Source: a bacterium (GTDB taxonomy: Bacteria; Nitrospirota; Thermodesulfovibrionia; Thermodesulfovibrionales; JdFR-85). From it: a stretch of 47,980 nucleotides of DNA. Positions 1-47,980 of this stretch are shown one piece after another. The stretch spans positions 1-47,980 of the forward strand of contig BTTF01000002.1 in the NCBI GenBank assembly GCA_036244995.1. The letters are read 5' to 3'. Both the position numbers and the translations under genes were made by a program. The notes beneath the pieces were generated by a model. It was not told where the DNA came from, did no database searches, and saw nothing but the letters and a program-made list of their open reading frames with translations. Positions within the stretch are counted from its first letter, which is position 1. Each line of letters opens with the position of its first letter.

Positions 1-6
1 TGACAG

Positions 7-1329
7 CTAAAATGTACGCCTGTTATTTGCACTTGAGCCATGGGAATGACAGATAGAACACCTTATGGGAGGCGGCGGATTACTACCCCCGATTCCATGA
101 CAGTTTCTGCACCGGTTCTCTGTATATGGATGATCAGGACTACTGATGTGGTGAATATATTCCCAGGCATTGACCGTTCCACCGTTATAATCATTATCAT
201 CAATGTGACACTGCCTGCAGAGGTAACCGAAATTTTTAGTTCCGCTACCGACTGTCCCGATCAGGAGACTTCCGTTCACCTCTCTTCTTATAAAATAGTC
301 ATTGGGTGAGCCGTGCGGTTCATGGCAGTCGGTACAGGAAAGCACATACTGTCCATAATTTGTGGGTAAAAAGGGAGGGTCTATATCAATTCCTACTGTT
401 GCACCATTCTTTCCATGCTTGTCTCCGGATGTTGTAGCATCTCCACCTGCAGTAACCCAGTCAATAGGTTCCAGGTTTCCTCCAAGCGTAGTGCTGTAAA
501 TTGTGTTTGTCGTATTATGGCAGTCCGTACAGAGGGAGACAAAGTCCGTAAGGTTGGAGCCATCCTGTGTGGTGGACCCATCGGGCTCAAAAGTTGTGGT
601 GGAATTATAACGGTAGGGGGCCTGATACAATAAACCGCCAACATAGTCGCTCATCTTCTCCCCGGCAGCATCCCCCCAGAGTCCCCAGGCATTATTATCC
701 TTGCTGTGCATACTTGGACGAGATACAGGCCAGCCCCTTGTACTGATGCTCTTGGCACTGTTAGGGGCATTAATGGGGTCACCCTGGGCTGAGTGTGGAT
801 TATGGCAGGCAACACAGGGATTTGAGTCAGACGTGTAACCCCATCTTCCGCTAATAAATGTGCTTATATCGTCAAGGTGGTGGGAAGTGCCGGAAGTGGT
901 AAAGTCAAAGGAAAATGCCTCAAGGATATCATTCAGGGTATCTGAGGTCCAGCCGCCTGCCCGAAAGCTGTAACTGCGGTTTACAATACTGCCTCCTGTC
1001 TGATAAGAGCTCATATCAGTATGGCAGTCAAAGCAAAAATCCGAAGTCTGGCCGGTATAGTTTGTATCAAACAGCATATAGTTATCCGGTCCACCGGTAG
1101 GGGCCGGCTCAGACCCGCCGATACTTGCATGTTGCTCATGACAGTGGGCACAGAGCCCTCTCGGATAATCAGTGGGAAAACCGGCGGCAGAGCGTTTGAC
1201 CCCATAGGCGCTATCCCCGTGGGCAGAGTTAAGGTAGGGACCGGCGCCTGCCGGGCCGGTGTACAGAAAGACCACTGCAACAAGGAAGATGACCGATAGA
1301 ATCAATATTGTGTTTTTTCCACGTCTCAA
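7..1329 (-). CDS. secreted octaheme c-type cytochrome
   Basis: 440-aa ORF with a TTG start 8 nt downstream of GGAGG. Hydrophobic signal peptide. Eight CxxCH motifs (CAHCH, CFDCH, CVACH, CTDCH x2, CRQCH, CRNCH, CSICH), widely spaced in a Gly/Ser/Thr-rich sequence. Confidence 0.85.
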   Translation of the reverse strand: MRRGKNTILILSVIFLVAVVFLYTGPAGAGPYLNSAHGDSAYGVKRSAAGFPTDYPRGLCAHCHEQHASIGGSEPAPTGGPDNYMLFDTNYTGQTSDFCFDCHTDMSSYQTGGSIVNRSYSFRAGGWTSDTLNDILEAFSFDFTTSGTSHHLDDISTFISGRWGYTSDSNPCVACHNPHSAQGDPINAPNSAKSISTRGWPVSRPSMHSKDNNAWGLWGDAAGEKMSDYVGGLLYQAPYRYNSTTTFEPDGSTTQDGSNLTDFVSLCTDCHNTTNTIYSTTLGGNLEPIDWVTAGGDATTSGDKHGKNGATVGIDIDPPFLPTNYGQYVLSCTDCHEPHGSPNDYFIRREVNGSLLIGTVGSGTKNFGYLCRQCHIDDNDYNGGTVNAWEYIHHISSPDHPYTENRCRNCHGIGGSNPPPPIRCSICHSHGSSANNRRTF

Positions 1330-1386
1330 TTCTCTAACCTCCAGACCGGCTATTTACTACACGCAACGACCGTGTCATTAATGACT

Positions 1387-2478
1387 TCAGTTCCTGGACG
1401 TATGGCAAACGTTACACCCGTACAGGGCTGTCGGAAGAAAGGTGCTCTTGTAGTTCCACCGCAGCATTTTATAGTAGGGAGAACCATGAGCCCTGTGACA
1501 GGAGAGACAGATAACCCTGTCGGTTCCCGGGGTTACGGTACTCACAGCAGAAGTCAGCCCGTCAGTCAGTGATGCTGCCGGCCTTCCAACAGGCACTGTA
1601 GCCTTATAAATAGTCGACATGGAAGTAAACTCTCCCGAGTCCGGAATAATCACGTCTGTCGGGTGTCTCAGCCACGGTGAAGCTGAACCGATACCGCTGC
1701 TGCCCCCCAAATGAAACGTCGAATGACATTCAGAGCAGAGCTCACTGATTGTTCCCTTCATATTTGCCCATGAGTCAGTAGTACCCCTCGTGGCATAGGT
1801 TTCAGCCAGATACTCATTGTGGTCCGTAGCACTCACGGTAGCCTGCCAGTCACTGTCCTCTGCACCCTTTATCTTGTAGAGGAACCTGTAACTGGTAGCC
1901 ACAGTGGCCCCCTGCCCGGTCAGTGTAAAACCGGCGCTGTACTTGAGGATCGAGTCATCACCGTGATGCCCCCCGCTGACTGCGTCCCACTCATCAGAAA
2001 AATCCCTGTTGCCGTGACAACCGTTAGACCCGGCACATACCAGGCGGCCGGCAGTACTGAACCCTGTTGTTGAAGGATCATAGGCGCTGTTATATCCAGG
2101 CGGCGTATTGCCGAGTGTAACATCTTCCGAGATTATACCCTGAACATTATGTCCGCTCGAGTCTGCAAGTAAAACATAGGAAAAATTCCCTGCTGCAAGG
2201 TCTGTAGGGTCGGAATGGTAAACCTGGGGAATAGTGTTGAAGATATTAGTGCTGCGATTCTGTGCATGACAGCCTATGCAGTTACCACGGAGCAGTCTCT
2301 GGTTGGGCGTAGCAGAGTTGTCATAATTCATAGGAACTCCATCCTGGCTGTTGTGCATGGTGTGGCAGTTGCTGCATACGCCGCTAACCTCTGCCCTCAC
2401 TTCACCGAACAGCATCAGCACCAGCAAAAGAGTAAAGCAGATTAGTGTATGTATCCTTTTATTCATCAGGTTTTGCAA
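1387..2478 (-). CDS. OmcS-like hexaheme c-type cytochrome, paralog 1
   Basis: 363-aa ORF with a signal peptide ending VRA-EV. Five CxxCH motifs plus one CAGSNGCH. The motif series CSNCHTMHNS, GHNV, WLRHPT, CLSCHRAHGSP and C-terminal CNVCHT parallels OmcS as I remember it (CEGCHTMHNS, GHNI, LRHP, CLSCHRAHAS, CNKCHAKD). An alternative ATG start lies at 2466. Confidence 0.8.
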   Translation of the reverse strand: MQNLMNKRIHTLICFTLLLVLMLFGEVRAEVSGVCSNCHTMHNSQDGVPMNYDNSATPNQRLLRGNCIGCHAQNRSTNIFNTIPQVYHSDPTDLAAGNFSYVLLADSSGHNVQGIISEDVTLGNTPPGYNSAYDPSTTGFSTAGRLVCAGSNGCHGNRDFSDEWDAVSGGHHGDDSILKYSAGFTLTGQGATVATSYRFLYKIKGAEDSDWQATVSATDHNEYLAETYATRGTTDSWANMKGTISELCSECHSTFHLGGSSGIGSASPWLRHPTDVIIPDSGEFTSMSTIYKATVPVGRPAASLTDGLTSAVSTVTPGTDRVICLSCHRAHGSPYYKMLRWNYKSTFLPTALYGCNVCHTSRN

Positions 2479-2501
2479 AACACTCCTGAAATTATATATT
2501 T

Positions 2502-2529
2502 ATTATATATTATGCATATTATAATGCAA
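2502..2529 (-). promoter_or_regulatory. candidate sigma-70 promoter for paralog 1 (TTGCAT, 16-nt spacer, TATAAT)
   Basis: The minus strand reads TTGCAT-16 nt-TATAAT about 25 nt upstream of the start codon. The region is very AT-rich, so other -10 hexamers are possible. Confidence 0.35.
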
Positions 2530-2726
2530 TAGCCGTACCATAATATTTACAGATAAACCTTGCAGGGCAACTTCTACCTCTCTGTAAATTATGCAAGCTG
2601 ATACTGCCAAAAAAAAGAGTCTTTTTTAAAAAACTTAAAACATCCAGGTAATTCTGAAACCATTTCCTCTCTATCTGCAAATGAAGACCTAAACACTGTA
2701 ACTCAGTACACACCTTTAGCCTCATT

Positions 2727-4037
2727 TTATTTTTTATGACACTGGATACAGAGCTGTCTCTTTCTATCAAAGGCAAGCATAAAATCAGCCTTGGCTGAGT
2801 GCATACTATGACATGAAATGCAGGTAATCGGCTTACCGTTACGCGGGTCTATGACTCCGGCGCCTAAAGGATGTGTGATTTCATGCTGTGACTCATGGCA
2901 CCTGGAACAGGTTACAATATCATTTGTTTTGAAATAAAGAGGCTGATTCGAATGTCGCGGCACATGACATGCAAAACACTTCCTGTTCTTGACAGGAGCA
3001 CAACGGATGGACTTTAAAGTCTTCTCCATCAGAAGCGTCCTTTTCTCTGTCTTTTCATGGCAGCCGAGACATACGCCTGCTGCATTTACAGTCAGATTCT
3101 TCCTTTTCGATGCATGAGGATTATGACACATGGTGCAGACATTTTTTGCATCAGCGCCATGAACATCCGCCACCTTGAATGTTGCAAGGACATCTTTATG
3201 GCAACCAAGGCACAAGGCATCACCCTTTCTTTTAGTGGTTATCTTCCCATTGGCAACAAAAGGATTATGGCATTGTTCACAATCCTTTTTCAGAAAGGCT
3301 GTATGACCATAAGGACCAAGGAGACCTTTAGCATCAGAGGCGTGTCCTGAGTGACATTTGGTACAATTCATTGCTTTTGTGACATAAGTTATGGAGACCC
3401 CGCCCGCCTTGCACTGTGGGGCATGATGACAGCTTCGGCACAGCTTGGCAGGGGCGGCAAGCAACTGATTCTCCTCCGAAGATGCATGTGCATCATGGCA
3501 TGATGAACATTTCCCCTCCTTAAAAACTGCGTGTATTTCAGTCTTATCAAGTTGCCCCTTAAGGTCCTCGTGGCAATTCCAGCAGAGTTTCTTTTCTGTG
3601 CTGACTAAAAGGTATTTATTTTTCCCGCTATGTGGGGTGTGACAATCCGTACACACACCTTCTTTAAGGGCTCCGTGCAAACTGGACTTCCGTATAAGAT
3701 TCCTGATACCCTTATGACAACCCAGACAGACGGTATCAACCTTGGCTTTCATCAGGCCCTTCGTATCACTCACATGAGAATTATGACATGAAATGCACAT
3801 ACCCTGTTTAAACGGAAAATGGACATACTTGTCAGACAGGCCTTTCTTCAGCTTTACATGACACTGATAGCAAAGAGCCGGCACACTCGTTTTGAGGTCG
3901 GACCGGGCATAGGCATTGCTACCCAAGGCTGATAATATAAACGTTATCAGCATGAAACATGCAGCGATTAAGGTTAATGCTGAAAATCTTCTGTCATTTA
4001 TGACAGGCTTCACAGTCCCCCCTGGCAAATGGATCAT
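2727..4037 (-). CDS. 16-heme c-type cytochrome (c7-like bi-heme repeats)
   Basis: 436-aa ORF with a signal sequence (RRFSALTLIAACFMLITFILSALGSNAYA) and 16 CxxCH motifs, roughly one per 27 aa, often followed by xxH. Its start overlaps the upstream 26-heme gene by 44 nt. An alternative GTG start lies at 4013. Confidence 0.85.
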   Translation of the reverse strand: MIHLPGGTVKPVINDRRFSALTLIAACFMLITFILSALGSNAYARSDLKTSVPALCYQCHVKLKKGLSDKYVHFPFKQGMCISCHNSHVSDTKGLMKAKVDTVCLGCHKGIRNLIRKSSLHGALKEGVCTDCHTPHSGKNKYLLVSTEKKLCWNCHEDLKGQLDKTEIHAVFKEGKCSSCHDAHASSEENQLLAAPAKLCRSCHHAPQCKAGGVSITYVTKAMNCTKCHSGHASDAKGLLGPYGHTAFLKKDCEQCHNPFVANGKITTKRKGDALCLGCHKDVLATFKVADVHGADAKNVCTMCHNPHASKRKNLTVNAAGVCLGCHEKTEKRTLLMEKTLKSIRCAPVKNRKCFACHVPRHSNQPLYFKTNDIVTCSRCHESQHEITHPLGAGVIDPRNGKPITCISCHSMHSAKADFMLAFDRKRQLCIQCHKK

Positions 4038-5979
4038 GCTTTATTTTTTTAAGCAGCCCCGGTTTCTCTGTTACATGGGGTTCATGACAGCTCAGACACT
4101 GCCTGATTTTAGTTACGGACTTTCCGTCATGCACCTTCAACAATCTCTCCGTGTCTGTTGAATGGCACTTAAGACATAACGCCGGGTCCCTGGCATTCAA
4201 CAAGTCTTTTGATTCAGAGTAATGGGCAGTATGACAACTCAAACAGTCCCCTTTTTCCATATCTATATGCCCCTTTCTGACCCTGGTAGTCACTACACTT
4301 TCATGACATGAAAGACAGAGTTCCTCAGGGCGGCTTAAAAGTTGATACTCAACCTTGGTCCCATGTGGACTATGACAGGCCGTACATTTCCCTTCCTCCA
4401 CTGGCAGGTGCCTGTGTTTGCTGCCCTTTAGCGCGGCCTTTGTGGCCTTATGACACTTGTAACAAAGCTCCGCCATAGGCATGAGAGTGTTTGCCGTGTA
4501 ATCACTGGCATGTGGGGCATGACATGTCAGGCACTCCCGGTCCCTGAATGGAGGATGCATCTCCTTTGCTTTAACCTCCGGCAACATACTGTCATGACAA
4601 TTGAGGCAGAGCTGAGCCGGCGAACTGCTCAGCAAATTCCTGTAATCAGATGCATGCGCCTTATGGCAGGAAAGACATTCTCCTTTATTCACAGGTGTAT
4701 GAATATAGGTCTTAAAAAACTCCTTCTCCTCCTTTTTATGACAGCTATAGCATAACTGAGCCCGCACAGCCTTAAGCATATCAGGAGTATCGGTGCCGTG
4801 GGGATCATGGCATTTTGTGCATTGAAGCTCGGAGAACGGCTTATGCGTGGATATTTCTTTTAACTCCTTTTTCATACCGGTATGACATGTAAGGCATATC
4901 TGCCCTTCAGGTGCATTCAGATAAAAAGGATTTCCGGAGCCGTGCGGGTCGTGACAGACTGTGCAGCCTTCCTCCTTTTTTATGGGTGCATGCAAGTCAG
5001 TCACGTCAATCTTAGGCTTACCGGCATGACACTTTAAACAAAGAGCCTTTTCATCCATAAGGGTAAGCTTCGGATAATCCGAGGCATGCGGACTGTGACA
5101 GTCAAGACATTTCCCCGCGCCCGCGGGAGGATGCCTGTAAGCCGTTTTAAACGCCTTCTCTTCTTTCTTATGACAGATATAGCATAGTTTGGCATCCTGA
5201 GCAATAACACCAAGTGGATCCGGACCTCCCGCGGGTTTATGGCAGGAGCTGCATTGCCCGAGTTCCAGGGGAACATGGACCGATTTCCTGAGCAAGTTGT
5301 CATTTGTTGAACTGTGGGGGTTATGACAGCCTGTACATTTACCCTGTTGAACCGGATAATTCTTATGTGCCTTCCTGAAACTACCCGCCGCAGGGTCATG
5401 ACACGACCGGCAGAGATCCGCTTCATCCTTTATGAGATTATCCTTATATTTAGAGCCATGGGCTGCATGACATACAAGACATCCGTCTGAAAGGGGTTTA
5501 TGGCGATTAGCCCTCATAAAGGGAGCCCTGTCATGACAGGTAAAACACTGCTCACTGCCCTTGTTTTTCAGAAAAAACCTGTTTTCAGATGCATGGGGGT
5601 TATGGCAGGGGACACACTTGCCCTGCTTCAGGGCAGTATGCACATTCGGTAATTTAGCTATATCCGAGGCCATCTTCTGATGACAGGTAAAACAGAGCTT
5701 TCGCTCCTCCCTCTCCCTGAAGGATTTAACAGCGAGCCTTCCATGACGAAGGTGGCATGCCTCACAGTCCCGCTTACTTACCGGAGAATGCACATACTTC
5801 TTCTGAAATTCCTTCAGTTGCTCCTTGTGACAATCCAGGCAGGGTTTTGGTTCAAATCCCTTCCTTCTTGCCATATCTTCAGGAACACATGCATAGATGA
5901 GGCTTAAGATAAAAAACAGAAGGAGGACTTTTAAGATATTCTTTCCTTTGGGGTTAATCATTCCTCTCACAATTGCCAA
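3994..5979 (-). CDS. 26-heme c-type cytochrome
   Basis: 661-aa ORF with an N-terminal hydrophobic segment ending LIYAC, a possible lipobox. I counted 26 CxxCH motifs by hand, about one per 25 aa. The repeated pattern is H-x(8-12)-CxxCH-xPH. TTG start at 5979, alternative ATG at 5961. Confidence 0.85.
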   Translation of the reverse strand: MAIVRGMINPKGKNILKVLLLFFILSLIYACVPEDMARRKGFEPKPCLDCHKEQLKEFQKKYVHSPVSKRDCEACHLRHGRLAVKSFREREERKLCFTCHQKMASDIAKLPNVHTALKQGKCVPCHNPHASENRFFLKNKGSEQCFTCHDRAPFMRANRHKPLSDGCLVCHAAHGSKYKDNLIKDEADLCRSCHDPAAGSFRKAHKNYPVQQGKCTGCHNPHSSTNDNLLRKSVHVPLELGQCSSCHKPAGGPDPLGVIAQDAKLCYICHKKEEKAFKTAYRHPPAGAGKCLDCHSPHASDYPKLTLMDEKALCLKCHAGKPKIDVTDLHAPIKKEEGCTVCHDPHGSGNPFYLNAPEGQICLTCHTGMKKELKEISTHKPFSELQCTKCHDPHGTDTPDMLKAVRAQLCYSCHKKEEKEFFKTYIHTPVNKGECLSCHKAHASDYRNLLSSSPAQLCLNCHDSMLPEVKAKEMHPPFRDRECLTCHAPHASDYTANTLMPMAELCYKCHKATKAALKGSKHRHLPVEEGKCTACHSPHGTKVEYQLLSRPEELCLSCHESVVTTRVRKGHIDMEKGDCLSCHTAHYSESKDLLNARDPALCLKCHSTDTERLLKVHDGKSVTKIRQCLSCHEPHVTEKPGLLKKIKHDPFARGDCEACHK

Positions 5980-6053
5980 TCTCTATCCAATCCTTCCCGT
6001 TTACCCAGGTTAGAATAATTTATCCCTGACCGGTTTTGTTTGTCAAGGACAAA

Positions 6054-7805
6054 CTATTTCCGGAGCCTTTCCTCAAGTGACTTTACTGCCTTATCATATA
6101 TCTTTATACGCGCCTTTGCCTTCAACTGTGCTACAAACTTATCCCGGAGGGCATTAAACTGTTCTTTAAAACAGGCCTTGTAAACAGCATCTCTTACTTC
6201 TTCGAACCTCCCGATTTCACCCTTAAGCTTTCCCTGCAAACGGATTATTCTGTAAAATGAACTCACCTTGAATACCGGACTTATCTCTCCCGTCTTCAGT
6301 GCAGCCACAATCTCCCTTACAGGCCCTGGAAATTCCTGCATGGTAAGCCATCCAACCTCTCCACCTTTTGGACCTGCAGAATCAATCGACTTCTTCATAG
6401 CCAGCCATGAAAAATCCGTACCATCCTGCAGATTGCTCAACAGCTCCCTGGCCTCATCCATGGTCTTCACCGTAATCTGCCGGACTCTAAACCTGACAGG
6501 TTCGGCAAAATCTTCCCGGTGTTTCATATAGTAGTCTTTCAAGCTCTTATCTGAAACTTTGATCTTTGGGATAATTACTTTATTGATGAATGCCTGCTTT
6601 AATAACTGGTCCTCATAACGCTCTATCTTTTTCTTTAAATCCGGTGCAGTCTCGTAATGCCGGCTGAGTGCCTCATGGTCAACCACCTTACGGTCAATCC
6701 AGCTATTAAGGATATTTTCCTTTGCTTTCCCCTTGTAAGGCCTGGCCATGGCTGCAAACTCACCTGCAGTAAGGACCGAGCCATTCACCTCTGCCACTGC
6801 CCTTTTATCCTTTGACCAATCAGATGCCTTCTCATCCCCCTTATCCCGGCTTATAGCTGAAAGCAGCTCCTTATTAACCTTAACGGCAGCGTGTTCACGG
6901 AGATATTCCAGGTATTCATCGGCACGCTCTTTTTCCTTCTGTTTCCTGACAATCTTCTCTATCTCTTTTCGGACATTTTTAAGGTCTTCATCAGGCGCCT
7001 CTTTCCTGCTGACCAGCTTTACTATATAATATTTATCCCGTATTTTAAGAATATCACTCAACTCACCGGGGCTGAGACCGGCTATAGCTTCACCAATATA
7101 GGGTGACATGGACCTTCGTGTAAGGACAACATCCACTCCATTTTTCCCGGAATGATGAGTAGAATACTTCCGGGCAAGGTCACTGAAGTCGGCTCCCTTC
7201 TTTAGTTGTCCTGCTATATTACCGGCCTCTTCTTTTGAACTTACCTCAATAATGCCAAGCGAAAACCTCTCATAGTTCTTCTTGTAATAGCCTGGAATAT
7301 CCTTATCCGATATTGAGACCTTACGGGAAATCTCCTCGTCATAAAGCTTCACGACCGACTCCCTCAGAATATACGCCTTAACAGCCTGTTGTACCTGGGG
7401 GTCCTGCTCCATGCCCATACGGCGGGCTTCCTCAATAATCAGCATATCATCTATCAGCTTCTGCACATACTCCGACAGAATCAAGTTCCCTGCAGAGGAG
7501 AGGTCTTCCCTGCGATGGGTTATCTGCAGCGAATACTTCAAATCTTCTTCAGTAATGGGCTCGCCATCAACAACTGCCAATATCTTTTCCCTTGCCGTTA
7601 TCTCCCCCCTCTGCCGAAGGGAGACACAACCACCCACAAAAGCAAACAGCAGGAAGAAAACAACAACAGATAAAATTCCTGCATTTATAGAGGCTGCAGT
7701 CTTTCCCGTATTGGAAGAGCTGCCGGGCGAAATCCCTGACTGTTGACCGGTGACTATGGCCTGCCTTTGCGCCATACTGCTATCTCCGTTTTTTATCATT
7801 TTCAT
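6054..7805 (-). CDS. lipoprotein peptidyl-prolyl cis-trans isomerase, SurA/PpiD-like with two parvulin-type domains
   Basis: 583-aa ORF with a membrane or lipoprotein signal (FAFVGGC). It has a SurA-N-like helical region and two parvulin-like segments (FSLGIIEVSSKEEA...DKYYIVKL and FRVRQITVKT...SSFYRIIRL). Confidence 0.7.
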   Translation of the reverse strand: MKMIKNGDSSMAQRQAIVTGQQSGISPGSSSNTGKTAASINAGILSVVVFFLLFAFVGGCVSLRQRGEITAREKILAVVDGEPITEEDLKYSLQITHRREDLSSAGNLILSEYVQKLIDDMLIIEEARRMGMEQDPQVQQAVKAYILRESVVKLYDEEISRKVSISDKDIPGYYKKNYERFSLGIIEVSSKEEAGNIAGQLKKGADFSDLARKYSTHHSGKNGVDVVLTRRSMSPYIGEAIAGLSPGELSDILKIRDKYYIVKLVSRKEAPDEDLKNVRKEIEKIVRKQKEKERADEYLEYLREHAAVKVNKELLSAISRDKGDEKASDWSKDKRAVAEVNGSVLTAGEFAAMARPYKGKAKENILNSWIDRKVVDHEALSRHYETAPDLKKKIERYEDQLLKQAFINKVIIPKIKVSDKSLKDYYMKHREDFAEPVRFRVRQITVKTMDEARELLSNLQDGTDFSWLAMKKSIDSAGPKGGEVGWLTMQEFPGPVREIVAALKTGEISPVFKVSSFYRIIRLQGKLKGEIGRFEEVRDAVYKACFKEQFNALRDKFVAQLKAKARIKIYDKAVKSLEERLRK

Positions 7806-7815
7806 TACCTGTACG

Positions 7816-8985
7816 TTACCGTGACAAGGGCTCTCCTGTTTTTTTCACCTCGGAAGATGGCACTGAAACGGCAGGAACCGTTGCCCCGCATACTTTTTCA
7901 GCCCTTTTTACTAATTTTGAGACTATCCTGGAAGCCACTTTATCCACAGATCTTATCCTTCCCCAGTCAAGGACAATTATATCGTCATCACCCCTTAGTT
8001 GACAGCTCTCGCACCACAAGACCCTGTTTTTACGGGCATCTACTATTCTGGCGCTAATAGAGACCTCAGGTGGAGAGGAAGCATTTAATCCGTCAGAGTA
8101 AAGCTCCACAGTCCCGACTAAAAAACCATCCACCCCCAGGGAATCAGAAAGGGCCTTCATATCCCTGAAATCCAGTTCTCCCCTCTCCCTGACCCTTAAA
8201 TCCACTACCGATCTTCTGACTTCTCCGTATTCCACCGGTTCAAAAACAGGATTCTTAAATAATTCCACTAAAAACATGTAAGTAGCTATCATACCTGCAT
8301 CTCTGACTCCACTGTTATTCCGAAACGGCATCACAGCAATTCTGTACGTATCTTTTGTCTCTTTTGTCTCTTTTCGGGACGGCATGACGGTGAAAGAGGC
8401 AAGCAATCTGTCCGCAACCCTGGGGAGCAGGTTATCCATGTTTTTTATTCTGCGCAAACCGAGGATTGCCGTAAAATCATCTCCTGTAGCAGAGGCATTA
8501 TCAGCCCAGAGGATAAGGCCGGTGGATGAATCAATCAGGCGGGCTGAAAAACCAACCCCTGGATTTTCTCCTCGTGAAAACAGGTTAACAGAACCGAGCA
8601 AAACAGCCTTTACCTTCAATTCCGCTCCTATCTTCCTGGCCATATCCCTTGAAATGTATCCGGTAGCCCTGATCCTCTCTTTAAGCAGAAACCTGTTGAG
8701 GCTATCCTCATCCACTACGTCAAACCCCTTGCCCTCCAGCCGGGTTCTCAACACCGGCATAACGTATCTCAGGGCATCCCTGTCCTCGCTTAGATTCACA
8801 AAAGGAAAGAGGGCTATTCTTTCCTTCAAAACTCTCCCCTCTCCACGGGACGATTGGACTGCATAGCAAACATTGGTAATAAAGAAGAGCGAGAAGATAA
8901 CGATTAGAAAAGAAGACGCCAATCGGTCAGGGCTACGAAGCACGTTTCGTCTCACGGCCACGTTGTTCAGTTCTTTTTTAGTCAT
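7816..8985 (-). CDS. secreted protein with two tandem CsgG/TolB-N/LpoB-like alpha/beta modules
   Basis: 389-aa ORF with an N-terminal hydrophobic signal. It has two internal repeats beginning RIALFPFVNLS and RIAVMPFRNNSG. Both are similar to the single module in the next two genes. Confidence 0.6.
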   Translation of the reverse strand: MTKKELNNVAVRRNVLRSPDRLASSFLIVIFSLFFITNVCYAVQSSRGEGRVLKERIALFPFVNLSEDRDALRYVMPVLRTRLEGKGFDVVDEDSLNRFLLKERIRATGYISRDMARKIGAELKVKAVLLGSVNLFSRGENPGVGFSARLIDSSTGLILWADNASATGDDFTAILGLRRIKNMDNLLPRVADRLLASFTVMPSRKETKETKDTYRIAVMPFRNNSGVRDAGMIATYMFLVELFKNPVFEPVEYGEVRRSVVDLRVRERGELDFRDMKALSDSLGVDGFLVGTVELYSDGLNASSPPEVSISARIVDARKNRVLWCESCQLRGDDDIIVLDWGRIRSVDKVASRIVSKLVKRAEKVCGATVPAVSVPSSEVKKTGEPLSR

Positions 8986-9032
8986 TTGTCACATGTCGAT
9001 AATCATTACAACAGGTTATAAATAGATTATTT

Positions 9033-9638
9033 TCAGTATTTAGCAAGTGTCCGGATAGCATCTTTTACTACCCTCAACAGTGTCTCACTCATAGTCTCTG
9101 TCCTTGCACCAAAATGTCTGGCCATAAACCCGCCCCCAACACCCGTGCTTGTAACCGACCATATAATGCTCCCTGAACCTGTATCTGCCATCATAAGGGT
9201 AATGGTTACATTTGGTGCGGAAATACTTCCCATCCTGACCATTCCGAACTGCTCAACAGAGCCGAAAATAAGCGCCTGCACGCCAAGGGCAGTCCCCAAA
9301 GCCTTTATCTGTTCAGTGTTCAGGGATGAGACAGACTTAATCCCCAGACGGTCAATGGCAGCCTTTACCTCTCCGGGAATCACTACATCAACAAGACCCG
9401 AGGCCAGCAGTTCACTGATAACCACCTGCCTTACAGCCTCAGCGGCAAATCTCTCACTGGTCAGATTATTCAAAGGCAATACCGCTACCCGTTTTATAAA
9501 ACCGAAATCCACATCCTGACGGACATGAAATGAAGGCATGCTGCTACGACATCCTGCGCCAAGGAGCAATAGACAGAGCATACCTGTCAGGGCATATTTC
9601 TTCAGCAAGTCCATATCGTTTCTCCTTTTATTCTTCAT
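9033..9638 (-). CDS. lipoprotein with a CsgG/TolB-N/DUF799-like module
   Basis: 201-aa ORF with lipobox LLGAGC. The module reads VAVLPLNNLT...ALIFGSVEQFG...TITLMMADTGSGSIIWS. Confidence 0.65.
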   Translation of the reverse strand: MKNKRRNDMDLLKKYALTGMLCLLLLGAGCRSSMPSFHVRQDVDFGFIKRVAVLPLNNLTSERFAAEAVRQVVISELLASGLVDVVIPGEVKAAIDRLGIKSVSSLNTEQIKALGTALGVQALIFGSVEQFGMVRMGSISAPNVTITLMMADTGSGSIIWSVTSTGVGGGFMARHFGARTETMSETLLRVVKDAIRTLAKY

Positions 9639-9686
9639 ATAGTCAATGGCAAATGATTATCCTGTTCATAATTAAGCATTCCCTGT

Positions 9687-10283
9687 CTAAAATAATGCAT
9701 CAATGGTTTCTTTTACAACCTTCCCGGCAGTTTCACTCAATGTAATGCCCTCTGTACCAAAGTGTCTGGTCCAGAAACCGGGACCGCCTGCTGTGTTCCA
9801 GGCAGACCATATAATGTTGCCGGTGGACGTATCAAGCATCATCAGGTGGATTGATACCTCCGGATAAGAGGTTGTAATCCCCCGGCTTATCCCAAAGGCC
9901 CCAACCGAGCCCATCATTACTGCCTTTACGTTCAGTCTTTCCCCTATCTTCCGTATATCCTCAATCGTTATACCTCCAAGGGATCTGATCTTTAATTCCC
10001 TCAGTACCCTTGTTACCTCACCAGGCTCGATAACATCGACTCCCCTGGTAAGGAGCTCCGATATAACCATCCCCCGGATCTTTTCACCGGCATATTCATC
10101 CGTGGTAAGGGTTTCCAGCGGCAACACCGCTATCTTCCTTATACTGCGAATATCAACATCCGGCCGGATATATTGTCTCGGGACAGCACAGCCCCACATG
10201 AAAATCAGTAAAAGAGACAGGGCCGGAAGCAGAGGCCCGGGAAGCATCCTGTTTTGCTTTTTTTCCTTAACTCTATCAATCAT
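9687..10283 (-). CDS. lipoprotein with a CsgG/TolB-N/DUF799-like module (paralog of 9033..9638)
   Basis: 198-aa ORF with lipobox FMWGC. The module reads IAVLPLETLT...AVMMGSVGAFG...SIHLMMLDTSTGNIIWS and is clearly alignable to the previous gene. Confidence 0.65.
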   Translation of the reverse strand: MIDRVKEKKQNRMLPGPLLPALSLLLIFMWGCAVPRQYIRPDVDIRSIRKIAVLPLETLTTDEYAGEKIRGMVISELLTRGVDVIEPGEVTRVLRELKIRSLGGITIEDIRKIGERLNVKAVMMGSVGAFGISRGITTSYPEVSIHLMMLDTSTGNIIWSAWNTAGGPGFWTRHFGTEGITLSETAGKVVKETIDALF

Positions 10284-10315
10284 ATTCTCATTCCAACCTG
10301 TTCGAGTTGTCTTTT

Positions 10316-10418
10316 CCTGTCATTCCGGCTCCTGTTCTCCGTAGTATTACGAAGGATGAATGTCCGGAATCGTTCTTTAAGAAGGATTCCGGACTCGCTT
10401 CACTTGCGGGAATGACAA
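10316..10418. repeat. REP-like nested palindromic intergenic element
   Basis: The outer inverted repeat is tgtcattcc...ggaatgaca. The inner near-perfect 34-nt palindrome is gtccggaatcgttctt-ta-aagaaggattccggac. The element lies between the lipoprotein gene start and the barrel gene stop. Confidence 0.6.
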
Positions 10419-10462
10419 ATGATTGCACTTTATATAATAACACTAATTATAATTCAGACATG

Positions 10463-12736
10463 TCAGAATCTGCAATTCAAATTCGCACCAATCATATAGG
10501 TTTCCGTCTTTTTCTCCCTGACACTCTGTGTATAGTTATACGTAAGGCGGATATCAATAAACTTTGTAATATACCATAACCCGTAGCCACTGAGCGAGTC
10601 GTCAGTTGAAGAGTCCGGTTCAGAACGGGCATGCTGATAGTTTAAGTTCACTTTAAGGACAGGCACGGGAAGCCAATCAATTAAAACTCCCTTGGAAGTC
10701 GTTGTATTGCCGTCAACATCCGAAACCCTGAAACTTCCGGAAAGATTGATAAACCGGCCCGGTCGGTATGTAATTATTGTGCCACCCTCATTTGAATCCG
10801 AAGATGTAATGTCTGACGATTGCCGGTTAAAGCCATATATGAGATTTGCCGTCAGCTTCCGGGTAAGAAATGCATCAAGTGAGCCACGGATAAAACGGGA
10901 AATAAGGTGAGAACCTGATGTATAGGATTTCGAGTCCGTGTATCCAATGTCGGTAATCATGTTGACGCCCCTGTAAAGTCTCGAACCTGCACTTAACAGC
11001 AATGAATTATTCAGGGACTGTTTCTCACCAAAGCTGAATCTGTCACTCCTGATTAATGCAAGGGTTGTATCGAGGGTTGGCAAAGGAGTAGAGTTAAAGG
11101 AGAGGGAATAAATATTGGAGCTGATATCCGTCACCTCTTTATTGTCAAATGCCTCGTTTCTCTGAAAACGGAAAGTAGTAGTAAGCAATCTGTGGGTTAC
11201 CCATGCTGAGGTAATACTGTAGGTCCTTGTTATATTACTAATCAGCCCTTCCGCCTCACCTGCTGTGGATTTACTGAAAACATTTACAAAAATACCGGCT
11301 ATAGAGTCCGGAAGGGACACAGTGTTCTGGTCTGTCCTGTCAATATAGCAATTAAAGAGAAGGCTTAACCTTTTTACAGGCATCAGCTTCACACTGAGGT
11401 TTAACCCCTGAGTAAAAACCCTCGTCACCTTCGTAACCTTGCCTGTGTCGGGGACCAAGTCCATACCGTAAGCCTCGATTTCTGTTACCAGAACATCACT
11501 TAAGCCGGACTTGACCTGATTGATCACCTTGAAATAGCGTGCATTCTGACCGGCAGAGAACCTTATCTCATACCGGTATACACTATTAACTATATCCGTA
11601 GATACCACCACACTCTGGATAGCTACTTCCGTCCAGTCCCCGCTATTATAATCACTCCGGTAGGCCCTCCAGTTATACGGAGTTATAAGGCCGATATCAG
11701 CACTGACATCTTTATCTACATAAATATATAATCTGTCTACCTCCTCCGATGATGACAAAACCTCTATACCTATATTATTGTACACCTGGCCGTTACTACC
11801 GAGGTTGATTCCGGTTGACGTCTGATAATCCTTGTCAATCAGGGACGGCTTGTTATTCAATATATCCACTTCGCTTTTATTTGCATCTATGGCATAGAGC
11901 CCACTAAGCGGTGTTCGCTCGAAAAGCACGTTGCCCGTCTGGGTCACAAACTGCTGCCTCCTGTTCCGCACATAGTTCCCCTGATAGACTGCAGACACCC
12001 TGGTCCTGCCCCGCTGGAAGGAACGGGAGTAACCGATTCTGTACAGGCCGTTAAAATTGTCGCCGATTGATTTAGCCAGTATATCAGTCGGTGCCTCGTC
12101 CACCGTATGCCTGTAAGTAAGGCTGTAGGAGAGGTCTAAATCCCTGAACGAGTATTGATAAATGGAACTTCCGGAATATCCGGTATATCCGGTACTGGTT
12201 TTGTCTGTTTCATTAACAAGGAAGTGTGTGTAGTCCCTCTTTTTGTCAAACTGCAGGAAGAGGGAAGGCAACTCCAGGGGTTTTACATTAAGACGGGAAT
12301 AATAATATTCAGAAGTTTCCCTGCTGTTGTCTCTCAGGTGTGCAGTTGACCACTGCTCCTGACGGCGATAACCTGTACTCAGGTCATAGACGGAGTTCCG
12401 GAGGAACAGGTCTATTGCCGGCTCAACCGCCCTCTTGTAAGCGGTGGTAGTCACACCGGCAGGGTCTGTAAGGTCGGAATCCAGCAAACCTGACCTGAAA
12501 TAGAGTTGATAGGAAAGCATCGGCGTGATTGATTTATCCAGACGCAGATAGAAATTTCGATAAAATGTCTTGTTGACTGATATTTGTTTGTCATCCTCAA
12601 ACTGCTTCGTAGTATTATGATTCAACTCTGCCCATCCCTTGAGGCCTTCGGCAAAAGCAGGGCCGCCAAGACAGGCACTCAGTAATGCTATTGCGATAAT
12701 TTTCCATAATATCTTCCGCATAAGCTCGTCAGTCAA
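10463..12736 (-). CDS. large outer-membrane beta-barrel protein with an inserted discoidin (F5/8 type C)-like domain
   Basis: 757-aa ORF with a signal peptide (IIAIALLSACLGGPAFA-EG). The sequence alternates in an aromatic-rich beta-strand pattern and ends in a C-terminal Phe (NLNCRF). Residues about 285-424 end in ARYFKV...VTEIEAYG, a typical discoidin C-terminus. Alternative ATG start at 12721. Confidence 0.7.
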   Translation of the reverse strand: MTDELMRKILWKIIAIALLSACLGGPAFAEGLKGWAELNHNTTKQFEDDKQISVNKTFYRNFYLRLDKSITPMLSYQLYFRSGLLDSDLTDPAGVTTTAYKRAVEPAIDLFLRNSVYDLSTGYRRQEQWSTAHLRDNSRETSEYYYSRLNVKPLELPSLFLQFDKKRDYTHFLVNETDKTSTGYTGYSGSSIYQYSFRDLDLSYSLTYRHTVDEAPTDILAKSIGDNFNGLYRIGYSRSFQRGRTRVSAVYQGNYVRNRRQQFVTQTGNVLFERTPLSGLYAIDANKSEVDILNNKPSLIDKDYQTSTGINLGSNGQVYNNIGIEVLSSSEEVDRLYIYVDKDVSADIGLITPYNWRAYRSDYNSGDWTEVAIQSVVVSTDIVNSVYRYEIRFSAGQNARYFKVINQVKSGLSDVLVTEIEAYGMDLVPDTGKVTKVTRVFTQGLNLSVKLMPVKRLSLLFNCYIDRTDQNTVSLPDSIAGIFVNVFSKSTAGEAEGLISNITRTYSITSAWVTHRLLTTTFRFQRNEAFDNKEVTDISSNIYSLSFNSTPLPTLDTTLALIRSDRFSFGEKQSLNNSLLLSAGSRLYRGVNMITDIGYTDSKSYTSGSHLISRFIRGSLDAFLTRKLTANLIYGFNRQSSDITSSDSNEGGTIITYRPGRFINLSGSFRVSDVDGNTTTSKGVLIDWLPVPVLKVNLNYQHARSEPDSSTDDSLSGYGLWYITKFIDIRLTYNYTQSVREKKTETYMIGANLNCRF

Positions 12737-12884
12737 TAGTCTTTGACAATAATCGCCGACCTGATGTTTGCCATTGACTATCGTTCAGTATGGATTCAAA
12801 CCCAAACCTGGGGTTAACACTCTAATTCAATCGGTTTCTCTATCTGCATTCTCTGTGCTCTCTGGTTAATCAAATTTTTTATTC

Positions 12885-14480
12885 CTAATACGGAAACATT
12901 GCTATGCCATAGGGATTTTTACCCACAGGGATAACCCTTTCTACTTCTCTTGCAGTTCTATCTACTACAGAGACATTATCGGAACCCCGGTTAACTACAT
13001 AGAGATTTCTGACCTCAGGGTCCATAATCATGGACCTCGGAGAAGTTCCTACAGGTATGGTACCTATTACCAGGGGCATTACCGTACCCACAGTATAGTA
13101 ATCCTCCAAAAGGGGTCTGATAATCATTATCTCACCAGGAACCTCCCTCAACAGATAAAGCCTGTCAAAGGACGGGTCAACAACAACTCCTGTGACAGAG
13201 GTACCCACATCACTGATATCGCTGACAGCTCCCTTCTCATCCCCTTTAATAACCTTTATGATATCTATGACCGAGAGCCTGTCGGAACCATAATTAGCCA
13301 CATAGACCTTTCCCCTCTGATAGTCTATAGCGAGCGCCACCGGGCTCCATTCTACACTTAACCTGGCAACCTCTTCAAGCCTGCCGCTCTGCAGGTCCAT
13401 CCTCAGTACCGAGACATCCCTGGAATCCTTATTAACTACATACACATTAAAATATCTTTCACGGTAATTTCTTAAGATATTAACATCCTCAAGACTGAGA
13501 AACCGCGACGCCGTGACAGTCTCTGCCGGTGGGTCTACTGCCACTGCTATCGGACCATTCCCGACATCTACCTTATCTATCTCCTGATAGGTTGAAGCAT
13601 CAACAACGGATACCGTATCAGAGGCATAATCGGTCACGAAGATAAGGTCCTCCCCTGAGGGTCCCCTGGCTACCGCTATACCCTCCGGGGCACTACCAAA
13701 CCGGATCGGTATCTCCTGTTCCACTTTATTAGTGGTAGGATCAATCACTGAAATGCTGTTAGAGCCTGAGTTTGCCACATAAACCCTCAAACGGTCCCTC
13801 CTCAAACCTGCAGCAATACCTCTGGGTCTCCTCCCCACCCTTACAGTTGCTACAACCTCACCTAATTGTCTGTTAATCACGGAGACATTATTCGAATCCT
13901 CATTGGTAACATAAACAAGAAGACTGCTGAGCTCCGGGACCTGCCCCTTAACAGCAAAAACAGGCTTAAACAGGTATTTATCGGCAACAGAAGCATCTGC
14001 ATCCCAAGTCAGGAACAATGATGTGTCCTGGTCTTTATATACGGTAATATTTACGGCTACCTCTATTCCGCCGGAAGGCAAGGCTAAACGTGCCATCCTG
14101 CCTTTTCTCCTGATCAATGCCCGTTTAACAACAAGCCGGAGTTTTTTATATCTGCCCTCCGGTAGACTTTTTTCAGCTAAAAGTATCTGACGGCCCTTCA
14201 CGGCAATGGAATTTATATTCAGAGGGGTGCTCGTTATCTCTCTATAGGTACCGTCTTCCGCCATAATATCGATTGCGGTCAGATCAAATGAAATATCAAC
14301 AGAAGTATCATCTGCACCCTTCAAAAAAAGGTCAATCTGTCCCCGGGAATGCCCGGAGACATTCCGCTGTCCCTTAATGGCCGTGCATCCCGTTAAAAGG
14401 AAAAACGAGCAAAAGACCAGGAACATGAAACTCCTCGCTAAAACTGCTGTATCTTTATAAAGATGTCCATTGTTCGACAT
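12885..14480 (-). CDS. lipoprotein with a DUF4382-like N-domain and a YVTN-family beta-propeller
   Basis: Lipobox LLTGC. It carries repeated YVTN motifs: VYVANSGSNSISVID, IFVTDYASDTVSVVD, VYVVNKDSRDVSVL, VYVANYGSDRLSVID and LYVVNRGSDNVSVVD. I chose the ATG at 14480 (GGGAG upstream, 32-aa signal). The ORF is open up to 14555. Confidence 0.75.
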   Translation of the reverse strand: MSNNGHLYKDTAVLARSFMFLVFCSFFLLTGCTAIKGQRNVSGHSRGQIDLFLKGADDTSVDISFDLTAIDIMAEDGTYREITSTPLNINSIAVKGRQILLAEKSLPEGRYKKLRLVVKRALIRRKGRMARLALPSGGIEVAVNITVYKDQDTSLFLTWDADASVADKYLFKPVFAVKGQVPELSSLLVYVTNEDSNNVSVINRQLGEVVATVRVGRRPRGIAAGLRRDRLRVYVANSGSNSISVIDPTTNKVEQEIPIRFGSAPEGIAVARGPSGEDLIFVTDYASDTVSVVDASTYQEIDKVDVGNGPIAVAVDPPAETVTASRFLSLEDVNILRNYRERYFNVYVVNKDSRDVSVLRMDLQSGRLEEVARLSVEWSPVALAIDYQRGKVYVANYGSDRLSVIDIIKVIKGDEKGAVSDISDVGTSVTGVVVDPSFDRLYLLREVPGEIMIIRPLLEDYYTVGTVMPLVIGTIPVGTSPRSMIMDPEVRNLYVVNRGSDNVSVVDRTAREVERVIPVGKNPYGIAMFPY

Positions 14481-14588
14481 AAACTCCCGGGTTTCGACAA
14501 AATGTTTTTTTGTTATATTTGCAATCAACCTAATTTGCTGATAATTGCTGTACATCTTTCGCCTTATCTTAGTTTTTTTCAGACCTCC

Positions 14589-15524
14589 TTACTCCTTAGG
14601 CTGATACACTTCCACCCTGTTATTAAAGGTATCGGCAATCAGTATCCTGCCTGTTGAGTCGATTGATATATCCCTGGGGTACTGAAACCATCCTGCTGAC
14701 AGGCCAAGACCCCCAAACTCGAACAGATAGTTACCGTTCCTGTCATACGCAGAGACAGTATGACGCATATAATCCACCACATACATCCTTCCGTTTCGAT
14801 TATCTACTCCAACAGCCATCGGACGGCTCAGCTTGCCTGTACTCCCTCCCTTACGGCCAAATTTGAAAAGAAACTTCCTGTTCTTATCATAGACATATAT
14901 ATGTCCCATTTCCTCGCTGACAAGATATATCCTGCCTGCCTTATCCAGGGTCACATCGTTTAATTTCACCTTTCTCCCCTCTTCTTCAGGTGATATTATC
15001 TCCAGGAGACGGCCTTGATTACTCAGGACCAGAACACCGGGGAAATAGGATCCCGCCACATAGATATTACCCGCTTTATCCATGGCCAGGCGATACGGGT
15101 TAAACGACCCGGATCCCTCAAAACCCTTCAGATAAATATCACGCACCCACTTAAGACATGCGTTGAAAACAGAAATTCTGTGTCTGGGGTTATCTTTTGT
15201 GGCAGACTGAACAACGTAAAGATTACCTTCAGCATCCAGAGTCAACCCCTGGGGTGATTCAATGCCGTTTCTTTTATCAAGGGTAAACAGGGGGAAAAAA
15301 TCCGATGTATATATGATAATCCTGCTTTTCCCATCAATAACGTAAACCTCTTTACTGACCGGATCCGCCCACACAAAGGAAGGGAAAAACAACCCGTCTT
15401 CTTCTGCTTCCACTATGCTGTATGCATGGACTACAGGAACATCCTGCAACTGGGCCTCTATCTTGCGCTGGACGAGAAGAAAGGGCATTACAAAGGAAAT
15501 AATTATAACAAGGATACGGAACAT
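14589..15524 (-). CDS. NHL-repeat beta-propeller protein, secreted
   Basis: 311-aa ORF with AGGAGG upstream of the ATG and a signal peptide. NHL-type repeats include GNLYVVQS, GNIYVAGS, GRIYLVSEEMGHIYVYD, GRMYVVDYMRHTVSAYD and GRILIADTFNNRVEVY. Confidence 0.75.
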   Translation of the reverse strand: MFRILVIIISFVMPFLLVQRKIEAQLQDVPVVHAYSIVEAEEDGLFFPSFVWADPVSKEVYVIDGKSRIIIYTSDFFPLFTLDKRNGIESPQGLTLDAEGNLYVVQSATKDNPRHRISVFNACLKWVRDIYLKGFEGSGSFNPYRLAMDKAGNIYVAGSYFPGVLVLSNQGRLLEIISPEEEGRKVKLNDVTLDKAGRIYLVSEEMGHIYVYDKNRKFLFKFGRKGGSTGKLSRPMAVGVDNRNGRMYVVDYMRHTVSAYDRNGNYLFEFGGLGLSAGWFQYPRDISIDSTGRILIADTFNNRVEVYQPKE

Positions 15525-15633
15525 AAACCTCCTGAATCAAATCTCAATCATACAATTAAGATACGGCATTGACATAATAAAGTTTTTAGAACCTTTCCCC
15601 CCATGCCAACTCTTTCAATATCAGGGTATCCAT

Positions 15634-15669
15634 AAAAAACATGGGTATCGTAAGATACCCATGTTTTTT
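15634..15669 (-). terminator. strong (bidirectional) intrinsic terminator after OmcS-like paralog 2
   Basis: The sequence aaaaaacatgggtatc-gtaa-gatacccatgtttttt gives a perfect 11-bp GC-containing stem flanked by A6 and T6. It lies 40 nt downstream of the stop at 15710. Confidence 0.8.
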
Positions 15670-15709
15670 AAATCCAGCCGTTAGCCCGAAAGTTTCTCTT
15701 CAATTATAT

Positions 15710-16792
15710 TTAGTAGGCATCTTTCTGTGTATGACACCTCAAACAACCTGTACCGGAGCTCAGACTCGTCTGATAGCTGAACCGCAGACTATCGGGATAA
15801 GGAGAACCATGGGGCCTGTGACAGGAAAGGCATATGACCCTGTCGGTGCCGGCGGTAACAGTCCCTATTGCTGCAGTCAACCCGTCAGCCAGTGATGCCG
15901 CAGGCCTTCCAACCGGAGTCTCATCACTATACGTAGTTGATACAGAAGCAAACTCCCCTGAGGCCGGGATTACCACATCTGTCGGGTGTCTCAGCCACGG
16001 TGATGCAGAACCGATACCGCTGGTTCCACCTATATGGAACGTGGAATGACATTCAGAGCACAGCTCACTGATTGTTCCCTTCATATTTGCCCATGTGTCA
16101 GTAGTACCCCTCGTGGCATAGGTTTCAGCCAGATACTCGTTGTGGTCCGTAGCAGTCACGGTATTCTGCCAGTCACTGTCCTCTGCACCCTTTATCTTGT
16201 AGAGAAACCTGTAACTGGTTGCCACGCTGGCCCCCTGCCCGGTCAATGTAAAACCGCTGCCGTACTTGAGGATCGAGTCATCACCGTGATGTCCCCCGCT
16301 GACTGCGGTCCACTGATCAGATGAATTCCTGTTGCCGTGACAACCGTTAGACCCGGCGCACACCAGACGGCTGGCAGTATTAAACCCTGTTGTTGAGGGG
16401 TCATAGGCGCTGTTATATCCAGGCGGAGTATTGCCGAGTGCGGCATCTGCCGAGGTCACTATACCCTCAACATTATGACCATAGGAGTCCCCGTTGTTCA
16501 CAACATACGAAAAATTCCCTCCCGCTAGGTCTGTAGAGGCAGAATGGTAGACCTGGGGTATGGAGTTGACGATATTGCTGGAGGTGTTCTGTGCATGACA
16601 GCCTACACAGCTACCCCGGAGCAGTTTCCCGTTAGGAGTAGTCGAGTGATCATACGTCATAGGAGCGCCATCCTGGCTGTTATGCATGGTGTGACAGCTT
16701 GAACAAACACCGGATACTTTGGCATCAGCATAAGAATAAATAAAAATTGCAGACAGAAATACTAAAAGCATTGTCATCAATGTTTTTTTCAT
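15710..16792 (-). CDS. OmcS-like hexaheme c-type cytochrome, paralog 2
   Basis: 360-aa ORF with GGGAGG 9 nt upstream of the ATG and a signal peptide ending YADA-KV. It has the same motif series as paralog 1 (CSSCHTMHNS, GHNV, CAGSNGCH, WLRHPT, CLSCHRPHGSP, CLRCHT). The central 460 nt are about 92% identical to paralog 1. Confidence 0.8.
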   Translation of the reverse strand: MKKTLMTMLLVFLSAIFIYSYADAKVSGVCSSCHTMHNSQDGAPMTYDHSTTPNGKLLRGSCVGCHAQNTSSNIVNSIPQVYHSASTDLAGGNFSYVVNNGDSYGHNVEGIVTSADAALGNTPPGYNSAYDPSTTGFNTASRLVCAGSNGCHGNRNSSDQWTAVSGGHHGDDSILKYGSGFTLTGQGASVATSYRFLYKIKGAEDSDWQNTVTATDHNEYLAETYATRGTTDTWANMKGTISELCSECHSTFHIGGTSGIGSASPWLRHPTDVVIPASGEFASVSTTYSDETPVGRPAASLADGLTAAIGTVTAGTDRVICLSCHRPHGSPYPDSLRFSYQTSLSSGTGCLRCHTQKDAY

Positions 16793-17005
16793 CTATACTT
16801 TCCTCCCTTGTTTTCGGGGTCTGTCCAGAAATGCACAAAAACAGAACATGCTGCCCTTGCCTGCTGAATGACCCTCTATAACAGCCCACGCATTATTAGA
16901 TTATCTATACAAGTATGAAATAGTGCAATAATTATGCCAAGAGACTTTGTTTACATACATAGGGGTGTACGCACTGAATCACTTTTTTAATACTTTTGCG
17001 ATGCT

Positions 17006-17035
17006 AATATAACACATACAAGGTTTTTTTGTCAA
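17006..17035 (-). promoter_or_regulatory. sigma-70 promoter for OmcS-like paralog 2 (TTGACA, 18-nt spacer, TATATT)
   Basis: The minus strand reads TTGACA-18 nt-TATATT. The predicted leader to the ATG at 16792 is about 210 nt. Confidence 0.5.
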
Positions 17036-17188
17036 ATAACTTTTTCAGCCCCTTCAGTCCCGGGCTGAATGGTCGGAGCTATAAATTTAACAGGCAATCC
17101 CGCTATTCTGTAGTTTTCTACATACTTTATGTAACATTTTACACAATCATTCCAGCTCTGCTCTCCGCCAATATCAAATAACAACGGT

Positions 17189-18280
17189 CTATTGCCCCTT
17201 CTGCGTATGACACGTAAGACATCCGTCACCACGGCTCAACATATTACTGCTGTAATCCCACCTCAACATATCCTGATAGGGACTCGCATGTGCCCTGTGA
17301 CACGAGGGACACATGATTATACTATCCATATCCACAATATCTTCTCTGCCTGTAGGGTTTTTATAGGCAACAGGCGCCTGGAGGCTATAGATAGTATAGC
17401 CCTGAAACTCAGAGCCTGCATACCCCCCGCGTACACTGCTGAAGGCAATGTCAGTGGGGTGCCTGAGCCAGACAGTCTCACCAACCTCTGTCTCACCACC
17501 AAGATCCGGATTTGGATGAAACTTGCCATGGCATTCACCACAAAGGTAACTTATGGTATCCATAGTGCTGTGACTGGTGTCACCCTTATAGCCGTTATGG
17601 TCATCAGTGGTGGCCTGATATTCCCAGTCCTTCTGTTCCTTGCCTTTTATCCCGTAAAGAAAGCGATAACTCCTGCCCACAGTTGAACCGTCAATCACAC
17701 TGTCATCCGCATGATGTGCTCCGTAAATGGACTTGAACGGCTTCTCTACAGTCCTGTTTCCATGACAGCCCCACGTGCCCGCACAGGTAAGCTGCTGTTG
17801 CTGTGGCCAGTATGAAGGCCCGATGCCTCCAGGAATCACAACGTTTCCCATAAACCCGGGTGGTGCATCCATGGGTGGAGGCTCCTGAAGTGAAATCCCC
17901 AAAACGTTGTGCCCCTTTGAATAATCAGGGTTAAAGTCGTCCGAGACATAATAAAAGTTTCCAGCAGCAAGGTCTCCGTTATCCATGTTATGGATTACCT
18001 GCGGGATTCTTGTCTTCCCCATAATTATAATATTCCTGGTACCGGAAGGATCCTGGGCATGACAACCGAGACAACCACCCTTTGTCAGGACAGGATTGGG
18101 TTTAACGGCGTGCATGGTGTGGCAATTCTTGCACTTCCCCTTCACCCTGGCATCAATATTTGAGGGAAAAGACAGGACAAGGAACATAGAGAACAGAGTA
18201 AAAAACACGGAGCAAAGAGCATGGAAATGCTTCCACTTAAAACCTCGCTCCATGCCCTTTGCTCTCAGCGCTTTGCCCAT
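17189..18280 (-). CDS. OmcS-like hexaheme c-type cytochrome, paralog 3 (divergent)
   Basis: The motifs are CKNCHTMH, CLGCH, GHNV, CAGTWGCH, CGECH, WLRHPT, CPSCHRAHASP and CLTCHT. The ORF is open to 18316 (TTG). I chose the ATG at 18280, 2 nt after the upstream stop. The ATG at 18253 is also plausible. Confidence 0.75.
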   Translation of the reverse strand: MGKALRAKGMERGFKWKHFHALCSVFFTLFSMFLVLSFPSNIDARVKGKCKNCHTMHAVKPNPVLTKGGCLGCHAQDPSGTRNIIIMGKTRIPQVIHNMDNGDLAAGNFYYVSDDFNPDYSKGHNVLGISLQEPPPMDAPPGFMGNVVIPGGIGPSYWPQQQQLTCAGTWGCHGNRTVEKPFKSIYGAHHADDSVIDGSTVGRSYRFLYGIKGKEQKDWEYQATTDDHNGYKGDTSHSTMDTISYLCGECHGKFHPNPDLGGETEVGETVWLRHPTDIAFSSVRGGYAGSEFQGYTIYSLQAPVAYKNPTGREDIVDMDSIIMCPSCHRAHASPYQDMLRWDYSSNMLSRGDGCLTCHTQKGQ

Positions 18281-18282
18281 TG

Positions 18283-19341
18283 CTATTCGCCCTTGCCCGT
18301 ATGACATATTAAACAACCGCTGCTGCCTTCTTCCCCGGCCACAATGGAATCATAATCCCACCTCAGCATAAACTCATTAGGGCTACCGTGTGCCACATGG
18401 CATGAAAGGCACATGACAATGTCTGTACCGGGTCTCACCTCCTCACTGGAAACGGCAGGGACTGCCGGCCTCGCCACCGGTGCATCAAGGCTGTAAATCC
18501 TTATGCCGGGTTTATCGGGTGGAGGCGGCACATCGGGGTTATAGCTCAGATATTCCCCCCTTTTCGGCAGGACAATACCTGTGGGATGCCTGAACCATGG
18601 ACTTGCCCTGCCTATCTTGTCCCTGCGGTAAAGACCGCTATGGCAGTCTGCGCAGAAGCGGTTGATTGAGGATGTATACTCGTTATGTTTCTTTGAAGAA
18701 GCAGTGTGGCCCCAATCCTTATCCTCCAGCCCGGTAACCCCCTTTACTTTAGCGGTTCTTTTCAGAAACCGGTAACTCCTGGCCGTAGTGCTGCCGTCAA
18801 CAGGAAAATCGTCTGAATGATGTGCCCCCAGAATAGCAGCAAAGGGATTTTCAATATTCCTGTCACCGTGACAGCCATTGGAACCTGCACAAGCCAAGGG
18901 CTTTTTATCGTTGAATCCAATAGTGGAGGGATCGGAAAACCTGTCATACCCCGGAGGCATAAAACCGTTTTTTGCATCCGGTGAGGCAATACCATCAACA
19001 TTATGCCCTCTCCTGTCACCAAAAACCTTAACATAATAGAAATTGCCGCCTGATAAAGGCCTGTCCGGGTCTACCCTGCTGTAGACAACAGGCACCCTGG
19101 CACCACCCAGCATTTTTATGGTATTACTGTCGGCATTCGAGTGACAACTTACACACATGGAGTTCTGAAGGACATATCTTAACGGTTTACCGGGAGCCGC
19201 TGCCTTCATCATTCCGGGATAGAGACTATGACAGACCTCACAATCCCCTACGACCACGGCCTCACCGTCATTTGGAAACCGGAGGACCAGCAACATACAG
19301 AAAAAGATAAGGACAGTTACAATAATTACCTGTTTTTTCAT
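18283..19341 (-). CDS. OmcS-like hexaheme c-type cytochrome, paralog 4 (most divergent)
   Basis: The motifs are CEVCHSLY (no second His), CVSCH, GHNV, CAGSNGCH, CADCH, WFRHPT, CLSCHVAHGSP and CLICHT. I chose the ATG at 19341 (MKKQVIIVTVL... signal). The ORF is open to 19392. Confidence 0.75.
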   Translation of the reverse strand: MKKQVIIVTVLIFFCMLLVLRFPNDGEAVVVGDCEVCHSLYPGMMKAAAPGKPLRYVLQNSMCVSCHSNADSNTIKMLGGARVPVVYSRVDPDRPLSGGNFYYVKVFGDRRGHNVDGIASPDAKNGFMPPGYDRFSDPSTIGFNDKKPLACAGSNGCHGDRNIENPFAAILGAHHSDDFPVDGSTTARSYRFLKRTAKVKGVTGLEDKDWGHTASSKKHNEYTSSINRFCADCHSGLYRRDKIGRASPWFRHPTGIVLPKRGEYLSYNPDVPPPPDKPGIRIYSLDAPVARPAVPAVSSEEVRPGTDIVMCLSCHVAHGSPNEFMLRWDYDSIVAGEEGSSGCLICHTGKGE

Positions 19342-19460
19342 AATCAGTATTCGGGTTGATTTCTGCTCTTTAAACCATAACTCAATTATCAATTAAAAAT
19401 AAAAGCAAAAACAGTGCCAACATTTAAGGAGTTGTAAATAACAACCGGGATTCTCTCTTG

Positions 19461-20924
19461 TTATTTTTTGCTTTTCACCGGCCTTTTATGTCCCTTTTTA
19501 ACCCCATGACAATTTGGGCAGAGCTCAAAAGTACTTTTGGCAGGGTACCTGAAAAGGTGTATATAATCAGAGCTGTGCTGGTTATGACAGCTCGCACATG
19601 TAAGCTCTCCATACCTGGCCTTCGGGTCTTTTCTGCCCCTGATTGGATGCCCTGCCTGAGTAAAGGTGCCTGCCACATGGGGCGCCTTACCTATACTCGG
19701 ATGACACTGAAGGCAAAGATCGGTTATCGGAAGGTCCAGCAGTGCAACGTTTGAAGAACCGTGAATATTATGACATAGAGTGCACATACCTGCCGATACC
19801 GGAGGATGCTGGTTCTTCCTGGTAAAATCCGAACTGTCGTGGCAATTAAAACAGAGTTCCGGCAGCTTGGCAACAAGAAGCTTCTTCACATCACCCTGAT
19901 GCGGCTGATGACAGAAGAGGCACATACCTGCCTTAACAGGATAATGATTATATTTCCCCTTAAACTCGGCCCGGATATGACACTTAAAACACAAATCGGG
20001 AACATCCGCCAACAACAATTTCTCCGAGGCTGAGGCATGAGGGTTATGACAATTCAGGCATAAACCCTTCAGTACAGGCGCATGGTGTTTCTTCTTTGTA
20101 TCCGATATGTACTGATCCTTAACATGACACATAAAACATAGCTTCGGCGGTTTCAAGACAAGAAGCTTCCTGTTGTCACTGCTGTGTGGGTCATGACATG
20201 TTGTACACATACCTGCCGCCACCGGCGGATGAGTCGATTTGTTCTTGAATTTTGTCCTGTCATGGCACTTGAAGCAGAGATCAGGAACAGAAGCTCTCAG
20301 AATCTTCGGATTATCCGTGGAATGGGGATTATGACATAATAAACACTCACCTCTTGCCACCGGCGGATGGACTACCTTTTTTGTAAACATGGCTTCATCG
20401 TGACACATAAAACACAGCTCCGGCGGTTTCAAAACAAGAAGCTTCTCGTTCTTACTGCTGTGCGGGTCATGACATGTTGTACACATACCTGCCGCCACCG
20501 GCGGATGGACTGCGTTTTTTGTAAACATGGCTTTGTCATGACACATAAAACACAGCTTCGGAGGTTTCAAAACAAGAAGCTTCTCGTTGTCACTGCTGTG
20601 CGGGTCATGACATGTTGTACACATACCTGCCGCCACCGGCGGATGAACTACCTTTTTTGTAAACATGGTTTTATCATGACAGGCCCAGCAGACATCAGCC
20701 CCCTCAGCAAACAGATAGTTCGGGAACTCCGCCCCTTTCCGGTGAGCCTGGGCATGGCATGTTACACATCCCATCTTAACAGCAGGATGCACAACCTTCT
20801 TTGCAACCATGTCCTTATGGCATTTTTTACAATCAGTAAATTTCCCTGCTGAGGAAATTAGTGGAACAAGAAAAAGGATGACTATAATAGTGGTAAAAAA
20901 ACTTATAGCATGCTTATAGTTCAT
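19461..20924 (-). CDS. 19-heme c-type cytochrome built from 46-aa bi-heme repeats
   Basis: 487-aa ORF with AGGAG upstream and a signal peptide. It has 19 CxxCH motifs and internal near-identical repeats (MFTKKVVHPPVAAGMCTTCHDPHSSDNEKLLVLKPPKLCFMCHDKA). Confidence 0.85.
   Translation of the reverse strand: MNYKHAISFFTTIIVILFLVPLISSAGKFTDCKKCHKDMVAKKVVHPAVKMGCVTCHAQAHRKGAEFPNYLFAEGADVCWACHDKTMFTKKVVHPPVAAGMCTTCHDPHSSDNEKLLVLKPPKLCFMCHDKAMFTKNAVHPPVAAGMCTTCHDPHSSKNEKLLVLKPPELCFMCHDEAMFTKKVVHPPVARGECLLCHNPHSTDNPKILRASVPDLCFKCHDRTKFKNKSTHPPVAAGMCTTCHDPHSSDNRKLLVLKPPKLCFMCHVKDQYISDTKKKHHAPVLKGLCLNCHNPHASASEKLLLADVPDLCFKCHIRAEFKGKYNHYPVKAGMCLFCHQPHQGDVKKLLVAKLPELCFNCHDSSDFTRKNQHPPVSAGMCTLCHNIHGSSNVALLDLPITDLCLQCHPSIGKAPHVAGTFTQAGHPIRGRKDPKARYGELTCASCHNQHSSDYIHLFRYPAKSTFELCPNCHGVKKGHKRPVKSKK
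20089..20700. repeat. intragenic tandem repeat, period 138 nt (about 4.4 units)
   Basis: Unit boundaries (ggatg...ccaccggc) fall at 20227, 20365, 20503 and 20641. Units 20365-20502 and 20503-20640 are nearly identical. The second half of unit 20089-20226 is also nearly identical to them. Unit 20227-20364 has diverged. Confidence 0.85.
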
Positions 20925-21300
20925 AGACTCCTGATTATTAACTTACAGGCAATACCTGTTATAGTCATAAGGATAAAGACCGCCTTCGCTCCCTGGCAAG
21001 CCAGGGAGTTTCCGTTATGACAGAAAGTGTAGCAGGAGAGGACAAAATCACCATTACACAGCCTTTCCGCTCAAGAAGAAACGGCTACCTTCTCTTTTCC
21101 TGTTCTTCCCGGCAGGCTTCTCTACCGGTATACTTTTGTGAATGCCATGATCTCCGGTACAGTTCAGACCCTCATGTTTACCGGCAACATAAAGGCCTGC
21201 AGGAACTAAAAAAGATAAGGTTTCTGCAATAGCTGATTTCAAAAAAATAACCTTAAATATATCCTGCCTCCCAGTACGTATTATAATATATATTTTGCAA

Positions 21301-21330
21301 ATTATACGAAAGACAGCTTTCATTCGTCAA
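21301..21330 (-). promoter_or_regulatory. sigma-70 promoter (TTGACG, 18-nt spacer, TATAAT) heading the cytochrome locus
   Basis: The minus strand reads TTGACG-aatgaaagctgtctttcg-TATAAT, 40 nt downstream of the yraN stop. It is about 370 nt upstream of the 19-heme cytochrome ATG. Confidence 0.5.
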
Positions 21331-21369
21331 GTTTTTTCTCCCGGGACCATCGATAATCCTACCCCACTC

Positions 21370-21723
21370 TTATACCTCAAAAGCATCAATAATATGGTGA
21401 ACCTGATAGGTGCCGTCCCTCAGGTATAACCCTATAACATCAAATCTGCCACTTGCTCCAAGCATCCTGTGAACCTTCAGATAATAGAGTGCAAGTCTCT
21501 TCAGTCTCTCCCGCTTACGCCATGTAACAGCCTCAAAGGGATACCCGTACAAGAGACTCTGCCGGGTCTTCACTTCAACAAAGACGATAGTGTCTCCGTC
21601 CCCGGCCACTATATCTATCTCTCCGATTGGAGTCTGGTAATTGGACGCCAGAATCCTGTAGCCCTTCTTTTTGAGGTATTTCACGGCAAAAGCCTCTCCC
21701 TCCTTGCCGGTTTGCTTCTTCAC
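21370..21723 (-). CDS. yraN: YraN-family (UPF0102) endonuclease-like protein
   Basis: 117-aa ORF. The sequence GEAFAVKYLKKKGYRILASNYQTPIGEIDIVA...IVFVEVKTR is typical of UPF0102. Confidence 0.8.
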   Translation of the reverse strand: MKKQTGKEGEAFAVKYLKKKGYRILASNYQTPIGEIDIVAGDGDTIVFVEVKTRQSLLYGYPFEAVTWRKRERLKRLALYYLKVHRMLGASGRFDVIGLYLRDGTYQVHHIIDAFEV

Positions 21724-21780
21724 AATTCCATGATACTATAATAACAGATATCTATCAGACAGGATTTACAGGATTTTATT

Positions 21781-23076
21781 TTATCCTCCTTTTCTGACCT
21801 TTACAGCCTTGCCGTGTGCCTCAAGGCCTTCCAGCTCCGACAGGGTCTCTACCACTGAAGAGAGCCTCTGAAACGACTGTTTGCTGAAACTCAAAAGGCT
21901 TGATCTCTTTACGAAATCATACACCCCAAGGGGGGAGAAGAACCTGGCTGTTCCACCTGTTGGGAGGGTATGGTTTGGGCCTGCAGCATAATCACCAAGG
22001 GCTTCAGGGGTCCATTTCCCAAGGAATATTGCCCCTGCATTCTGAATCTGCGGCAGGAGTTTTTCGGGTTTTTCCGTCATAATCTCAAGGTGCTCAGGGG
22101 CTATGAGATTGGCAAGCCTGACGGCCCTTCCGAGCGTACCGGTTACGATTATTGCACCAAAATTCCTCAGGGAGGCCTCGGCAATCTCCCTTCGTCCGAG
22201 GTCCTTCAGCTGTATTCTCACCTCTTCACTCACCCTGAGAGCCAGTCTTTCAGAGGAGGTGACAAGCACTGAAGAGGCAAGCTCATCATGTTCTGCCTGA
22301 CTCAGGAGATCTGCGGCCACAAACTCCGGAGGGGCTGTCCTGTCCGCAATAATAAGGACCTCACTCGGCCCGGCAATCATATCTATATCCACCTCACCAA
22401 AGACCATCCGCTTGGCAGTGGCAACATAGATATTTCCGGGGCCCACTATCTTGTCCACCTTCCTTATTGTCTCCGTCCCGCAGGCCATGGCAGCTATAGC
22501 CTGGGCACCGCCAACCCTGTAGACCTCCCTGACCCCTAAAAGGCTTATAGCAGCCATCACATAGGGGTTGACCTCTCCCTTGGGGGTGGGAACACAGAGG
22601 GCCAGCTCCCTTACCCCTGCCACCTGGGCCGGAATCACATTCATCAGGACTGTTGAGGGATAGGATGCCTTGCCACCGGGAACGTATACACCAACACGCT
22701 GAATGGGGCGGATAATCTGCCCCAGCATGGCCCCACCCTCTCTATACGACCAGGACTCTTCCTTCTGCCTGAGATGAAAGCCCCTGATCCTCCCGGCAGC
22801 CATCTTCAAAGCCTCAACCCCTTCAGGGTCTGCCTTCCCGGCAATTGCCTTTATCTCCCGGAGGCCTATCCTGAGGTTTTCTGTTTCAAGTCCATCAAAC
22901 CTCCCGGTATATTCCCTTACAGCCCGGTCTCCCCGCATCCTGACATCAGATACAATCCCTGAAACCACATTTACAATCTCCTCACTTACGCCTCCGGCAC
23001 GTTCCTTCAGCAGCAGCAGAAAACCCTCAAGCTCCTCTTCATTCCTGATTATCCTCATTTCCCTTTTCTTCTCCAT
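21781..23076 (-). CDS. hisD: histidinol dehydrogenase
   Basis: 431-aa ORF with conserved HisD blocks (VGVYVPGGKASYPSTVLM, QAEHD, APEHLEI, GDYAAGPNHTLPT). Confidence 0.9.
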   Translation of the reverse strand: MEKKREMRIIRNEEELEGFLLLLKERAGGVSEEIVNVVSGIVSDVRMRGDRAVREYTGRFDGLETENLRIGLREIKAIAGKADPEGVEALKMAAGRIRGFHLRQKEESWSYREGGAMLGQIIRPIQRVGVYVPGGKASYPSTVLMNVIPAQVAGVRELALCVPTPKGEVNPYVMAAISLLGVREVYRVGGAQAIAAMACGTETIRKVDKIVGPGNIYVATAKRMVFGEVDIDMIAGPSEVLIIADRTAPPEFVAADLLSQAEHDELASSVLVTSSERLALRVSEEVRIQLKDLGRREIAEASLRNFGAIIVTGTLGRAVRLANLIAPEHLEIMTEKPEKLLPQIQNAGAIFLGKWTPEALGDYAAGPNHTLPTGGTARFFSPLGVYDFVKRSSLLSFSKQSFQRLSSVVETLSELEGLEAHGKAVKVRKGG

Positions 23077-23150
23077 GTCTGTTTTTTTAATCCTGTTTTA
23101 TTGCGTAGCCCGGGGTTAATACCCCGCCCCTTGGGGCGTTCATTGCATTT

Positions 23151-23178
23151 AAAGATACCCCGTCCGCTTGCGGCGGGG
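23151..23178 (-). terminator. candidate intrinsic terminator after the 355-aa hypothetical gene
   Basis: The minus strand reads ccccgccgcaagcggacgggg followed by tatcttt, 5 nt after the stop. A second GC hairpin (cgcccc-aa-ggggcg) follows. Confidence 0.4.
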
Positions 23179-23182
23179 TAGT

Positions 23183-24247
23183 TCATTTATCGCTGGATTT
23201 GAGGTGATCCTTCATAAATACCTTTACAGCTCCGATTTCACCACTCTCCTTCCAGACCCGGAGGAGGTCCTTCACGAGCTTATCCGCCCTCTTGTATCCG
23301 GTCTTCCTCGCCTCCTCAATAACAGACCAGTCGTTACTTTCAACAAAGTGCTGAAAGGCATTCATTATCTCGGGAAAGAGCTCCTTTCTTATTCCGTCCA
23401 GAAGGACTATATAAAAACTGAGTAAAGACCGCTCTCTCCTTTCAACCATGAATTTAATGGGCCCCTTTTCAGATGTATCTGCAAGGAGGTCTTTTATGCC
23501 CCTCAGGTAGAATTCGGTCCATCTATCACTGTTATGACTGAGGATGCCAAGCCATTCATCCGGGCGCTCGGATTCAAATACCTCACCGAGTTCATGAAGA
23601 AGGAGTATTTCGGATATCCCGGATGAGAGGGTCTCCATCTTTTCGTGAAATTTCTCTGAGGGCTCTTCCGTCGCCTCAATACCGTAGAGAGAAAATGCCT
23701 CTTTAAGGGCTCCTCCAAATCTCCTGCCCTGCAATTCCCGGAACTTATCCCACAGCAGTGACCTCAGCGGCTCAAGCCTTATAAATACAGACCTGCCCTG
23801 CAGCATTGCCACGGACGTGGAGAGGTCACGGCAGACTTCCCTGCCGATATAATAGACCCGGCAGTTGCAAATCTCTCTTTTGCCCTCAAGCCTGGAGAGG
23901 AAAAAGGTTGGTTTGTTAAATCTCCCGTAACCGCCACCGTATACAAGTCCGTGCCTGCCAAGGACGGCATTCAGTTCCTCCACCTCAAAGGGGTCATATA
24001 TCTTTCCTTCAAATTCCAGTGGACGCAGGTCTTCATCCTCAAGCTCACCCCACAGGGCCTCCCTTGATGATATCCACTCTGAAATATCTTCATTCAGCAC
24101 CGGCTCCCACGGCATAAGGAAATGTTCATTTCTGTATAACTCCCTTAATCTCATGAGCATGCCGCACATGGAATAATACCCCCAGAATCCCGCATCAGAG
24201 ATATTGCAGTTTAACTTCACCTGTTCTATAAGCTTCTTAATATCCAT
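23183..24247 (-). CDS. conserved hypothetical protein (Cys-containing, cytoplasmic)
   Basis: 354-aa ORF from the ATG at 24247, with AGAAGGG 6 nt upstream. I recognise no family. It is divergent from the ASKHA/RACo-like gene. Confidence 0.6.
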   Translation of the reverse strand: MDIKKLIEQVKLNCNISDAGFWGYYSMCGMLMRLRELYRNEHFLMPWEPVLNEDISEWISSREALWGELEDEDLRPLEFEGKIYDPFEVEELNAVLGRHGLVYGGGYGRFNKPTFFLSRLEGKREICNCRVYYIGREVCRDLSTSVAMLQGRSVFIRLEPLRSLLWDKFRELQGRRFGGALKEAFSLYGIEATEEPSEKFHEKMETLSSGISEILLLHELGEVFESERPDEWLGILSHNSDRWTEFYLRGIKDLLADTSEKGPIKFMVERRERSLLSFYIVLLDGIRKELFPEIMNAFQHFVESNDWSVIEEARKTGYKRADKLVKDLLRVWKESGEIGAVKVFMKDHLKSSDK

Positions 24248-24376
24248 CAAGTACCCTTCTGTTTAGGATAAACTGCCTGAAAACGAAAAGACAAGGCATG
24301 GAAAATTAATGGTAAAATTGCTTTTTATCACCTCTTCAAAATAAAATAAGTGACTCTTTCTCTCAGGGGGTTAATA

Positions 24377-26254
24377 ATGAAGGTCACCTTTACCGACGAC
24401 AAGGAAATCGTTGTACTCGAAAACGAGTCACTTTATGATGCTTTCAAACGACAGGAGATATATATAACTGCGTCCTGCGGGGGCAAAGGCACATGCGGCA
24501 AGTGCAGGGTCAGGATTGTCTCCGGAGATTACAAATGCAGGTCTTATGGAAAACTCTCACAGGAAGACAGGGACAGCGACATAGTGCTTGCCTGCCAGAC
24601 CTTTGCTGAGGGAGACCTGCTTGTTGATATACCGATTGAATCAAGGCTGTCGGTAGGTGACAAGATTGCCATCTCCAGATCAAAAGACCTCATAGAACTT
24701 CTAAACATATACAAGGCCGTAATCTCCCCGCTGATAAAAAGAATCACTCTCAGACTGCCTCCGCCAACAATTGATGACAATATAAGTGACCTTGAGAGAT
24801 TAAGGCGTGAACTGAACACCAGGGGTATCGAGCTTCGCTATTCAAAGGATTTTGTCTCAGGGATGGCTGATGACCTGAGGAAATTCAACTGGAATGTCAC
24901 CCTCTGCTATCAGGATGATTCAGCAGAGGCATTATTCCTTGAGCCTGAAAAAGCCAAAGACACGCGCTATGGAATTTCAGTCGATATAGGAACAACCACT
25001 GTTGTCCTCTACCTCATCGACATGGCAGACGGAGCCGTCATAGATGTGGCATCAACATATAACTCCCAGATGCGCTATGGAGATGATGTCATTACAAGGA
25101 TAGTCCACGCCACTGAAGGGGGCGGGCTTAATGACCTCAGAAAGGCCGTTGTTACGGACATCAATGACCTTATTTCCCCACTTAAGGCAAGGCACGAAAT
25201 AGAGCCCCGGCATATTGAATCCATTGTAATCTCGGGCAACACAACCATGACCCACCTCTTCTGGGGATTCAATCCTGCATACATAAGGGAAGCGCCTTAC
25301 ATACCAGCCGTAAATTATTTTCCTGTATGGAAGGCTTCAGAGTCAGGTATCAGGACAGGCAGAAACACGCCCGTGTATACTGTGCCGTGTGTGGCAAGTT
25401 ATGTAGGTGGTGACATTGTTTCAGGTGTGATTGCCACAATGATGCACAGGAACCCCGAGATAGCACTCTTTATGGATATCGGCACAAATGGAGAGATAGT
25501 GGTAGGCAATAACGAATGGATGATGACGGTTGCCTGCTCGGCCGGACCATGTTTTGAAGGCAGCGGGATAAAGTATGGCATGAGGGCGACAGACGGCGCA
25601 ATCGAGTCAATAAGGATTGACCCTGAAACATTCGAGACTGAAATAAAAGTGATAGGTGACTCAAAACCAATCGGCATATGCGGCTCCGGAATGATAGACG
25701 CCATCTCCGAAATGTTCCTGACGGGAATACTTGATCAGCGGGGTAAATTTGTCAGGGAAACTGCGTCTTCAAGGATAAGGGATGGGGAGGACGGCACAGA
25801 ATTCGTGATTCACCATAATGCCAAAGGTGACATTGTACTTACAGAGGTAGATATCGAAAACATTATAAGGGCAAAGGCCGCCATCTATGCAGGGGTGTCC
25901 CTTCTTCTCAAAGAGGTCGGGTTCACCCTTGATATGATCGAAAAAGTATACATAGCCGGAGGTTTCGGGAATTATCTCAATGTTGAAAGGGCAGTACTGA
26001 TAGGTATGTTGCCCGACATCCCGAAGGAGAGGTTCCACTTCATGGGAAACACCTCGGTTGCCGGGGCCTATCTGTGCCTTCTCTCAAAAGATATGCGCAG
26101 GGAGGCTGAAGATGTGGCCTCAAGGATGACCTACATAGAGCTGTCTGCAAAGGGGGGCTTTATGGATGAATTCATGTCAGCCATGTTCCTTCCGCATACC
26201 GACATGGAACAGTTTCCGACTGTCCAGGCACTATTGGCAAACAAACAGGGTTGA
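24377..26254 (+). CDS. ASKHA-fold reductive activase-like protein with an N-terminal [2Fe-2S] ferredoxin domain (RACo/DUF4445 family)
   Basis: The ATG at 24377 follows AGGGGG. It has the plant-type ferredoxin motif SCGGKGTCGKCRV...LACQT, and ASKHA phosphate motifs (GISVDIGTTTVV, DIGTNGEIV, GICGSG). Confidence 0.8.
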   Translation: MKVTFTDDKEIVVLENESLYDAFKRQEIYITASCGGKGTCGKCRVRIVSGDYKCRSYGKLSQEDRDSDIVLACQTFAEGDLLVDIPIESRLSVGDKIAISRSKDLIELLNIYKAVISPLIKRITLRLPPPTIDDNISDLERLRRELNTRGIELRYSKDFVSGMADDLRKFNWNVTLCYQDDSAEALFLEPEKAKDTRYGISVDIGTTTVVLYLIDMADGAVIDVASTYNSQMRYGDDVITRIVHATEGGGLNDLRKAVVTDINDLISPLKARHEIEPRHIESIVISGNTTMTHLFWGFNPAYIREAPYIPAVNYFPVWKASESGIRTGRNTPVYTVPCVASYVGGDIVSGVIATMMHRNPEIALFMDIGTNGEIVVGNNEWMMTVACSAGPCFEGSGIKYGMRATDGAIESIRIDPETFETEIKVIGDSKPIGICGSGMIDAISEMFLTGILDQRGKFVRETASSRIRDGEDGTEFVIHHNAKGDIVLTEVDIENIIRAKAAIYAGVSLLLKEVGFTLDMIEKVYIAGGFGNYLNVERAVLIGMLPDIPKERFHFMGNTSVAGAYLCLLSKDMRREAEDVASRMTYIELSAKGGFMDEFMSAMFLPHTDMEQFPTVQALLANKQG

Positions 26255-26274
26255 GGCAGGTTCCTGCAGACCTG

Positions 26275-26628
26275 TCAATCCCAGCTTATTACCTTAAAAA
26301 AGTGTTCATATAAACGGGGCTGCCGGACAGGGTTCAGTTCCTCATCAAAGGCTATACCTACAAAGTAAATCTTCCCCATTCTGGACAACCATACAATCCT
26401 GCCTTCTGCAGTATCGTTCTCTTTAATTCCCTTTACTGATATAAAGCTGATCTCCATTGTTACAGGGGTACCCTTTTCTAAAGGAGCATATGCGTATACC
26501 CCCATACCTGACTGTGAAATGCTTGAAACCATGGTTTCAAAGGGCTGTAGCTTTTTGTCGTTTTTTACCTCGACAACCGCCGTTGCCAATATTGGATATC
26601 TATGATGTCTACGGAGATTTTGAATCAT
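26275..26628 (-). CDS. PilZ domain protein
   Basis: 117-aa ORF with an RRHHRY (RxxxR-like) N-terminus and an xxSxxG motif (SISQSGMGV). Confidence 0.6.
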   Translation of the reverse strand: MIQNLRRHHRYPILATAVVEVKNDKKLQPFETMVSSISQSGMGVYAYAPLEKGTPVTMEISFISVKGIKENDTAEGRIVWLSRMGKIYFVGIAFDEELNPVRQPRLYEHFFKVISWD

Positions 26629-26640
26629 TTCCTCATACTG

Positions 26641-26973
26641 TCAGTTTCTCCGGAACGGTCCTTCTACCTTAAATAAGGAACTAACCCTTCCGGTTCCGGA
26701 ATTCAGAAGGTCTCTTAACTCCTTGCCTGTCCTGAAATATACAACCTTTTTCCCGGGAACCTCAACAGACTGCCCTGTCTTGGGATTTCTTGCCTTTCGC
26801 GGATTCCGGGTCTTGATCCTGAAATTACCGAAGCCCCTCAACTCCACCTTTTCACCCCTGCCAATGGCCTCACTGAGGGTCTCAAAAAAGGTCTCAACTA
26901 TTATCTCAGCCTGCTTAAGCGTAAAACCCTCCAGTCTCTCGGAGACCTTCTCAATAAGCTCAGACCTGGTCAT
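26641..26973 (-). CDS. ihfB: HU/IHF-family DNA-binding protein, IHF beta-like
   Basis: 110-aa ORF with AGGAGG upstream. It carries GFGNFRIKTRNPRKARNPKTGQSVEVPGKKVVYFRTGKELR. Its position downstream of rpsA-sppA matches the classical cmk-rpsA-ihfB synteny. Confidence 0.8.
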   Translation of the reverse strand: MTRSELIEKVSERLEGFTLKQAEIIVETFFETLSEAIGRGEKVELRGFGNFRIKTRNPRKARNPKTGQSVEVPGKKVVYFRTGKELRDLLNSGTGRVSSLFKVEGPFRRN

Positions 26974-27010
26974 AACCCCTCCTTGATTATTCAGAATGCA
27001 TTTTTCGGTT

Positions 27011-27859
27011 TTAATAATACATGGTATACTTAAGACTTACAGTGCCAAAGGCCGCTTTTAGTTCCTTCGGGATACGGCTGGTTAGCAGATCAAATATTGA
27101 TGACTTCTCTTTTTTTGACACCACATTAGGCTCACCTTTAATCCCCCCAAGTCTGGCAGCCTCCATAATGGCATCCTGCATATTACCAAGGGCATCAACC
27201 AACCCCACTGCTTTTGCCTGCCTTCCTGTAAAGACACGTCCATCAGCAATCTCCCTGACTCGCTCGTAAGGAATTCCCCTACCCTCGGAGACAGCCCTGA
27301 TAAACTGGTCATGGACATCATCAAGCACACCCTGCAGGATGGCCCTGTCCCCTTTACTTATCCCCCTGAAGACAGACGCCAGGTCTTTATGTTTACCACT
27401 CTTTATCACCTCTGTCCTGATTCCCACCTTATCCATAAGACCCTTAAAGTTCGGTATCTCCATGATTACTCCGATCGACCCTGTAACGGTCCCTGGGTTG
27501 GCATATATTTTAGTTGCCGGAGCAGATATATAGTACCCGCCTGAAGCCGCTACAGACCCCATTGAGACGACAACGGGTTTTATCTTCATCAGTTTACCCA
27601 CCTCCTCATAAATCTCCTGAGATGGTCCAACGGCGCCTCCCGGGCTGTCTACTCTTAAAACTATGGCCTTGACACTTGAGTCTTTCCTGTATTTCCGTAG
27701 TTGCTCGATGGCGCTTCCTGAAGAGACGATAGGGCCTTCTACCCTTACAAGGGCTATCTTCTCCCCTATCGGCATATACCTGCCAACGAAAGTCACAATC
27801 AGGCTCAGAAGGATAGTAGCCAACAGCACTATTGCTAATACCATACAGACTTTCTTCAT
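27011..27859 (-). CDS. sppA: signal peptide peptidase SppA, 36K type
   Basis: 282-aa ORF with an N-terminal TM segment. Conserved blocks are VDSPGGAV, AASGGYYIS and GSIGV. Confidence 0.85.
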   Translation of the reverse strand: MKKVCMVLAIVLLATILLSLIVTFVGRYMPIGEKIALVRVEGPIVSSGSAIEQLRKYRKDSSVKAIVLRVDSPGGAVGPSQEIYEEVGKLMKIKPVVVSMGSVAASGGYYISAPATKIYANPGTVTGSIGVIMEIPNFKGLMDKVGIRTEVIKSGKHKDLASVFRGISKGDRAILQGVLDDVHDQFIRAVSEGRGIPYERVREIADGRVFTGRQAKAVGLVDALGNMQDAIMEAARLGGIKGEPNVVSKKEKSSIFDLLTSRIPKELKAAFGTVSLKYTMYY

Positions 27860-27913
27860 TTGTCTCCCTAAAGAGCTTCAGAGTCCGGGATCAATCCCCT
27901 ACCAGGACCTGAA

Positions 27914-29503
27914 CTACTCATTCGTTTCATGTTTTAGCGTTTTCAGGCTTAGTCCGATCTTTCGACCTTCCACATCCACCTTGATAATCCTGACAACTAT
28001 TTCATCCCCATCCTTATAAACCTCGTCGGGCTTTTCTGCACCGGTGTCAATTTCCGAAGAATAGACAAGACCCTCAACCTCACCTTCAAGCTCGACAAAG
28101 ATGCCAAACTCCGTATGTCTCAGTACCTTGCATTTAACCTCCTCAGCAAGCCGAAAATTTGACGGTATTTTCTCTTCCCAGGGGTCCGGGACAAGCTGTT
28201 TGAGACCAAGGGCCATCCTCTCTTTTTCAGGCTCCAGGCTCAGGATGACAGCTTCGATCATCTGTCCTTTACGCAGGACCTCGGATGGATGCCTGACATG
28301 CTTCGTCCATGACATATCAGATATATGAAGCAGGGCATCCACTCCCTCCGGCAATCCGATAAAGGCCCCAAATTCCGTCAGGCTCCTTACCCTGCCACTT
28401 ATACGCTGACCAACCTCATATCTCTCGGCAACGAGTTTCCAGGGCTTTGGCTTTAACTGCTTGATCCCCAGAGAAACCCTCCTCTCCTTTGGATCAACCT
28501 TCAGTATCTGTGCATCTACAAAATCCCCGATCTCCATATAATTTGAAGGATGCCTGGGTCTGGGAGACCAGTCGAGTTCAGAGACATGCACCAACCCCTC
28601 CACCCCGTCTTCAATCTCAACAAAGGCACCATAATCAGTAAGACTTACCACCTTGCCGCTAACCACCCTGCCGACCGGATACTTGACTTCGATATCAAGC
28701 CATGGGTCGGATCTTTTCTGTTTATATCCCAGGGTAACCTTTTCAGTCTCAGGTGCAAAGTTGAGCACCATCACCTCAACCTCCTGCCCAACATTAAAGA
28801 CATCGGATGGGTGTCTTATCCTGCCCCAGGATATGTCGGATATGTGAAGAAGACCATCAATTCCTCCAAGGTCGACAAAGACGCCATAATCGGTAATATT
28901 TTTGACAACTCCGGACAGGACGCTCTCGGGCTTGAGATTGGCAAGGGTCTTTTCCCTGAGCTTAGCCCTCTCTTCCTCTAATATAACCCTCCTTGAAACA
29001 ATCACGTTTGTCAACTTGCTGTTAAATTTCAGGACCCTGATCTCGATTTCCTGTCCGATAAGGCTATCAGGGTCTTTTAAAGGTTTCAGGTCTGCCTGGG
29101 ACCCCGGCATAAAGGCCCTTATACCTGCAATATCCACATTATATCCACCCTTGATCCTCTCCATCACTATCCCCTCAACAGGTGTACCGTCTTTCTGCGC
29201 TTCCTCCAGCCGCTGTAATGTCCTTATCCTCCTCGCCTTCTCCGGAGACAGTATTACGAGACCGTCAGCATCAATCTTTGATACATATACCTCTATCTCA
29301 ACTCCTTCGCTGAGCCCCCCCCTATCCTTTTCTGCAAATTCCTCTATGGATATAAAACCCTCGGACTTATATCCGATATCAACAACCACACTGTCCGCTT
29401 TTATGGAAAGAACCTTTCCTTTTAATATGGTTCCTTCAACAATATCAGGAATTGTTCCGGAGTAAAGTTCGTCAAGCTCCCTGTTATGAGTCTCCATTAG
29501 CAA
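27914..29503 (-). CDS. rpsA: 30S ribosomal protein S1
   Basis: 529-aa ORF with six S1 (OB-fold) repeats (G.V....D.G.FV.L..G..GL.H.S). AGGAGG lies 5 nt before the TTG at 29503. Alternative ATG at 29497. Confidence 0.9.
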   Translation of the reverse strand: MLMETHNRELDELYSGTIPDIVEGTILKGKVLSIKADSVVVDIGYKSEGFISIEEFAEKDRGGLSEGVEIEVYVSKIDADGLVILSPEKARRIRTLQRLEEAQKDGTPVEGIVMERIKGGYNVDIAGIRAFMPGSQADLKPLKDPDSLIGQEIEIRVLKFNSKLTNVIVSRRVILEEERAKLREKTLANLKPESVLSGVVKNITDYGVFVDLGGIDGLLHISDISWGRIRHPSDVFNVGQEVEVMVLNFAPETEKVTLGYKQKRSDPWLDIEVKYPVGRVVSGKVVSLTDYGAFVEIEDGVEGLVHVSELDWSPRPRHPSNYMEIGDFVDAQILKVDPKERRVSLGIKQLKPKPWKLVAERYEVGQRISGRVRSLTEFGAFIGLPEGVDALLHISDMSWTKHVRHPSEVLRKGQMIEAVILSLEPEKERMALGLKQLVPDPWEEKIPSNFRLAEEVKCKVLRHTEFGIFVELEGEVEGLVYSSEIDTGAEKPDEVYKDGDEIVVRIIKVDVEGRKIGLSLKTLKHETNE

Positions 29504-29521
29504 AATAACCTCCTGTATAAC

Positions 29522-30382
29522 CTAAGATTCCCGACCTCTGGAAGCACATCCCAGCTCTCCAATGGCCTCTATTTTTTTTACTATATCATTTATTATCCAG
29601 TCAGGGGTAGAAGCTCCGGCGGTTATGCCAGTTTTTTCCACCCCGTCAAACCACTCCGGACACAAATCGCCGGCTGTCTCAACATGGTATGTCCTTACCC
29701 TGCTGTCATTACATAAAGTGACAAGCTGTTTTGTATTTGCACTGTTTTTTCCGCCAACAACGAGCATAAGGTCAACCTTCCTGGTCATATCCTCTGTCTC
29801 TCTCAACCTGAGGGCTGTTGAGTTACAAATGGTATTATATACTTTTACCTCTTTTACTGTCTTTATAACCTTGTCAAGTAACTTCTTCAAGGCCTCAACA
29901 GGCTGTGTGGTCTGAACAACAACGCCAACGCGTGAATTAAGTATGGGTATTTCGTCAGCGTCTCTCACAACAATGGCACTCTCACCGGCATAGCTCAGAA
30001 TTCCTTTTACTTCGGGGTGGTCCTTATCACCGAGAATAAGCACCTGATAGCCTTCTTCCCTGAGAAGTTTAGCATATTGCTGCGCCTTTTTTACAAACGG
30101 ACAGGTGGCATCAATAAGCTCAAATCTTCCATCAGTGAGTCCTTTATAAATATCAGAAGGGATACCATGAGTCCGTACTATGAGTATATCCACATCATCT
30201 GAAATTTTATTCAGTGGCCGCACACCGGCCTCACGCAGTTTCTCCACAACCTGGGGATTGTGGATTATGGGTCCGAGTGTAGCCACCCTCTTTGCAGACC
30301 TTTCAGCTGTTCTAAATGCTATATTAACAGCCCTTTTTACACCAAAACAAAAACCGGCTCCCTTTGCAATATATATATCCAT
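29522..30382 (-). CDS. ispH: 4-hydroxy-3-methylbut-2-enyl diphosphate reductase
   Basis: 286-aa ORF with GFCFGVKRAV, GPIIHNPQVV, ATCPFV and SANT motifs. Confidence 0.9.
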   Translation of the reverse strand: MDIYIAKGAGFCFGVKRAVNIAFRTAERSAKRVATLGPIIHNPQVVEKLREAGVRPLNKISDDVDILIVRTHGIPSDIYKGLTDGRFELIDATCPFVKKAQQYAKLLREEGYQVLILGDKDHPEVKGILSYAGESAIVVRDADEIPILNSRVGVVVQTTQPVEALKKLLDKVIKTVKEVKVYNTICNSTALRLRETEDMTRKVDLMLVVGGKNSANTKQLVTLCNDSRVRTYHVETAGDLCPEWFDGVEKTGITAGASTPDWIINDIVKKIEAIGELGCASRGRES

Positions 30383-30397
30383 AAATAAAACCCCTGG

Positions 30398-31015
30398 TTA
30401 TAATTTTGAGTTACGCATTGTGGGTTCCGGCTTAAGTTCCCTGATTTTATCCATAATCTCATCAGCTATCCGTTGCTGAAAACCCTTGCTTGTTTCAGCA
30501 CCTCTATATTCAATGGGGACTCCAAAGGTCACTTTCACTCTCGTCGGTCTTAAAAATCCGGCACCTACAGGCAAGGCCCTTTCCGTACCCTCAATCAATG
30601 CCGGAACAATCTTTGCGTGACTCAGGGCTGCAACCATGGCAACCCCTCTCTTTCCTCCTCCGACCTCTCCCTCCATACTCCTTCTGCCCTCCGGAAACAT
30701 CACAAGAACCTTACCCTCTTTCAATTGCCTCACTGCCTCCTTTATTGCAGAGGGTCTGGCCCTGTCCCTATCAACAGGAATGGACAAACGTCTCACAAAC
30801 CATCCGATTACAGGCACATGAAAAAGACTGCTCTTGGCCATGAAGACCGCCCTCCTCCTTATACATGCACCGATAAGTGGGGGGTCGAGATAGCTCAGAT
30901 GATTTGCAGCGATTATAACTCCCCCCCCGGCAGGTATATTCTCCATCCCCCTGACCTCACAACAAAAGAATACTTTATAAATTATCTTGAGTACAGCTCT
31001 TAATATCCAGTACAT
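30398..31015 (-). CDS. plsC: 1-acyl-sn-glycerol-3-phosphate acyltransferase
   Basis: 205-aa ORF with the NHLSYLD (HX4D) and FPEGRR acyltransferase motifs. Confidence 0.8.
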   Translation of the reverse strand: MYWILRAVLKIIYKVFFCCEVRGMENIPAGGGVIIAANHLSYLDPPLIGACIRRRAVFMAKSSLFHVPVIGWFVRRLSIPVDRDRARPSAIKEAVRQLKEGKVLVMFPEGRRSMEGEVGGGKRGVAMVAALSHAKIVPALIEGTERALPVGAGFLRPTRVKVTFGVPIEYRGAETSKGFQQRIADEIMDKIRELKPEPTMRNSKL

Positions 31016-31050
31016 AACAGGTTACAAACAGGTAACGGATTTCAAATCCA

Positions 31051-31713
31051 TCACCTGTTATCTATAAGGAACTCTAACATCTTTTTAATGGTCTCTTCAA
31101 TCCCCATGGATGTGGTGTCAATATAAATTGCGTCCTGCGCCTGTTTCAGGGGAGCCAGCTCCCGGCGGGAATCCCTCTCATCTCTCTGCTGCACATCCTG
31201 CAGGGCCTCCTCCATTGTAACAGCCATCCCCTTTTGCACTAACTGAAGGTGCCTTCGCTTTGCCCTTTCCTGTTGGGAGGCGTCAAGAAAAAACTTCAGC
31301 CAGGCATCAGGAAAGACAACAGTCCCCATGTCCCTGCCTTCAACAACCGTATCGTATTTTTCAGGATAAGCCCGCTGTATGGCAAAGAGGAACTCTCTCA
31401 CAGGTCTCCTTGCAGAAAATACCGATGAGTAATGCCCTATCTCGGGAGTCCTGATAGCCTCAGACACATCCTCTCCATTTATAAAGACCCTGCCTTCAGA
31501 GAAGCCTGTATCCAGCCCCTTCAGAAGTTGGGTTAAAGTCTCGTCATTAACATCTTCGCTGAGTCCGTACCGTCTCAGATAGAGTGCAACCGCCCGGTAA
31601 AGGGCCCCCGTATCAAGATACCGGAACCCCAGATTGTCTGCCAGCAGCCTGGCAACCGTACTCTTACCGGCCCCTGATGGGCCGTCTATTGTTATAATCC
31701 GTTTCCTGGTCAT
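31051..31713 (-). CDS. cmk: cytidylate kinase
   Basis: 220-aa ORF with the P-loop ITIDGPSGAGKST and YLDTGALYRA. Confidence 0.9.
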   Translation of the reverse strand: MTRKRIITIDGPSGAGKSTVARLLADNLGFRYLDTGALYRAVALYLRRYGLSEDVNDETLTQLLKGLDTGFSEGRVFINGEDVSEAIRTPEIGHYSSVFSARRPVREFLFAIQRAYPEKYDTVVEGRDMGTVVFPDAWLKFFLDASQQERAKRRHLQLVQKGMAVTMEEALQDVQQRDERDSRRELAPLKQAQDAIYIDTTSMGIEETIKKMLEFLIDNR

Positions 31714-31725
31714 CTTGATTATTAC

Positions 31726-31914
31726 CCCGGCATTTATTCAGAGAGACATGTTCGTCTGCAATATCAAACAGTTAGCCAGATGAAAACCCGCTCTTTACAC
31801 ACACCCTGCCCCCTCTTTTTAGAGGGGAGAGTACATGCTTCCTGTTTTCCCCTCTATCAAGAGGGGATTAAGGGGTGTGTGCCTTTTAAAAACTCTGTTT
31901 TTATTTGCCGGTTT
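31726..31914 (-). repeat. 189-nt structured interspersed element, copy A (MITE- or sRNA-like)
   Basis: It is about 96% identical (8 mismatches, no gaps by hand alignment) to the reverse complement of 47388..47576. In the core at 31798-31881, the outer stem cacacaccc/gggtgtgtg encloses two copies of the hairpin cccctct-N4-agagggg. I assigned the strand so that both copies have the same sense. Confidence 0.85.
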
Positions 31915-31951
31915 ATTAACCTGGCTGTGAACAACAGACATCCCGGTACTA

Positions 31952-33244
31952 TCACCCCGTAAGCTCCAGAATCCGGTCATAAAAGCCCGGAAATGATATA
32001 TCAACAGCCGCAACACCTTGCACCGTAGTACAGCCCTCTGCCACAAGTGCAGCCACTGAGAGGGACATTGCCACACGATGGTCGTTATGAGCCTCCAGCG
32101 TCGTACCCCTCAGATTCACGGGACCACTGATCTCCAGTCCGTCCGGGTATTCAGTTACATTAACCCCCATCTTTCCCAGCTCAGAGGCCATAGCGGCAAT
32201 CCTGTCGGATTCCTTTACCCTGAGTTCCCCCGCTCCCCTGATGGTTGTCGTCCCCTCAGCCCTGGAGGCCAGCACACAGAAAACCGGAAACTCGTCAATC
32301 ATTGCAGGGACATCCTCCGGTGTAATCTCTGTTGCAGTGAGCTTCTCAGAATATCGGCAGAGAATATCGGCAACCATCTCCCCCGAGACAATCCTCTTAT
32401 CTATAATCTCCATATCCGCCCCCATCCTCTTCATGATATCGAACAGGCCTGTACGGGTCGGGTTAATACCAACATTTCTTAGCAGAATCTCCGAATCCTT
32501 TATAATTGCCGCTGCCACCATAAAAAAGGCTGCTGATGAAAAATCGCCGGGAATCGTCATTTCAAAAGATCTCAATTCATTTCCCCCCGATACTATAATC
32601 CTGAGTCCCTCAACCCTGAGAGCTGCTCCGATAGCAGGCAGCATCCGCTCTGTATGGTCCCTGGACTTTCGGGGTTCCTCCACAACCGTTTCACCCGCCG
32701 CATACAGGGCGGCAAGCAGGACGGCAGATTTTACCTGGGCCGAGGCAACGGGGCTTTTAAAGTGGATTCCCCTCAGCCCCCCACCCTTTACAGCAATCGG
32801 TGCAAGCGTATCCCCTGCCCTTCCATACATACGTGCCCCCATCATCCTCAACGGCTCTATAATCCTTTTCATCGGCCTCTGCCTGAGGGAACCATCACCT
32901 GTCAGGACAGAGAAAAAAGGCTGTCCGGATAAAAGACCTGCAAGCAACCTCATGGTGGTACCGGAATTACCGCAATCCATCACATCCTCCGGCTCCCCGA
33001 GACCATAAAGGCCCTCTCCACAGACCTCTACTGTCTCCCCGGAATCCCTTATTTCCACGCCAAGTGCCTTCATGGCATTAAGGGTTCTCAGCGGATCATC
33101 AGCCCTCAGAAGATTACGGATAATGCTTTTGCCCTTTGCAATGGATGCAAAGATGAGGGCCCTGTGAGAAATGGATTTATCAGGAGGTGGCGTAACCTCC
33201 CCCCTGAGTGGGCCTGACCTTAAAAGTTTAATGCTGTCAACCAT
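31952..33244 (-). CDS. aroA: 3-phosphoshikimate 1-carboxyvinyltransferase (EPSP synthase)
   Basis: 430-aa ORF with PPDKSISHRALIFA, GNSGTTMRLL and RVKESDRI motifs. Confidence 0.9.
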   Translation of the reverse strand: MVDSIKLLRSGPLRGEVTPPPDKSISHRALIFASIAKGKSIIRNLLRADDPLRTLNAMKALGVEIRDSGETVEVCGEGLYGLGEPEDVMDCGNSGTTMRLLAGLLSGQPFFSVLTGDGSLRQRPMKRIIEPLRMMGARMYGRAGDTLAPIAVKGGGLRGIHFKSPVASAQVKSAVLLAALYAAGETVVEEPRKSRDHTERMLPAIGAALRVEGLRIIVSGGNELRSFEMTIPGDFSSAAFFMVAAAIIKDSEILLRNVGINPTRTGLFDIMKRMGADMEIIDKRIVSGEMVADILCRYSEKLTATEITPEDVPAMIDEFPVFCVLASRAEGTTTIRGAGELRVKESDRIAAMASELGKMGVNVTEYPDGLEISGPVNLRGTTLEAHNDHRVAMSLSVAALVAEGCTTVQGVAAVDISFPGFYDRILELTG

Positions 33245-33340
33245 TTTCTGTTATTAGCTGTTTGAGGTATAGAAAATCAGAGATATAAAAGTTTTTGCTT
33301 CTCTTGTTCCGAATAACCGTCAACTTATAACGGATAACAT

Positions 33341-34192
33341 CTATAAAAGTTTGCCCCTCAAGCTCTGCGCCTTCTCAAACAGCACTTCCAGACCTTCAGA
33401 GTCATTCCTCTTCAGGGCATCGACCATACCGGCGAGACTCTCCTGAAACCTTTGCACAAGGTCAAGAAGGTTTTCCTTATTTTTAAAACAGATATCCCTC
33501 CAGAGCTCGGGAGAGCTGAGGGCCACCCGTGTAGTGTCCTTAAAACCCTTGCCCGCATAATGAACATACTCAGGATTAACATCACTTACCGTATTGACAA
33601 GGGCATAGGCGATGAGATGGGGAAGATGACTGACAAGGGCAAAGACCAGGTCATGCTCTTCGGGAGAGAGGAAACAGACCTCGGCCCCGATTGCGGTCCA
33701 GAGTTCGGCAACCTTCCTGACTGCATCTTCAGGTGTATGCTCCGTAGGGGTTATAATACACTTCGCACCGGCAAAGAGATTCTCAGTGGCGGCATCAATC
33801 CCCGAACGGTCAGAGCCTGCAACAGGATGCCCGCCAACAAATGTGACACCCTCGGGCATCATCCCTTCCATCTCCCTTGCGAGTCTCCCCTTAACACTGC
33901 CCACGTCTGTAACAATAGCTCCCTTTTTGAGAAAGGGCTCTGTCTCTTCAATTACTGCCTTAAAGCATCCAACCGGGGTGGCAAGTACAACAAGGTCTGC
34001 CCCTTTCACTATCTCTGAATGCCTGAGGCTGTACGAGTCTATCACACCTTGCTGTATTGCCTTTTTAAGGTTGCTCTCCTTGCGGCCCGACCCCCTGATC
34101 TCGGCAGCAAGACCATATTTCCTGAGGGCAAGGGCAAGAGATGATCCTATAAGCCCGACCCCTATGATTGCAACCTCGTTAAACTTGATCAT
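33341..34192 (-). CDS. tyrA: prephenate dehydrogenase
   Basis: 283-aa ORF with the Rossmann motif IIGVGLIGSS, plus VTDVGSVK and GGHPVAGS. Confidence 0.85.
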   Translation of the reverse strand: MIKFNEVAIIGVGLIGSSLALALRKYGLAAEIRGSGRKESNLKKAIQQGVIDSYSLRHSEIVKGADLVVLATPVGCFKAVIEETEPFLKKGAIVTDVGSVKGRLAREMEGMMPEGVTFVGGHPVAGSDRSGIDAATENLFAGAKCIITPTEHTPEDAVRKVAELWTAIGAEVCFLSPEEHDLVFALVSHLPHLIAYALVNTVSDVNPEYVHYAGKGFKDTTRVALSSPELWRDICFKNKENLLDLVQRFQESLAGMVDALKRNDSEGLEVLFEKAQSLRGKLL

Positions 34193-34202
34193 TTCTGTAT
34201 CC

Positions 34203-35228
34203 TCAGACTTCCCTGCCTATGGCCCCGGCAATAAGCCCTATCTCATCCATCAACTGTTTGAACACCTCCGGTCTGAGTGATTGCTCACCATCAGAGAGGG
34301 CCTCCTCCGGATTGGTATGCACCTCTATTACAAGCCCGTCAGCTCCTGCTGCCACAGCTGCCCGTGCCATTGGGATAACAAGTCCCCACTTACCCACACC
34401 ATGGCTCGGATCAACCATCACGGGCAGGTGCGTAAGATGCTTCAGCACCGGGATTGCTGAAAGGTCAAGGGTGTTTCTGGTTGCTGTCTCAAAGGTTCTG
34501 ATCCCCCGTTCACAGAGGATAACATCAAGATTACCCCTGGACATTATATATTCCGCCGCCATGAGCCATTCCTTTATTGTGGCTGAAAGACCCCGCTTAA
34601 GAAGCACGGGCTTCTTTATCTCTCCAACCTCTAAAAGGAGTCTGAAGTTCTGCATATTCCTGGCCCCGATCTGGATAATATCAGTGTACCTGGCAACCAC
34701 CTCTATATCCCTTGGGTCCATAAGCTCTGTAACCACCGGCAGACCCGTAGTTTCCCTGGCCGCGGCAAGTATCTGGAGACCCTCTTCACCAAGGCCCTGG
34801 AATGTATACGGAGAGGTCCTTGGTTTAAATGCACCTCCACGTATAAATGTTGCCCCCGCTTCCTTTACCTTTTTGGCTATATTGACAAAGATGGTCTTGT
34901 TCTCTACCGCACAGGGTCCGGCCATAACATGAATTCTCTTGCCGCCGATAACATTCCCATTAATATCAATAAGGGTGTCTTCCTTTTTGAAATCCCTGCT
35001 TGCAAGCTTGTAGGGCTTAAGAATCCTCATTACAGTCTCAACACAATCGATTGCCCTTATTGCATTCTCTTCATCCTCCGAGACCCTTGAGGTATCTCCG
35101 ATTACGCCGATAATCGTCCTCTCCGTACCACTTGATATATTGGCCTTAAGCCCTTTTCCTGCGAGTTTCTTGATAATATGCCTTATATCTTCTTCTGTTG
35201 CAGAAGGGTTCAACACTATAATATCCAT
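34203..35228 (-). CDS. aroF: 3-deoxy-7-phosphoheptulonate (DAHP) synthase, type I-beta with an N-terminal regulatory domain
   Basis: AAGGAGG lies 5 nt before the ATG at 35228. Conserved blocks are [30 protein letters not shown] and ERGIRTFE. Confidence 0.85.
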
Positions 35229-35301
35229 ATGATCCTCCTTTTCGTTTTCCGATATCAAAATTAATCCTGAAAAAACAGAAATTGTATTTACACCGCAATA
35301 C

Positions 35302-36393
35302 TCACGAAATTAAAATCTTACCGATAACAGCCCCAAGGGCCTCAACAAGCAACCTGTTTTCTTCGGGAAGACCTACTGTAATCCGTACTGCAGCAGCACC
35401 TATGGGCCGGATGATTACCCCCATCTTCAACAGGTGATTATAAAGCTCTACCGCAACAGGACGGTCAAATGTTATATATATAAAGTTTGCCTCTGTGGCA
35501 ACGAAATCCAGACCCAGCCTTCGGAACTCCTTATATAAATATGCCTTACCCTCCTCATTCAGGGCAATTGACCTCTCTACGTGTCCGGAATCTCCTACAG
35601 AGGCAATGGCGGCAGCCTGGGCAACGCTACTGGTATTAAAAGGCTCCCGCACCTTGTTCATCTCTCTTACAATCTCCTCCCTGGAGATTCCGTATCCTAT
35701 TCTGAGTCCCGCAAGGCCGTAGACCTTTGAAAACGTCCTCAATATGAGAATGTCCCGTCCTGCCTTCAGGTACTCCATGGCATCAGGGTATCTGCTGTCA
35801 CGCACATACTCCCTGTACGCCTCATCAACAATCACCAGGACACCGTCGGGCACCCTCCGCATAAATTCATCAAACTCATCGGTATGGTTTATTGTGCCTG
35901 TCGGGTTATTCGGATTTGCAACAAAGATAATCCTTGTCCTCTCCGTAATCTCCCCTGCCATGGCATCAAGGTCATGCCTCCACTCCCTCAGCGGTACCTG
36001 TACGGCCTTTGCACCAACCGATTGAGCGGCCATGGGATAAACCACAAACGACGGAGCACCCATTATTGCCTCATCTCCGGCAGTCATGAAGGTCCTGACC
36101 GCAATATCTATGAGTTCATTTGAACCATTGCCGATAATAAGCCCTTCCGGCCTTACAGCTAACTTCTCTGATAACGCATTCTTAAGGTAAAAACCACTGC
36201 CGTCAGGATAGCGGTTAAGTCTGCCGGTCACTTTGTATATGGCCTCTACAGCCTTTGGAGACGGACCTAACGGGTTCTCATTGGATGCAAGTTTAACTGC
36301 ATCCTCTATTCCGAGTTCCCTTTGAAGTTCCTCTACCGGTTTCCCGGGCATATAGGGCTTGATAGACTGTATATGCCCGGGAGGTCTGATCAT
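35302..36393 (-). CDS. hisC: histidinol-phosphate / aromatic aminotransferase
   Basis: 363-aa ORF with [19 protein letters not shown] and [15 protein letters not shown] (PLP lysine). Its start overlaps the pheA stop. Confidence 0.85.
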
Positions 36394-37493
36394 GCCTGGA
36401 TATTAATATCATTTCTGTCGGTGCGCGGATAAGAACCGAGGACCTTCAGAAAGATGCAATCCTTCTCTATCTCTTTAAGGGCTTTTTTTACCTTCTTGTC
36501 CTGGACGTGACCATCCATATCAATAAAGAATATATACTCCCAGGCCTTTCTCTTTGATGGACGGGACTCTATCTTCGTCAGATTCATCCTGGCCTTTTTA
36601 AATGGGGTAAGCACCTCGTAGAGGGCCCCCGGCTTGTCCTTGATTGATAACATTACAGAGGTCTTGTCTTTTCCTGTGGGCGGTGGAAATTCTCTTGATA
36701 CAACAAGAAACCTGGTATAATTATTCTTGTTGTCTTCAATATGTCTCTCGACAAACCTCAGATCATATATCTTTGCAGCCAGTTCACTCGCAATAGCAGC
36801 ACTATCTTCATCCCTTGAGGCGAGCTCAGCTGCCTTTGCAGTGCTTGTTGCATCAATAATGGTGGTGGTGGTGGTGGTGTGCGGCAGGTTCCGCTCTATC
36901 CATCGTCTGCACTGCGCTATGGCCTGGGGATGAGAGTAAATCTTTTTAATCTTCCTTATGTCTCCTGATACCGAAAGAAGATTATGGTTTATCTCCAACA
37001 TTATCTCTGCAGCTATCTGAAGGTCAAAATCCATAAACATGTCAAGGGTATAACTTATGACACCCTCATTGGAGTTTTCAATAGGGACAACACCATACGC
37101 CGCCTTGCCCTCCTGCACACTCTCAAATACATCCTTTATGCTGTCAACGGGAATGAACTGTGCTGATGATCCAAAATGCCTCAGTGCGGCAAGATGCGTA
37201 AATGTAGCAAGGGGACCGAGACAGGCCACCTTAAGTGGTTCCTCAAGGGATAGAGAGGCTGAAAGAATCTCCCTGAAAATTATCCTGAGTGCATCATTTG
37301 GAAACGGACCGGGATTCATTCCCCGCAGACGCTCAAGTATCTGCCGTTCCCTCTCAGGAGAATAGAACCCCAGGCTGGTATTCCTCTTTACGCTTGCTAC
37401 CTCAAGGACCACTTTTGCCCTTTTGTTCAGGAGATTCAGTATCTCCTCATCTATGCTGTCAATAGATACCCTTAATTTTTCCAACTTTTCCAT
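36390..37493 (-). CDS. pheA: bifunctional chorismate mutase / prephenate dehydratase
   Basis: 367-aa ORF with an N-terminal CM helix (LRVSIDSIDEEILNLLNKRA), PDT blocks (GVVPIENSNEG, YTRFLVV) and a C-terminal ACT domain (ESRPS). Confidence 0.9.
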   Translation of the reverse strand: MEKLEKLRVSIDSIDEEILNLLNKRAKVVLEVASVKRNTSLGFYSPERERQILERLRGMNPGPFPNDALRIIFREILSASLSLEEPLKVACLGPLATFTHLAALRHFGSSAQFIPVDSIKDVFESVQEGKAAYGVVPIENSNEGVISYTLDMFMDFDLQIAAEIMLEINHNLLSVSGDIRKIKKIYSHPQAIAQCRRWIERNLPHTTTTTTIIDATSTAKAAELASRDEDSAAIASELAAKIYDLRFVERHIEDNKNNYTRFLVVSREFPPPTGKDKTSVMLSIKDKPGALYEVLTPFKKARMNLTKIESRPSKRKAWEYIFFIDMDGHVQDKKVKKALKEIEKDCIFLKVLGSYPRTDRNDINIQA

Positions 37494-37509
37494 CCTGACT
37501 CCCCGCCTT

Positions 37510-37549
37510 GAAATGATTTACATAATTTATGGAAATGATTTACATAATT
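37510..37549. repeat. two perfect 18-nt direct repeats (gaaatgatttacataatt) 22 nt apart in the pheA leader / divergent promoter region
   Basis: The exact repeats sit at 37510-37527 and 37532-37549, 17 nt upstream of the pheA start. Confidence 0.7.
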
Positions 37550-37756
37550 CAATGGATATAGAGTCTGACTCTAACAGATTTTCCAGCATTTTTTCAAGCA
37601 ATTGTCATGATTTCACAGCAATTCTCTATACTGAAAACCATAGCCTGCCCGCTGCAGGGAGCTTCAAAATTCATTTTTGCAGCTCCCTGCTCAACAACGG
37701 ATTAAAGTTAGCTTCCCGCTGTCCGATAAGATATAAAAGCTTTAAGGAGGTAATCC

Positions 37757-38605
37757 GTGTTGAGTCCAGAATTAATACTCAAGGAGTGCAGCTTGCCCGC
37801 CATGCCCCATGTGGCAGCCAGGATATTAAGGCTTGCAAATGATCCTGACTCAAGGGTAGATGAGGTTCAGCATGTCATATTTGCCGACCCTGCCCTTACT
37901 TCAAGAATACTGATGATAGCAAACTCCGCATATTATGGCCTCCGTCGTAGAGTTGACACTGTATCGGATGCACTTTTTGTCCTTGGGTTTGAGGCAGTTA
38001 AAAATCTCTCCATCGCTGTTGCCACCAAAGAGATATACAATACCCACGGCTTGATAGAACAAAAACTCTGGGAGCATGCATTGGGAGTTTCAATAGCGGC
38101 AGGTCTTGTGGGTGGAAGACAAAAAGCATTTAAACTCCCTGTCGAGGAATGCATTGTGGCAGGACTCTTGCATGACATAGGCAAGGCTGTAATGAACCAG
38201 AGTCAGCCACAGAGGTATGCAATGGTTGTAGAAAGGGTATATGATGAACGGACTGCCTTCCACACAGTGGAAAAAGAGATGTTCGGGTTTACGCATTCCG
38301 AAGTCGGGGCACTCCTCTTTAAACAATGGGGACTACCGTCTGAATTAATTGAAATGGTAGCCAACCATAACAACTGTCATGAAGTTGACGGCACACACGA
38401 GGCAGAAGGGCTTTGCAGGGTCGTAAGCCTTGCTGATTGTCTGTGTCTGAGACTTGGCGTGGGGTATCGCGGCCCAATGCCTGAATTGTGCCCTGATGAT
38501 TCCGTGAAAACAAAAGCCCTCGGACTGACCCCGGAGGATGTTGAAGAGATAACTGAAAGCTTTAAGAAAAAGTATGTTGAGGAAAAATTATCTTTTATGG
38601 TTTAG
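37757..38605 (+). CDS. HDOD domain signalling protein
   Basis: 282-aa ORF with AAGGAGG 6 nt before a GTG start. HDOD pattern: LPAMPHVAARILRLANDP...VIFADPALTSRILMIANSAYYGLRRRV...GLLHDIGK. Confidence 0.8.
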   Translation: MLSPELILKECSLPAMPHVAARILRLANDPDSRVDEVQHVIFADPALTSRILMIANSAYYGLRRRVDTVSDALFVLGFEAVKNLSIAVATKEIYNTHGLIEQKLWEHALGVSIAAGLVGGRQKAFKLPVEECIVAGLLHDIGKAVMNQSQPQRYAMVVERVYDERTAFHTVEKEMFGFTHSEVGALLFKQWGLPSELIEMVANHNNCHEVDGTHEAEGLCRVVSLADCLCLRLGVGYRGPMPELCPDDSVKTKALGLTPEDVEEITESFKKKYVEEKLSFMV

Positions 38606-38608
38606 ACA

Positions 38609-38758
38609 ATGCCGGTGGACGGGATAAATAAAATAAACGAAACACCTGTGGTCAGGGAACGTCCCGAGATAACTTCCTCAAAAAACAAGAAACCGAAAAA
38701 GAAAAAAGACAAAGGTAAGAAGAAGAAAAGAAAAGGCAGCGTGGATATAATGGCTTAG
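38609..38758 (+). CDS. possible 49-aa lysine-rich micro-protein
   Basis: The ATG lies 3 nt after the HDOD stop, and the frame is open to the TAG at 38756. It encodes MPVDGINKINETPVVRERPEITSSKNKKPKKKKDKGKKKKRKGSVDIMA. There is no clear SD, and it falls below the ORF-track cutoff. Confidence 0.25.
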   Translation: MPVDGINKINETPVVRERPEITSSKNKKPKKKKDKGKKKKRKGSVDIMA

Positions 38759-38792
38759 ACGCCGGTCACCGGCAGATTCAGGAGGTGAAATA

Positions 38793-39149
38793 ATGATTAA
38801 AGGGATTCTCAAGCAACGGAAAAAACCCGGAAAGATAAGGGAGGCAGACAAACTGCTGCAACTCGAACTCTCCGAAATTGAAGAGCTTTCATCTCTTCTC
38901 ATGAGCCGTGTAGATAAAAGGGTCCGGGCATTGAATGAGGTTGAACAGAGACTGGATGAAAAGATTGAAATCCTCGAAAACCTGTTAGTCCAGGCAGAAA
39001 ACATACTGCAGGAACCTGAAAGCACACTGGATTACCGTTACAAAGAGGTAGTATTGCTATCCCGCAAGGGACTGAAAATTGAAGAGATAGCAAGCCTCCT
39101 TGATATACCCGGTGGAGAGGTTGAGTTTATAATTAACATGAACGCCTGA
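38793..39149 (+). CDS. flagellar-cluster coiled-coil protein with a C-terminal HTH-like tail (DUF2802/DUF6115-like)
   Basis: 118-aa ORF with AGGAGG upstream. It has a heptad-rich middle and the tail GLKIEEIASLLDIPGGEVEFIINM, which I recall from small flagellar-operon proteins. Confidence 0.55.
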   Translation: MIKGILKQRKKPGKIREADKLLQLELSEIEELSSLLMSRVDKRVRALNEVEQRLDEKIEILENLLVQAENILQEPESTLDYRYKEVVLLSRKGLKIEEIASLLDIPGGEVEFIINMNA

Positions 39150-39427
39150 GGAGGGGGAAGTTTTTTCCTCCTCAGGACAAAATTTTGCCGCCAATATTCA
39201 CCTGCCGGTCTGACTCCTGATTGGCAGCCCGCCCTGATACCCCGAATCGTGTCTCAATTGTCACCATAAAGCTGTCCCGGGGTTCCGGATGGAACGTAAC
39301 GCATTGAAAACACAGCATTCCTGAAGTAAATTCAGAATAACATTATACGTTTTATTTTCATAATTTATGACACCATCTGACTGCCTGGAGTCCTCGAATC
39401 AGTAGCTTTAGACCAACAACAGACGAC

Positions 39428-39443
39428 TGGCATAGCTCTTGCT
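39428..39443 (+). promoter_or_regulatory. sigma-54 promoter (TGGCAT-N5-TTGCT) upstream of flgF
   Basis: It shows GG-N10-GC spacing and matches 11 of 12 positions of TGGCAC-N5-TTGCW. The -12 GC lies only 16 nt before the flgF ATG. Confidence 0.55.
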
Positions 39444-39458
39444 TTAATAAAACCCGTC

Positions 39459-40172
39459 ATGTACAAAGGCATCTACATAGCGGCATCAGGCGCCATACTC
39501 AAGAATGCAGAACTCTCACTCACTGCACGCAATATCGCCAATGCATCAACTCCTGGCTACAAAAAAGAACGGACATCCTTCAGCTCCTATCTCCTTCCCT
39601 CTTCTGGAAATATCTCCAATCCTGAACGCGTCATGGTAGAAAAGGGGAAGACCCTCACTGATTTTTCAGCCGGAGAATTCATTAAAACCGGCAACCCCCT
39701 TGATGTCGCCATTGAGGGTGATGGGTTTTTTGTACTTGAAGGTAAAAAGTACACAAGGAGAGGGGATTTCAGGCTTGATGAAGAGGGATACCTCCTGAAC
39801 ATTGACGGACTGAAGGTGATGGGAATGGACGACACCCCGCTTCAGCTCCCTCAGGGCAGGGTGGAGATAGGACCCGGGGGAGACATCATGGTTAAGGGTA
39901 CAACAGTGGGAAGGCTCAAAATCGTTGACTTTCCCCAGCCCAACAAGCTCATTCAGGCAGGAGACGCCACATACCTGGCACCTGAGGAGTCAAAACCTGT
40001 TGAGTCATCTTCAAGGGTCTCCTCAGGTGTGATCGAGGGCTCCAATGTGAATATAATAAAGGAGATGGTCGGAATGATAAGGACAACAAGGGAGTTTGAG
40101 ACTTACCAGAAAATGATACAGGCATTTGATTCCGCCACATCAAAGGCACTAAATGAGATAGGGAGGATATAA
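39459..40172 (+). CDS. flgF: flagellar basal-body rod protein FlgF
   Basis: 237-aa ORF with the N-terminal rod motif IYIAASGA...[12 protein letters not shown] and a C-terminal GSNVN...M..MI...R.FE. Confidence 0.85.
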
Positions 40173-40174
40173 CC

Positions 40175-40966
40175 ATGATAAGGTCACTCTTTATTGCGGC
40201 AACAGGTATGGAAGCCCAGAAACTGAACATTGATGTTATAGCCAACAATCTTGCAAATGTAAATACAAACGGATACAAACGGAGCAGGGCTGATTTTCAG
40301 GAACTGATGTATGAGGATATAAAGACTCCGGGGGCGACTTCTGCCGATGGCACACAGTTGCCCTCAGGCATACAGCTCGGGCTCGGCGTCAGACCGGTAG
40401 CTGTTCAGAAGATATTTGAGCAGGGAGACTTCACACCCACAGGGAATCCCCTTGATATGGTAGTAGAGGGAGAAGGTTTTTTCCAGATCGTAAAACCGGA
40501 TGGTGAGATTGCCTATACAAGGGCCGGCGCATTCAAGCTGGATAGCGAGGGCAGAATCGTAACATCTGAAGGATACCCCATGGAACCCGAGATAACCATC
40601 CCCTCAGATACAACCCAAATAACCATAAGCTCGGACGGAATGATAAACGCAACAGAGCCCGGCAGTGCTGTTCCCACCGAGGTAGGACAGATTGAGCTTG
40701 CAAAATTCTCCAACCCGGGCGGCCTGAAATCAATTGGAAAGAATCTCTTTGAAGAGACCGCTTCATCGGGCGTGCCGACCACCGACACCCCGGGTGGCAC
40801 TGAAGGTATGGGGACAATACAGCAGGGGTTTATTGAACTCAGTAATGTAAATATTGTAGACGAGATGGTCCAGATGATTGTAAGCCAGAGGGCCTATGAG
40901 ATTAACTCCAAGGTAGTACAGGCTGCGGATGACATGATGCAGATAGCAAATAATCTGAGAAGGTAA
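40175..40966 (+). CDS. flgG: flagellar basal-body distal rod protein FlgG
   Basis: 263-aa ORF with [12 protein letters not shown]...[14 protein letters not shown] and a C-terminal [21 protein letters not shown]. Confidence 0.9.
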
Positions 40967-40976
40967 GGTCAAATTG

Positions 40977-41606
40977 ATGATATCCCTGTTGATAGCCTTA
41001 ACAATCGTCTCCGGATGGGCTCCCGAGGCCGTTATTCAGGATTACCTCATGAATAATTATCCCTGGCCGGAGATTCAGGTACAAAAAGTTGTCTCAGAGG
41101 AGGCCCTGCCTAAGAACAGACCGGTTGAGATTCTAACTGAAAGGGGGCCCCTCGGCAGGGCAGCTTTCATCTTCCGGTTTGCTGATAACAGGGAAGTGCG
41201 AATAAAGGCATACATAACGGCAAGGGAACAGGTTGTAAGGACCAGGAGGGCCTTATACAGAGGGACTGTTATCAGCAGTACTGATGTCTATACCACATTG
41301 ATGGATGTCAGAAAGATACCAAAGGGTGCAATAAGTGACCTGAAAGGTGTGAAAGGAAAGGTACTGAAAAGGTCATTGCCCGCCGACAGCACCTTAACAG
41401 ATGCAGTAACAGGTGAAAAACCCCTGATCAGAAAGGGACAGCGCATTACCATCCTGTACAAAACCAATTCTCTCCGGGTAACAGCGCCGGGTATTGCCAG
41501 AGAGGACGGTTTTTCTGAAAGGGAAATATCCGTGATGAATCTGAGATCAAGAAAGACGATAACCGGGATTGTAGAAAGCAGGGGAACAGTAAATGTGCAA
41601 CCATAG
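40977..41606 (+). CDS. flgA: flagellar P-ring assembly chaperone FlgA
   Basis: The ORF is about 209 aa, with a signal-like N-terminus. It has a SAF-like C-terminal domain (GQRITILYKTNSLRVTAPGIAREDG...ISVMNLRSRKTITGIV). A TTG at 40974 is also possible. Confidence 0.75.
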   Translation: MISLLIALTIVSGWAPEAVIQDYLMNNYPWPEIQVQKVVSEEALPKNRPVEILTERGPLGRAAFIFRFADNREVRIKAYITAREQVVRTRRALYRGTVISSTDVYTTLMDVRKIPKGAISDLKGVKGKVLKRSLPADSTLTDAVTGEKPLIRKGQRITILYKTNSLRVTAPGIAREDGFSEREISVMNLRSRKTITGIVESRGTVNVQP

Positions 41607-42318
41607 TCCGGACAGGAATAATGTCTTGCTGTCAGCCTTAAGCATATTAATACTGTTGTTCTCGGTGGGGTGTGCATCCACGAATACGCTTCCGCCGCCA
41701 TCACCTAACTATATACCGGAACCGGCTACGCCAGGGCACCCCGGAGGATATACCACACCCGGTTCCATCTACCGGGAAAGTGCCAGCCTCTTTGAGGACA
41801 GAAGGGCTCGGAGGCTCAACGACCTGGTAACCGTACTGATCGTTGAAAACGTATCAGGCAGCAAAAAGGCTGAGACGATAACAGGAACGGATTCAACCCT
41901 GGATGCAGGCATAGATACTTTCTTTGGCGCACCCCTCAACATGAACCTTAACAATCTCTACGGAAAGGGCAATACCTTTTCGCCATCAGTGGGCAGCTCG
42001 TTCAAGAATGATTTTCAGGGTACAGGGGAGACCACAAGAGAGGGCTCTCTAAAGGGCACCATCACGGCAAGGGTCATTGACGTCCTGCCCAATGGTAACC
42101 TCGTTATAGAATCAAGGAAAGAGGTGACCCTGAACTATGAAAAACAGGTCCTTGTGCTGAAGGGCATAATAAGACCCGACGACATATCGACCAACAACAC
42201 TATTTACAGCACAAAGGTTGCCGATGCCCGGATATTCCTCGTAGGCGACGGAATAATTGACAGCAAGCAGGCCTCGGGCTGGCTTGGAAACATAGTTGGC
42301 AGGATATGGCCGTTTTAG
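41593..42318 (+). CDS. flgH: flagellar L-ring lipoprotein FlgH
   Basis: 241-aa ORF with lipobox FSVGCAS, plus DRRARRLNDLVTVLIVEN and GNLVIESRKEV. Confidence 0.9.
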   Translation: MCNHSPDRNNVLLSALSILILLFSVGCASTNTLPPPSPNYIPEPATPGHPGGYTTPGSIYRESASLFEDRRARRLNDLVTVLIVENVSGSKKAETITGTDSTLDAGIDTFFGAPLNMNLNNLYGKGNTFSPSVGSSFKNDFQGTGETTREGSLKGTITARVIDVLPNGNLVIESRKEVTLNYEKQVLVLKGIIRPDDISTNNTIYSTKVADARIFLVGDGIIDSKQASGWLGNIVGRIWPF

Positions 42319-42322
42319 GAAT

Positions 42323-42415
42323 GACTATTGATGATTGATTATTGACGAATGAAACATGACTCATTGATGATTTATGCTTTTCCAATAGTCAATCGTCAAT
42401 ATTCAATAGTCAATC
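42323..42415. repeat. imperfect palindrome built from ATTGA / TCAAT units between flgH and flgI
   Basis: The left arm is gactattgatgattgattattgacga and the right arm is ccaatagtcaatcgtcaatattcaatagtcaatc. Two 9-bp segments (gactattga, tattgacga) are exactly complementary. Confidence 0.6.
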
Positions 42416-42434
42416 AAAAGGGGTGACAAGGGAT

Positions 42435-43526
42435 ATGAAAAAAATTGCATTCAGTGCCGTCCTCGTCCTTATTCTGGTATTACCAAACCAGGCAGTTAAT
42501 GCCGACAGGATAAAGGACATTGCATCTATTGAGGGTGTAAGGGAAAATCAGCTTGTCGGGTACGGACTGGTTGTAGGCCTGAACGGAAGAGGGGACAAAG
42601 GCAGGGCCACCATGCAGAGCATGGCAAATATGCTGGCACGTATGGGACTCACAGTCAATCCAAGGGACATAAAGCCAAAAGACACGGCATCCGTAATGGT
42701 CACAGCAACCCTGCCCCCCTTTCCAAGGGCCGGCAACCGGGTGGATGCACTTGTCTCCGCCATGGCCGATGCCAAGGATATACAGGGCGGAACTCTCATT
42801 ATGACCCCCCTGAAAGGACCTGACGGAAAGGTCTATGGTATTGCGCAGGGTCCTGTCTCAATAGGTGGCTTTGCCGCAGGCACCGGGGGCACCGGTGTCC
42901 AGAAAAACCACCCCACAGTGGGAAGAATACCAAACGGCGTTATTATTGAAAGGGAAATCCCCATGTCACTGAATTCACTCACTGAGGTAAAAATAATACT
43001 TCACAACCCTGACTTCACTGTTGCCTCAAACATGATGAGGGAGATAAACAGGGCGCTAAAGAACGGTTATGCAGCGGCCCTGGACCCTTCCACCATAGCC
43101 CTGAAGGTCCCTGAAGCATATAAAGGACGAATAGTTGAACTTATGAGATTTGTTGAAAATATAAATGTTGCTGTTGATATGCCTGCAAAGGTAATAATCA
43201 ATGAAAGGACAGGCACTGTGGTCATAGGTGAAAACGTCCGCATCTCTCCTGTAGCAATTGCCCATGGAGGCCTCACCATAGAGATCAGCACTGAATATCA
43301 GGTCTCCCAGCCACCTCCGTTCTCAGCGGGAAAGACAATAGTGGTTCCTTCAAGAAGGGTAACGGCAAAGGAAGAAAAGGCCCATCTGATACAGGTCTCG
43401 GGGGCCTCGCTTGGTGAGGTGGTGAGGGCGCTGAATGCCATGGGTGTTACATCACGCGACCTGATAGCCATCCTTCAGGCCCTTAAGGCCTCGGGGGCTC
43501 TCAGGGCGGAACTGGAGATTATCTGA
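42435..43526 (+). CDS. flgI: flagellar P-ring protein FlgI
   Basis: It has a signal peptide MKKIAFSAVLVLILVLPNQAVNA, plus RIKDIASIEGVRENQLVGYGLVVGLNGRGD and GALRAELEII. The ORF is open from the GTG at 42423. Confidence 0.9.
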   Translation: MKKIAFSAVLVLILVLPNQAVNADRIKDIASIEGVRENQLVGYGLVVGLNGRGDKGRATMQSMANMLARMGLTVNPRDIKPKDTASVMVTATLPPFPRAGNRVDALVSAMADAKDIQGGTLIMTPLKGPDGKVYGIAQGPVSIGGFAAGTGGTGVQKNHPTVGRIPNGVIIEREIPMSLNSLTEVKIILHNPDFTVASNMMREINRALKNGYAAALDPSTIALKVPEAYKGRIVELMRFVENINVAVDMPAKVIINERTGTVVIGENVRISPVAIAHGGLTIEISTEYQVSQPPPFSAGKTIVVPSRRVTAKEEKAHLIQVSGASLGEVVRALNAMGVTSRDLIAILQALKASGALRAELEII

Positions 43527-43843
43527 TGATGATGATTGATCCGTCTATTCTGTCAATTTACAGCACAGGGCTTCGCGACCGGGATAACAGAACAGAGACC
43601 GGAAACAGGACCAAAACGTCTGAAGCGGAAACAAAACGGGTAGCCCGGAAATTTGAATCCCTCTTTATCTATGAACTCCTGAAGGGCATGCGTGGCATGA
43701 GCGGTAAGGGGCTCTTTCAGGGAGGACTGTCCGGTGATGTATTTCAGACGCTCTTTGATATGGAACTCTCAAAGACCCTTGCTGAAAGGGGCACGGGAAT
43801 CTCTGAAATGCTCATGAAATCACTCCGGGGGAACGAAGATTAA
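43526..43843 (+). CDS. flgJ: FlgJ-like rod-binding protein (no muramidase domain)
   Basis: 105-aa ORF with an ATGA overlap with the flgI stop. The Rod-binding motif is ARKFESLFIYELLKGMR. Confidence 0.75.
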   Translation: MMMIDPSILSIYSTGLRDRDNRTETGNRTKTSEAETKRVARKFESLFIYELLKGMRGMSGKGLFQGGLSGDVFQTLFDMELSKTLAERGTGISEMLMKSLRGNED

Positions 43844-43868
43844 AGTTTCTTTTACCTCCGGCCGATAA
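43841..43868 (+). promoter_or_regulatory. sigma-28 (FliA) promoter upstream of flgM
   Basis: TAAAGTTT-12 nt-GCCGATAA is a near-perfect match to the enterobacterial class 3 consensus TAAAGTTT-N11-GCCGATAA. It lies 49 nt before the flgM ATG. Confidence 0.75.
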
Positions 43869-43916
43869 TATTTTATAGTATTAAGGTTATAGTAAATTTG
43901 TTTAAGGAGGATTTAA

Positions 43917-44210
43917 ATGAAAATCTACGGTGGAAAGCCTCCTGAGGGACAGGATGTTTATCTCAGGGCTCAGAAGGCACAAGGCAAGGATGCCACCGGA
44001 AAAAGCGAGCAGTTACAGGGCAGTAAGAGAGTAGCTGACCGGGTGGAAGTTTCAGGCAAGGCAAAGGAAATTAACGAGATGAAGGCAGAGATTCAAAGAC
44101 TCCCCGAAGTAAGGACCGACAGGGTTGAGACCATCAGGCAGGCCATCGAGTCCGGCACATACGGGATAGACCCCGGAAAGATTCTCAGCAAGATGTTAGA
44201 GGAGATATGA
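43917..44210 (+). CDS. flgM: anti-sigma-28 factor FlgM
   Basis: 97-aa ORF with AAGGAGG upstream. The C-terminal RVETIRQAIESGTYGIDPGKILSKMLE is typical of FlgM. Confidence 0.85.
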   Translation: MKIYGGKPPEGQDVYLRAQKAQGKDATGKSEQLQGSKRVADRVEVSGKAKEINEMKAEIQRLPEVRTDRVETIRQAIESGTYGIDPGKILSKMLEEI

Positions 44211-44647
44211 AAGACTCAGCTCGGATATTGAAGATACTCGAGGAACAGGTAAGGAGTTACTCAAGGCTCTACGACCTGCTGAAGGGGGAAAAAAAGGCGA
44301 TCGTCTCCTTTGACCCTTTAGCGGTTGAAACCCTGGCCAAAGACAAAGACAACCTCGTGCTCCAGTTAAGACTCCTCGAAGAAGAGAGGAAGAGACTTGC
44401 TGATGAATTTTTCGAAGACAGAGAGGGAGGACAAAGTATTTCCGACCTTCACAGTATTACCGGAAACAAAAGATTCCTTGATCTCCGCTCTCAGCTCATC
44501 AGTCTCATGCAGGGCATTGGAGAACTGAATGAAGTCAACAGGTTGCTTATAGAACGGGCATCCCTTCATCTCAAGGTCTCATCCGCCTTTTTCCAGACCT
44601 TTGACGTTAAGGCCTCACCTTCACGCACCATCTCAAGGGAGGCCTGA
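44207..44647 (+). CDS. flgN: FlgN-family flagellar export chaperone
   Basis: 146-aa helical ORF overlapping the flgM stop and lying directly upstream of flgK. Its N-terminus is FlgN-like (LEEQVRSYSRLYDLLKGEKKAIVSFD). Confidence 0.7.
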   Translation: MKDSARILKILEEQVRSYSRLYDLLKGEKKAIVSFDPLAVETLAKDKDNLVLQLRLLEEERKRLADEFFEDREGGQSISDLHSITGNKRFLDLRSQLISLMQGIGELNEVNRLLIERASLHLKVSSAFFQTFDVKASPSRTISREA

Positions 44648-44687
44648 TGGTAGCAGATAAAAAGCCCTCTATGGAGATAACACCCTG

Positions 44688-46316
44688 ATGGCAATATTCG
44701 GACTCTTTGATATCGGAAAATCCGCCATCTTTGCAAGCCGGGCTGCCCTTGATGTAACGGCAAACAATATTGCCAACATCAATACCCCCGGCTTTTCACG
44801 CAAGGAGGCGATTCTCGAGATACAGACACCGGGAAGAACCAGGGCCGGGTTCATTGGACGGGGTGTTACAGTCGGGCACATAAGACGCCATTATGACAAC
44901 CTCCTGCAAAACCAGATACTCCTTCAGCAGCAAAATTTTGCCAGGTCGAACAGCCTCGGAAATGTATTCAGTCGGGTCGAAGAGGTATTTAATGAACAGC
45001 AGTCCCCAAAATTCTCCGGTTCCTTCAATGAATATATAAATGCCTGGCAGGAAGTAGCTGATAACCCTGAGGCCCTGCCACAACGCTCTGTACTTTTGCA
45101 GAAGGCAAAGGGGTTAATATCCATGGCAAAGGATATGGAACGCTCACTCAGGGAGACTGTAAAACAGACAAACAGCGAGATAGAAGATTCGGTTGACAGG
45201 ATAAACACTGTCACCGGCAAGATTGCATCCATGAACGGGATGATAACAGAAGTAGAGGCCGGTTCCTCTTATGAGGCAAGTGACCTGAGAGACAAACGGG
45301 ATATCCTGATGGGACAGTTGAGCGAACTGATCGGGTTCAACTCTTTTGAAGATGACTCCGGACGGGTTACCATAGTGATGGGGAGCAAAAACCTCGTTGA
45401 AGGAGAACGCTCTTTCCAACTTGCTTCTAAAGTAAACCCTGACGGCACCATAGACATAACGGCCGGCAATGACCGGGTTAATAATTACATCTCCAGAGGT
45501 GCCCTTTCAGGACTGCTTGCATCAAGAGAGGCGATTCAGGAAGGCCCGCTGAAGAATTTCAGGAGTCTTGTTGCCTCCATTATAAAGGAGACAAACCTGC
45601 AACACCGGCAGGGATATGATCTTGGAGGGTCAACTGACAAGGACTTCTTTGCCCCGCTTCAGTTGTCTACAAAGGACTACTCGGACGGGGCATCCGTAAG
45701 CTCTAAAACCATCTCCGACTTAAGCCAGCTGACACTCCACGAATACGAAATAAGGTTCAGCGATTCATCCACATACAGTGTAGTTGACCTTGCAACGGAT
45801 ACGACCGTCGTTCCCCCGACTACCTATACCTCCGGCAACACAATAGCATTTGACGGTATTGAGACGGTAGTAACAGATGATGCCGGCGGCCCCCGGGGAG
45901 GAGATAAATTCCTGATAACTCCCCTTGCGCTATCCGTAGAGAATTTTGCCCTCAATATATCTTCTGCTAAAGAGGTGGCAGCATCAACCTATGATTACAC
46001 CCTGCCGGGGGACAACAGAAACGCACTTGCCATGACCGACCTCTATCATAAGAATGTTTCAGATATAGGGAACAGTTTTAACGGTTACTACAGTACAATA
46101 GTAACCCTTGCCGGCACCATGAGCAGCACTGCACAGGACAGTACGGACTTTGAACAGAGCCTGCTTAATGAGCTGAATATGAGAAGGGAATCAGTATCGG
46201 GGGTTAACCTTGATGAAGAAGCTGCAAACCTCATCAGATACCAGAAGTCTTTTGAGGCAGGGGCAAAACTCATAAAGGTCACCGACGAACTGCTGAAGGT
46301 TATACTCAACTTATGA
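44688..46316 (+). CDS. flgK: flagellar hook-associated protein 1 FlgK
   Basis: 542-aa ORF with the N-terminus LDVTANNIANINTPGFSRK and the C-terminus SGVNLDEEAANLIRYQKSFEAGAK. Confidence 0.9.
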   Translation: MAIFGLFDIGKSAIFASRAALDVTANNIANINTPGFSRKEAILEIQTPGRTRAGFIGRGVTVGHIRRHYDNLLQNQILLQQQNFARSNSLGNVFSRVEEVFNEQQSPKFSGSFNEYINAWQEVADNPEALPQRSVLLQKAKGLISMAKDMERSLRETVKQTNSEIEDSVDRINTVTGKIASMNGMITEVEAGSSYEASDLRDKRDILMGQLSELIGFNSFEDDSGRVTIVMGSKNLVEGERSFQLASKVNPDGTIDITAGNDRVNNYISRGALSGLLASREAIQEGPLKNFRSLVASIIKETNLQHRQGYDLGGSTDKDFFAPLQLSTKDYSDGASVSSKTISDLSQLTLHEYEIRFSDSSTYSVVDLATDTTVVPPTTYTSGNTIAFDGIETVVTDDAGGPRGGDKFLITPLALSVENFALNISSAKEVAASTYDYTLPGDNRNALAMTDLYHKNVSDIGNSFNGYYSTIVTLAGTMSSTAQDSTDFEQSLLNELNMRRESVSGVNLDEEAANLIRYQKSFEAGAKLIKVTDELLKVILNL

Positions 46317-47386
46317 GGATTTCAAGCTTTACAGTATATGACCGGCTGACAAGGGCCTTGCAGGAGAACCTCAGAAGACTTTATGATGCCCAGGAATCCC
46401 TTGCCACCGGAAAGAAGATAAACAGGCCGTCTCAGGATATTGTCGGGGCCTCGAAGGCACTTGACTACAAGGTCAGCATTAAAGAAACTCAACAGGATAT
46501 AAAGAGCATAGAGGGAGTCACAGCTAATCTTGGAATCACCGGGGGAATCCTTGGAAATGCCACCAACGCCCTTTCAAGGTTAAAAGAGCTGTCTCTTTCG
46601 GCACTGAACGGAAGCATGAGCAGTGAGGATAGGGCGGCAACAGCAAAGGAGGTTAAAGAACTGAAGGAGCACCTGCTCAGTCTTGGAAACTCCTCATTTC
46701 AGGGCAAATACATCTTCAGCGGACTCCTGACGGACAGGATGGCTTTTGACCTCAACACTTATAATTACCAGGGGGATGAAAACAATCTGGAAATAAAGGT
46801 TGGGTCCAATGCAAGGGTAAAGGAAAATCTGACGGGAAATGAGGCGTTTGCCTATATTCAGTCATCCCACAAAGTAGTTACCCTTGAGGAGGGGACAAAA
46901 TATATTCACTACATCCCCGGACAGGTTATTGATGCAAGCTATCCCCCAAACAGGGTGATAATAGCCATTTCCACTACTGACGATAAGTCTGCTGTGGAGA
47001 CAGAGCTTCAGGGTGGCCCGCCGTATACTTCAGTAGAGGACACCTTTTATTTCGACAACATGATTCAGATGACCGGACAGTTGCAAAGCGCCCTTGAGAG
47101 CAATAATACCGACAGGATCAATGCAATACTGACCCCGATTGACGATTCTATCGGACAGGTCACAGATGCAAGGGCAGAGTTAGGGGCAAGAATAAACTTC
47201 ACAGAGACAGAGCACGGCAGACTGGATAATGCTGTTCTTGGTTTACGGACCCTCCTTTCCGGGACAGAGGATGCAGACCTTGCAGAGGTAATATCCGAAG
47301 TATCAAAAAACCAGGTAGCGCTTCAGGCATTAAGGAATACAGGGGCAAGGTTACTGAGCCAGTCCCTGCTGGATTTTCTGCAATGA
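46313..47386 (+). CDS. flgL: flagellar hook-associated protein 3 FlgL
   Basis: 357-aa ORF overlapping the flgK stop, with flagellin-like N- and C-terminal helices (LATGKKINRPSQD ... ARAELGARIN ... ALQALRNTGARLLSQSLLDFL). Confidence 0.85.
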   Translation: MRISSFTVYDRLTRALQENLRRLYDAQESLATGKKINRPSQDIVGASKALDYKVSIKETQQDIKSIEGVTANLGITGGILGNATNALSRLKELSLSALNGSMSSEDRAATAKEVKELKEHLLSLGNSSFQGKYIFSGLLTDRMAFDLNTYNYQGDENNLEIKVGSNARVKENLTGNEAFAYIQSSHKVVTLEEGTKYIHYIPGQVIDASYPPNRVIIAISTTDDKSAVETELQGGPPYTSVEDTFYFDNMIQMTGQLQSALESNNTDRINAILTPIDDSIGQVTDARAELGARINFTETEHGRLDNAVLGLRTLLSGTEDADLAEVISEVSKNQVALQALRNTGARLLSQSLLDFLQ

Positions 47387-47387
47387 C

Positions 47388-47576
47388 AAACCGGCAAATA
47401 AAAACAAGGTTTTTAAAAGGAACACACCCCTTAATCCCCTTTTTTTAGAGGGGAAAACAGGAAGCATGAACTCTCCCCTCTAAAAAGAGGGGGCAGGGTG
47501 TGTGTAAAGAGCGGGTTTTCATCTGGTTAACTGTTTGATATTGCAGACGAACATGTCTCTCTGAATAAATGCCGGG
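47388..47576 (+). repeat. 189-nt structured interspersed element, copy B
   Basis: It is the reverse complement of copy A (31726..31914) with 8 mismatches. It fills the flgL-csrA intergenic region. Confidence 0.85.
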
Positions 47577-47611
47577 TTGAATTAAATCTGTTGAAAGCAA
47601 GAGGAGGCAGG

Positions 47612-47842
47612 ATGCTGGTATTGACAAGGAAGTCAGACGAATCAATCCGCATTGGTGATGATATAATCATCAGGGTGGTGGAGGTAAAGGGAAATCAGGT
47701 AAGACTCGGGATAGAGGCACCAAGGCACTTCAGGATTTACAGGGAAGAACTATACCAGAAAATCTCCAGGGAAAACAGACTCTCTGCAATGGCAGGGCTG
47801 GATGCCTTTGGCAAACTAAAGGAGGTCTTCAGAAAATCGTGA
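47612..47842 (+). CDS. csrA: carbon storage / flagellar translational regulator CsrA
   Basis: GAGGAGG lies 5 nt before the ATG. MLVLTRKSDESIRIGDDIIIRVVEVKGNQVRLGIEAPRHFRIYREELY is canonical CsrA. Confidence 0.9.
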   Translation: MLVLTRKSDESIRIGDDIIIRVVEVKGNQVRLGIEAPRHFRIYREELYQKISRENRLSAMAGLDAFGKLKEVFRKS

Positions 47843-47948
47843 TCAGTTTTTCAACAACCAGATTGGGTGTAGCCATACAATAATGTATAAATTTCGTAAG
47901 TTATGATAGACTTTTCCGTAACAGAATAACCAATACGGAGGAATTGCA

Positions 47949-47980
47949 ATGGGAGCAGAGATTAAATCAGTGACTGGCGA
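47949..47980 (+). CDS. 5' end of an unidentified ORF (window edge)
   Basis: An ATG sits 7 nt after ACGGAGG. Only MGAEIKSVTG is visible. Synteny would allow fliW, but the sequence is too short to say. Confidence 0.3.
   Translation, partial: MGAEIKSVTG

Follow-up and report, generated by a model that had tools for sequence, protein, structure and literature searches.

How a folded, heme-loaded cytochrome is carried across the outer membrane and polymerised is unsettled even in Geobacter (PMC12307469; bioRxiv 10.1101/2025.10.22.684050), where the mechanism of secretion and anchoring has itself been called speculative (PMC12307469). A cytochrome-rich locus at the beginning of a 47,980-nucleotide stretch of a Thermodesulfovibrionia genome (hereafter the window, meaning the whole stretch analysed) raises the question of whether a distant lineage, the Nitrospirota, encodes the same apparatus. 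Judged by sequence comparison, it does: the 21-kb locus is a version, from Nitrospirota, of omcS/osc in Geobacter, a system already described in 2025. Geobacter omcS/osc specifies conductive cytochrome "nanowire" subunits together with an outer-membrane apparatus proposed to fold, export and wire them.

The locus comprises 15 co-directional genes on the minus strand (window positions 7-20924), numbered g1 to g15 in Table 1. An earlier, sequence-only reading had counted fourteen, although its own items also add up to 15. The rest of its inventory agrees with motif counts: four OmcS-like paralogues, cytochromes with 8, 16, 19 and 26 hemes, and about 93 heme sites in all (89 CXXCH and four CX5CH, with five of the former and one of the latter in each of g2, g12, g13 and g14). 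The boundary it drew near position 21330 is likewise real, as YraN (21370-21723), hisD and a Sfum_1244-family gene come next. Inspection of signal peptides and lipoboxes marks g4, g5 and g10 as lipoproteins, besides g7 and g8.

Table 1. Genes and promoter match of the locus, with window coordinates.
Feature	Position	Strand	Assignment	Basis
g1	7..1329	-	Octaheme c-type cytochrome, 440 aa, signal peptide	8 CXXCH
g2	1387..2478	-	OmcS-family hexaheme cytochrome, 5 CXXCH + CX5CH; candidate filament subunit	PDB OmcS 6EF8, hhalign
g3	2727..4037	-	16-heme periplasmic cytochrome, OscJ orthologue	16 CXXCH; OscJ 35% identity, E=1.7e-73
g4	3994..5979	-	26-heme lipoprotein cytochrome, OscI orthologue	26 CXXCH; OscI 41% identity, E=1e-156
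g5	6054..7805	-	Lipoprotein, SurA-like N-domain and two parvulin PPIase domains, OscH orthologue	OscH E=1.7e-32, nearly full length
g6	7816..8985	-	Two PelC/LpoB-like alpha/beta modules, OscG orthologue	OscG E=2.4e-31
g7	9033..9638	-	PelC-like lipoprotein, OscF paralogue	OscF E=3.7e-24; lipobox LLGAGC
g8	9687..10283	-	PelC-like lipoprotein, OscF paralogue	OscF E=3e-26; signal peptide ends ...FMWGC
g9	10463..12736	-	Outer-membrane beta-barrel, 757 aa, OscE orthologue	OscE E=4.9e-32, full length
g10	12885..14555	-	DUF4382 domain and YVTN/YncE-type beta-propeller, OscD orthologue	OscD E=1.6e-28; PF14321, PF21783
g11	14589..15524	-	NHL-repeat beta-propeller	PF01436 5.7e-17
g12	15710..16792	-	OmcS-family hexaheme cytochrome, 5 CXXCH + CX5CH; candidate main filament subunit	Motifs, homology
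Promoter	17006..17035	-	Best sigma-70-like promoter match of the locus	TTGACA-18-TATATT with TG; 11/12 consensus matches
g13	17189..18316	-	OmcS-family hexaheme cytochrome, His16-aligned residue kept	Motifs, homology
g14	18283..19392	-	OmcS-family hexaheme cytochrome, Tyr at His16-aligned position	CEVCHSLY instead of C..CHTMH
g15	19461..20924	-	19-heme cytochrome, signal peptide	19 CXXCH; TIGR03508 206 bits

The companions of the hexaheme genes match the omcS/osc cluster of Geobacter sulfurreducens (GSU2504-GSU2493) one to one and in the same order, with OscD corresponding to g10, OscE to g9, OscF to g8 and g7, OscG to g6, OscH to g5, OscI to g4 and OscJ to g3. The matches to OscD through OscH have E-values from 1e-24 to 1e-32 over full-length alignments and lie beside OmcS-family genes; the make-up that the earlier reading gave for GSU2492-2504 was essentially right. 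Sizes agree (about 720-760 aa for the OscE barrel, about 200 aa for OscF, about 390 aa for the two-module OscG), as do the heme numbers of OscI and g4 (26 each) and of OscJ and g3 (16 each), the NHL propeller or propellers within the cluster, and the presence of several OmcS-family paralogues (OmcS, OmcT and OscC in Geobacter; g2, g12, g13 and g14 here). The Nitrospirota locus differs in its duplicated OscF, in having OmcS-like genes on both sides of the companions, and in two extra cytochromes, g15 (19 hemes) and g1 (8). It also lacks OscB, a 1017-aa spermine-synthase-like membrane protein for which tblastn returned nothing, neither across the 48 kb of the window nor at the 38 Nitrospirota loci; the protein is present, by tblastn, in loci L041, L042 and L043. 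Among the orthologues themselves, g10 is without the single CXXCH of OscD, and the signal peptide is of the ordinary kind in OscI but of the lipoprotein kind in g4.

This arrangement is conserved. In 38 species genomes of Nitrospirota/Thermodesulfovibrionia the genes follow one another as g11-g10-g9-g8-g7-g6-g5-g4-g3 with OmcS-like genes at the flanks, the nine core genes being 34-82% identical, and the core order is found at roughly 25-40% identity in Geobacter and other lineages (L042, L043 and L045 carry related clusters). The co-occurrence of companions and OmcS-like genes in other genomes, which had been named as a check on the original proposal, is therefore seen both within the Nitrospirota and beyond them.

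By profile and alignment, g2, g12, g13 and g14 belong to the OmcS family. As had been expected of the paralogues, g2 retrieves OmcS from the PDB (6EF8, E=3.4e-5, residues 34-350 against 8-354); OmcT matches g2 by blastp at 3.5e-14, and hhalign, comparing a profile built from 73 Nitrospirota homologues with one built from 120 OmcS sequences of the Geobacter type, gives a probability of 99.9% and E=3.7e-35. The six heme sites are collinear with those of OmcS (PDB 6EF8/6NEF), the last heme motif lies at the extreme C-terminus, and the non-motif histidines of GHN, LRHP and CHRAH are conserved, as is, in g2, g12 and g13, the second histidine of CHTMH, just past the first heme motif. In contrast to OmcS, to which they are 22-27% identical, the Nitrospirota proteins lack about 70 residues of loops (mature subunits of about 330 residues, against 407 in Geobacter). 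Their third site also differs: five sites are CXXCH, while the one that aligns with heme motif 3 of OmcS, a CXXCH in the Geobacter-type proteins checked, reads CX5CH (CAGSNGCH or CAGTWGCH) and is kept at this predicted heme-3 position in 69 of the 73 homologues. Within the locus g2 and g12 are 74% identical, and g12 orthologues diverge fast (median identity 40%, against 48-65% for the companions). An AlphaFold2 model of g2 had a mean pLDDT of 38.7, too low for use.

The paralogues divide over one residue, the histidine with which an OmcS subunit coordinates heme 5 of the one adjoining it, reportedly His16 (Wang et al. 2019). A cross-subunit His-heme bond in OmcS has been described (PMC12307469). 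The first heme motif runs into CHTMH in g2, g12 and g13, and the aligned histidine is kept in 26/26 g2-type, 25/25 g12-type and 10/11 g13-type sequences. Unlike all three Geobacter paralogues, which keep CHTMH, the g14-type proteins have no histidine in this column in any of 11 orthologues (seven Tyr, four Phe), with all six heme motifs kept; g13 and g14 form a conserved pair in at least 10 Nitrospirota loci. Since the histidine is absent from every orthologue, a g14-type subunit would be able to sit only at one end of a polymer, which makes g14 a candidate end, cap or base subunit.

The barrel that had been proposed for the 757-aa product of g9 is supported by an AlphaFold2 model with a mean pLDDT of 90.9, about 28 strands (DSSP) and a C-terminal Phe. 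In this model a beta-sandwich domain of about 165 residues (approximately 266-431) is inserted after strand 11, and because of the strand count it would lie on the extracellular side. The insert is possibly discoidin/CBM32-like: PF00754/PF22633 match below threshold in homologues, the CBM32 structure 4LKS matches at E=0.027, and UniRef names the Geobacter homologue of g9 'F5/8 type C domain-containing protein'. Foldseek returned generic large barrels only, with MtrB (6R2Q_B) at TM 0.33/0.37 and LptD and PapC similar, and g9 matched none of the NCBIfam and Pfam models, those of the MtrB/PioB family included. The place of MtrB among the best structural neighbours of the predicted barrel would suit an electron conduit no less than a secretion channel.

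Next to the barrel gene lie g8, g7 and g6, earlier described as three lipoproteins built from one alpha/beta module. The shared module stands (with two copies in g6), but a clear lipobox is present only in g7 and g8; g6 has a signal peptide (ITNVCYA) without a canonical lipobox, looks like an ordinary secreted protein, and has homologues whose N-termini vary. Copies of both g7 and g8 are present in nearly all 38 Nitrospirota loci. The module resembles PelC, which the g7/g8 family profile matches at 2.1e-8 (5T11) and 2.3e-7 (9H80_C, over profile positions 17-193) and the g6 profile with both halves at 2.4e-4 (9H80_C) and 1.7e-3 (5T11). PelC lipoproteins form a 12-mer ring on the PelB barrel (PMC12141448). 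The likeness to PelBC (PDB 5T10, 5T11, 5T0Z, 9H80) lies in the PelC matches of g7, g8 and both g6 halves (2e-8 to 2e-3) and in small outer-membrane lipoproteins (g7/g8, with g6 secreted) whose genes adjoin that of an outer-membrane barrel. Where PelBC exports a polysaccharide, the device here would export a folded heme protein; the barrel of about 28 strands is unrelated to PelB, and four modules are spread over three different proteins instead of forming one homo-oligomer.

The remaining companions are much as the sequence-only reading had them. Its double-parvulin lipoprotein is g5 (PF13145 3e-33 in two stretches, SurA_N_2, lipobox FVGGC), its YVTN lipoprotein propeller is g10 (TIGR02276 1.1e-51, lipobox LLTGC), and its NHL propeller is g11, which matches NHL proteins flanking the Geobacter cluster, namely a 315-aa upstream protein (E=7.4e-17) and OscK (E=1.2e-9). 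As for the larger cytochromes, g4 (661 aa, against 660 for OscI) is built from MtrA/DmsE-like doubled-CXXCH modules and scores 296.5 bits with TIGR03508, the DmsE/MtrA family, whose cutoff is 192.2; a Cys closes the signal peptide in 14/14 of the g4 homologues listed. The g3 gene is present in all Nitrospirota loci that extend that far, and its translation probably begins downstream of the TTG listed as start codon, given that the open reading frame overlaps g4 by 44 nt. Doubled-CXXCH modules, shared by g3 and g4, also compose g15, which is related to OscI (1.3e-64) and OscJ (2.3e-58) and is seen in few related loci (L003, L008 and L015 only). At the other end g1 has a region like MtrC/MtrF domain II/IV (PF22113 9e-12) and gave no match to OmcZ or OmcS in the PDB. 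At 13 Nitrospirota loci the OmcS-like gene on the downstream side is followed by a g1 homologue; g1 is lineage-specific, its counterpart being absent from the Geobacter osc cluster.

What these parts do has to be read across from Geobacter, the only source of genetic evidence for companion roles: PMC13194489, citing Shen et al. 2025 (Cell Chem Biol 32:239), assigns folding to OscH, secretion to OscE/F/G and morphology to OscD. The earlier statement that no function had been shown for the companions is accordingly out of date, while the proposal that they form a dedicated envelope machine agrees with the published Geobacter model and may be carried over here by homology. A porin-like mounting model is cited in bioRxiv 10.1101/2025.10.22.684050.

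We consider it likely that the locus is the Thermodesulfovibrionia-type counterpart of omcS/osc in function also, that is, a self-contained module that builds and wires an extracellular cytochrome polymer, and we infer the following mechanism. The hexaheme proteins g12/g2 and g13 would be exported by Sec, receive their hemes in the periplasm and be handled there by the SurA/parvulin chaperone g5. The subunits would then exit via, or be mounted on, the g9 barrel, beneath which the PelC-like modules of g8, g7 and g6 (OscF, a second OscF and OscG) may be arranged as a ring in the periplasm, in the manner of the PelC 12-mer on PelB. Outside the cell, head-to-tail polymerisation would have the His16-aligned residue of one subunit ligate heme 5 of its neighbour, with the propellers g10 and g11 influencing filament form and g14 perhaps capping or seeding the polymer. 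The g4 and g3 rods of MtrA-like modules would conduct electrons through the periplasm to the base of the filament. Points against this reading include the shorter length of the subunits and their low identity to OmcS, their unusual CX5CH site, the absence of OscB and the missing CXXCH of g10. A bolder extension, which we hold to be improbable, is that nanowire assembly in the Nitrospirota is split among specialised paralogues, the g14-type being a dedicated end subunit (seed, anchor or cap), comparable to terminator or adaptor pilins in chaperone-usher systems, exported by a PelBC-like ring-plus-barrel, and that CX5CH is a previously unlisted c-type heme-attachment motif.

Alternatives differ in how much of this they would overturn. 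That cytochromes and envelope proteins with no connection should lie together here by chance has a negligible probability and is ruled out by the occurrence of the nine-gene order in 38 genomes, in Geobacter and in other lineages. More substantial is the suggestion that the genes encode a porin-cytochrome conduit without a polymer, in which g9 would sheathe the tip of a g3/g4 rod as MtrB does MtrA, the OmcS-like proteins would be monomers docked on the barrel, and the lipoproteins and PPIase would aid assembly only. Like MtrCAB, the locus combines a large, short-looped barrel with surface cytochromes and with long multiheme rods of the periplasm built from MtrA/DmsE-like modules. The short loops, the score of g4 above the DmsE/MtrA cutoff and the place of MtrB among the best PDB scores for g9 speak for this suggestion, and no filament is known for any member of the Nitrospirota subfamily. 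Against it, the TM-scores are low, with LptD and PapC scoring similarly, and in sequence g9 does not resemble MtrB/PioB. The locus differs from MtrCAB in its rods (16 and 26 hemes, against 10), in its surface cytochromes of OmcS type instead of MtrC type, and in the PelC-like lipoproteins, PPIase and propellers, to which nothing in Mtr corresponds. Retention of the inter-subunit ligation residue in 61 of 62 g2-, g12- and g13-type sequences argues for a polymer, as does orthology to a cluster reported (PMC13194489) as necessary for Geobacter OmcS nanowires. A conduit alone is thus unlikely, though conduit and secretion/filament roles are compatible and not mutually exclusive.

It may also be that a filament is made and serves electron uptake or cell-to-cell exchange (syntrophy, mineral or metal oxidation) rather than the reduction of an external acceptor, a possibility that we take seriously while doubting it. 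Related clusters of multiheme cytochromes and NHL propellers in the sulfate reducer Desulfovibrio ferrophilus have been linked to electron uptake from electrodes (PMC5815863), the Thermodesulfovibrionia are mostly sulfate or sulfur respirers, and an AcsV corrinoid activator encoded in the window hints at a Wood-Ljungdahl pathway. Metagenome surveys, on the other hand, took Thermodesulfovibrionia OmcS genes as markers of iron reduction (PMC8478452), and the direction of electron flow, disposal or uptake, is not readable from sequence. This alternative bears on physiology and not on the identity of the locus.

As a counterpart of omcS/osc, the locus leaves the picture published in 2025 unchanged and its value is incremental. 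New here are the CX5CH at the heme-3 position, the His-less g14 clade, the PelC-like nature of the lipoproteins, the predicted barrel of about 28 strands with its insert, and the absence of OscB. A distant, fully collinear version separates conserved parts (barrel, PelC-like modules, SurA/parvulin chaperone, propeller, and the rods with 26 and 16 hemes) from dispensable or variable ones (OscB, the OscD heme, OscF copy number), and suggests that Thermodesulfovibrionia living at vents and in groundwater are likely to use cytochrome wires. The His-less paralogue, the CX5CH site and the PelC relationship provide testable entry points to initiation or termination and to the architecture of export.

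Some minor features of the window complete the description. It begins 6 bases past the g1 stop codon, so that any genes beyond g1 lie outside view. Because the same window encodes flgH and flgI, for the L and P rings of the flagellum, the organism can be taken to be diderm, which counts in favour of the proposed mechanism. An Rfam family search of the 397-bp gap upstream of g12 found none; the sigma-70-like promoter match, a consensus match only, sits in this gap about 210 nt before the g12 start codon.

The companion genes of the locus are orthologous to those of the Geobacter osc cluster and stand in the same order. Geobacter loci were fetched around OmcS and around the gene for the OscE barrel, and their proteins were compared with those of the window by blastp. 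The Geobacter order runs from an NHL protein through OmcS, OmcT, OscB (1017 aa, spermine-synthase-like), OscC (OmcS-like), OscD (a YncE-type propeller), and OscE (725 aa) to OscF (199 aa, LpoB/GNA1162-like), OscG (392 aa), OscH (a PPIase), OscI (26 hemes), OscJ (16 hemes), and again an NHL protein; this lettering is consistent with the oscC, oscI, and oscJ locus tags in PMC13194489. Matches to the window were one-to-one and identically ordered, with OscD to OscJ and the NHL protein all represented, so that the likeness to the Geobacter omcS region noted in the sequence-only reading is borne out. A counterpart of OscB was found neither in the window nor in any related Nitrospirota locus. As this kind of system is already published, being described as widespread in the title of Shen et al. 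2025, and surveys of marker genes had earlier pointed to OmcS in Thermodesulfovibrionia (PMC8478452), the locus adds to a known kind. Its departures from the Geobacter model are worth a specialist's attention, yet incremental.

Features of the locus and of the remaining window, with Geobacter counterparts and directly counted heme motifs
Feature	Position (nt)	Strand	Geobacter match (blastp)	Description
g1		-		8 CXXCH
g2	1387-2478	-		5 CXXCH + 1 CX5CH, the latter at residues about 145-185
g3		-	OscJ, E=1.7e-73	16 CXXCH; 16 hemes each
g4		-	OscI, E=1e-156, 41% identity	26 CXXCH; 26 hemes each; 660 vs 661 aa
g5		-	OscH, E=1.7e-32	parvulin PPIase
g6		-	OscG, E=2.4e-31	alpha/beta-module protein
g7		-	OscF, E=3.7e-24	alpha/beta-module protein
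g8		-	OscF, E=3e-26	alpha/beta-module protein
g9		-	OscE, E=4.9e-32, full length	barrel
g9 insert	11444-11941			residues about 266-431; beta-sandwich of ~165 residues, end ...VLVTEIEAYG
g10		-	OscD, E=1.6e-28	propeller
g11		-	NHL protein, E=7.4e-17	propeller
g12	15710-16792	-		5 CXXCH + 1 CX5CH, the latter at residues about 145-185
sigma-70-like site	17035-17006	-		TTGACA-18-TATATT with TG; best consensus match of the locus
g13	17189-18316	-		5 CXXCH + 1 CX5CH, the latter at residues about 145-185
g14	18283-19392	-		5 CXXCH + 1 CX5CH, the latter at residues about 145-185
g15		-		19 CXXCH
Sfum_1244-family protein	23183-24250	-		E=6e-106
AcsV corrinoid activation/regeneration protein	24350-26254	+		E=6.8e-207; 688.7 bits, where the model's cutoff is 800
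flagellar basal-body/hook cluster	39459-47386	+		flgF, flgG, flgA, flgH, flgI ... flgK; includes L- and P-ring genes

The ORF listing of the window places 15 ORFs in succession on the minus strand (7-20924), correcting an earlier figure of 14 genes whose own itemised list also sums to 15. Direct counting gave 89 CXXCH and four CX5CH motifs, or 93 heme sites, in agreement with the earlier estimate of about 93. The listed ORFs of g3 and g4 overlap by 44 nt (3994-4037) and those of g13 and g14 by 34 nt (18283-18316). Since g3 and g13 were listed from the earliest possible ATG, GTG, or TTG codon, their true starts probably lie further downstream. An OmcZ-like identity for the octaheme g1 was dropped, as a PDB search returned no OmcZ match.

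At the level of sequence family, the paralogues g2, g12, g13, and g14 are OmcS-type, as had been claimed, with both g2 and a profile of 73 Nitrospirota homologues retrieving OmcS. The sole significant PDB match of g2 was OmcS (6EF8/6NEF; E=3.4e-5, residues 34-350 against 8-354), and g14 alone matched it weakly (E=0.099). The profile, which includes all four paralogues, aligned with 120 Geobacter-type OmcS sequences at a probability of 99.9% (E=3.7e-35). In the joint alignment, the cysteines and histidines of heme motifs 2-6 are invariant, as are three non-motif histidines (in GHN, LRHP, and CHRAH), and motif 1 is nearly so. An AlphaFold2 model of g2, built from the window paralogues and 36 OmcS homologues, reached a pLDDT of 38.7, too low to be of use for the fold.

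The third CXXCH of OmcS marks a difference between the two groups: homologues of the Geobacter type which were checked carry CXXCH there, whereas the Nitrospirota subfamily carries CX5CH, as CAGSNGCH or CAGTWGCH, at the aligned position. The motif is kept in 69 of the 73 Nitrospirota homologues. A 2024 survey of heme-attachment motifs lists CX2CH, CXCK, CX2CK, CX3CH, CX4CH, CX11CH, CX15CH, and CX17CH, with CX5CH missing (PMC11492766), and a full-text literature search for 'CX5CH' found nothing.

Subunits of OmcS are joined through a heme of one subunit bonded to a histidine of the next (PMC12307469). The histidine aligned with OmcS His16 is present in g2-type (26/26), g12-type (25/25), and g13-type (10/11) proteins, and in none of the 11 g14-type proteins, which have Tyr or Phe instead and keep all six heme sites. 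Wang et al. 2019 reportedly give the joining residue as His16, the H of CHTMH, which ligates heme 5. Orthologues of g14 occur in ten related loci from other genomes (L008, L011, L015, L017, L025-L027, L034, L038, and L039), where the gene is usually paired with one of g13 type. This pattern suggests that g14 may serve as an end subunit. Conserved histidine columns number 12 in the g14 type and 14-15 in the other clades, a count which does not separate self-ligating from neighbour-ligating models.

The arrangement is widely conserved. The nearest relatives of g9 (75-95% identical) came from hydrothermal Nitrospirota metagenome bins. Scanning species-representative genomes with the barrel alignment, the patterns of which matched Nitrospirota only, yielded 38 loci, all Nitrospirota/Thermodesulfovibrionia; other lineages were reached via contigs encoding homologues. 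The order g11-g10-g9-g8-g7-g6-g5-g4-g3 holds in each of the 38 loci as far as the contig extends, with OmcS-like genes upstream of this core and usually downstream as well. Remoter homologues of the barrel, sharing 31-38% identity with OscE of Geobacter, lie in like clusters (L042, L043, and L045), so that the neighbourhood proposed from a single stretch recurs elsewhere. In L045 (GCA_016208845.1, a MAG labelled Nitrospirae; 1-14405), the cluster is rearranged: a block of OscH-, OscI-, and OscJ-like genes is encoded on the opposite strand and precedes the NHL-like, OmcS-like, OscD, OscE, OscF, and OscG genes, with a response-regulator/PilZ gene separating the two blocks. By source name, OmcS-type and OscE-type proteins belong to Geobacter, 'Deltaproteobacteria', Anaeromyxobacteraceae, and Nitrospirae. 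Searched with a profile, a set of 1.84 billion representative proteins yielded 1,757 clusters of the barrel family (1,073 at E<=1e-30), and nearly all of the best 150 of these 1,757 measure 650-790 aa. Divergence is fastest in the OmcS-like g2 and g12 types, whose median identity is 40-41% against 48-65% for the companions, which would fit surface exposure.

Lipoprotein signals were found in g4, g5, g7, g8, and g10. Of three supposed lipoproteins built from one module, g7 and g8 thus stand as described, while g6 of the window is without a canonical lipobox. A profile of g7, g8, and OscF matched PelC structures (5T11 at 2.1e-8, 9H80_C at 2.3e-7) well ahead of GNA1162, LpoB, and CsgG, and each half of g6/OscG also matches PelC in profile searches. 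PelC is a lipoprotein forming a twelve-membered ring on the PelB barrel (PMC12141448). The window holds four PelC-like modules (g8, g7, and two in g6) and Geobacter three; we hypothesise that it may matter that both counts are divisors of twelve.

The AlphaFold2 model of g9 is confident (pLDDT 90.9) and predicts a barrel, with DSSP assigning 11 strands, an inserted beta-rich domain, 17 further strands, and a C-terminal Phe. Strand counting would place the insert within an extracellular loop. It may be a discoidin/CBM32-like domain, a label resting mainly on sub-threshold PF00754/PF22633 matches (about 1e-5) in two g9 homologues and on the UniRef name of a Geobacter barrel homologue, 'F5/8 type C domain-containing'. 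The insert itself had no Pfam match, and its profile gave weak CBM32 matches in the PDB (E=0.027-0.35, with 4LKS at 0.027).

According to PMC13194489, which cites Shen et al. 2025, OscH has been assigned to folding, OscEFG to secretion, and OscD to morphology in Geobacter. By homology with these reported roles, we take the locus to be a putative builder and exporter of an OmcS-type polymer, which it would also wire: subunits would leave through the barrel, beneath which the lipoproteins would form a ring, and polymerise, with g4 and g3 delivering electrons. The chief alternative is a conduit like MtrAB, operating without polymerisation. The score of g4 exceeds the cutoff of the DmsE/MtrA family model, and its 13 doubled-CXXCH units are built as would be expected of a long heme rod. 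Foldseek of the g9 model returned MtrB alongside LptD and the PapC usher as best matches (TM-scores 0.33-0.37), that is, generic large barrels only (TM <=0.37) and no specific structural relative. We consider a conduit alone unlikely; a conduit role could coexist with the polymer model.

The first heme motif of NrfH has the form CXXCHXM. An NrfH-type quinol dehydrogenase was considered for g4 because of a sub-threshold match to TIGR03153 (74.5 bits, with the cutoff at 134); the reading was set aside on the basis of the homologues' lipoprotein signal, the Cys of which is present in each of the 14 homologues listed, and a first heme motif without CXXCHXM.

The 397 bp gap upstream of g12 (16793-17188) contains the sigma-70-like site, followed by a leader of ~210 nt, an arrangement that would fit separate, strong expression of the subunit gene. 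GEMM-type riboswitches occur upstream of Geobacter EET genes; Rfam found none in the window, nor any family across its whole length at gathering thresholds, and the gaps that precede g12 and g2 gave no meaningful match. No tRNA genes were found in the window, and terminator-like sites were not enriched (19 against 17.4 expected).

The ORFs next upstream of the locus encode YraN, hisD, and the Sfum_1244-family protein. Two ORFs, at 37757-38605 (+) and 26275-26628 (-), had no NCBIfam match. Housekeeping genes, and thus a chromosomal setting, are indicated by the rest of the window, which holds AcsV, IHF, SppA, rpsA, ispH, cmk, an aromatic amino-acid operon, and the flagellar flgF-flgK cluster. 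The AcsV gene, isolated on its strand, hints at a Wood-Ljungdahl pathway in the organism. The flagellar cluster indicates a motile diderm, the latter from its L- and P-ring genes.

Follow-up and report, generated by a model that had tools for sequence, protein, structure and literature searches.

The multihaem cytochrome OmcS of Geobacter sulfurreducens (GSU2504; PDB 6EF8 and 6NEF) is a hexahaem nanowire protein whose haems stack in the order of their motifs and whose axial ligands are all histidines, 12 out of 12 (PMC6584659). As PMC12977616 relays it, Shen et al. (2025) describe the Geobacter omcS block as a 'widespread and ancient' machinery for the assembly of OmcS nanowires. OmcS-like, extracellular cytochromes with five haem motifs are known from Ca. 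Desulfofervidus auxilii (HS1_000170) and Ca. Thermodesulfobacterium torris, and the OmcS-like cytochromes of ANME partners are strongly expressed during methane oxidation (PMC9539880; PMC10553843). Published annotations count such relatives as pentahaem (PMC11492766; PMC9539880), a count obtained by matching the CxxCH pattern and nothing else; the 'pentaheme' papers on the ANME partners likewise number five haems and leave unmentioned the site that is the subject of this analysis.

Of haem attachment motifs other than CxxCH, a 2024 survey lists only CXCK, CX2CK, CX3CH, CX4CH, CX11CH, CX15CH and CX17CH (PMC11492766). In CX3CH and CX4CH, as in the tetrahaem cytochrome c3, the spacer of a multihaem cytochrome with bis-His haems is slightly lengthened. 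Natural spacers of more than two residues also occur at haem 1 of OmcZ (CX14CH), which is held by a 14-residue Cys-Cys loop in the solved nanowire structure (PMC9473688) and lies at the subunit interface, and at haem 8 of MccA (CX15CH/CX17CH), but these loops are much longer than the one described here. The author of an earlier note on this DNA knew of no CX5CH haem site, in agreement with the survey (PMC11492766) and with the searchable literature, in which 'CX5CH' gave no match.

The window, that is, the whole stretch of DNA analysed, comprises 47,980 nt (GCA_036244995.1, contig BTTF01000002.1, positions 1-47,980) from a member of the Nitrospirota (Thermodesulfovibrionia; Thermodesulfovibrionales; JdFR-85). 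Its minus strand encodes four OmcS-family cytochromes: paralogue A (1387..2478, 363 aa), paralogue B (15710..16792, 360 aa), paralogue C (17189..18316, 375 aa as listed, from an uncertain TTG start) and paralogue D (18283..19392, 369 aa), the last being the first gene of a tandem array. Pairwise BLASTP identity is 36-38% in five of the six pairs, as expected from the figure of about 35-40% given in the earlier note, but A and B, which are 73% identical, depart from it. A hydrophobic N-terminal segment ends in A-x-A just ahead of the first haem motif, and residues 2-24 form a helix in the AF2 prediction; the four proteins are putatively secreted cytochromes of the 'nanowire type'.

Each of the four ORFs contains exactly five CxxCH motifs and a single CX5CH site. 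The latter reads CAGSNGCH in paralogues A (residues 148-155, 2014..2037), B (residues 145-152, 16337..16360) and D (residues 168-175, 18868..18891), and CAGTWGCH in paralogue C (residues 178-185, 17762..17785), this second type being the most frequent one among close relatives. The site is followed in every paralogue by GNR or GDR and then, 15 residues on, by HHGDD, HHADD or HHSDD. The HHGDD of paralogue A (1954..1968), whose equivalents in the alignment lie at 16277-16291 in B, 17702-17716 in C and 18808-18822 in D, is a candidate source of the distal ligand; its His pair is invariant in the family and missing from OmcS. Minus-strand translation thus bears out the earlier note on the three CAGSNGCH and the one CAGTWGCH with their coordinates, on the number of CxxCH motifs and on the G(N/D)R and HH(G/A/S)DD that follow. 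All four CX5CH sites share one alignment column. Six-frame translation of the window contains ten C-x5-C-H strings in all, and the six outside the paralogues are scattered, unlike these four and unlike one another; in the cluster's other four multihaem cytochromes, which carry 8, 16, 26 and 19 CxxCH motifs, no CX3-6CH is present. The rarity of the string in the window, together with its conservation in the family, excludes a chance match, and a sequencing error is rejected since the motif is conserved and recurs in independent datasets.

The four paralogues are clear, though remote, homologues of OmcS, to judge from sequence profiles. A family profile matched the sequence of 6EF8 in HMMER with E=5.5e-11 over residues 7-352, and hhalign of the family (124 sequences) against the OmcS clade (51 sequences) gave a probability of 99.7% and E=1.2e-25 over 291 columns. 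Homology is nearly full-length, with about 25% identity, although the family proteins are shorter (about 340 mature residues, versus 407 in OmcS). In HMMER, MAFFT and hhalign alike, CX5CH begins at the leading Cys of CSSCH, the third motif of OmcS; the five CxxCH motifs correspond to motifs 1, 2, 4, 5 and 6 of OmcS. The earlier note had placed the site at CSSCH from motif order, and the three independent alignments agree with it; a location of the segment outside the haem-3 position, which that note had named as the result that would speak against its proposal, is rejected by all three. Compared with the six CxxCH of OmcS, the family therefore keeps the number and order of the sites and differs in the spacing at the third. 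The surrounding residues differ as well: haem 3 of the OmcS clade is C[SIT]SCHDPHG in 120/120 proteins checked, the GSU2501-like neighbour among them, whereas the family has CAGxxGCHG. The Geobacter protein GSU2501, considered as a possible member of the CX5CH family, has CVACHDPHG at the site and does not belong to it.

Conservation of the site was then assessed in 387 family proteins, made up of the 120 closest homologues, 150 representatives of 50%-identity clusters and 117 matches of a third search. The CX5CH site, one per protein, is carried by 374 of them (120/120, 137/150 and 117/117, respectively), with the consensus C-[A/S]-G-x-[Y/N/W]-G-C-H. Clustered at 50% identity, the family as a whole has over 1,300 representatives (E <= 0.001), in the best 150 of which the motif was checked. 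Glycine occupies position 3 in 371 and position 6 in 374 of 376 motifs, and C148, G150, G153, C154, H155 and G156 (paralogue A numbering) are invariant in the alignment of 124 sequences, in which columns average 36% identity. Carriers are found among Nitrospirota and Thermodesulfobacteriota and include four cultured isolates. Family members occur in Thermosulfuriphilus ammonigenes, in Thermodesulfatator autotrophicus and T. atlanticus, and in Malonomonas rubra; MAGs of Ca. Desulfofervidaceae also carry family members (loci L051, L069 and L074), and HS1_000170 presumably belongs to the CX5CH family too. The argument for function that the earlier note had drawn from conservation in four paralogues is thereby strengthened.

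At the same aligned site the exceptions have spacers of the type CX2, CX3, CX4, CX6, CX10 or CX12, several of which recur in independent datasets, and the Cys-His end is kept in every case. The family thus includes a few members with CX3CH or CX4CH here, but in contrast to such sites elsewhere its usual spacer has five residues and a fixed x-G-x-x-G pattern. Since the Cys-His dyad persists while the spacer drifts in length, canonical CxxCH included, the site behaves like a haem site. Members whose site is a canonical CxxCH, and those with an extra CxxCH directly before HH, still have HHxDD, which is therefore independent of the spacer.

Taken together, these data suggest, with a probability of roughly 0.7, that CX5CH is a genuine expanded loop to which haem 3 is attached in these proteins, a large clade sister to the OmcS nanowire cytochromes. 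After export through the putative N-terminal signal peptide, C148 and C154 of paralogue A would form thioether bonds with the haem vinyls and His155 would serve as the proximal iron ligand, just as at a CxxCH site. The A-G-x-x-G spacer with its two nearly invariant glycines would make a tight turn, predicted to be a beta-hairpin, where CxxCH has a helical turn. Each protein would then hold six haems instead of five, in a continuous chain. Haem 1 of OmcZ is a precedent for such a site, and the supply of histidines fits the arrangement. Besides the six motif histidines, the family shares five non-motif ones with OmcS (H16, H110, H247, H257 and H335), the GHN, RHP and CHRAH histidines being common to both, and has three invariant ones of its own (H171, H172 and H220), which makes enough for six bis-His haems; one of these three is the predicted distal ligand of haem 3. 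HHxDD and DHN are invariant in the family and missing from OmcS; conversely, the DPH histidine of OmcS is missing from the family.

The first alternative is that haem 3 has been lost, the Cys pair forming a structural or redox-active disulfide over a beta-hairpin and His155, descended from His147 of OmcS, acting only as a distal ligand to an adjacent haem in a five-haem protein. The hhalign alignment runs ungapped across the site and puts Cys154-His155 of the family on Pro146-His147 of OmcS, His147 being the invariant 'DPH' histidine and probably a distal ligand; moreover, the family and OmcS are just one residue apart in the spacing between the first Cys and the conserved Arg. A Cys-His dyad shifted by three residues consequently describes the data as well as a loop insertion does, and with such a shift His155 could descend from the distal rather than the proximal ligand. 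The structure prediction is also compatible with a disulfide. In the haem-free AF2 model of a family protein (pLDDT 70.8, pTM 0.73), residues 140-190 have a pLDDT of 85-88 and form a hairpin with strands at 146-149 and 153-155; the two Cys would thus be cross-strand neighbours, a predicted geometry that suits a disulfide too. A control AF2 model of OmcS showed a helical turn at CSSCH and matched 6EF8 in Foldseek (TM 0.84/0.89), while a Foldseek search of the PDB with the haem-free family model retrieved nothing, OmcS 6EF8 included. The likeness to the OmcS fold accordingly comes from the sequence profiles alone. These decide the question of homology, on which the Foldseek result, obtained with models that contain no haem, is judged uninformative. 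Published pentahaem counts of relatives (PMC11492766; PMC9539880) agree with a lost haem, but they come from the CxxCH pattern only. Loss of haem 3 would also interrupt the chain midway, since stacking in OmcS follows motif order (PMC6584659), and the invariant non-motif histidines exceed what five haems need. Finally, the site is an ordinary CxxCH in some members, and a disulfide requires no rule that His directly follow the second Cys, as it does at spacers of 2, 3, 4, 5, 6, 10 and 12 residues. The evidence therefore favours, without proving it, an expanded attachment loop over haem loss, and the disulfide appears improbable.

A second alternative keeps the haem at CX5CH but makes its attachment dependent on a dedicated lyase, a paralogue whose gene lies in another part of the genome. 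Dedicated lyases serve the CX15CH site of MccA (CcsA1) and CXXCK sites (NrfI/NrfEFG), whereas CX3CH and CX4CH sites are, as far as is known, matured by the general systems. Allen et al. reportedly found in 2009 that the Ccm system of E. coli attaches haem to engineered CXnCH up to n=6, with heterogeneous products above n=4, so that Ccm would be imperfect at n=5-6; if that is right, an additional factor may be required to mature CX5CH cleanly. Against this idea, the 48-kb window contains no Ccs or Ccm gene and no WWD-domain protein, and 73 of 79 loci of the family have no maturation gene within 10 kb. The remaining six carry ccsBA (L012, L014 and L031), a complete ccmF-E-C-B operon (L027 and L075) or, in L033, only a partial CcsA-like ORF at the end of the locus. 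Directly after the cluster, and on the same strand, L012 and L014 have a resB-ccsA pair, a point in favour of a dedicated lyase, but these ResB+CcsA pairs, like the ccmFECB operons, look like general machinery. In contrast to MccA, then, no dedicated lyase is linked to the family in the window or within 10 kb at the 79 loci: a dedicated lyase inside the cluster is rejected, and the earlier note's suggestion of one gains no support from the window or from the 10-kb flanks of the relatives. As the linked genes are either ccsBA or ccmFECB, the family occurs in hosts of both System I and System II, and a spacer that drifts from 2 to 12 residues is hard to square with a lyase specific for one spacing. 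I therefore regard a dedicated lyase as slightly less probable still than the disulfide; the haem of the expanded loop would most likely be attached by the general maturation system of the host, presumably System II in these Nitrospirota.

Another possibility, and a slimmer one, is that the Cys pair stays free of haem, wholly or part of the time, and forms a redox-switchable thiol/disulfide hairpin in the place of haem 3, with His155 ligating a neighbouring haem. The haem chain of this widespread clade would in that case contain a gap or gate, and the protein would be a five-haem wire whose conduction is set by the redox state of the disulfide. Least likely by far is a non-haem metal site, for example of the Cys2His2 type, made of Cys-x5-Cys-His and the HHxDD 15 residues downstream: C148, C154, H155, H171, H172 and D175 are (nearly) invariant and close in sequence, and OmcS does bind one non-haem metal, tentatively Mg2+ (PMC6584659), but homology ties the site to a haem motif, HHxDD is kept whatever the spacer, and an adjacent Cys-His is the hallmark of haem c.

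If the expanded loop does carry haem, CX5CH is a natural haem c motif absent from current lists. Because the motif is conserved in hundreds of relatives, those called five-haem are probably six-haem, and pattern-based counts would be one haem short across a family whose extent, beyond the 150 best clusters checked for the motif, is that given above. The 'pentaheme OmcS-like' cytochromes of the partners in methane-oxidising consortia, and of many vent and subsurface bacteria, would then hold six haems, in a continuous chain that changes the models of their conductivity. That one site accepts anything from 2 to 12 residues between its cysteines, in hosts of System I as well as of System II, would further show the substrate range of both systems to be wider than is usually assumed, which would be useful in the engineering of nanowire cytochromes. 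As the motif is present in four cultured isolates, the haem question can be put directly to experiment.

The neighbourhood of the paralogues, all on the minus strand, is collinear with the Geobacter omcS block (GSU2501 to GSU2493; BLASTP E 1e-14 to 1e-31), the common order being OmcS-like cytochrome, YncE-like propeller, protein of about 720 aa, and LpoB-like lipoproteins. The YncE-like beta-propeller lipoprotein (12885..14555) has a homologue (E=3e-28) that the omcS locus of Geobacter encodes after its GSU2501-like gene, and a 757-aa protein (10463..12736), which has no Pfam match and is conserved in 33 related loci, is homologous to a 718-aa protein of that locus (E=1e-31). Three genes annotated as LpoB/GNA1162-like lipoproteins follow (7816-8985, 9033-9638 and 9687-10283), the second and third of these being homologous to a lipoprotein of the omcS locus. 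A SurA-like PPIase (6054..7805; conserved in 38 related loci) and a large cytochrome with 26 CxxCH (3994-5979) presumably correspond to GSU2496 and GSU2495. A further large cytochrome has 16 CxxCH (2727-4037), the motifs of both being canonical throughout, and an NHL-repeat propeller (14589..15524) is homologous to a 315-aa gene product encoded upstream of omcS in Geobacter (E=7e-17). These neighbours turn up again at 26-48 of the 79 related loci. The window differs from the Geobacter block in having four OmcS-like paralogues, all with CX5CH, and in a host that is Nitrospirota-like.

Since these genes form a collinear homologue of the omcS assembly block, polymerisation of the cytochromes into extracellular filaments is probable. 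In OmcS, His16 of CxxCH[TS]MH, the third residue past the haem-1 motif, coordinates haem 5 in the adjacent subunit. Of the family proteins that could be scored, 335 out of 356 have its equivalent; so, as part of CHTMH, do paralogues A, B and C, where it may likewise cross-link subunits via haem 5. Paralogue D has no such residue because its haem-1 motif is CEVCHSLYP. The gene of paralogue A, for its part, is flanked by those of the 16-haem and 8-haem cytochromes, and the same arrangement is seen in loci L012 and L031.

Translation of the minus strand shows that the four OmcS-like cytochromes of the window, paralogues A (1387-2478), B (15710-16792), C (17189-18316) and D (18283-19392), each contain exactly five CxxCH motifs and one C-x5-C-H motif, as the earlier note had claimed (2014-2037, 16337-16360, 17762-17785 and 18868-18891). 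The motif reads CAGSNGCH in A, B and D and CAGTWGCH in C, and all four sites share one alignment column. G[ND]R and then HH[GAS]DD follow in every paralogue, as also described there; HH[GAS]DD lies 15 residues on. The paralogues had been put at about 35-40% identity; BLASTP gives 36-38% for five of the six pairs, but A and B are 73% identical. Only 10 C-x5-C-H strings occur in the six frames of the window, and the six that lie outside the paralogue sites are unrelated in sequence to these sites and to one another. CX3-6CH is absent from the four other multihaem cytochromes of the cluster (8, 16, 26 and 19 CxxCH). The odd spacing is therefore peculiar to the OmcS-like protein family and not a habit of the organism. 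As listed, the ORFs of C and D share 34 nt (18283-18316), and those of the 26-haem (3994-5979) and 16-haem (2727-4037) cytochromes 44 nt (3994-4037); the listed TTG/ATG starts are probably too far upstream.

Pfam and NCBIfam returned only generic multihaem signatures for the paralogues, and the sole significant solved relative of a four-paralogue profile was OmcS, the hexahaem nanowire cytochrome of Geobacter sulfurreducens (6EF8, E=5.5e-11, OmcS residues 7-352). When an alignment of the family (A2, 124 sequences) was compared with one of the OmcS clade (A3, 51 sequences) using hhalign, 291 columns were aligned with a probability of 99.7% (E=1.2e-25). HMMER, MAFFT and hhalign all place the first cysteine of CX5CH on C140 (mature numbering), the first cysteine of CSSCH, the third OmcS motif. 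CX5CH at haem 3 is thus confirmed as an observation, and the placement proposed from sequence is correct: the segment does not align outside the haem-3 position. Landmarks common to the family and OmcS surround the site, namely GHN upstream, the haem-4 motif with a histidine four residues later, RHP, and CHRAH downstream. The hhalign alignment is ungapped across the region and sets Cys154-His155 (paralogue A numbering) on Pro146-His147 of OmcS, the latter being the invariant "DPH" histidine; the spacing from the first cysteine to the conserved arginine differs by one residue only. The motif may have arisen either by a three-residue insertion in the loop or by a downstream shift of the Cys-His dyad, by three residues, onto a former distal ligand.

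The family profile found exactly one CX5CH in each of its 120 best matches. In a library of 50%-identity representatives (1381 clusters at E <= 0.001, 500 at E <= 1e-30), 137 of the best 150 have the motif, as do all 117 proteins from a third search seeded with Desulfuromonadales members. Pooled, 374 of 387 family proteins have C-[A>S>G]-G-x-[Y/N/W]-G-C-H, glycine occupying spacer position 2 in 371/376 motifs and position 5 in 374/376. By contrast, the haem-3 motif is C[SIT]SCHDPHG in all of the 120 closest relatives of OmcS and CX5CH in none, which holds for the GSU2501-like cytochrome encoded beside omcS too, so the CX5CH proteins form a distinct, large sister clade. A scan of one genome per species yielded 190 relatives, those among the matches listed all being from MAGs; hosts include Nitrospirota/Thermodesulfovibrionia, Desulfobulbia, Desulfobacterales, Desulfuromonadales, Ca. 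Desulfofervidaceae, Thermosulfidibacter, Aquificales and others. Members also occur in MAGs labelled Chloroflexota, Sulfurovum, Spirochaetota, Heimdallarchaeota, Aquificales and Nitrospinota (related loci L039, L041, L042, L046, L048 and L070); either the cluster was transferred horizontally or the bins are contaminated.

The earlier statement that CX5CH is not known as a haem motif is borne out: the searchable literature contains no haem-related paper on it, and a 2024 survey lists CXCK, CX2CK, CX3CH, CX4CH, CX11CH, CX15CH and CX17CH, while noting "pentaheme" sequences among OmcS homologues (PMC11492766). A 2026 preprint counts generic CXnCH patterns and does not single out this site. The highly expressed, extracellular OmcS-like cytochrome of Ca. 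Thermodesulfobacterium torris and its relative HS1_000170 of Ca. Desulfofervidus auxilii were both counted as pentaheme (PMC9539880; see also PMC10553843); Desulfofervidaceae MAGs include CX5CH proteins, and I infer that these two cytochromes belong to the family.

I consider it probable, at roughly 70%, that CX5CH is a genuine attachment loop for haem 3, its spacer being glycine-rich and five residues long. In that case the proteins would be OmcS-type subunits with six haems, and the general system would mature them. The haems of OmcS are stacked in motif order, which puts haem 3 mid-wire, and all twelve axial ligands are histidines, one being supplied by the adjacent subunit (PMC6584659). 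Five non-motif histidines are common to the family and OmcS (OmcS H16, H110, H247, H257 and H335) and the family adds three invariant ones of its own (H171, H172 and H220), a supply that, judged from sequence, would be sufficient for six bis-His haems. Expanded loops exist in this class of proteins, since haem 1 of OmcZ, a solved nanowire cytochrome, is bound via a 14-residue inter-cysteine loop (PMC9473688).

In an AF2 model of the family built from a deep alignment (mean pLDDT 70.8, pTM 0.73; pLDDT 85-88 at residues 140-190), the motif is predicted as a hairpin (strands 146-149 and 153-155, turn at G-S-N) that would make the two cysteines cross-strand neighbours, a geometry suiting a disulfide and haem attachment alike. 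The same procedure applied to OmcS gave a helical turn at CSSCH and reproduced 6EF8 (TM 0.84/0.89); Foldseek matched the family model to no PDB structure, OmcS included. The principal alternative is a haem-free disulfide. Against it stand the 13 of the best 150 representatives that lack CX5CH, which have other arrangements at the same aligned position: CX2CH (P0182, P0226, P0238, P0255 and P0267, with an extra CxxCH just before HHxDD, hence seven motifs), CX3CH (P0263), CX4CH (P0244 and P0184), CX6CH (P0159), CX10CH (P0186 and P0266), CX12CH (P0214) and, in P0205, an apparent deletion, its cluster mate having CxxCH at or near the site. Several of these exceptions recur with identical sequence in independent datasets. 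Histidine directly follows the second cysteine at every spacer length; this is expected if the loop between the cysteines of a haem c site can vary freely, and unexpected for a disulfide or a degenerate relic. A disulfide is accordingly unlikely. A non-haem metal site is very improbable. Four cultured isolates encode typical proteins of the family: Thermosulfuriphilus ammonigenes, Thermodesulfatator autotrophicus, T. atlanticus and Malonomonas rubra. A CxxCH directly before the invariant HHxDD marks a seven-motif subfamily (P0182, P0226, P0238, P0255, P0267, P0244, P0263, P0266 and P0159) with CX2, CX3, CX4, CX6 or CX10, not CX5, at haem 3.

A variant of the haem-loop reading, raised in the earlier note, invokes a dedicated lyase. 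No Ccs/Ccm gene lies within the window, and the WWD motif, when scanned for, was absent there and present in only 6 of the 79 related loci. By Pfam, L012, L014 and L031 encode ResB and CcsA (System II), L033 a partial CcsA, and L027 and L075 a full CcmF-CcmE-CcmC-CcmB operon (System I); the family thus occurs in hosts of both systems. No specialised lyase paralogue is a conserved neighbour in the 79 loci. The window and these loci argue for maturation by the general machinery, and a dedicated lyase with its gene elsewhere in the genome is rather doubtful, somewhat more so than a disulfide. With engineered CXnCH motifs, haem attachment by the Ccm system of E. coli reportedly extended to n=6, although the products were heterogeneous beyond n=4 (work of Allen and colleagues in 2009). 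In L012 (13107-15016) and L014 (13719-15920), a resB-ccsA pair directly follows the cytochrome cluster on the same strand, a placement resembling the mccA-ccsA1 arrangement.

The paralogues belong to a single minus-strand gene cluster (7-20924), which begins with a 19-haem cytochrome (19461-20924) and continues with paralogues D, C and B, an NHL propeller, a YncE-like propeller, a 757-aa protein without Pfam match, three LpoB/GNA1162-like lipoproteins, a SurA-like PPIase, the 26-haem and 16-haem cytochromes, paralogue A and an 8-haem cytochrome of 440 aa (7-1329). Cluster neighbours recur in 26-48 of the 79 related loci. The Geobacter omcS locus (omcS, omcT, a spermine-synthase-like gene, a GSU2501-like cytochrome, a YncE-like gene, a 718-aa protein and an LpoB-like gene) is collinear with the cluster and homologous to it in the YncE-like, ~720-aa, LpoB-like and NHL proteins; the Geobacter YncE-like, 718-aa and LpoB-like genes and the gene upstream of omcS match window genes with E values of 6e-14 to 1e-31. 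This block has been linked to maturation and secretion of the OmcS nanowire (Shen et al. 2025, as cited in PMC12977616). The window therefore probably carries the genes of an OmcS nanowire system of Nitrospirota type, built from subunits of the CX5CH kind.

Otherwise the window holds housekeeping genes, namely hisD, genes of aromatic amino acids, RACo, and genes for the flagellar rod and ring; the genes for a RACo-type corrinoid reductive activase (24350-26254) and a DUF6866 protein (23183-24250), flanked by the cytochrome cluster and these housekeeping genes, are unrelated to the CX5CH finding. The 19-haem cytochrome contains three near-identical repeats, MFTKxxVHPPVAAGMCTTCHDPHSSxNEKLLVLKPPxLCFMCHD, which suggests a recent internal duplication. 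The 8-haem cytochrome, kept in 27 related loci, has an HHLDD string resembling the family HHxDD and is weakly similar to the family C-terminal part and to GSU2501 (E about 1e-5 to 6e-4); it may be a distant relative. Paralogue D lacks an equivalent of OmcS His16, its haem-1 motif being followed by SLYP and not [TS]MH. Such an xLYP paralogue heads the tandem array, with His16-type paralogues next, in eight loci (the window, L002, L009, L036, L062, L067, L070 and L078), which suggests a distinct role, for example as a capping, priming or anchoring subunit unable to donate the inter-subunit ligand.

Follow-up and report, generated by a model that had tools for sequence, protein, structure and literature searches.

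An OmcS-family hexahaem cytochrome lacking the N-terminal donor histidine: a candidate terminal subunit of a cytochrome nanowire in hydrothermal-vent Nitrospirota

In filaments of the hexahaem cytochrome OmcS (GSU2504) of Geobacter sulfurreducens (PDB 6EF8 and 6NEF), all 12 axial haem ligands are histidines; 11 are provided within the subunit and one, at haem 5, is supplied by the neighbouring subunit (PMC6584659). How the ends of the OmcS filament are capped or anchored has been stated to be unclear (PMC7096707, PMC12307469), and our literature search on nanowire caps and minor subunits retrieved papers on actin and tubulin only. Here we analysed a 47,980-nt stretch of a Nitrospirota genome (contig BTTF01000002.1; below, the window) that encodes four hexahaem paralogs, of which three have an N-terminal CxxCHTMH motif and one does not. 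The original prediction, made from the DNA sequence, was that the last histidine of this motif is a putative ligand to a haem of the neighbouring subunit and that the fourth paralog may be a non-polymerising, capping or nucleating variant. To our knowledge, all solved cytochrome filaments are homopolymers. Does the window encode a subunit that ends a filament?

In a six-frame scan of the whole window, CxxCHTMH occurred exactly three times, in each case on the minus strand: CSNCHTMH at 2353-2376 in paralog 1 (1387-2466, minus strand), CSSCHTMH at 16682-16705 in paralog 2 (15710-16792, minus strand) and CKNCHTMH at 18110-18133 in paralog 3 (17189-18280, minus strand). The first haem motif of paralog 4 (18283-19341, minus strand) reads CEVCHSLY (19219-19242, minus strand) and is followed by a conserved P-G-M. 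Hence, the motif is kept in three paralogs and lost in the fourth, as originally observed, and the histidine located three residues after the first haem-motif histidine, which we call the hook His, is replaced by Tyr in paralog 4. The pattern CxxCHxxH by itself is frequent in multihaem proteins and accounts for 36 of the 93 CxxCH motifs in the window, so that the informative feature is the specific N-terminal CHTMHNS block. Each of the four proteins has five CxxCH sites and one Cx5CH site, in register across all four; the Cx5CH site is the third, and the same order of six sites was found in all 228 aligned homologs. Relative to paralog 1, paralog 2 is 74%, paralog 3 is 45% and paralog 4 is 47% identical. 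Cleavage of the signal peptide is likely to occur after an A-x-A sequence that precedes x-V-x-G-x-C, which would place the first Cys at about residue 6 of the mature chain in all four paralogs. The statement that the mature chain starts with the motif was thus approximately right.

To relate these proteins to known structures, we searched the sequences in PDB. Paralog 1 matched OmcS (6ef8) with an E-value of 2e-5 over residues 30-346 (8-354 of OmcS), aligning its CSNCHTMHNS with CEGCHTMHNS of OmcS; the 6nef chains were matched too. Paralog 4, used as a single sequence, gave an E-value of only 0.09. Profiles were built from 111 homologs of paralog 1 (A-type, see below) and 103 homologs of paralog 4 (B-type), and these matched OmcS with E-values of 5.9e-16 and 8e-11, respectively. 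OmcS was the sole significant PDB match of paralog 1 alone and of the B-type profile, and the further matches of the A-type profile were marginal (E-values of 0.003-0.007). The proteins of the window gave no PDB match to the extracellular polymerised cytochromes OmcZ or OmcE. Monomer models were obtained with AlphaFold2 for paralog 1 (pLDDT 84, pTM 0.81) and paralog 4 (pLDDT 73, pTM 0.74). When compared with PDB by Foldseek, both models had 6ef8_A as their sole significant match (probability 1.00, E-value about 1e-4, ranging from 4e-5 to 9e-5), the TM-scores of these haem-free models to OmcS being only 0.41-0.44. Pfam and NCBIfam contain no OmcS-specific model; their matches were just generic ones (paired-CXXCH, c7 or MtrC-like), most of which did not reach the curated cut-off. 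Sequence and profile matches point to OmcS, as do, less clearly, the Foldseek matches, and on these grounds the four paralogs are distant homologs of OmcS, as had been supposed. The nearest database proteins come from metagenome-assembled genomes of Nitrospirota, Thermodesulfovibrionales and Thermodesulfobacteriota. One of them, from a hydrothermal vent metagenome and labelled MNBD_NITROSPIRAE03, shares 99% identity with paralog 3. The sequence is also present in vent metagenome runs.

OmcS is the closest known system by homologous sequence and, tentatively, by predicted fold. The two families share six c-type haem sites in the same order, equivalents of OmcS His110, His257 and His335, the CLSCHRAH motif of haem 5 and, in A-type proteins, an identical CHTMHNS block at an overall identity of only ≈ 27%. 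They differ in that the identity is low (≈ 25-27%), the proteins of the window are ≈ 50 residues shorter and the third haem site is Cx5CH rather than CxxCH. Furthermore, His2 and His147 of OmcS are missing from the window proteins, in which an invariant HH pair and the His of a DHNEY motif are candidate replacements.

Next to be considered is the role of the hook His in OmcS itself. The OmcS clade was represented by 110 hexahaem proteins from 78 genomic loci. The OmcS query comprised residues 8-354 taken from the PDB alignment, flanked by residues 1-7 and 355-407 of the presumed OmcS sequence; in many loci, the tblastn alignments spanned residues 1-407. Exactly six non-motif histidines were invariant among the 110 proteins (2, 16, 110, 147, 257 and 335), and 109 of them carried a His at the hook position. 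Six is also the number of distal ligands needed, which lends independent support to His16 as a ligand. Wang et al. in 2019 reportedly assigned the inter-subunit ligand to His16, paired with His332. The residue number agrees with the conserved-His count and with the published statement on haem 5 (PMC6584659). Of the original claim that His16 is the neighbour's ligand, the part concerning a haem-5 axial His donated across the subunit interface is documented (PMC6584659, PMC7096707), and the number 16 is the one reportedly assigned by Wang et al. His16 is located three positions beyond the proximal His of the first haem, presumably on the face of this haem that is turned towards the preceding subunit. 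The hook His of paralogs 1, 2 and 3 aligns with His16. Two other histidines of OmcS that are missing in paralog 4, His63 and His247, were rejected as lost ligands since they are conserved in just 75% and 69% of the OmcS clade.

Homologs of the four paralogs fell into three classes. In the A-type class, to which paralogs 1 and 2 belong, the hook His is present in all 112 full-length homologs of paralog 1, within a T-M-H-N-S-Q block that is 90-100% conserved. Homologs of paralog 3 (C-type) have a C[KR][DN]CH[ST]MH motif, the His being present in 97 of 107. Homologs of paralog 4 (B-type) have Tyr (89), Phe (25) or Leu (2) at the hook position (n = 116), followed by Pro (93%), Gly (93%) and Met (83%), giving the motif CxxCH-x-[LIV]-[YF]-P-G-M. 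The contrast at this position between B-type proteins, on the one side, and A-type and OmcS-clade proteins, on the other, goes well beyond chance. Grouping paralogs 1 to 3 together, as was done originally, holds for retention of the hook His; it does not hold for paralog 3 as an equivalent of paralogs 1 and 2. Likewise, the loss of the hook is no peculiarity of paralog 4: it defines a conserved clade in which another motif has taken its place. In neighbour-joining trees, the B- and C-type classes were each monophyletic in 40 of 40 bootstraps and the A-type class was not resolved as a clade. Mean identity within a class was 0.65 for B, 0.69 for C and 0.57 for A, against ≈ 0.4 between classes and ≈ 0.26 to the OmcS clade. 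Judged by its phylogeny, the hook-less B-type subfamily is old and monophyletic. Decay of paralog 4 to a pseudogene was ruled out, as its reading frame is intact and the B clade, at 65% self-identity, is more conserved than the A-type proteins.

B-type proteins retain all six haem sites, including the CxxCH of haem 5, together with the equivalents of His110, His257 and His335, the family's invariant HH pair and the DHNEY His. A His anywhere between haem motifs 1 and 2 was seen in only 10 of 116 B-type proteins, at scattered positions; therefore, the donor His has not simply moved. These data indicate that a B-type protein, lacking the N-terminal donor His and keeping the haem-5 site with its conserved His, could accept a ligand from a neighbour and could not donate one. 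The original prediction also called for a comparison of orthologs at the hook His and at the acceptor haem site. In the B-type class, the haem-5 site is kept and the position of OmcS Arg333 is changed. This position is Arg in 110 of 111 OmcS-clade, 105 of 107 C-type and 82 of 112 A-type proteins and Val, Met or Phe in 105 of 120 B-type proteins (Val in paralog 4). Haem 5 of B may consequently be used otherwise than in OmcS.

The gene neighbourhood bears on whether these proteins belong to a nanowire system. The osc operon, from which the gene names and roles used here are taken, is reportedly involved in the folding, secretion and morphology of OmcS (PMC13194489, PMC12977616). In the window, a 19-haem paired-CXXCH cytochrome (19461-20924, minus strand), with a promoter-like site upstream (21301-21330, by consensus match), lies directly upstream of paralog 4. 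Downstream of paralog 2 follow an NHL-repeat beta-propeller protein (14589-15524, minus strand) of an osc-like accessory block; a YncE/lactonase-type beta-propeller with a DUF4382 domain (12885-14555, minus strand), homologs of which lie directly downstream of true OmcS genes; a 757-aa protein without a Pfam match (10463-12736, minus strand), which is conserved in osc-type clusters and which we guess to be an outer-membrane component; and three CsgG/LpoB/GNA1162-like proteins, probably lipoproteins (9687-10283, 9033-9638 and 7816-8985, minus strand). After these come a SurA-like peptidyl-prolyl isomerase of the PpiC type (6054-7805, minus strand), a 26-haem cytochrome resembling OscI/GSU2495 (3994-5979, minus strand; PMC13194489), an OscJ-like 16-haem cytochrome (2727-4037, minus strand), paralog 1 and, as the last gene, an octahaem cytochrome (7-1329, minus strand). 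The octahaem protein has an N-terminal CAHCHEQH motif and is a possible further hook-bearing partner; no relative of it was found in PDB. The 26-haem cytochrome is 37-41% identical to a 26-haem protein encoded ≈ 7-9 kb downstream of true OmcS genes.

In tblastn searches, every accessory protein had homologs downstream of true OmcS-clade genes, arranged as in the window (25-63 of the 78 loci, depending on the protein), and their Pfam domains fit the osc set. Because of this shared order, the minus-strand block at 7-20924 is, as far as gene content can tell, a divergent osc (OmcS-companion) cytochrome-nanowire cluster of a hydrothermal-vent Nitrospirota. The same accessory gene set downstream is a further likeness to OmcS.

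We then compared the window with six other loci (L079 to L084). The order B, C, one to three A-type genes, NHL propeller and YncE propeller was kept in all seven loci, B and C being single-copy throughout. The propeller genes were followed by those for a 750-840-aa protein and CsgG/LpoB-like lipoproteins, and in four of the seven loci a cytochrome with 15-25 haems was encoded just upstream of B. The B and C genes overlapped or lay within 5 nt of each other (2-5 nt apart) in five loci; a small gene was inserted between them in L083 and L084. In the window, 2 nt separate the stop codon of paralog 4 from the ATG of paralog 3 (TAG-CA-ATG). C thus appears to be translationally coupled to B. The distance from C to the A-type gene was roughly 130-900 nt. 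Two additional loci, L085 and L086, have A-type genes without B or C nearby, so B is no general requirement. Taken together, a conserved subfamily of OmcS-like proteins without the hook, encoded within an osc-type cluster in which the order B-C-A is fixed, very probably exists, in our judgement from the sequence comparisons.

Putative transcription signals set the A-type genes apart. Upstream of paralog 2, within the 396-nt gap, there is a promoter-like site (17006-17035, minus strand; TTGACA, 18 nt, TG-TATATT, 11/12), identified by consensus match only. Folding of the region 40 nt past the paralog 2 stop codon revealed a perfect 17-bp hairpin followed by a U-run (15633-15670, minus strand), resembling an intrinsic terminator; a simple terminator scan gave none there. 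Comparable hairpins follow A-type genes in three of the six other loci (L079, L081 and L083), and none was found after B or C genes in the loci scanned. Such a pattern of predicted promoters and terminators is the one expected if A is a major structural protein and B and C are stoichiometric minor ones. No contig of the cluster was present in three metatranscriptomes of small size derived from the same vent sample.

How might a hook-less subunit function? We suggest that the A-type proteins (with paralog 1 as a candidate) would form the major, polymerising subunit, the N-terminal His of each completing, as it does in OmcS, haem 5 of the subunit before it. The filament would then be polar and hetero-oligomeric, B <- C <- A <- A and so on, the arrow denoting the His given to haem 5 of the preceding subunit. 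Since B could accept a His and could not give one, it could only occupy the haem-1 end, as a single terminal subunit. Two options can be envisaged. B may come first, as a nucleator or tip, in which case the growing end would present an open haem 5, to be filled by the hook of each incoming subunit. Alternatively, B may come last and form the base, where its remodelled haem-1 face would dock with the 19-haem cytochrome and receive electrons. We tentatively favour B as the polar terminal subunit (tip or base) of a B-C-A(n) filament and give this reading slightly less than an even chance of being correct. The gene context, too, leans towards a specialised function of B, minor or terminal. One observation restricts the reading: the His is missing from 10 of the 107 C-type proteins, among them that of L079, which excludes a strict B <- C link for the genomes concerned.

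The main rival to B as a terminal subunit is a role outside the filament. Located in the periplasm or on the cell surface, B could exist as a monomer or in association with C, and either relay electrons between the 19-haem cytochrome and the A wire or act as a terminal reductase with an open or weakly ligated distal site at haem 5. We consider this rather unlikely, if still a serious contender. In its favour, the donor hook and the acceptor-side residue at the Arg333 position are both altered in B, and the x-[LIV]-[YF]-P-G-M sequence is itself well conserved, a sign of new function rather than of simple loss. The predicted co-transcription of B with a large multihaem protein of periplasmic type and the absence of the His from some of its C-type partners point in the same direction. 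On the other hand, B retains all six haem sites of the OmcS type, haem 5 included, lacks any further conserved His by which haem 5 might be completed, and always stands first in the nanowire block, tightly coupled to a hook-bearing paralog.

Two other readings concern the His itself and are less probable. The TMH His may be an intramolecular or structural residue in the Nitrospirota family, the paralogs being hexahaem cytochromes of the usual monomeric kind; if so, the deviation of paralog 4 would have no bearing on polymerisation. CxxCHxxH is indeed a common intramolecular arrangement in paired-CXXCH cytochromes, the family is remote from OmcS in identity, in His2 and His147 and in its Cx5CH site, and the TM-scores are low. 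In addition, A-type proteins have eight invariant non-motif histidines and need six for their haems, so an intramolecular ligand of haem 5 is possible. Against this, the seven residues CHTMHNS are identical to those of OmcS and nearly invariant in the A-type class, the TMH His is located some six residues from the mature N terminus beside the first haem, with no earlier haem of the same chain within reach, and the assembly gene set of the osc type is complete and in the OmcS order. We regard this reading as improbable. Still less likely, to the point of being a slim chance, is that B polymerises anyway, in a filament of its own or within the A filament, by protein contacts as in OmcZ or through a ligand other than His, for instance Tyr41 or Met44. 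OmcZ filaments do form without inter-subunit haem ligation (PMC9473688), and Tyr and Met are conserved near the former hook position. However, the Tyr is Phe in 25 of 116 B-type proteins and the Met is Leu, Val or Ile in ≈ 15%, and neither can be obligatory as a ligand; given these frequent variants, Tyr41 and Met44 are unlikely replacement ligands. Moreover, B differs from a major subunit in having a single gene copy that lacks its own terminator.

Among known systems, Geobacter offers OmcT and OscC, which are likewise hexahaem paralogs of the OmcS family encoded in or near the nanowire operon. The function of such paralogs has been described as unknown, and the eight-gene osc block is never without an OscC-type gene (PMC12977616). 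We judged OmcT and OscC through orthologs in related genomes, the 78 OmcS-clade loci not including G. sulfurreducens. Hexahaem paralogs beside OmcS in these loci keep CxxCHx[MIV]H with a single exception, a 393-aa protein with CSGCHLDR (L014, 585-1766), and the B-type motif was found in none of them. The genes at the OscC position in the 78 loci all keep the hook, and on this ground B was rejected as an ortholog of OscC (GSU2501).

OmcZ and OmcE have folds unrelated to those of the window paralogs. OmcE uses an inter-subunit His, as OmcS does. Inter-subunit ligation is absent from OmcZ (PMC9473688). OmcS filaments are homopolymers, whereas the system described here has three fixed classes, B, C and A, side by side, of which B lacks the donor His. 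The proposed arrangement finds a functional analogy, with no homology, in chaperone-usher pili, built from a FimH/PapG tip, FimG and FimF adaptors and a FimA rod. There, too, an N-terminal element completes the neighbouring subunit, the tip subunit lacks that element, and minor subunits are single-copy, with the major one in excess. The donated element is a beta-strand in pili and would be an axial haem ligand in the B-C-A filament.

The B-type protein is a concrete candidate for the start, end or anchoring point of a cytochrome nanowire: it is single-copy, has kept the acceptor haem and lost the donor His, and its gene sits in a fixed B-C-A order next to the assembly machinery. More broadly, Nitrospirota nanowires might be polar hetero-oligomers built by 'donor-ligand exchange', with B as start or end, C as adaptor and A as rod, and with the Y/F-P-G-M haem-1 end of B as the site of electron entry or exit; we offer this as a possibility, and a doubtful one. 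For metagenomes, the comparison yields a simple sequence rule, in which CHTMHNSQ marks A (likely rod), CH[ST]MH marks C (putative adaptor) and CHx[LIV][YF]PGM marks B (putative terminal subunit). The cluster would extend nanowire-type extracellular electron transfer to Thermodesulfovibrionia-like Nitrospirota of hydrothermal vents. If B is indeed terminal, no tip or anchor of a cytochrome nanowire would have been defined before it, and in its assembly logic the filament would have converged on chaperone-usher pili.

Haem site 3 of the four OmcS-family hexahaem paralogs departs from the canonical CxxCH. All four carry C-x5-CH in the same alignment column (in paralog 1, CAGSNGCH, residues C144–H151, window 2005–2028), and no exception was seen among 228 homologs of the A-type (paralogs 1 and 2) and the B-type (paralog 4, which lacks the hook, the His three residues after the first haem-motif His). 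Profile alignments paired the C-x5-CH His with OmcS His147, not with the motif residue His144. Three further His residues of paralog 1, H167 and H168 (GGHHGDD) and H216 (TDHNEY), were invariant across A-type and B-type proteins and have equivalents in paralog 3 (C-type), whereas OmcS lacks counterparts of them. Six distal ligands are needed; at least one of the three residues is in excess. The surplus could reflect a metal site or an altered ligand arrangement.

Paralog 2 is bracketed by a predicted promoter with a near-consensus extended −10 element (17006–17035, − strand) and a predicted terminator, a perfect 17-bp, A/U-flanked hairpin (15633–15670, − strand). This bracketing suggests that paralog 2 is monocistronic and is expressed separately and strongly. 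Elsewhere in the window, reading of ORF translations assigned 21781–47386 to housekeeping genes: histidinol dehydrogenase, ribosomal protein S1, IspH and cytidylate kinase; genes for making aromatic amino acids (EPSP synthase, prephenate dehydrogenase, DAHP synthase, an aminotransferase and chorismate mutase/prephenate dehydratase); and a block of flagellar genes for rod, ring and hook-associated proteins (flgF, flgG, flgA, flgH, flgI, flgK and flgL).

Among the comparison loci with B-C-A order, two contained a small gene inserted exactly at the B/C junction, encoding a 23S_rRNA_IVP four-helix-bundle protein (L083, 11161–11532) or a DUF559 protein (L084, 9258–9635); in the remaining loci the two genes overlap or lie almost end to end. 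Locus L086 carries a tandem array of four A-like paralogs (10001–14666) that faces an osc-like (OmcS-companion) cluster; neither a B nor a C gene lies near the array. All four retain the hook, in CS[DN]CHTMH[NY]SQ, and one has Tyr at the position of OmcS Arg333.

The end of the osc-type block in the window encodes an octahaem cytochrome (7–1329, − strand) with an N-terminal CAHCHEQH, for which no relative was found in the PDB. Its family (487 representative proteins, E ≤ 1e-3) carries CxxCHEQH[AG]S as the first motif, the +3 residue being His in 84 of 98 and Phe in 10. The protein may be a further hook-bearing filament or adaptor cytochrome. Hook-less variants occur in this family too.

The hook His is likewise missing from a few cytochromes encoded near genes of the true OmcS clade, namely a hexahaem protein that reads CSGCHLDR (L014, 585–1766) and seven-haem proteins that read CTECHKGK (L004, 3014–4255; L055, 1972–3201). 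Hook-less relatives may therefore have had more than one origin.
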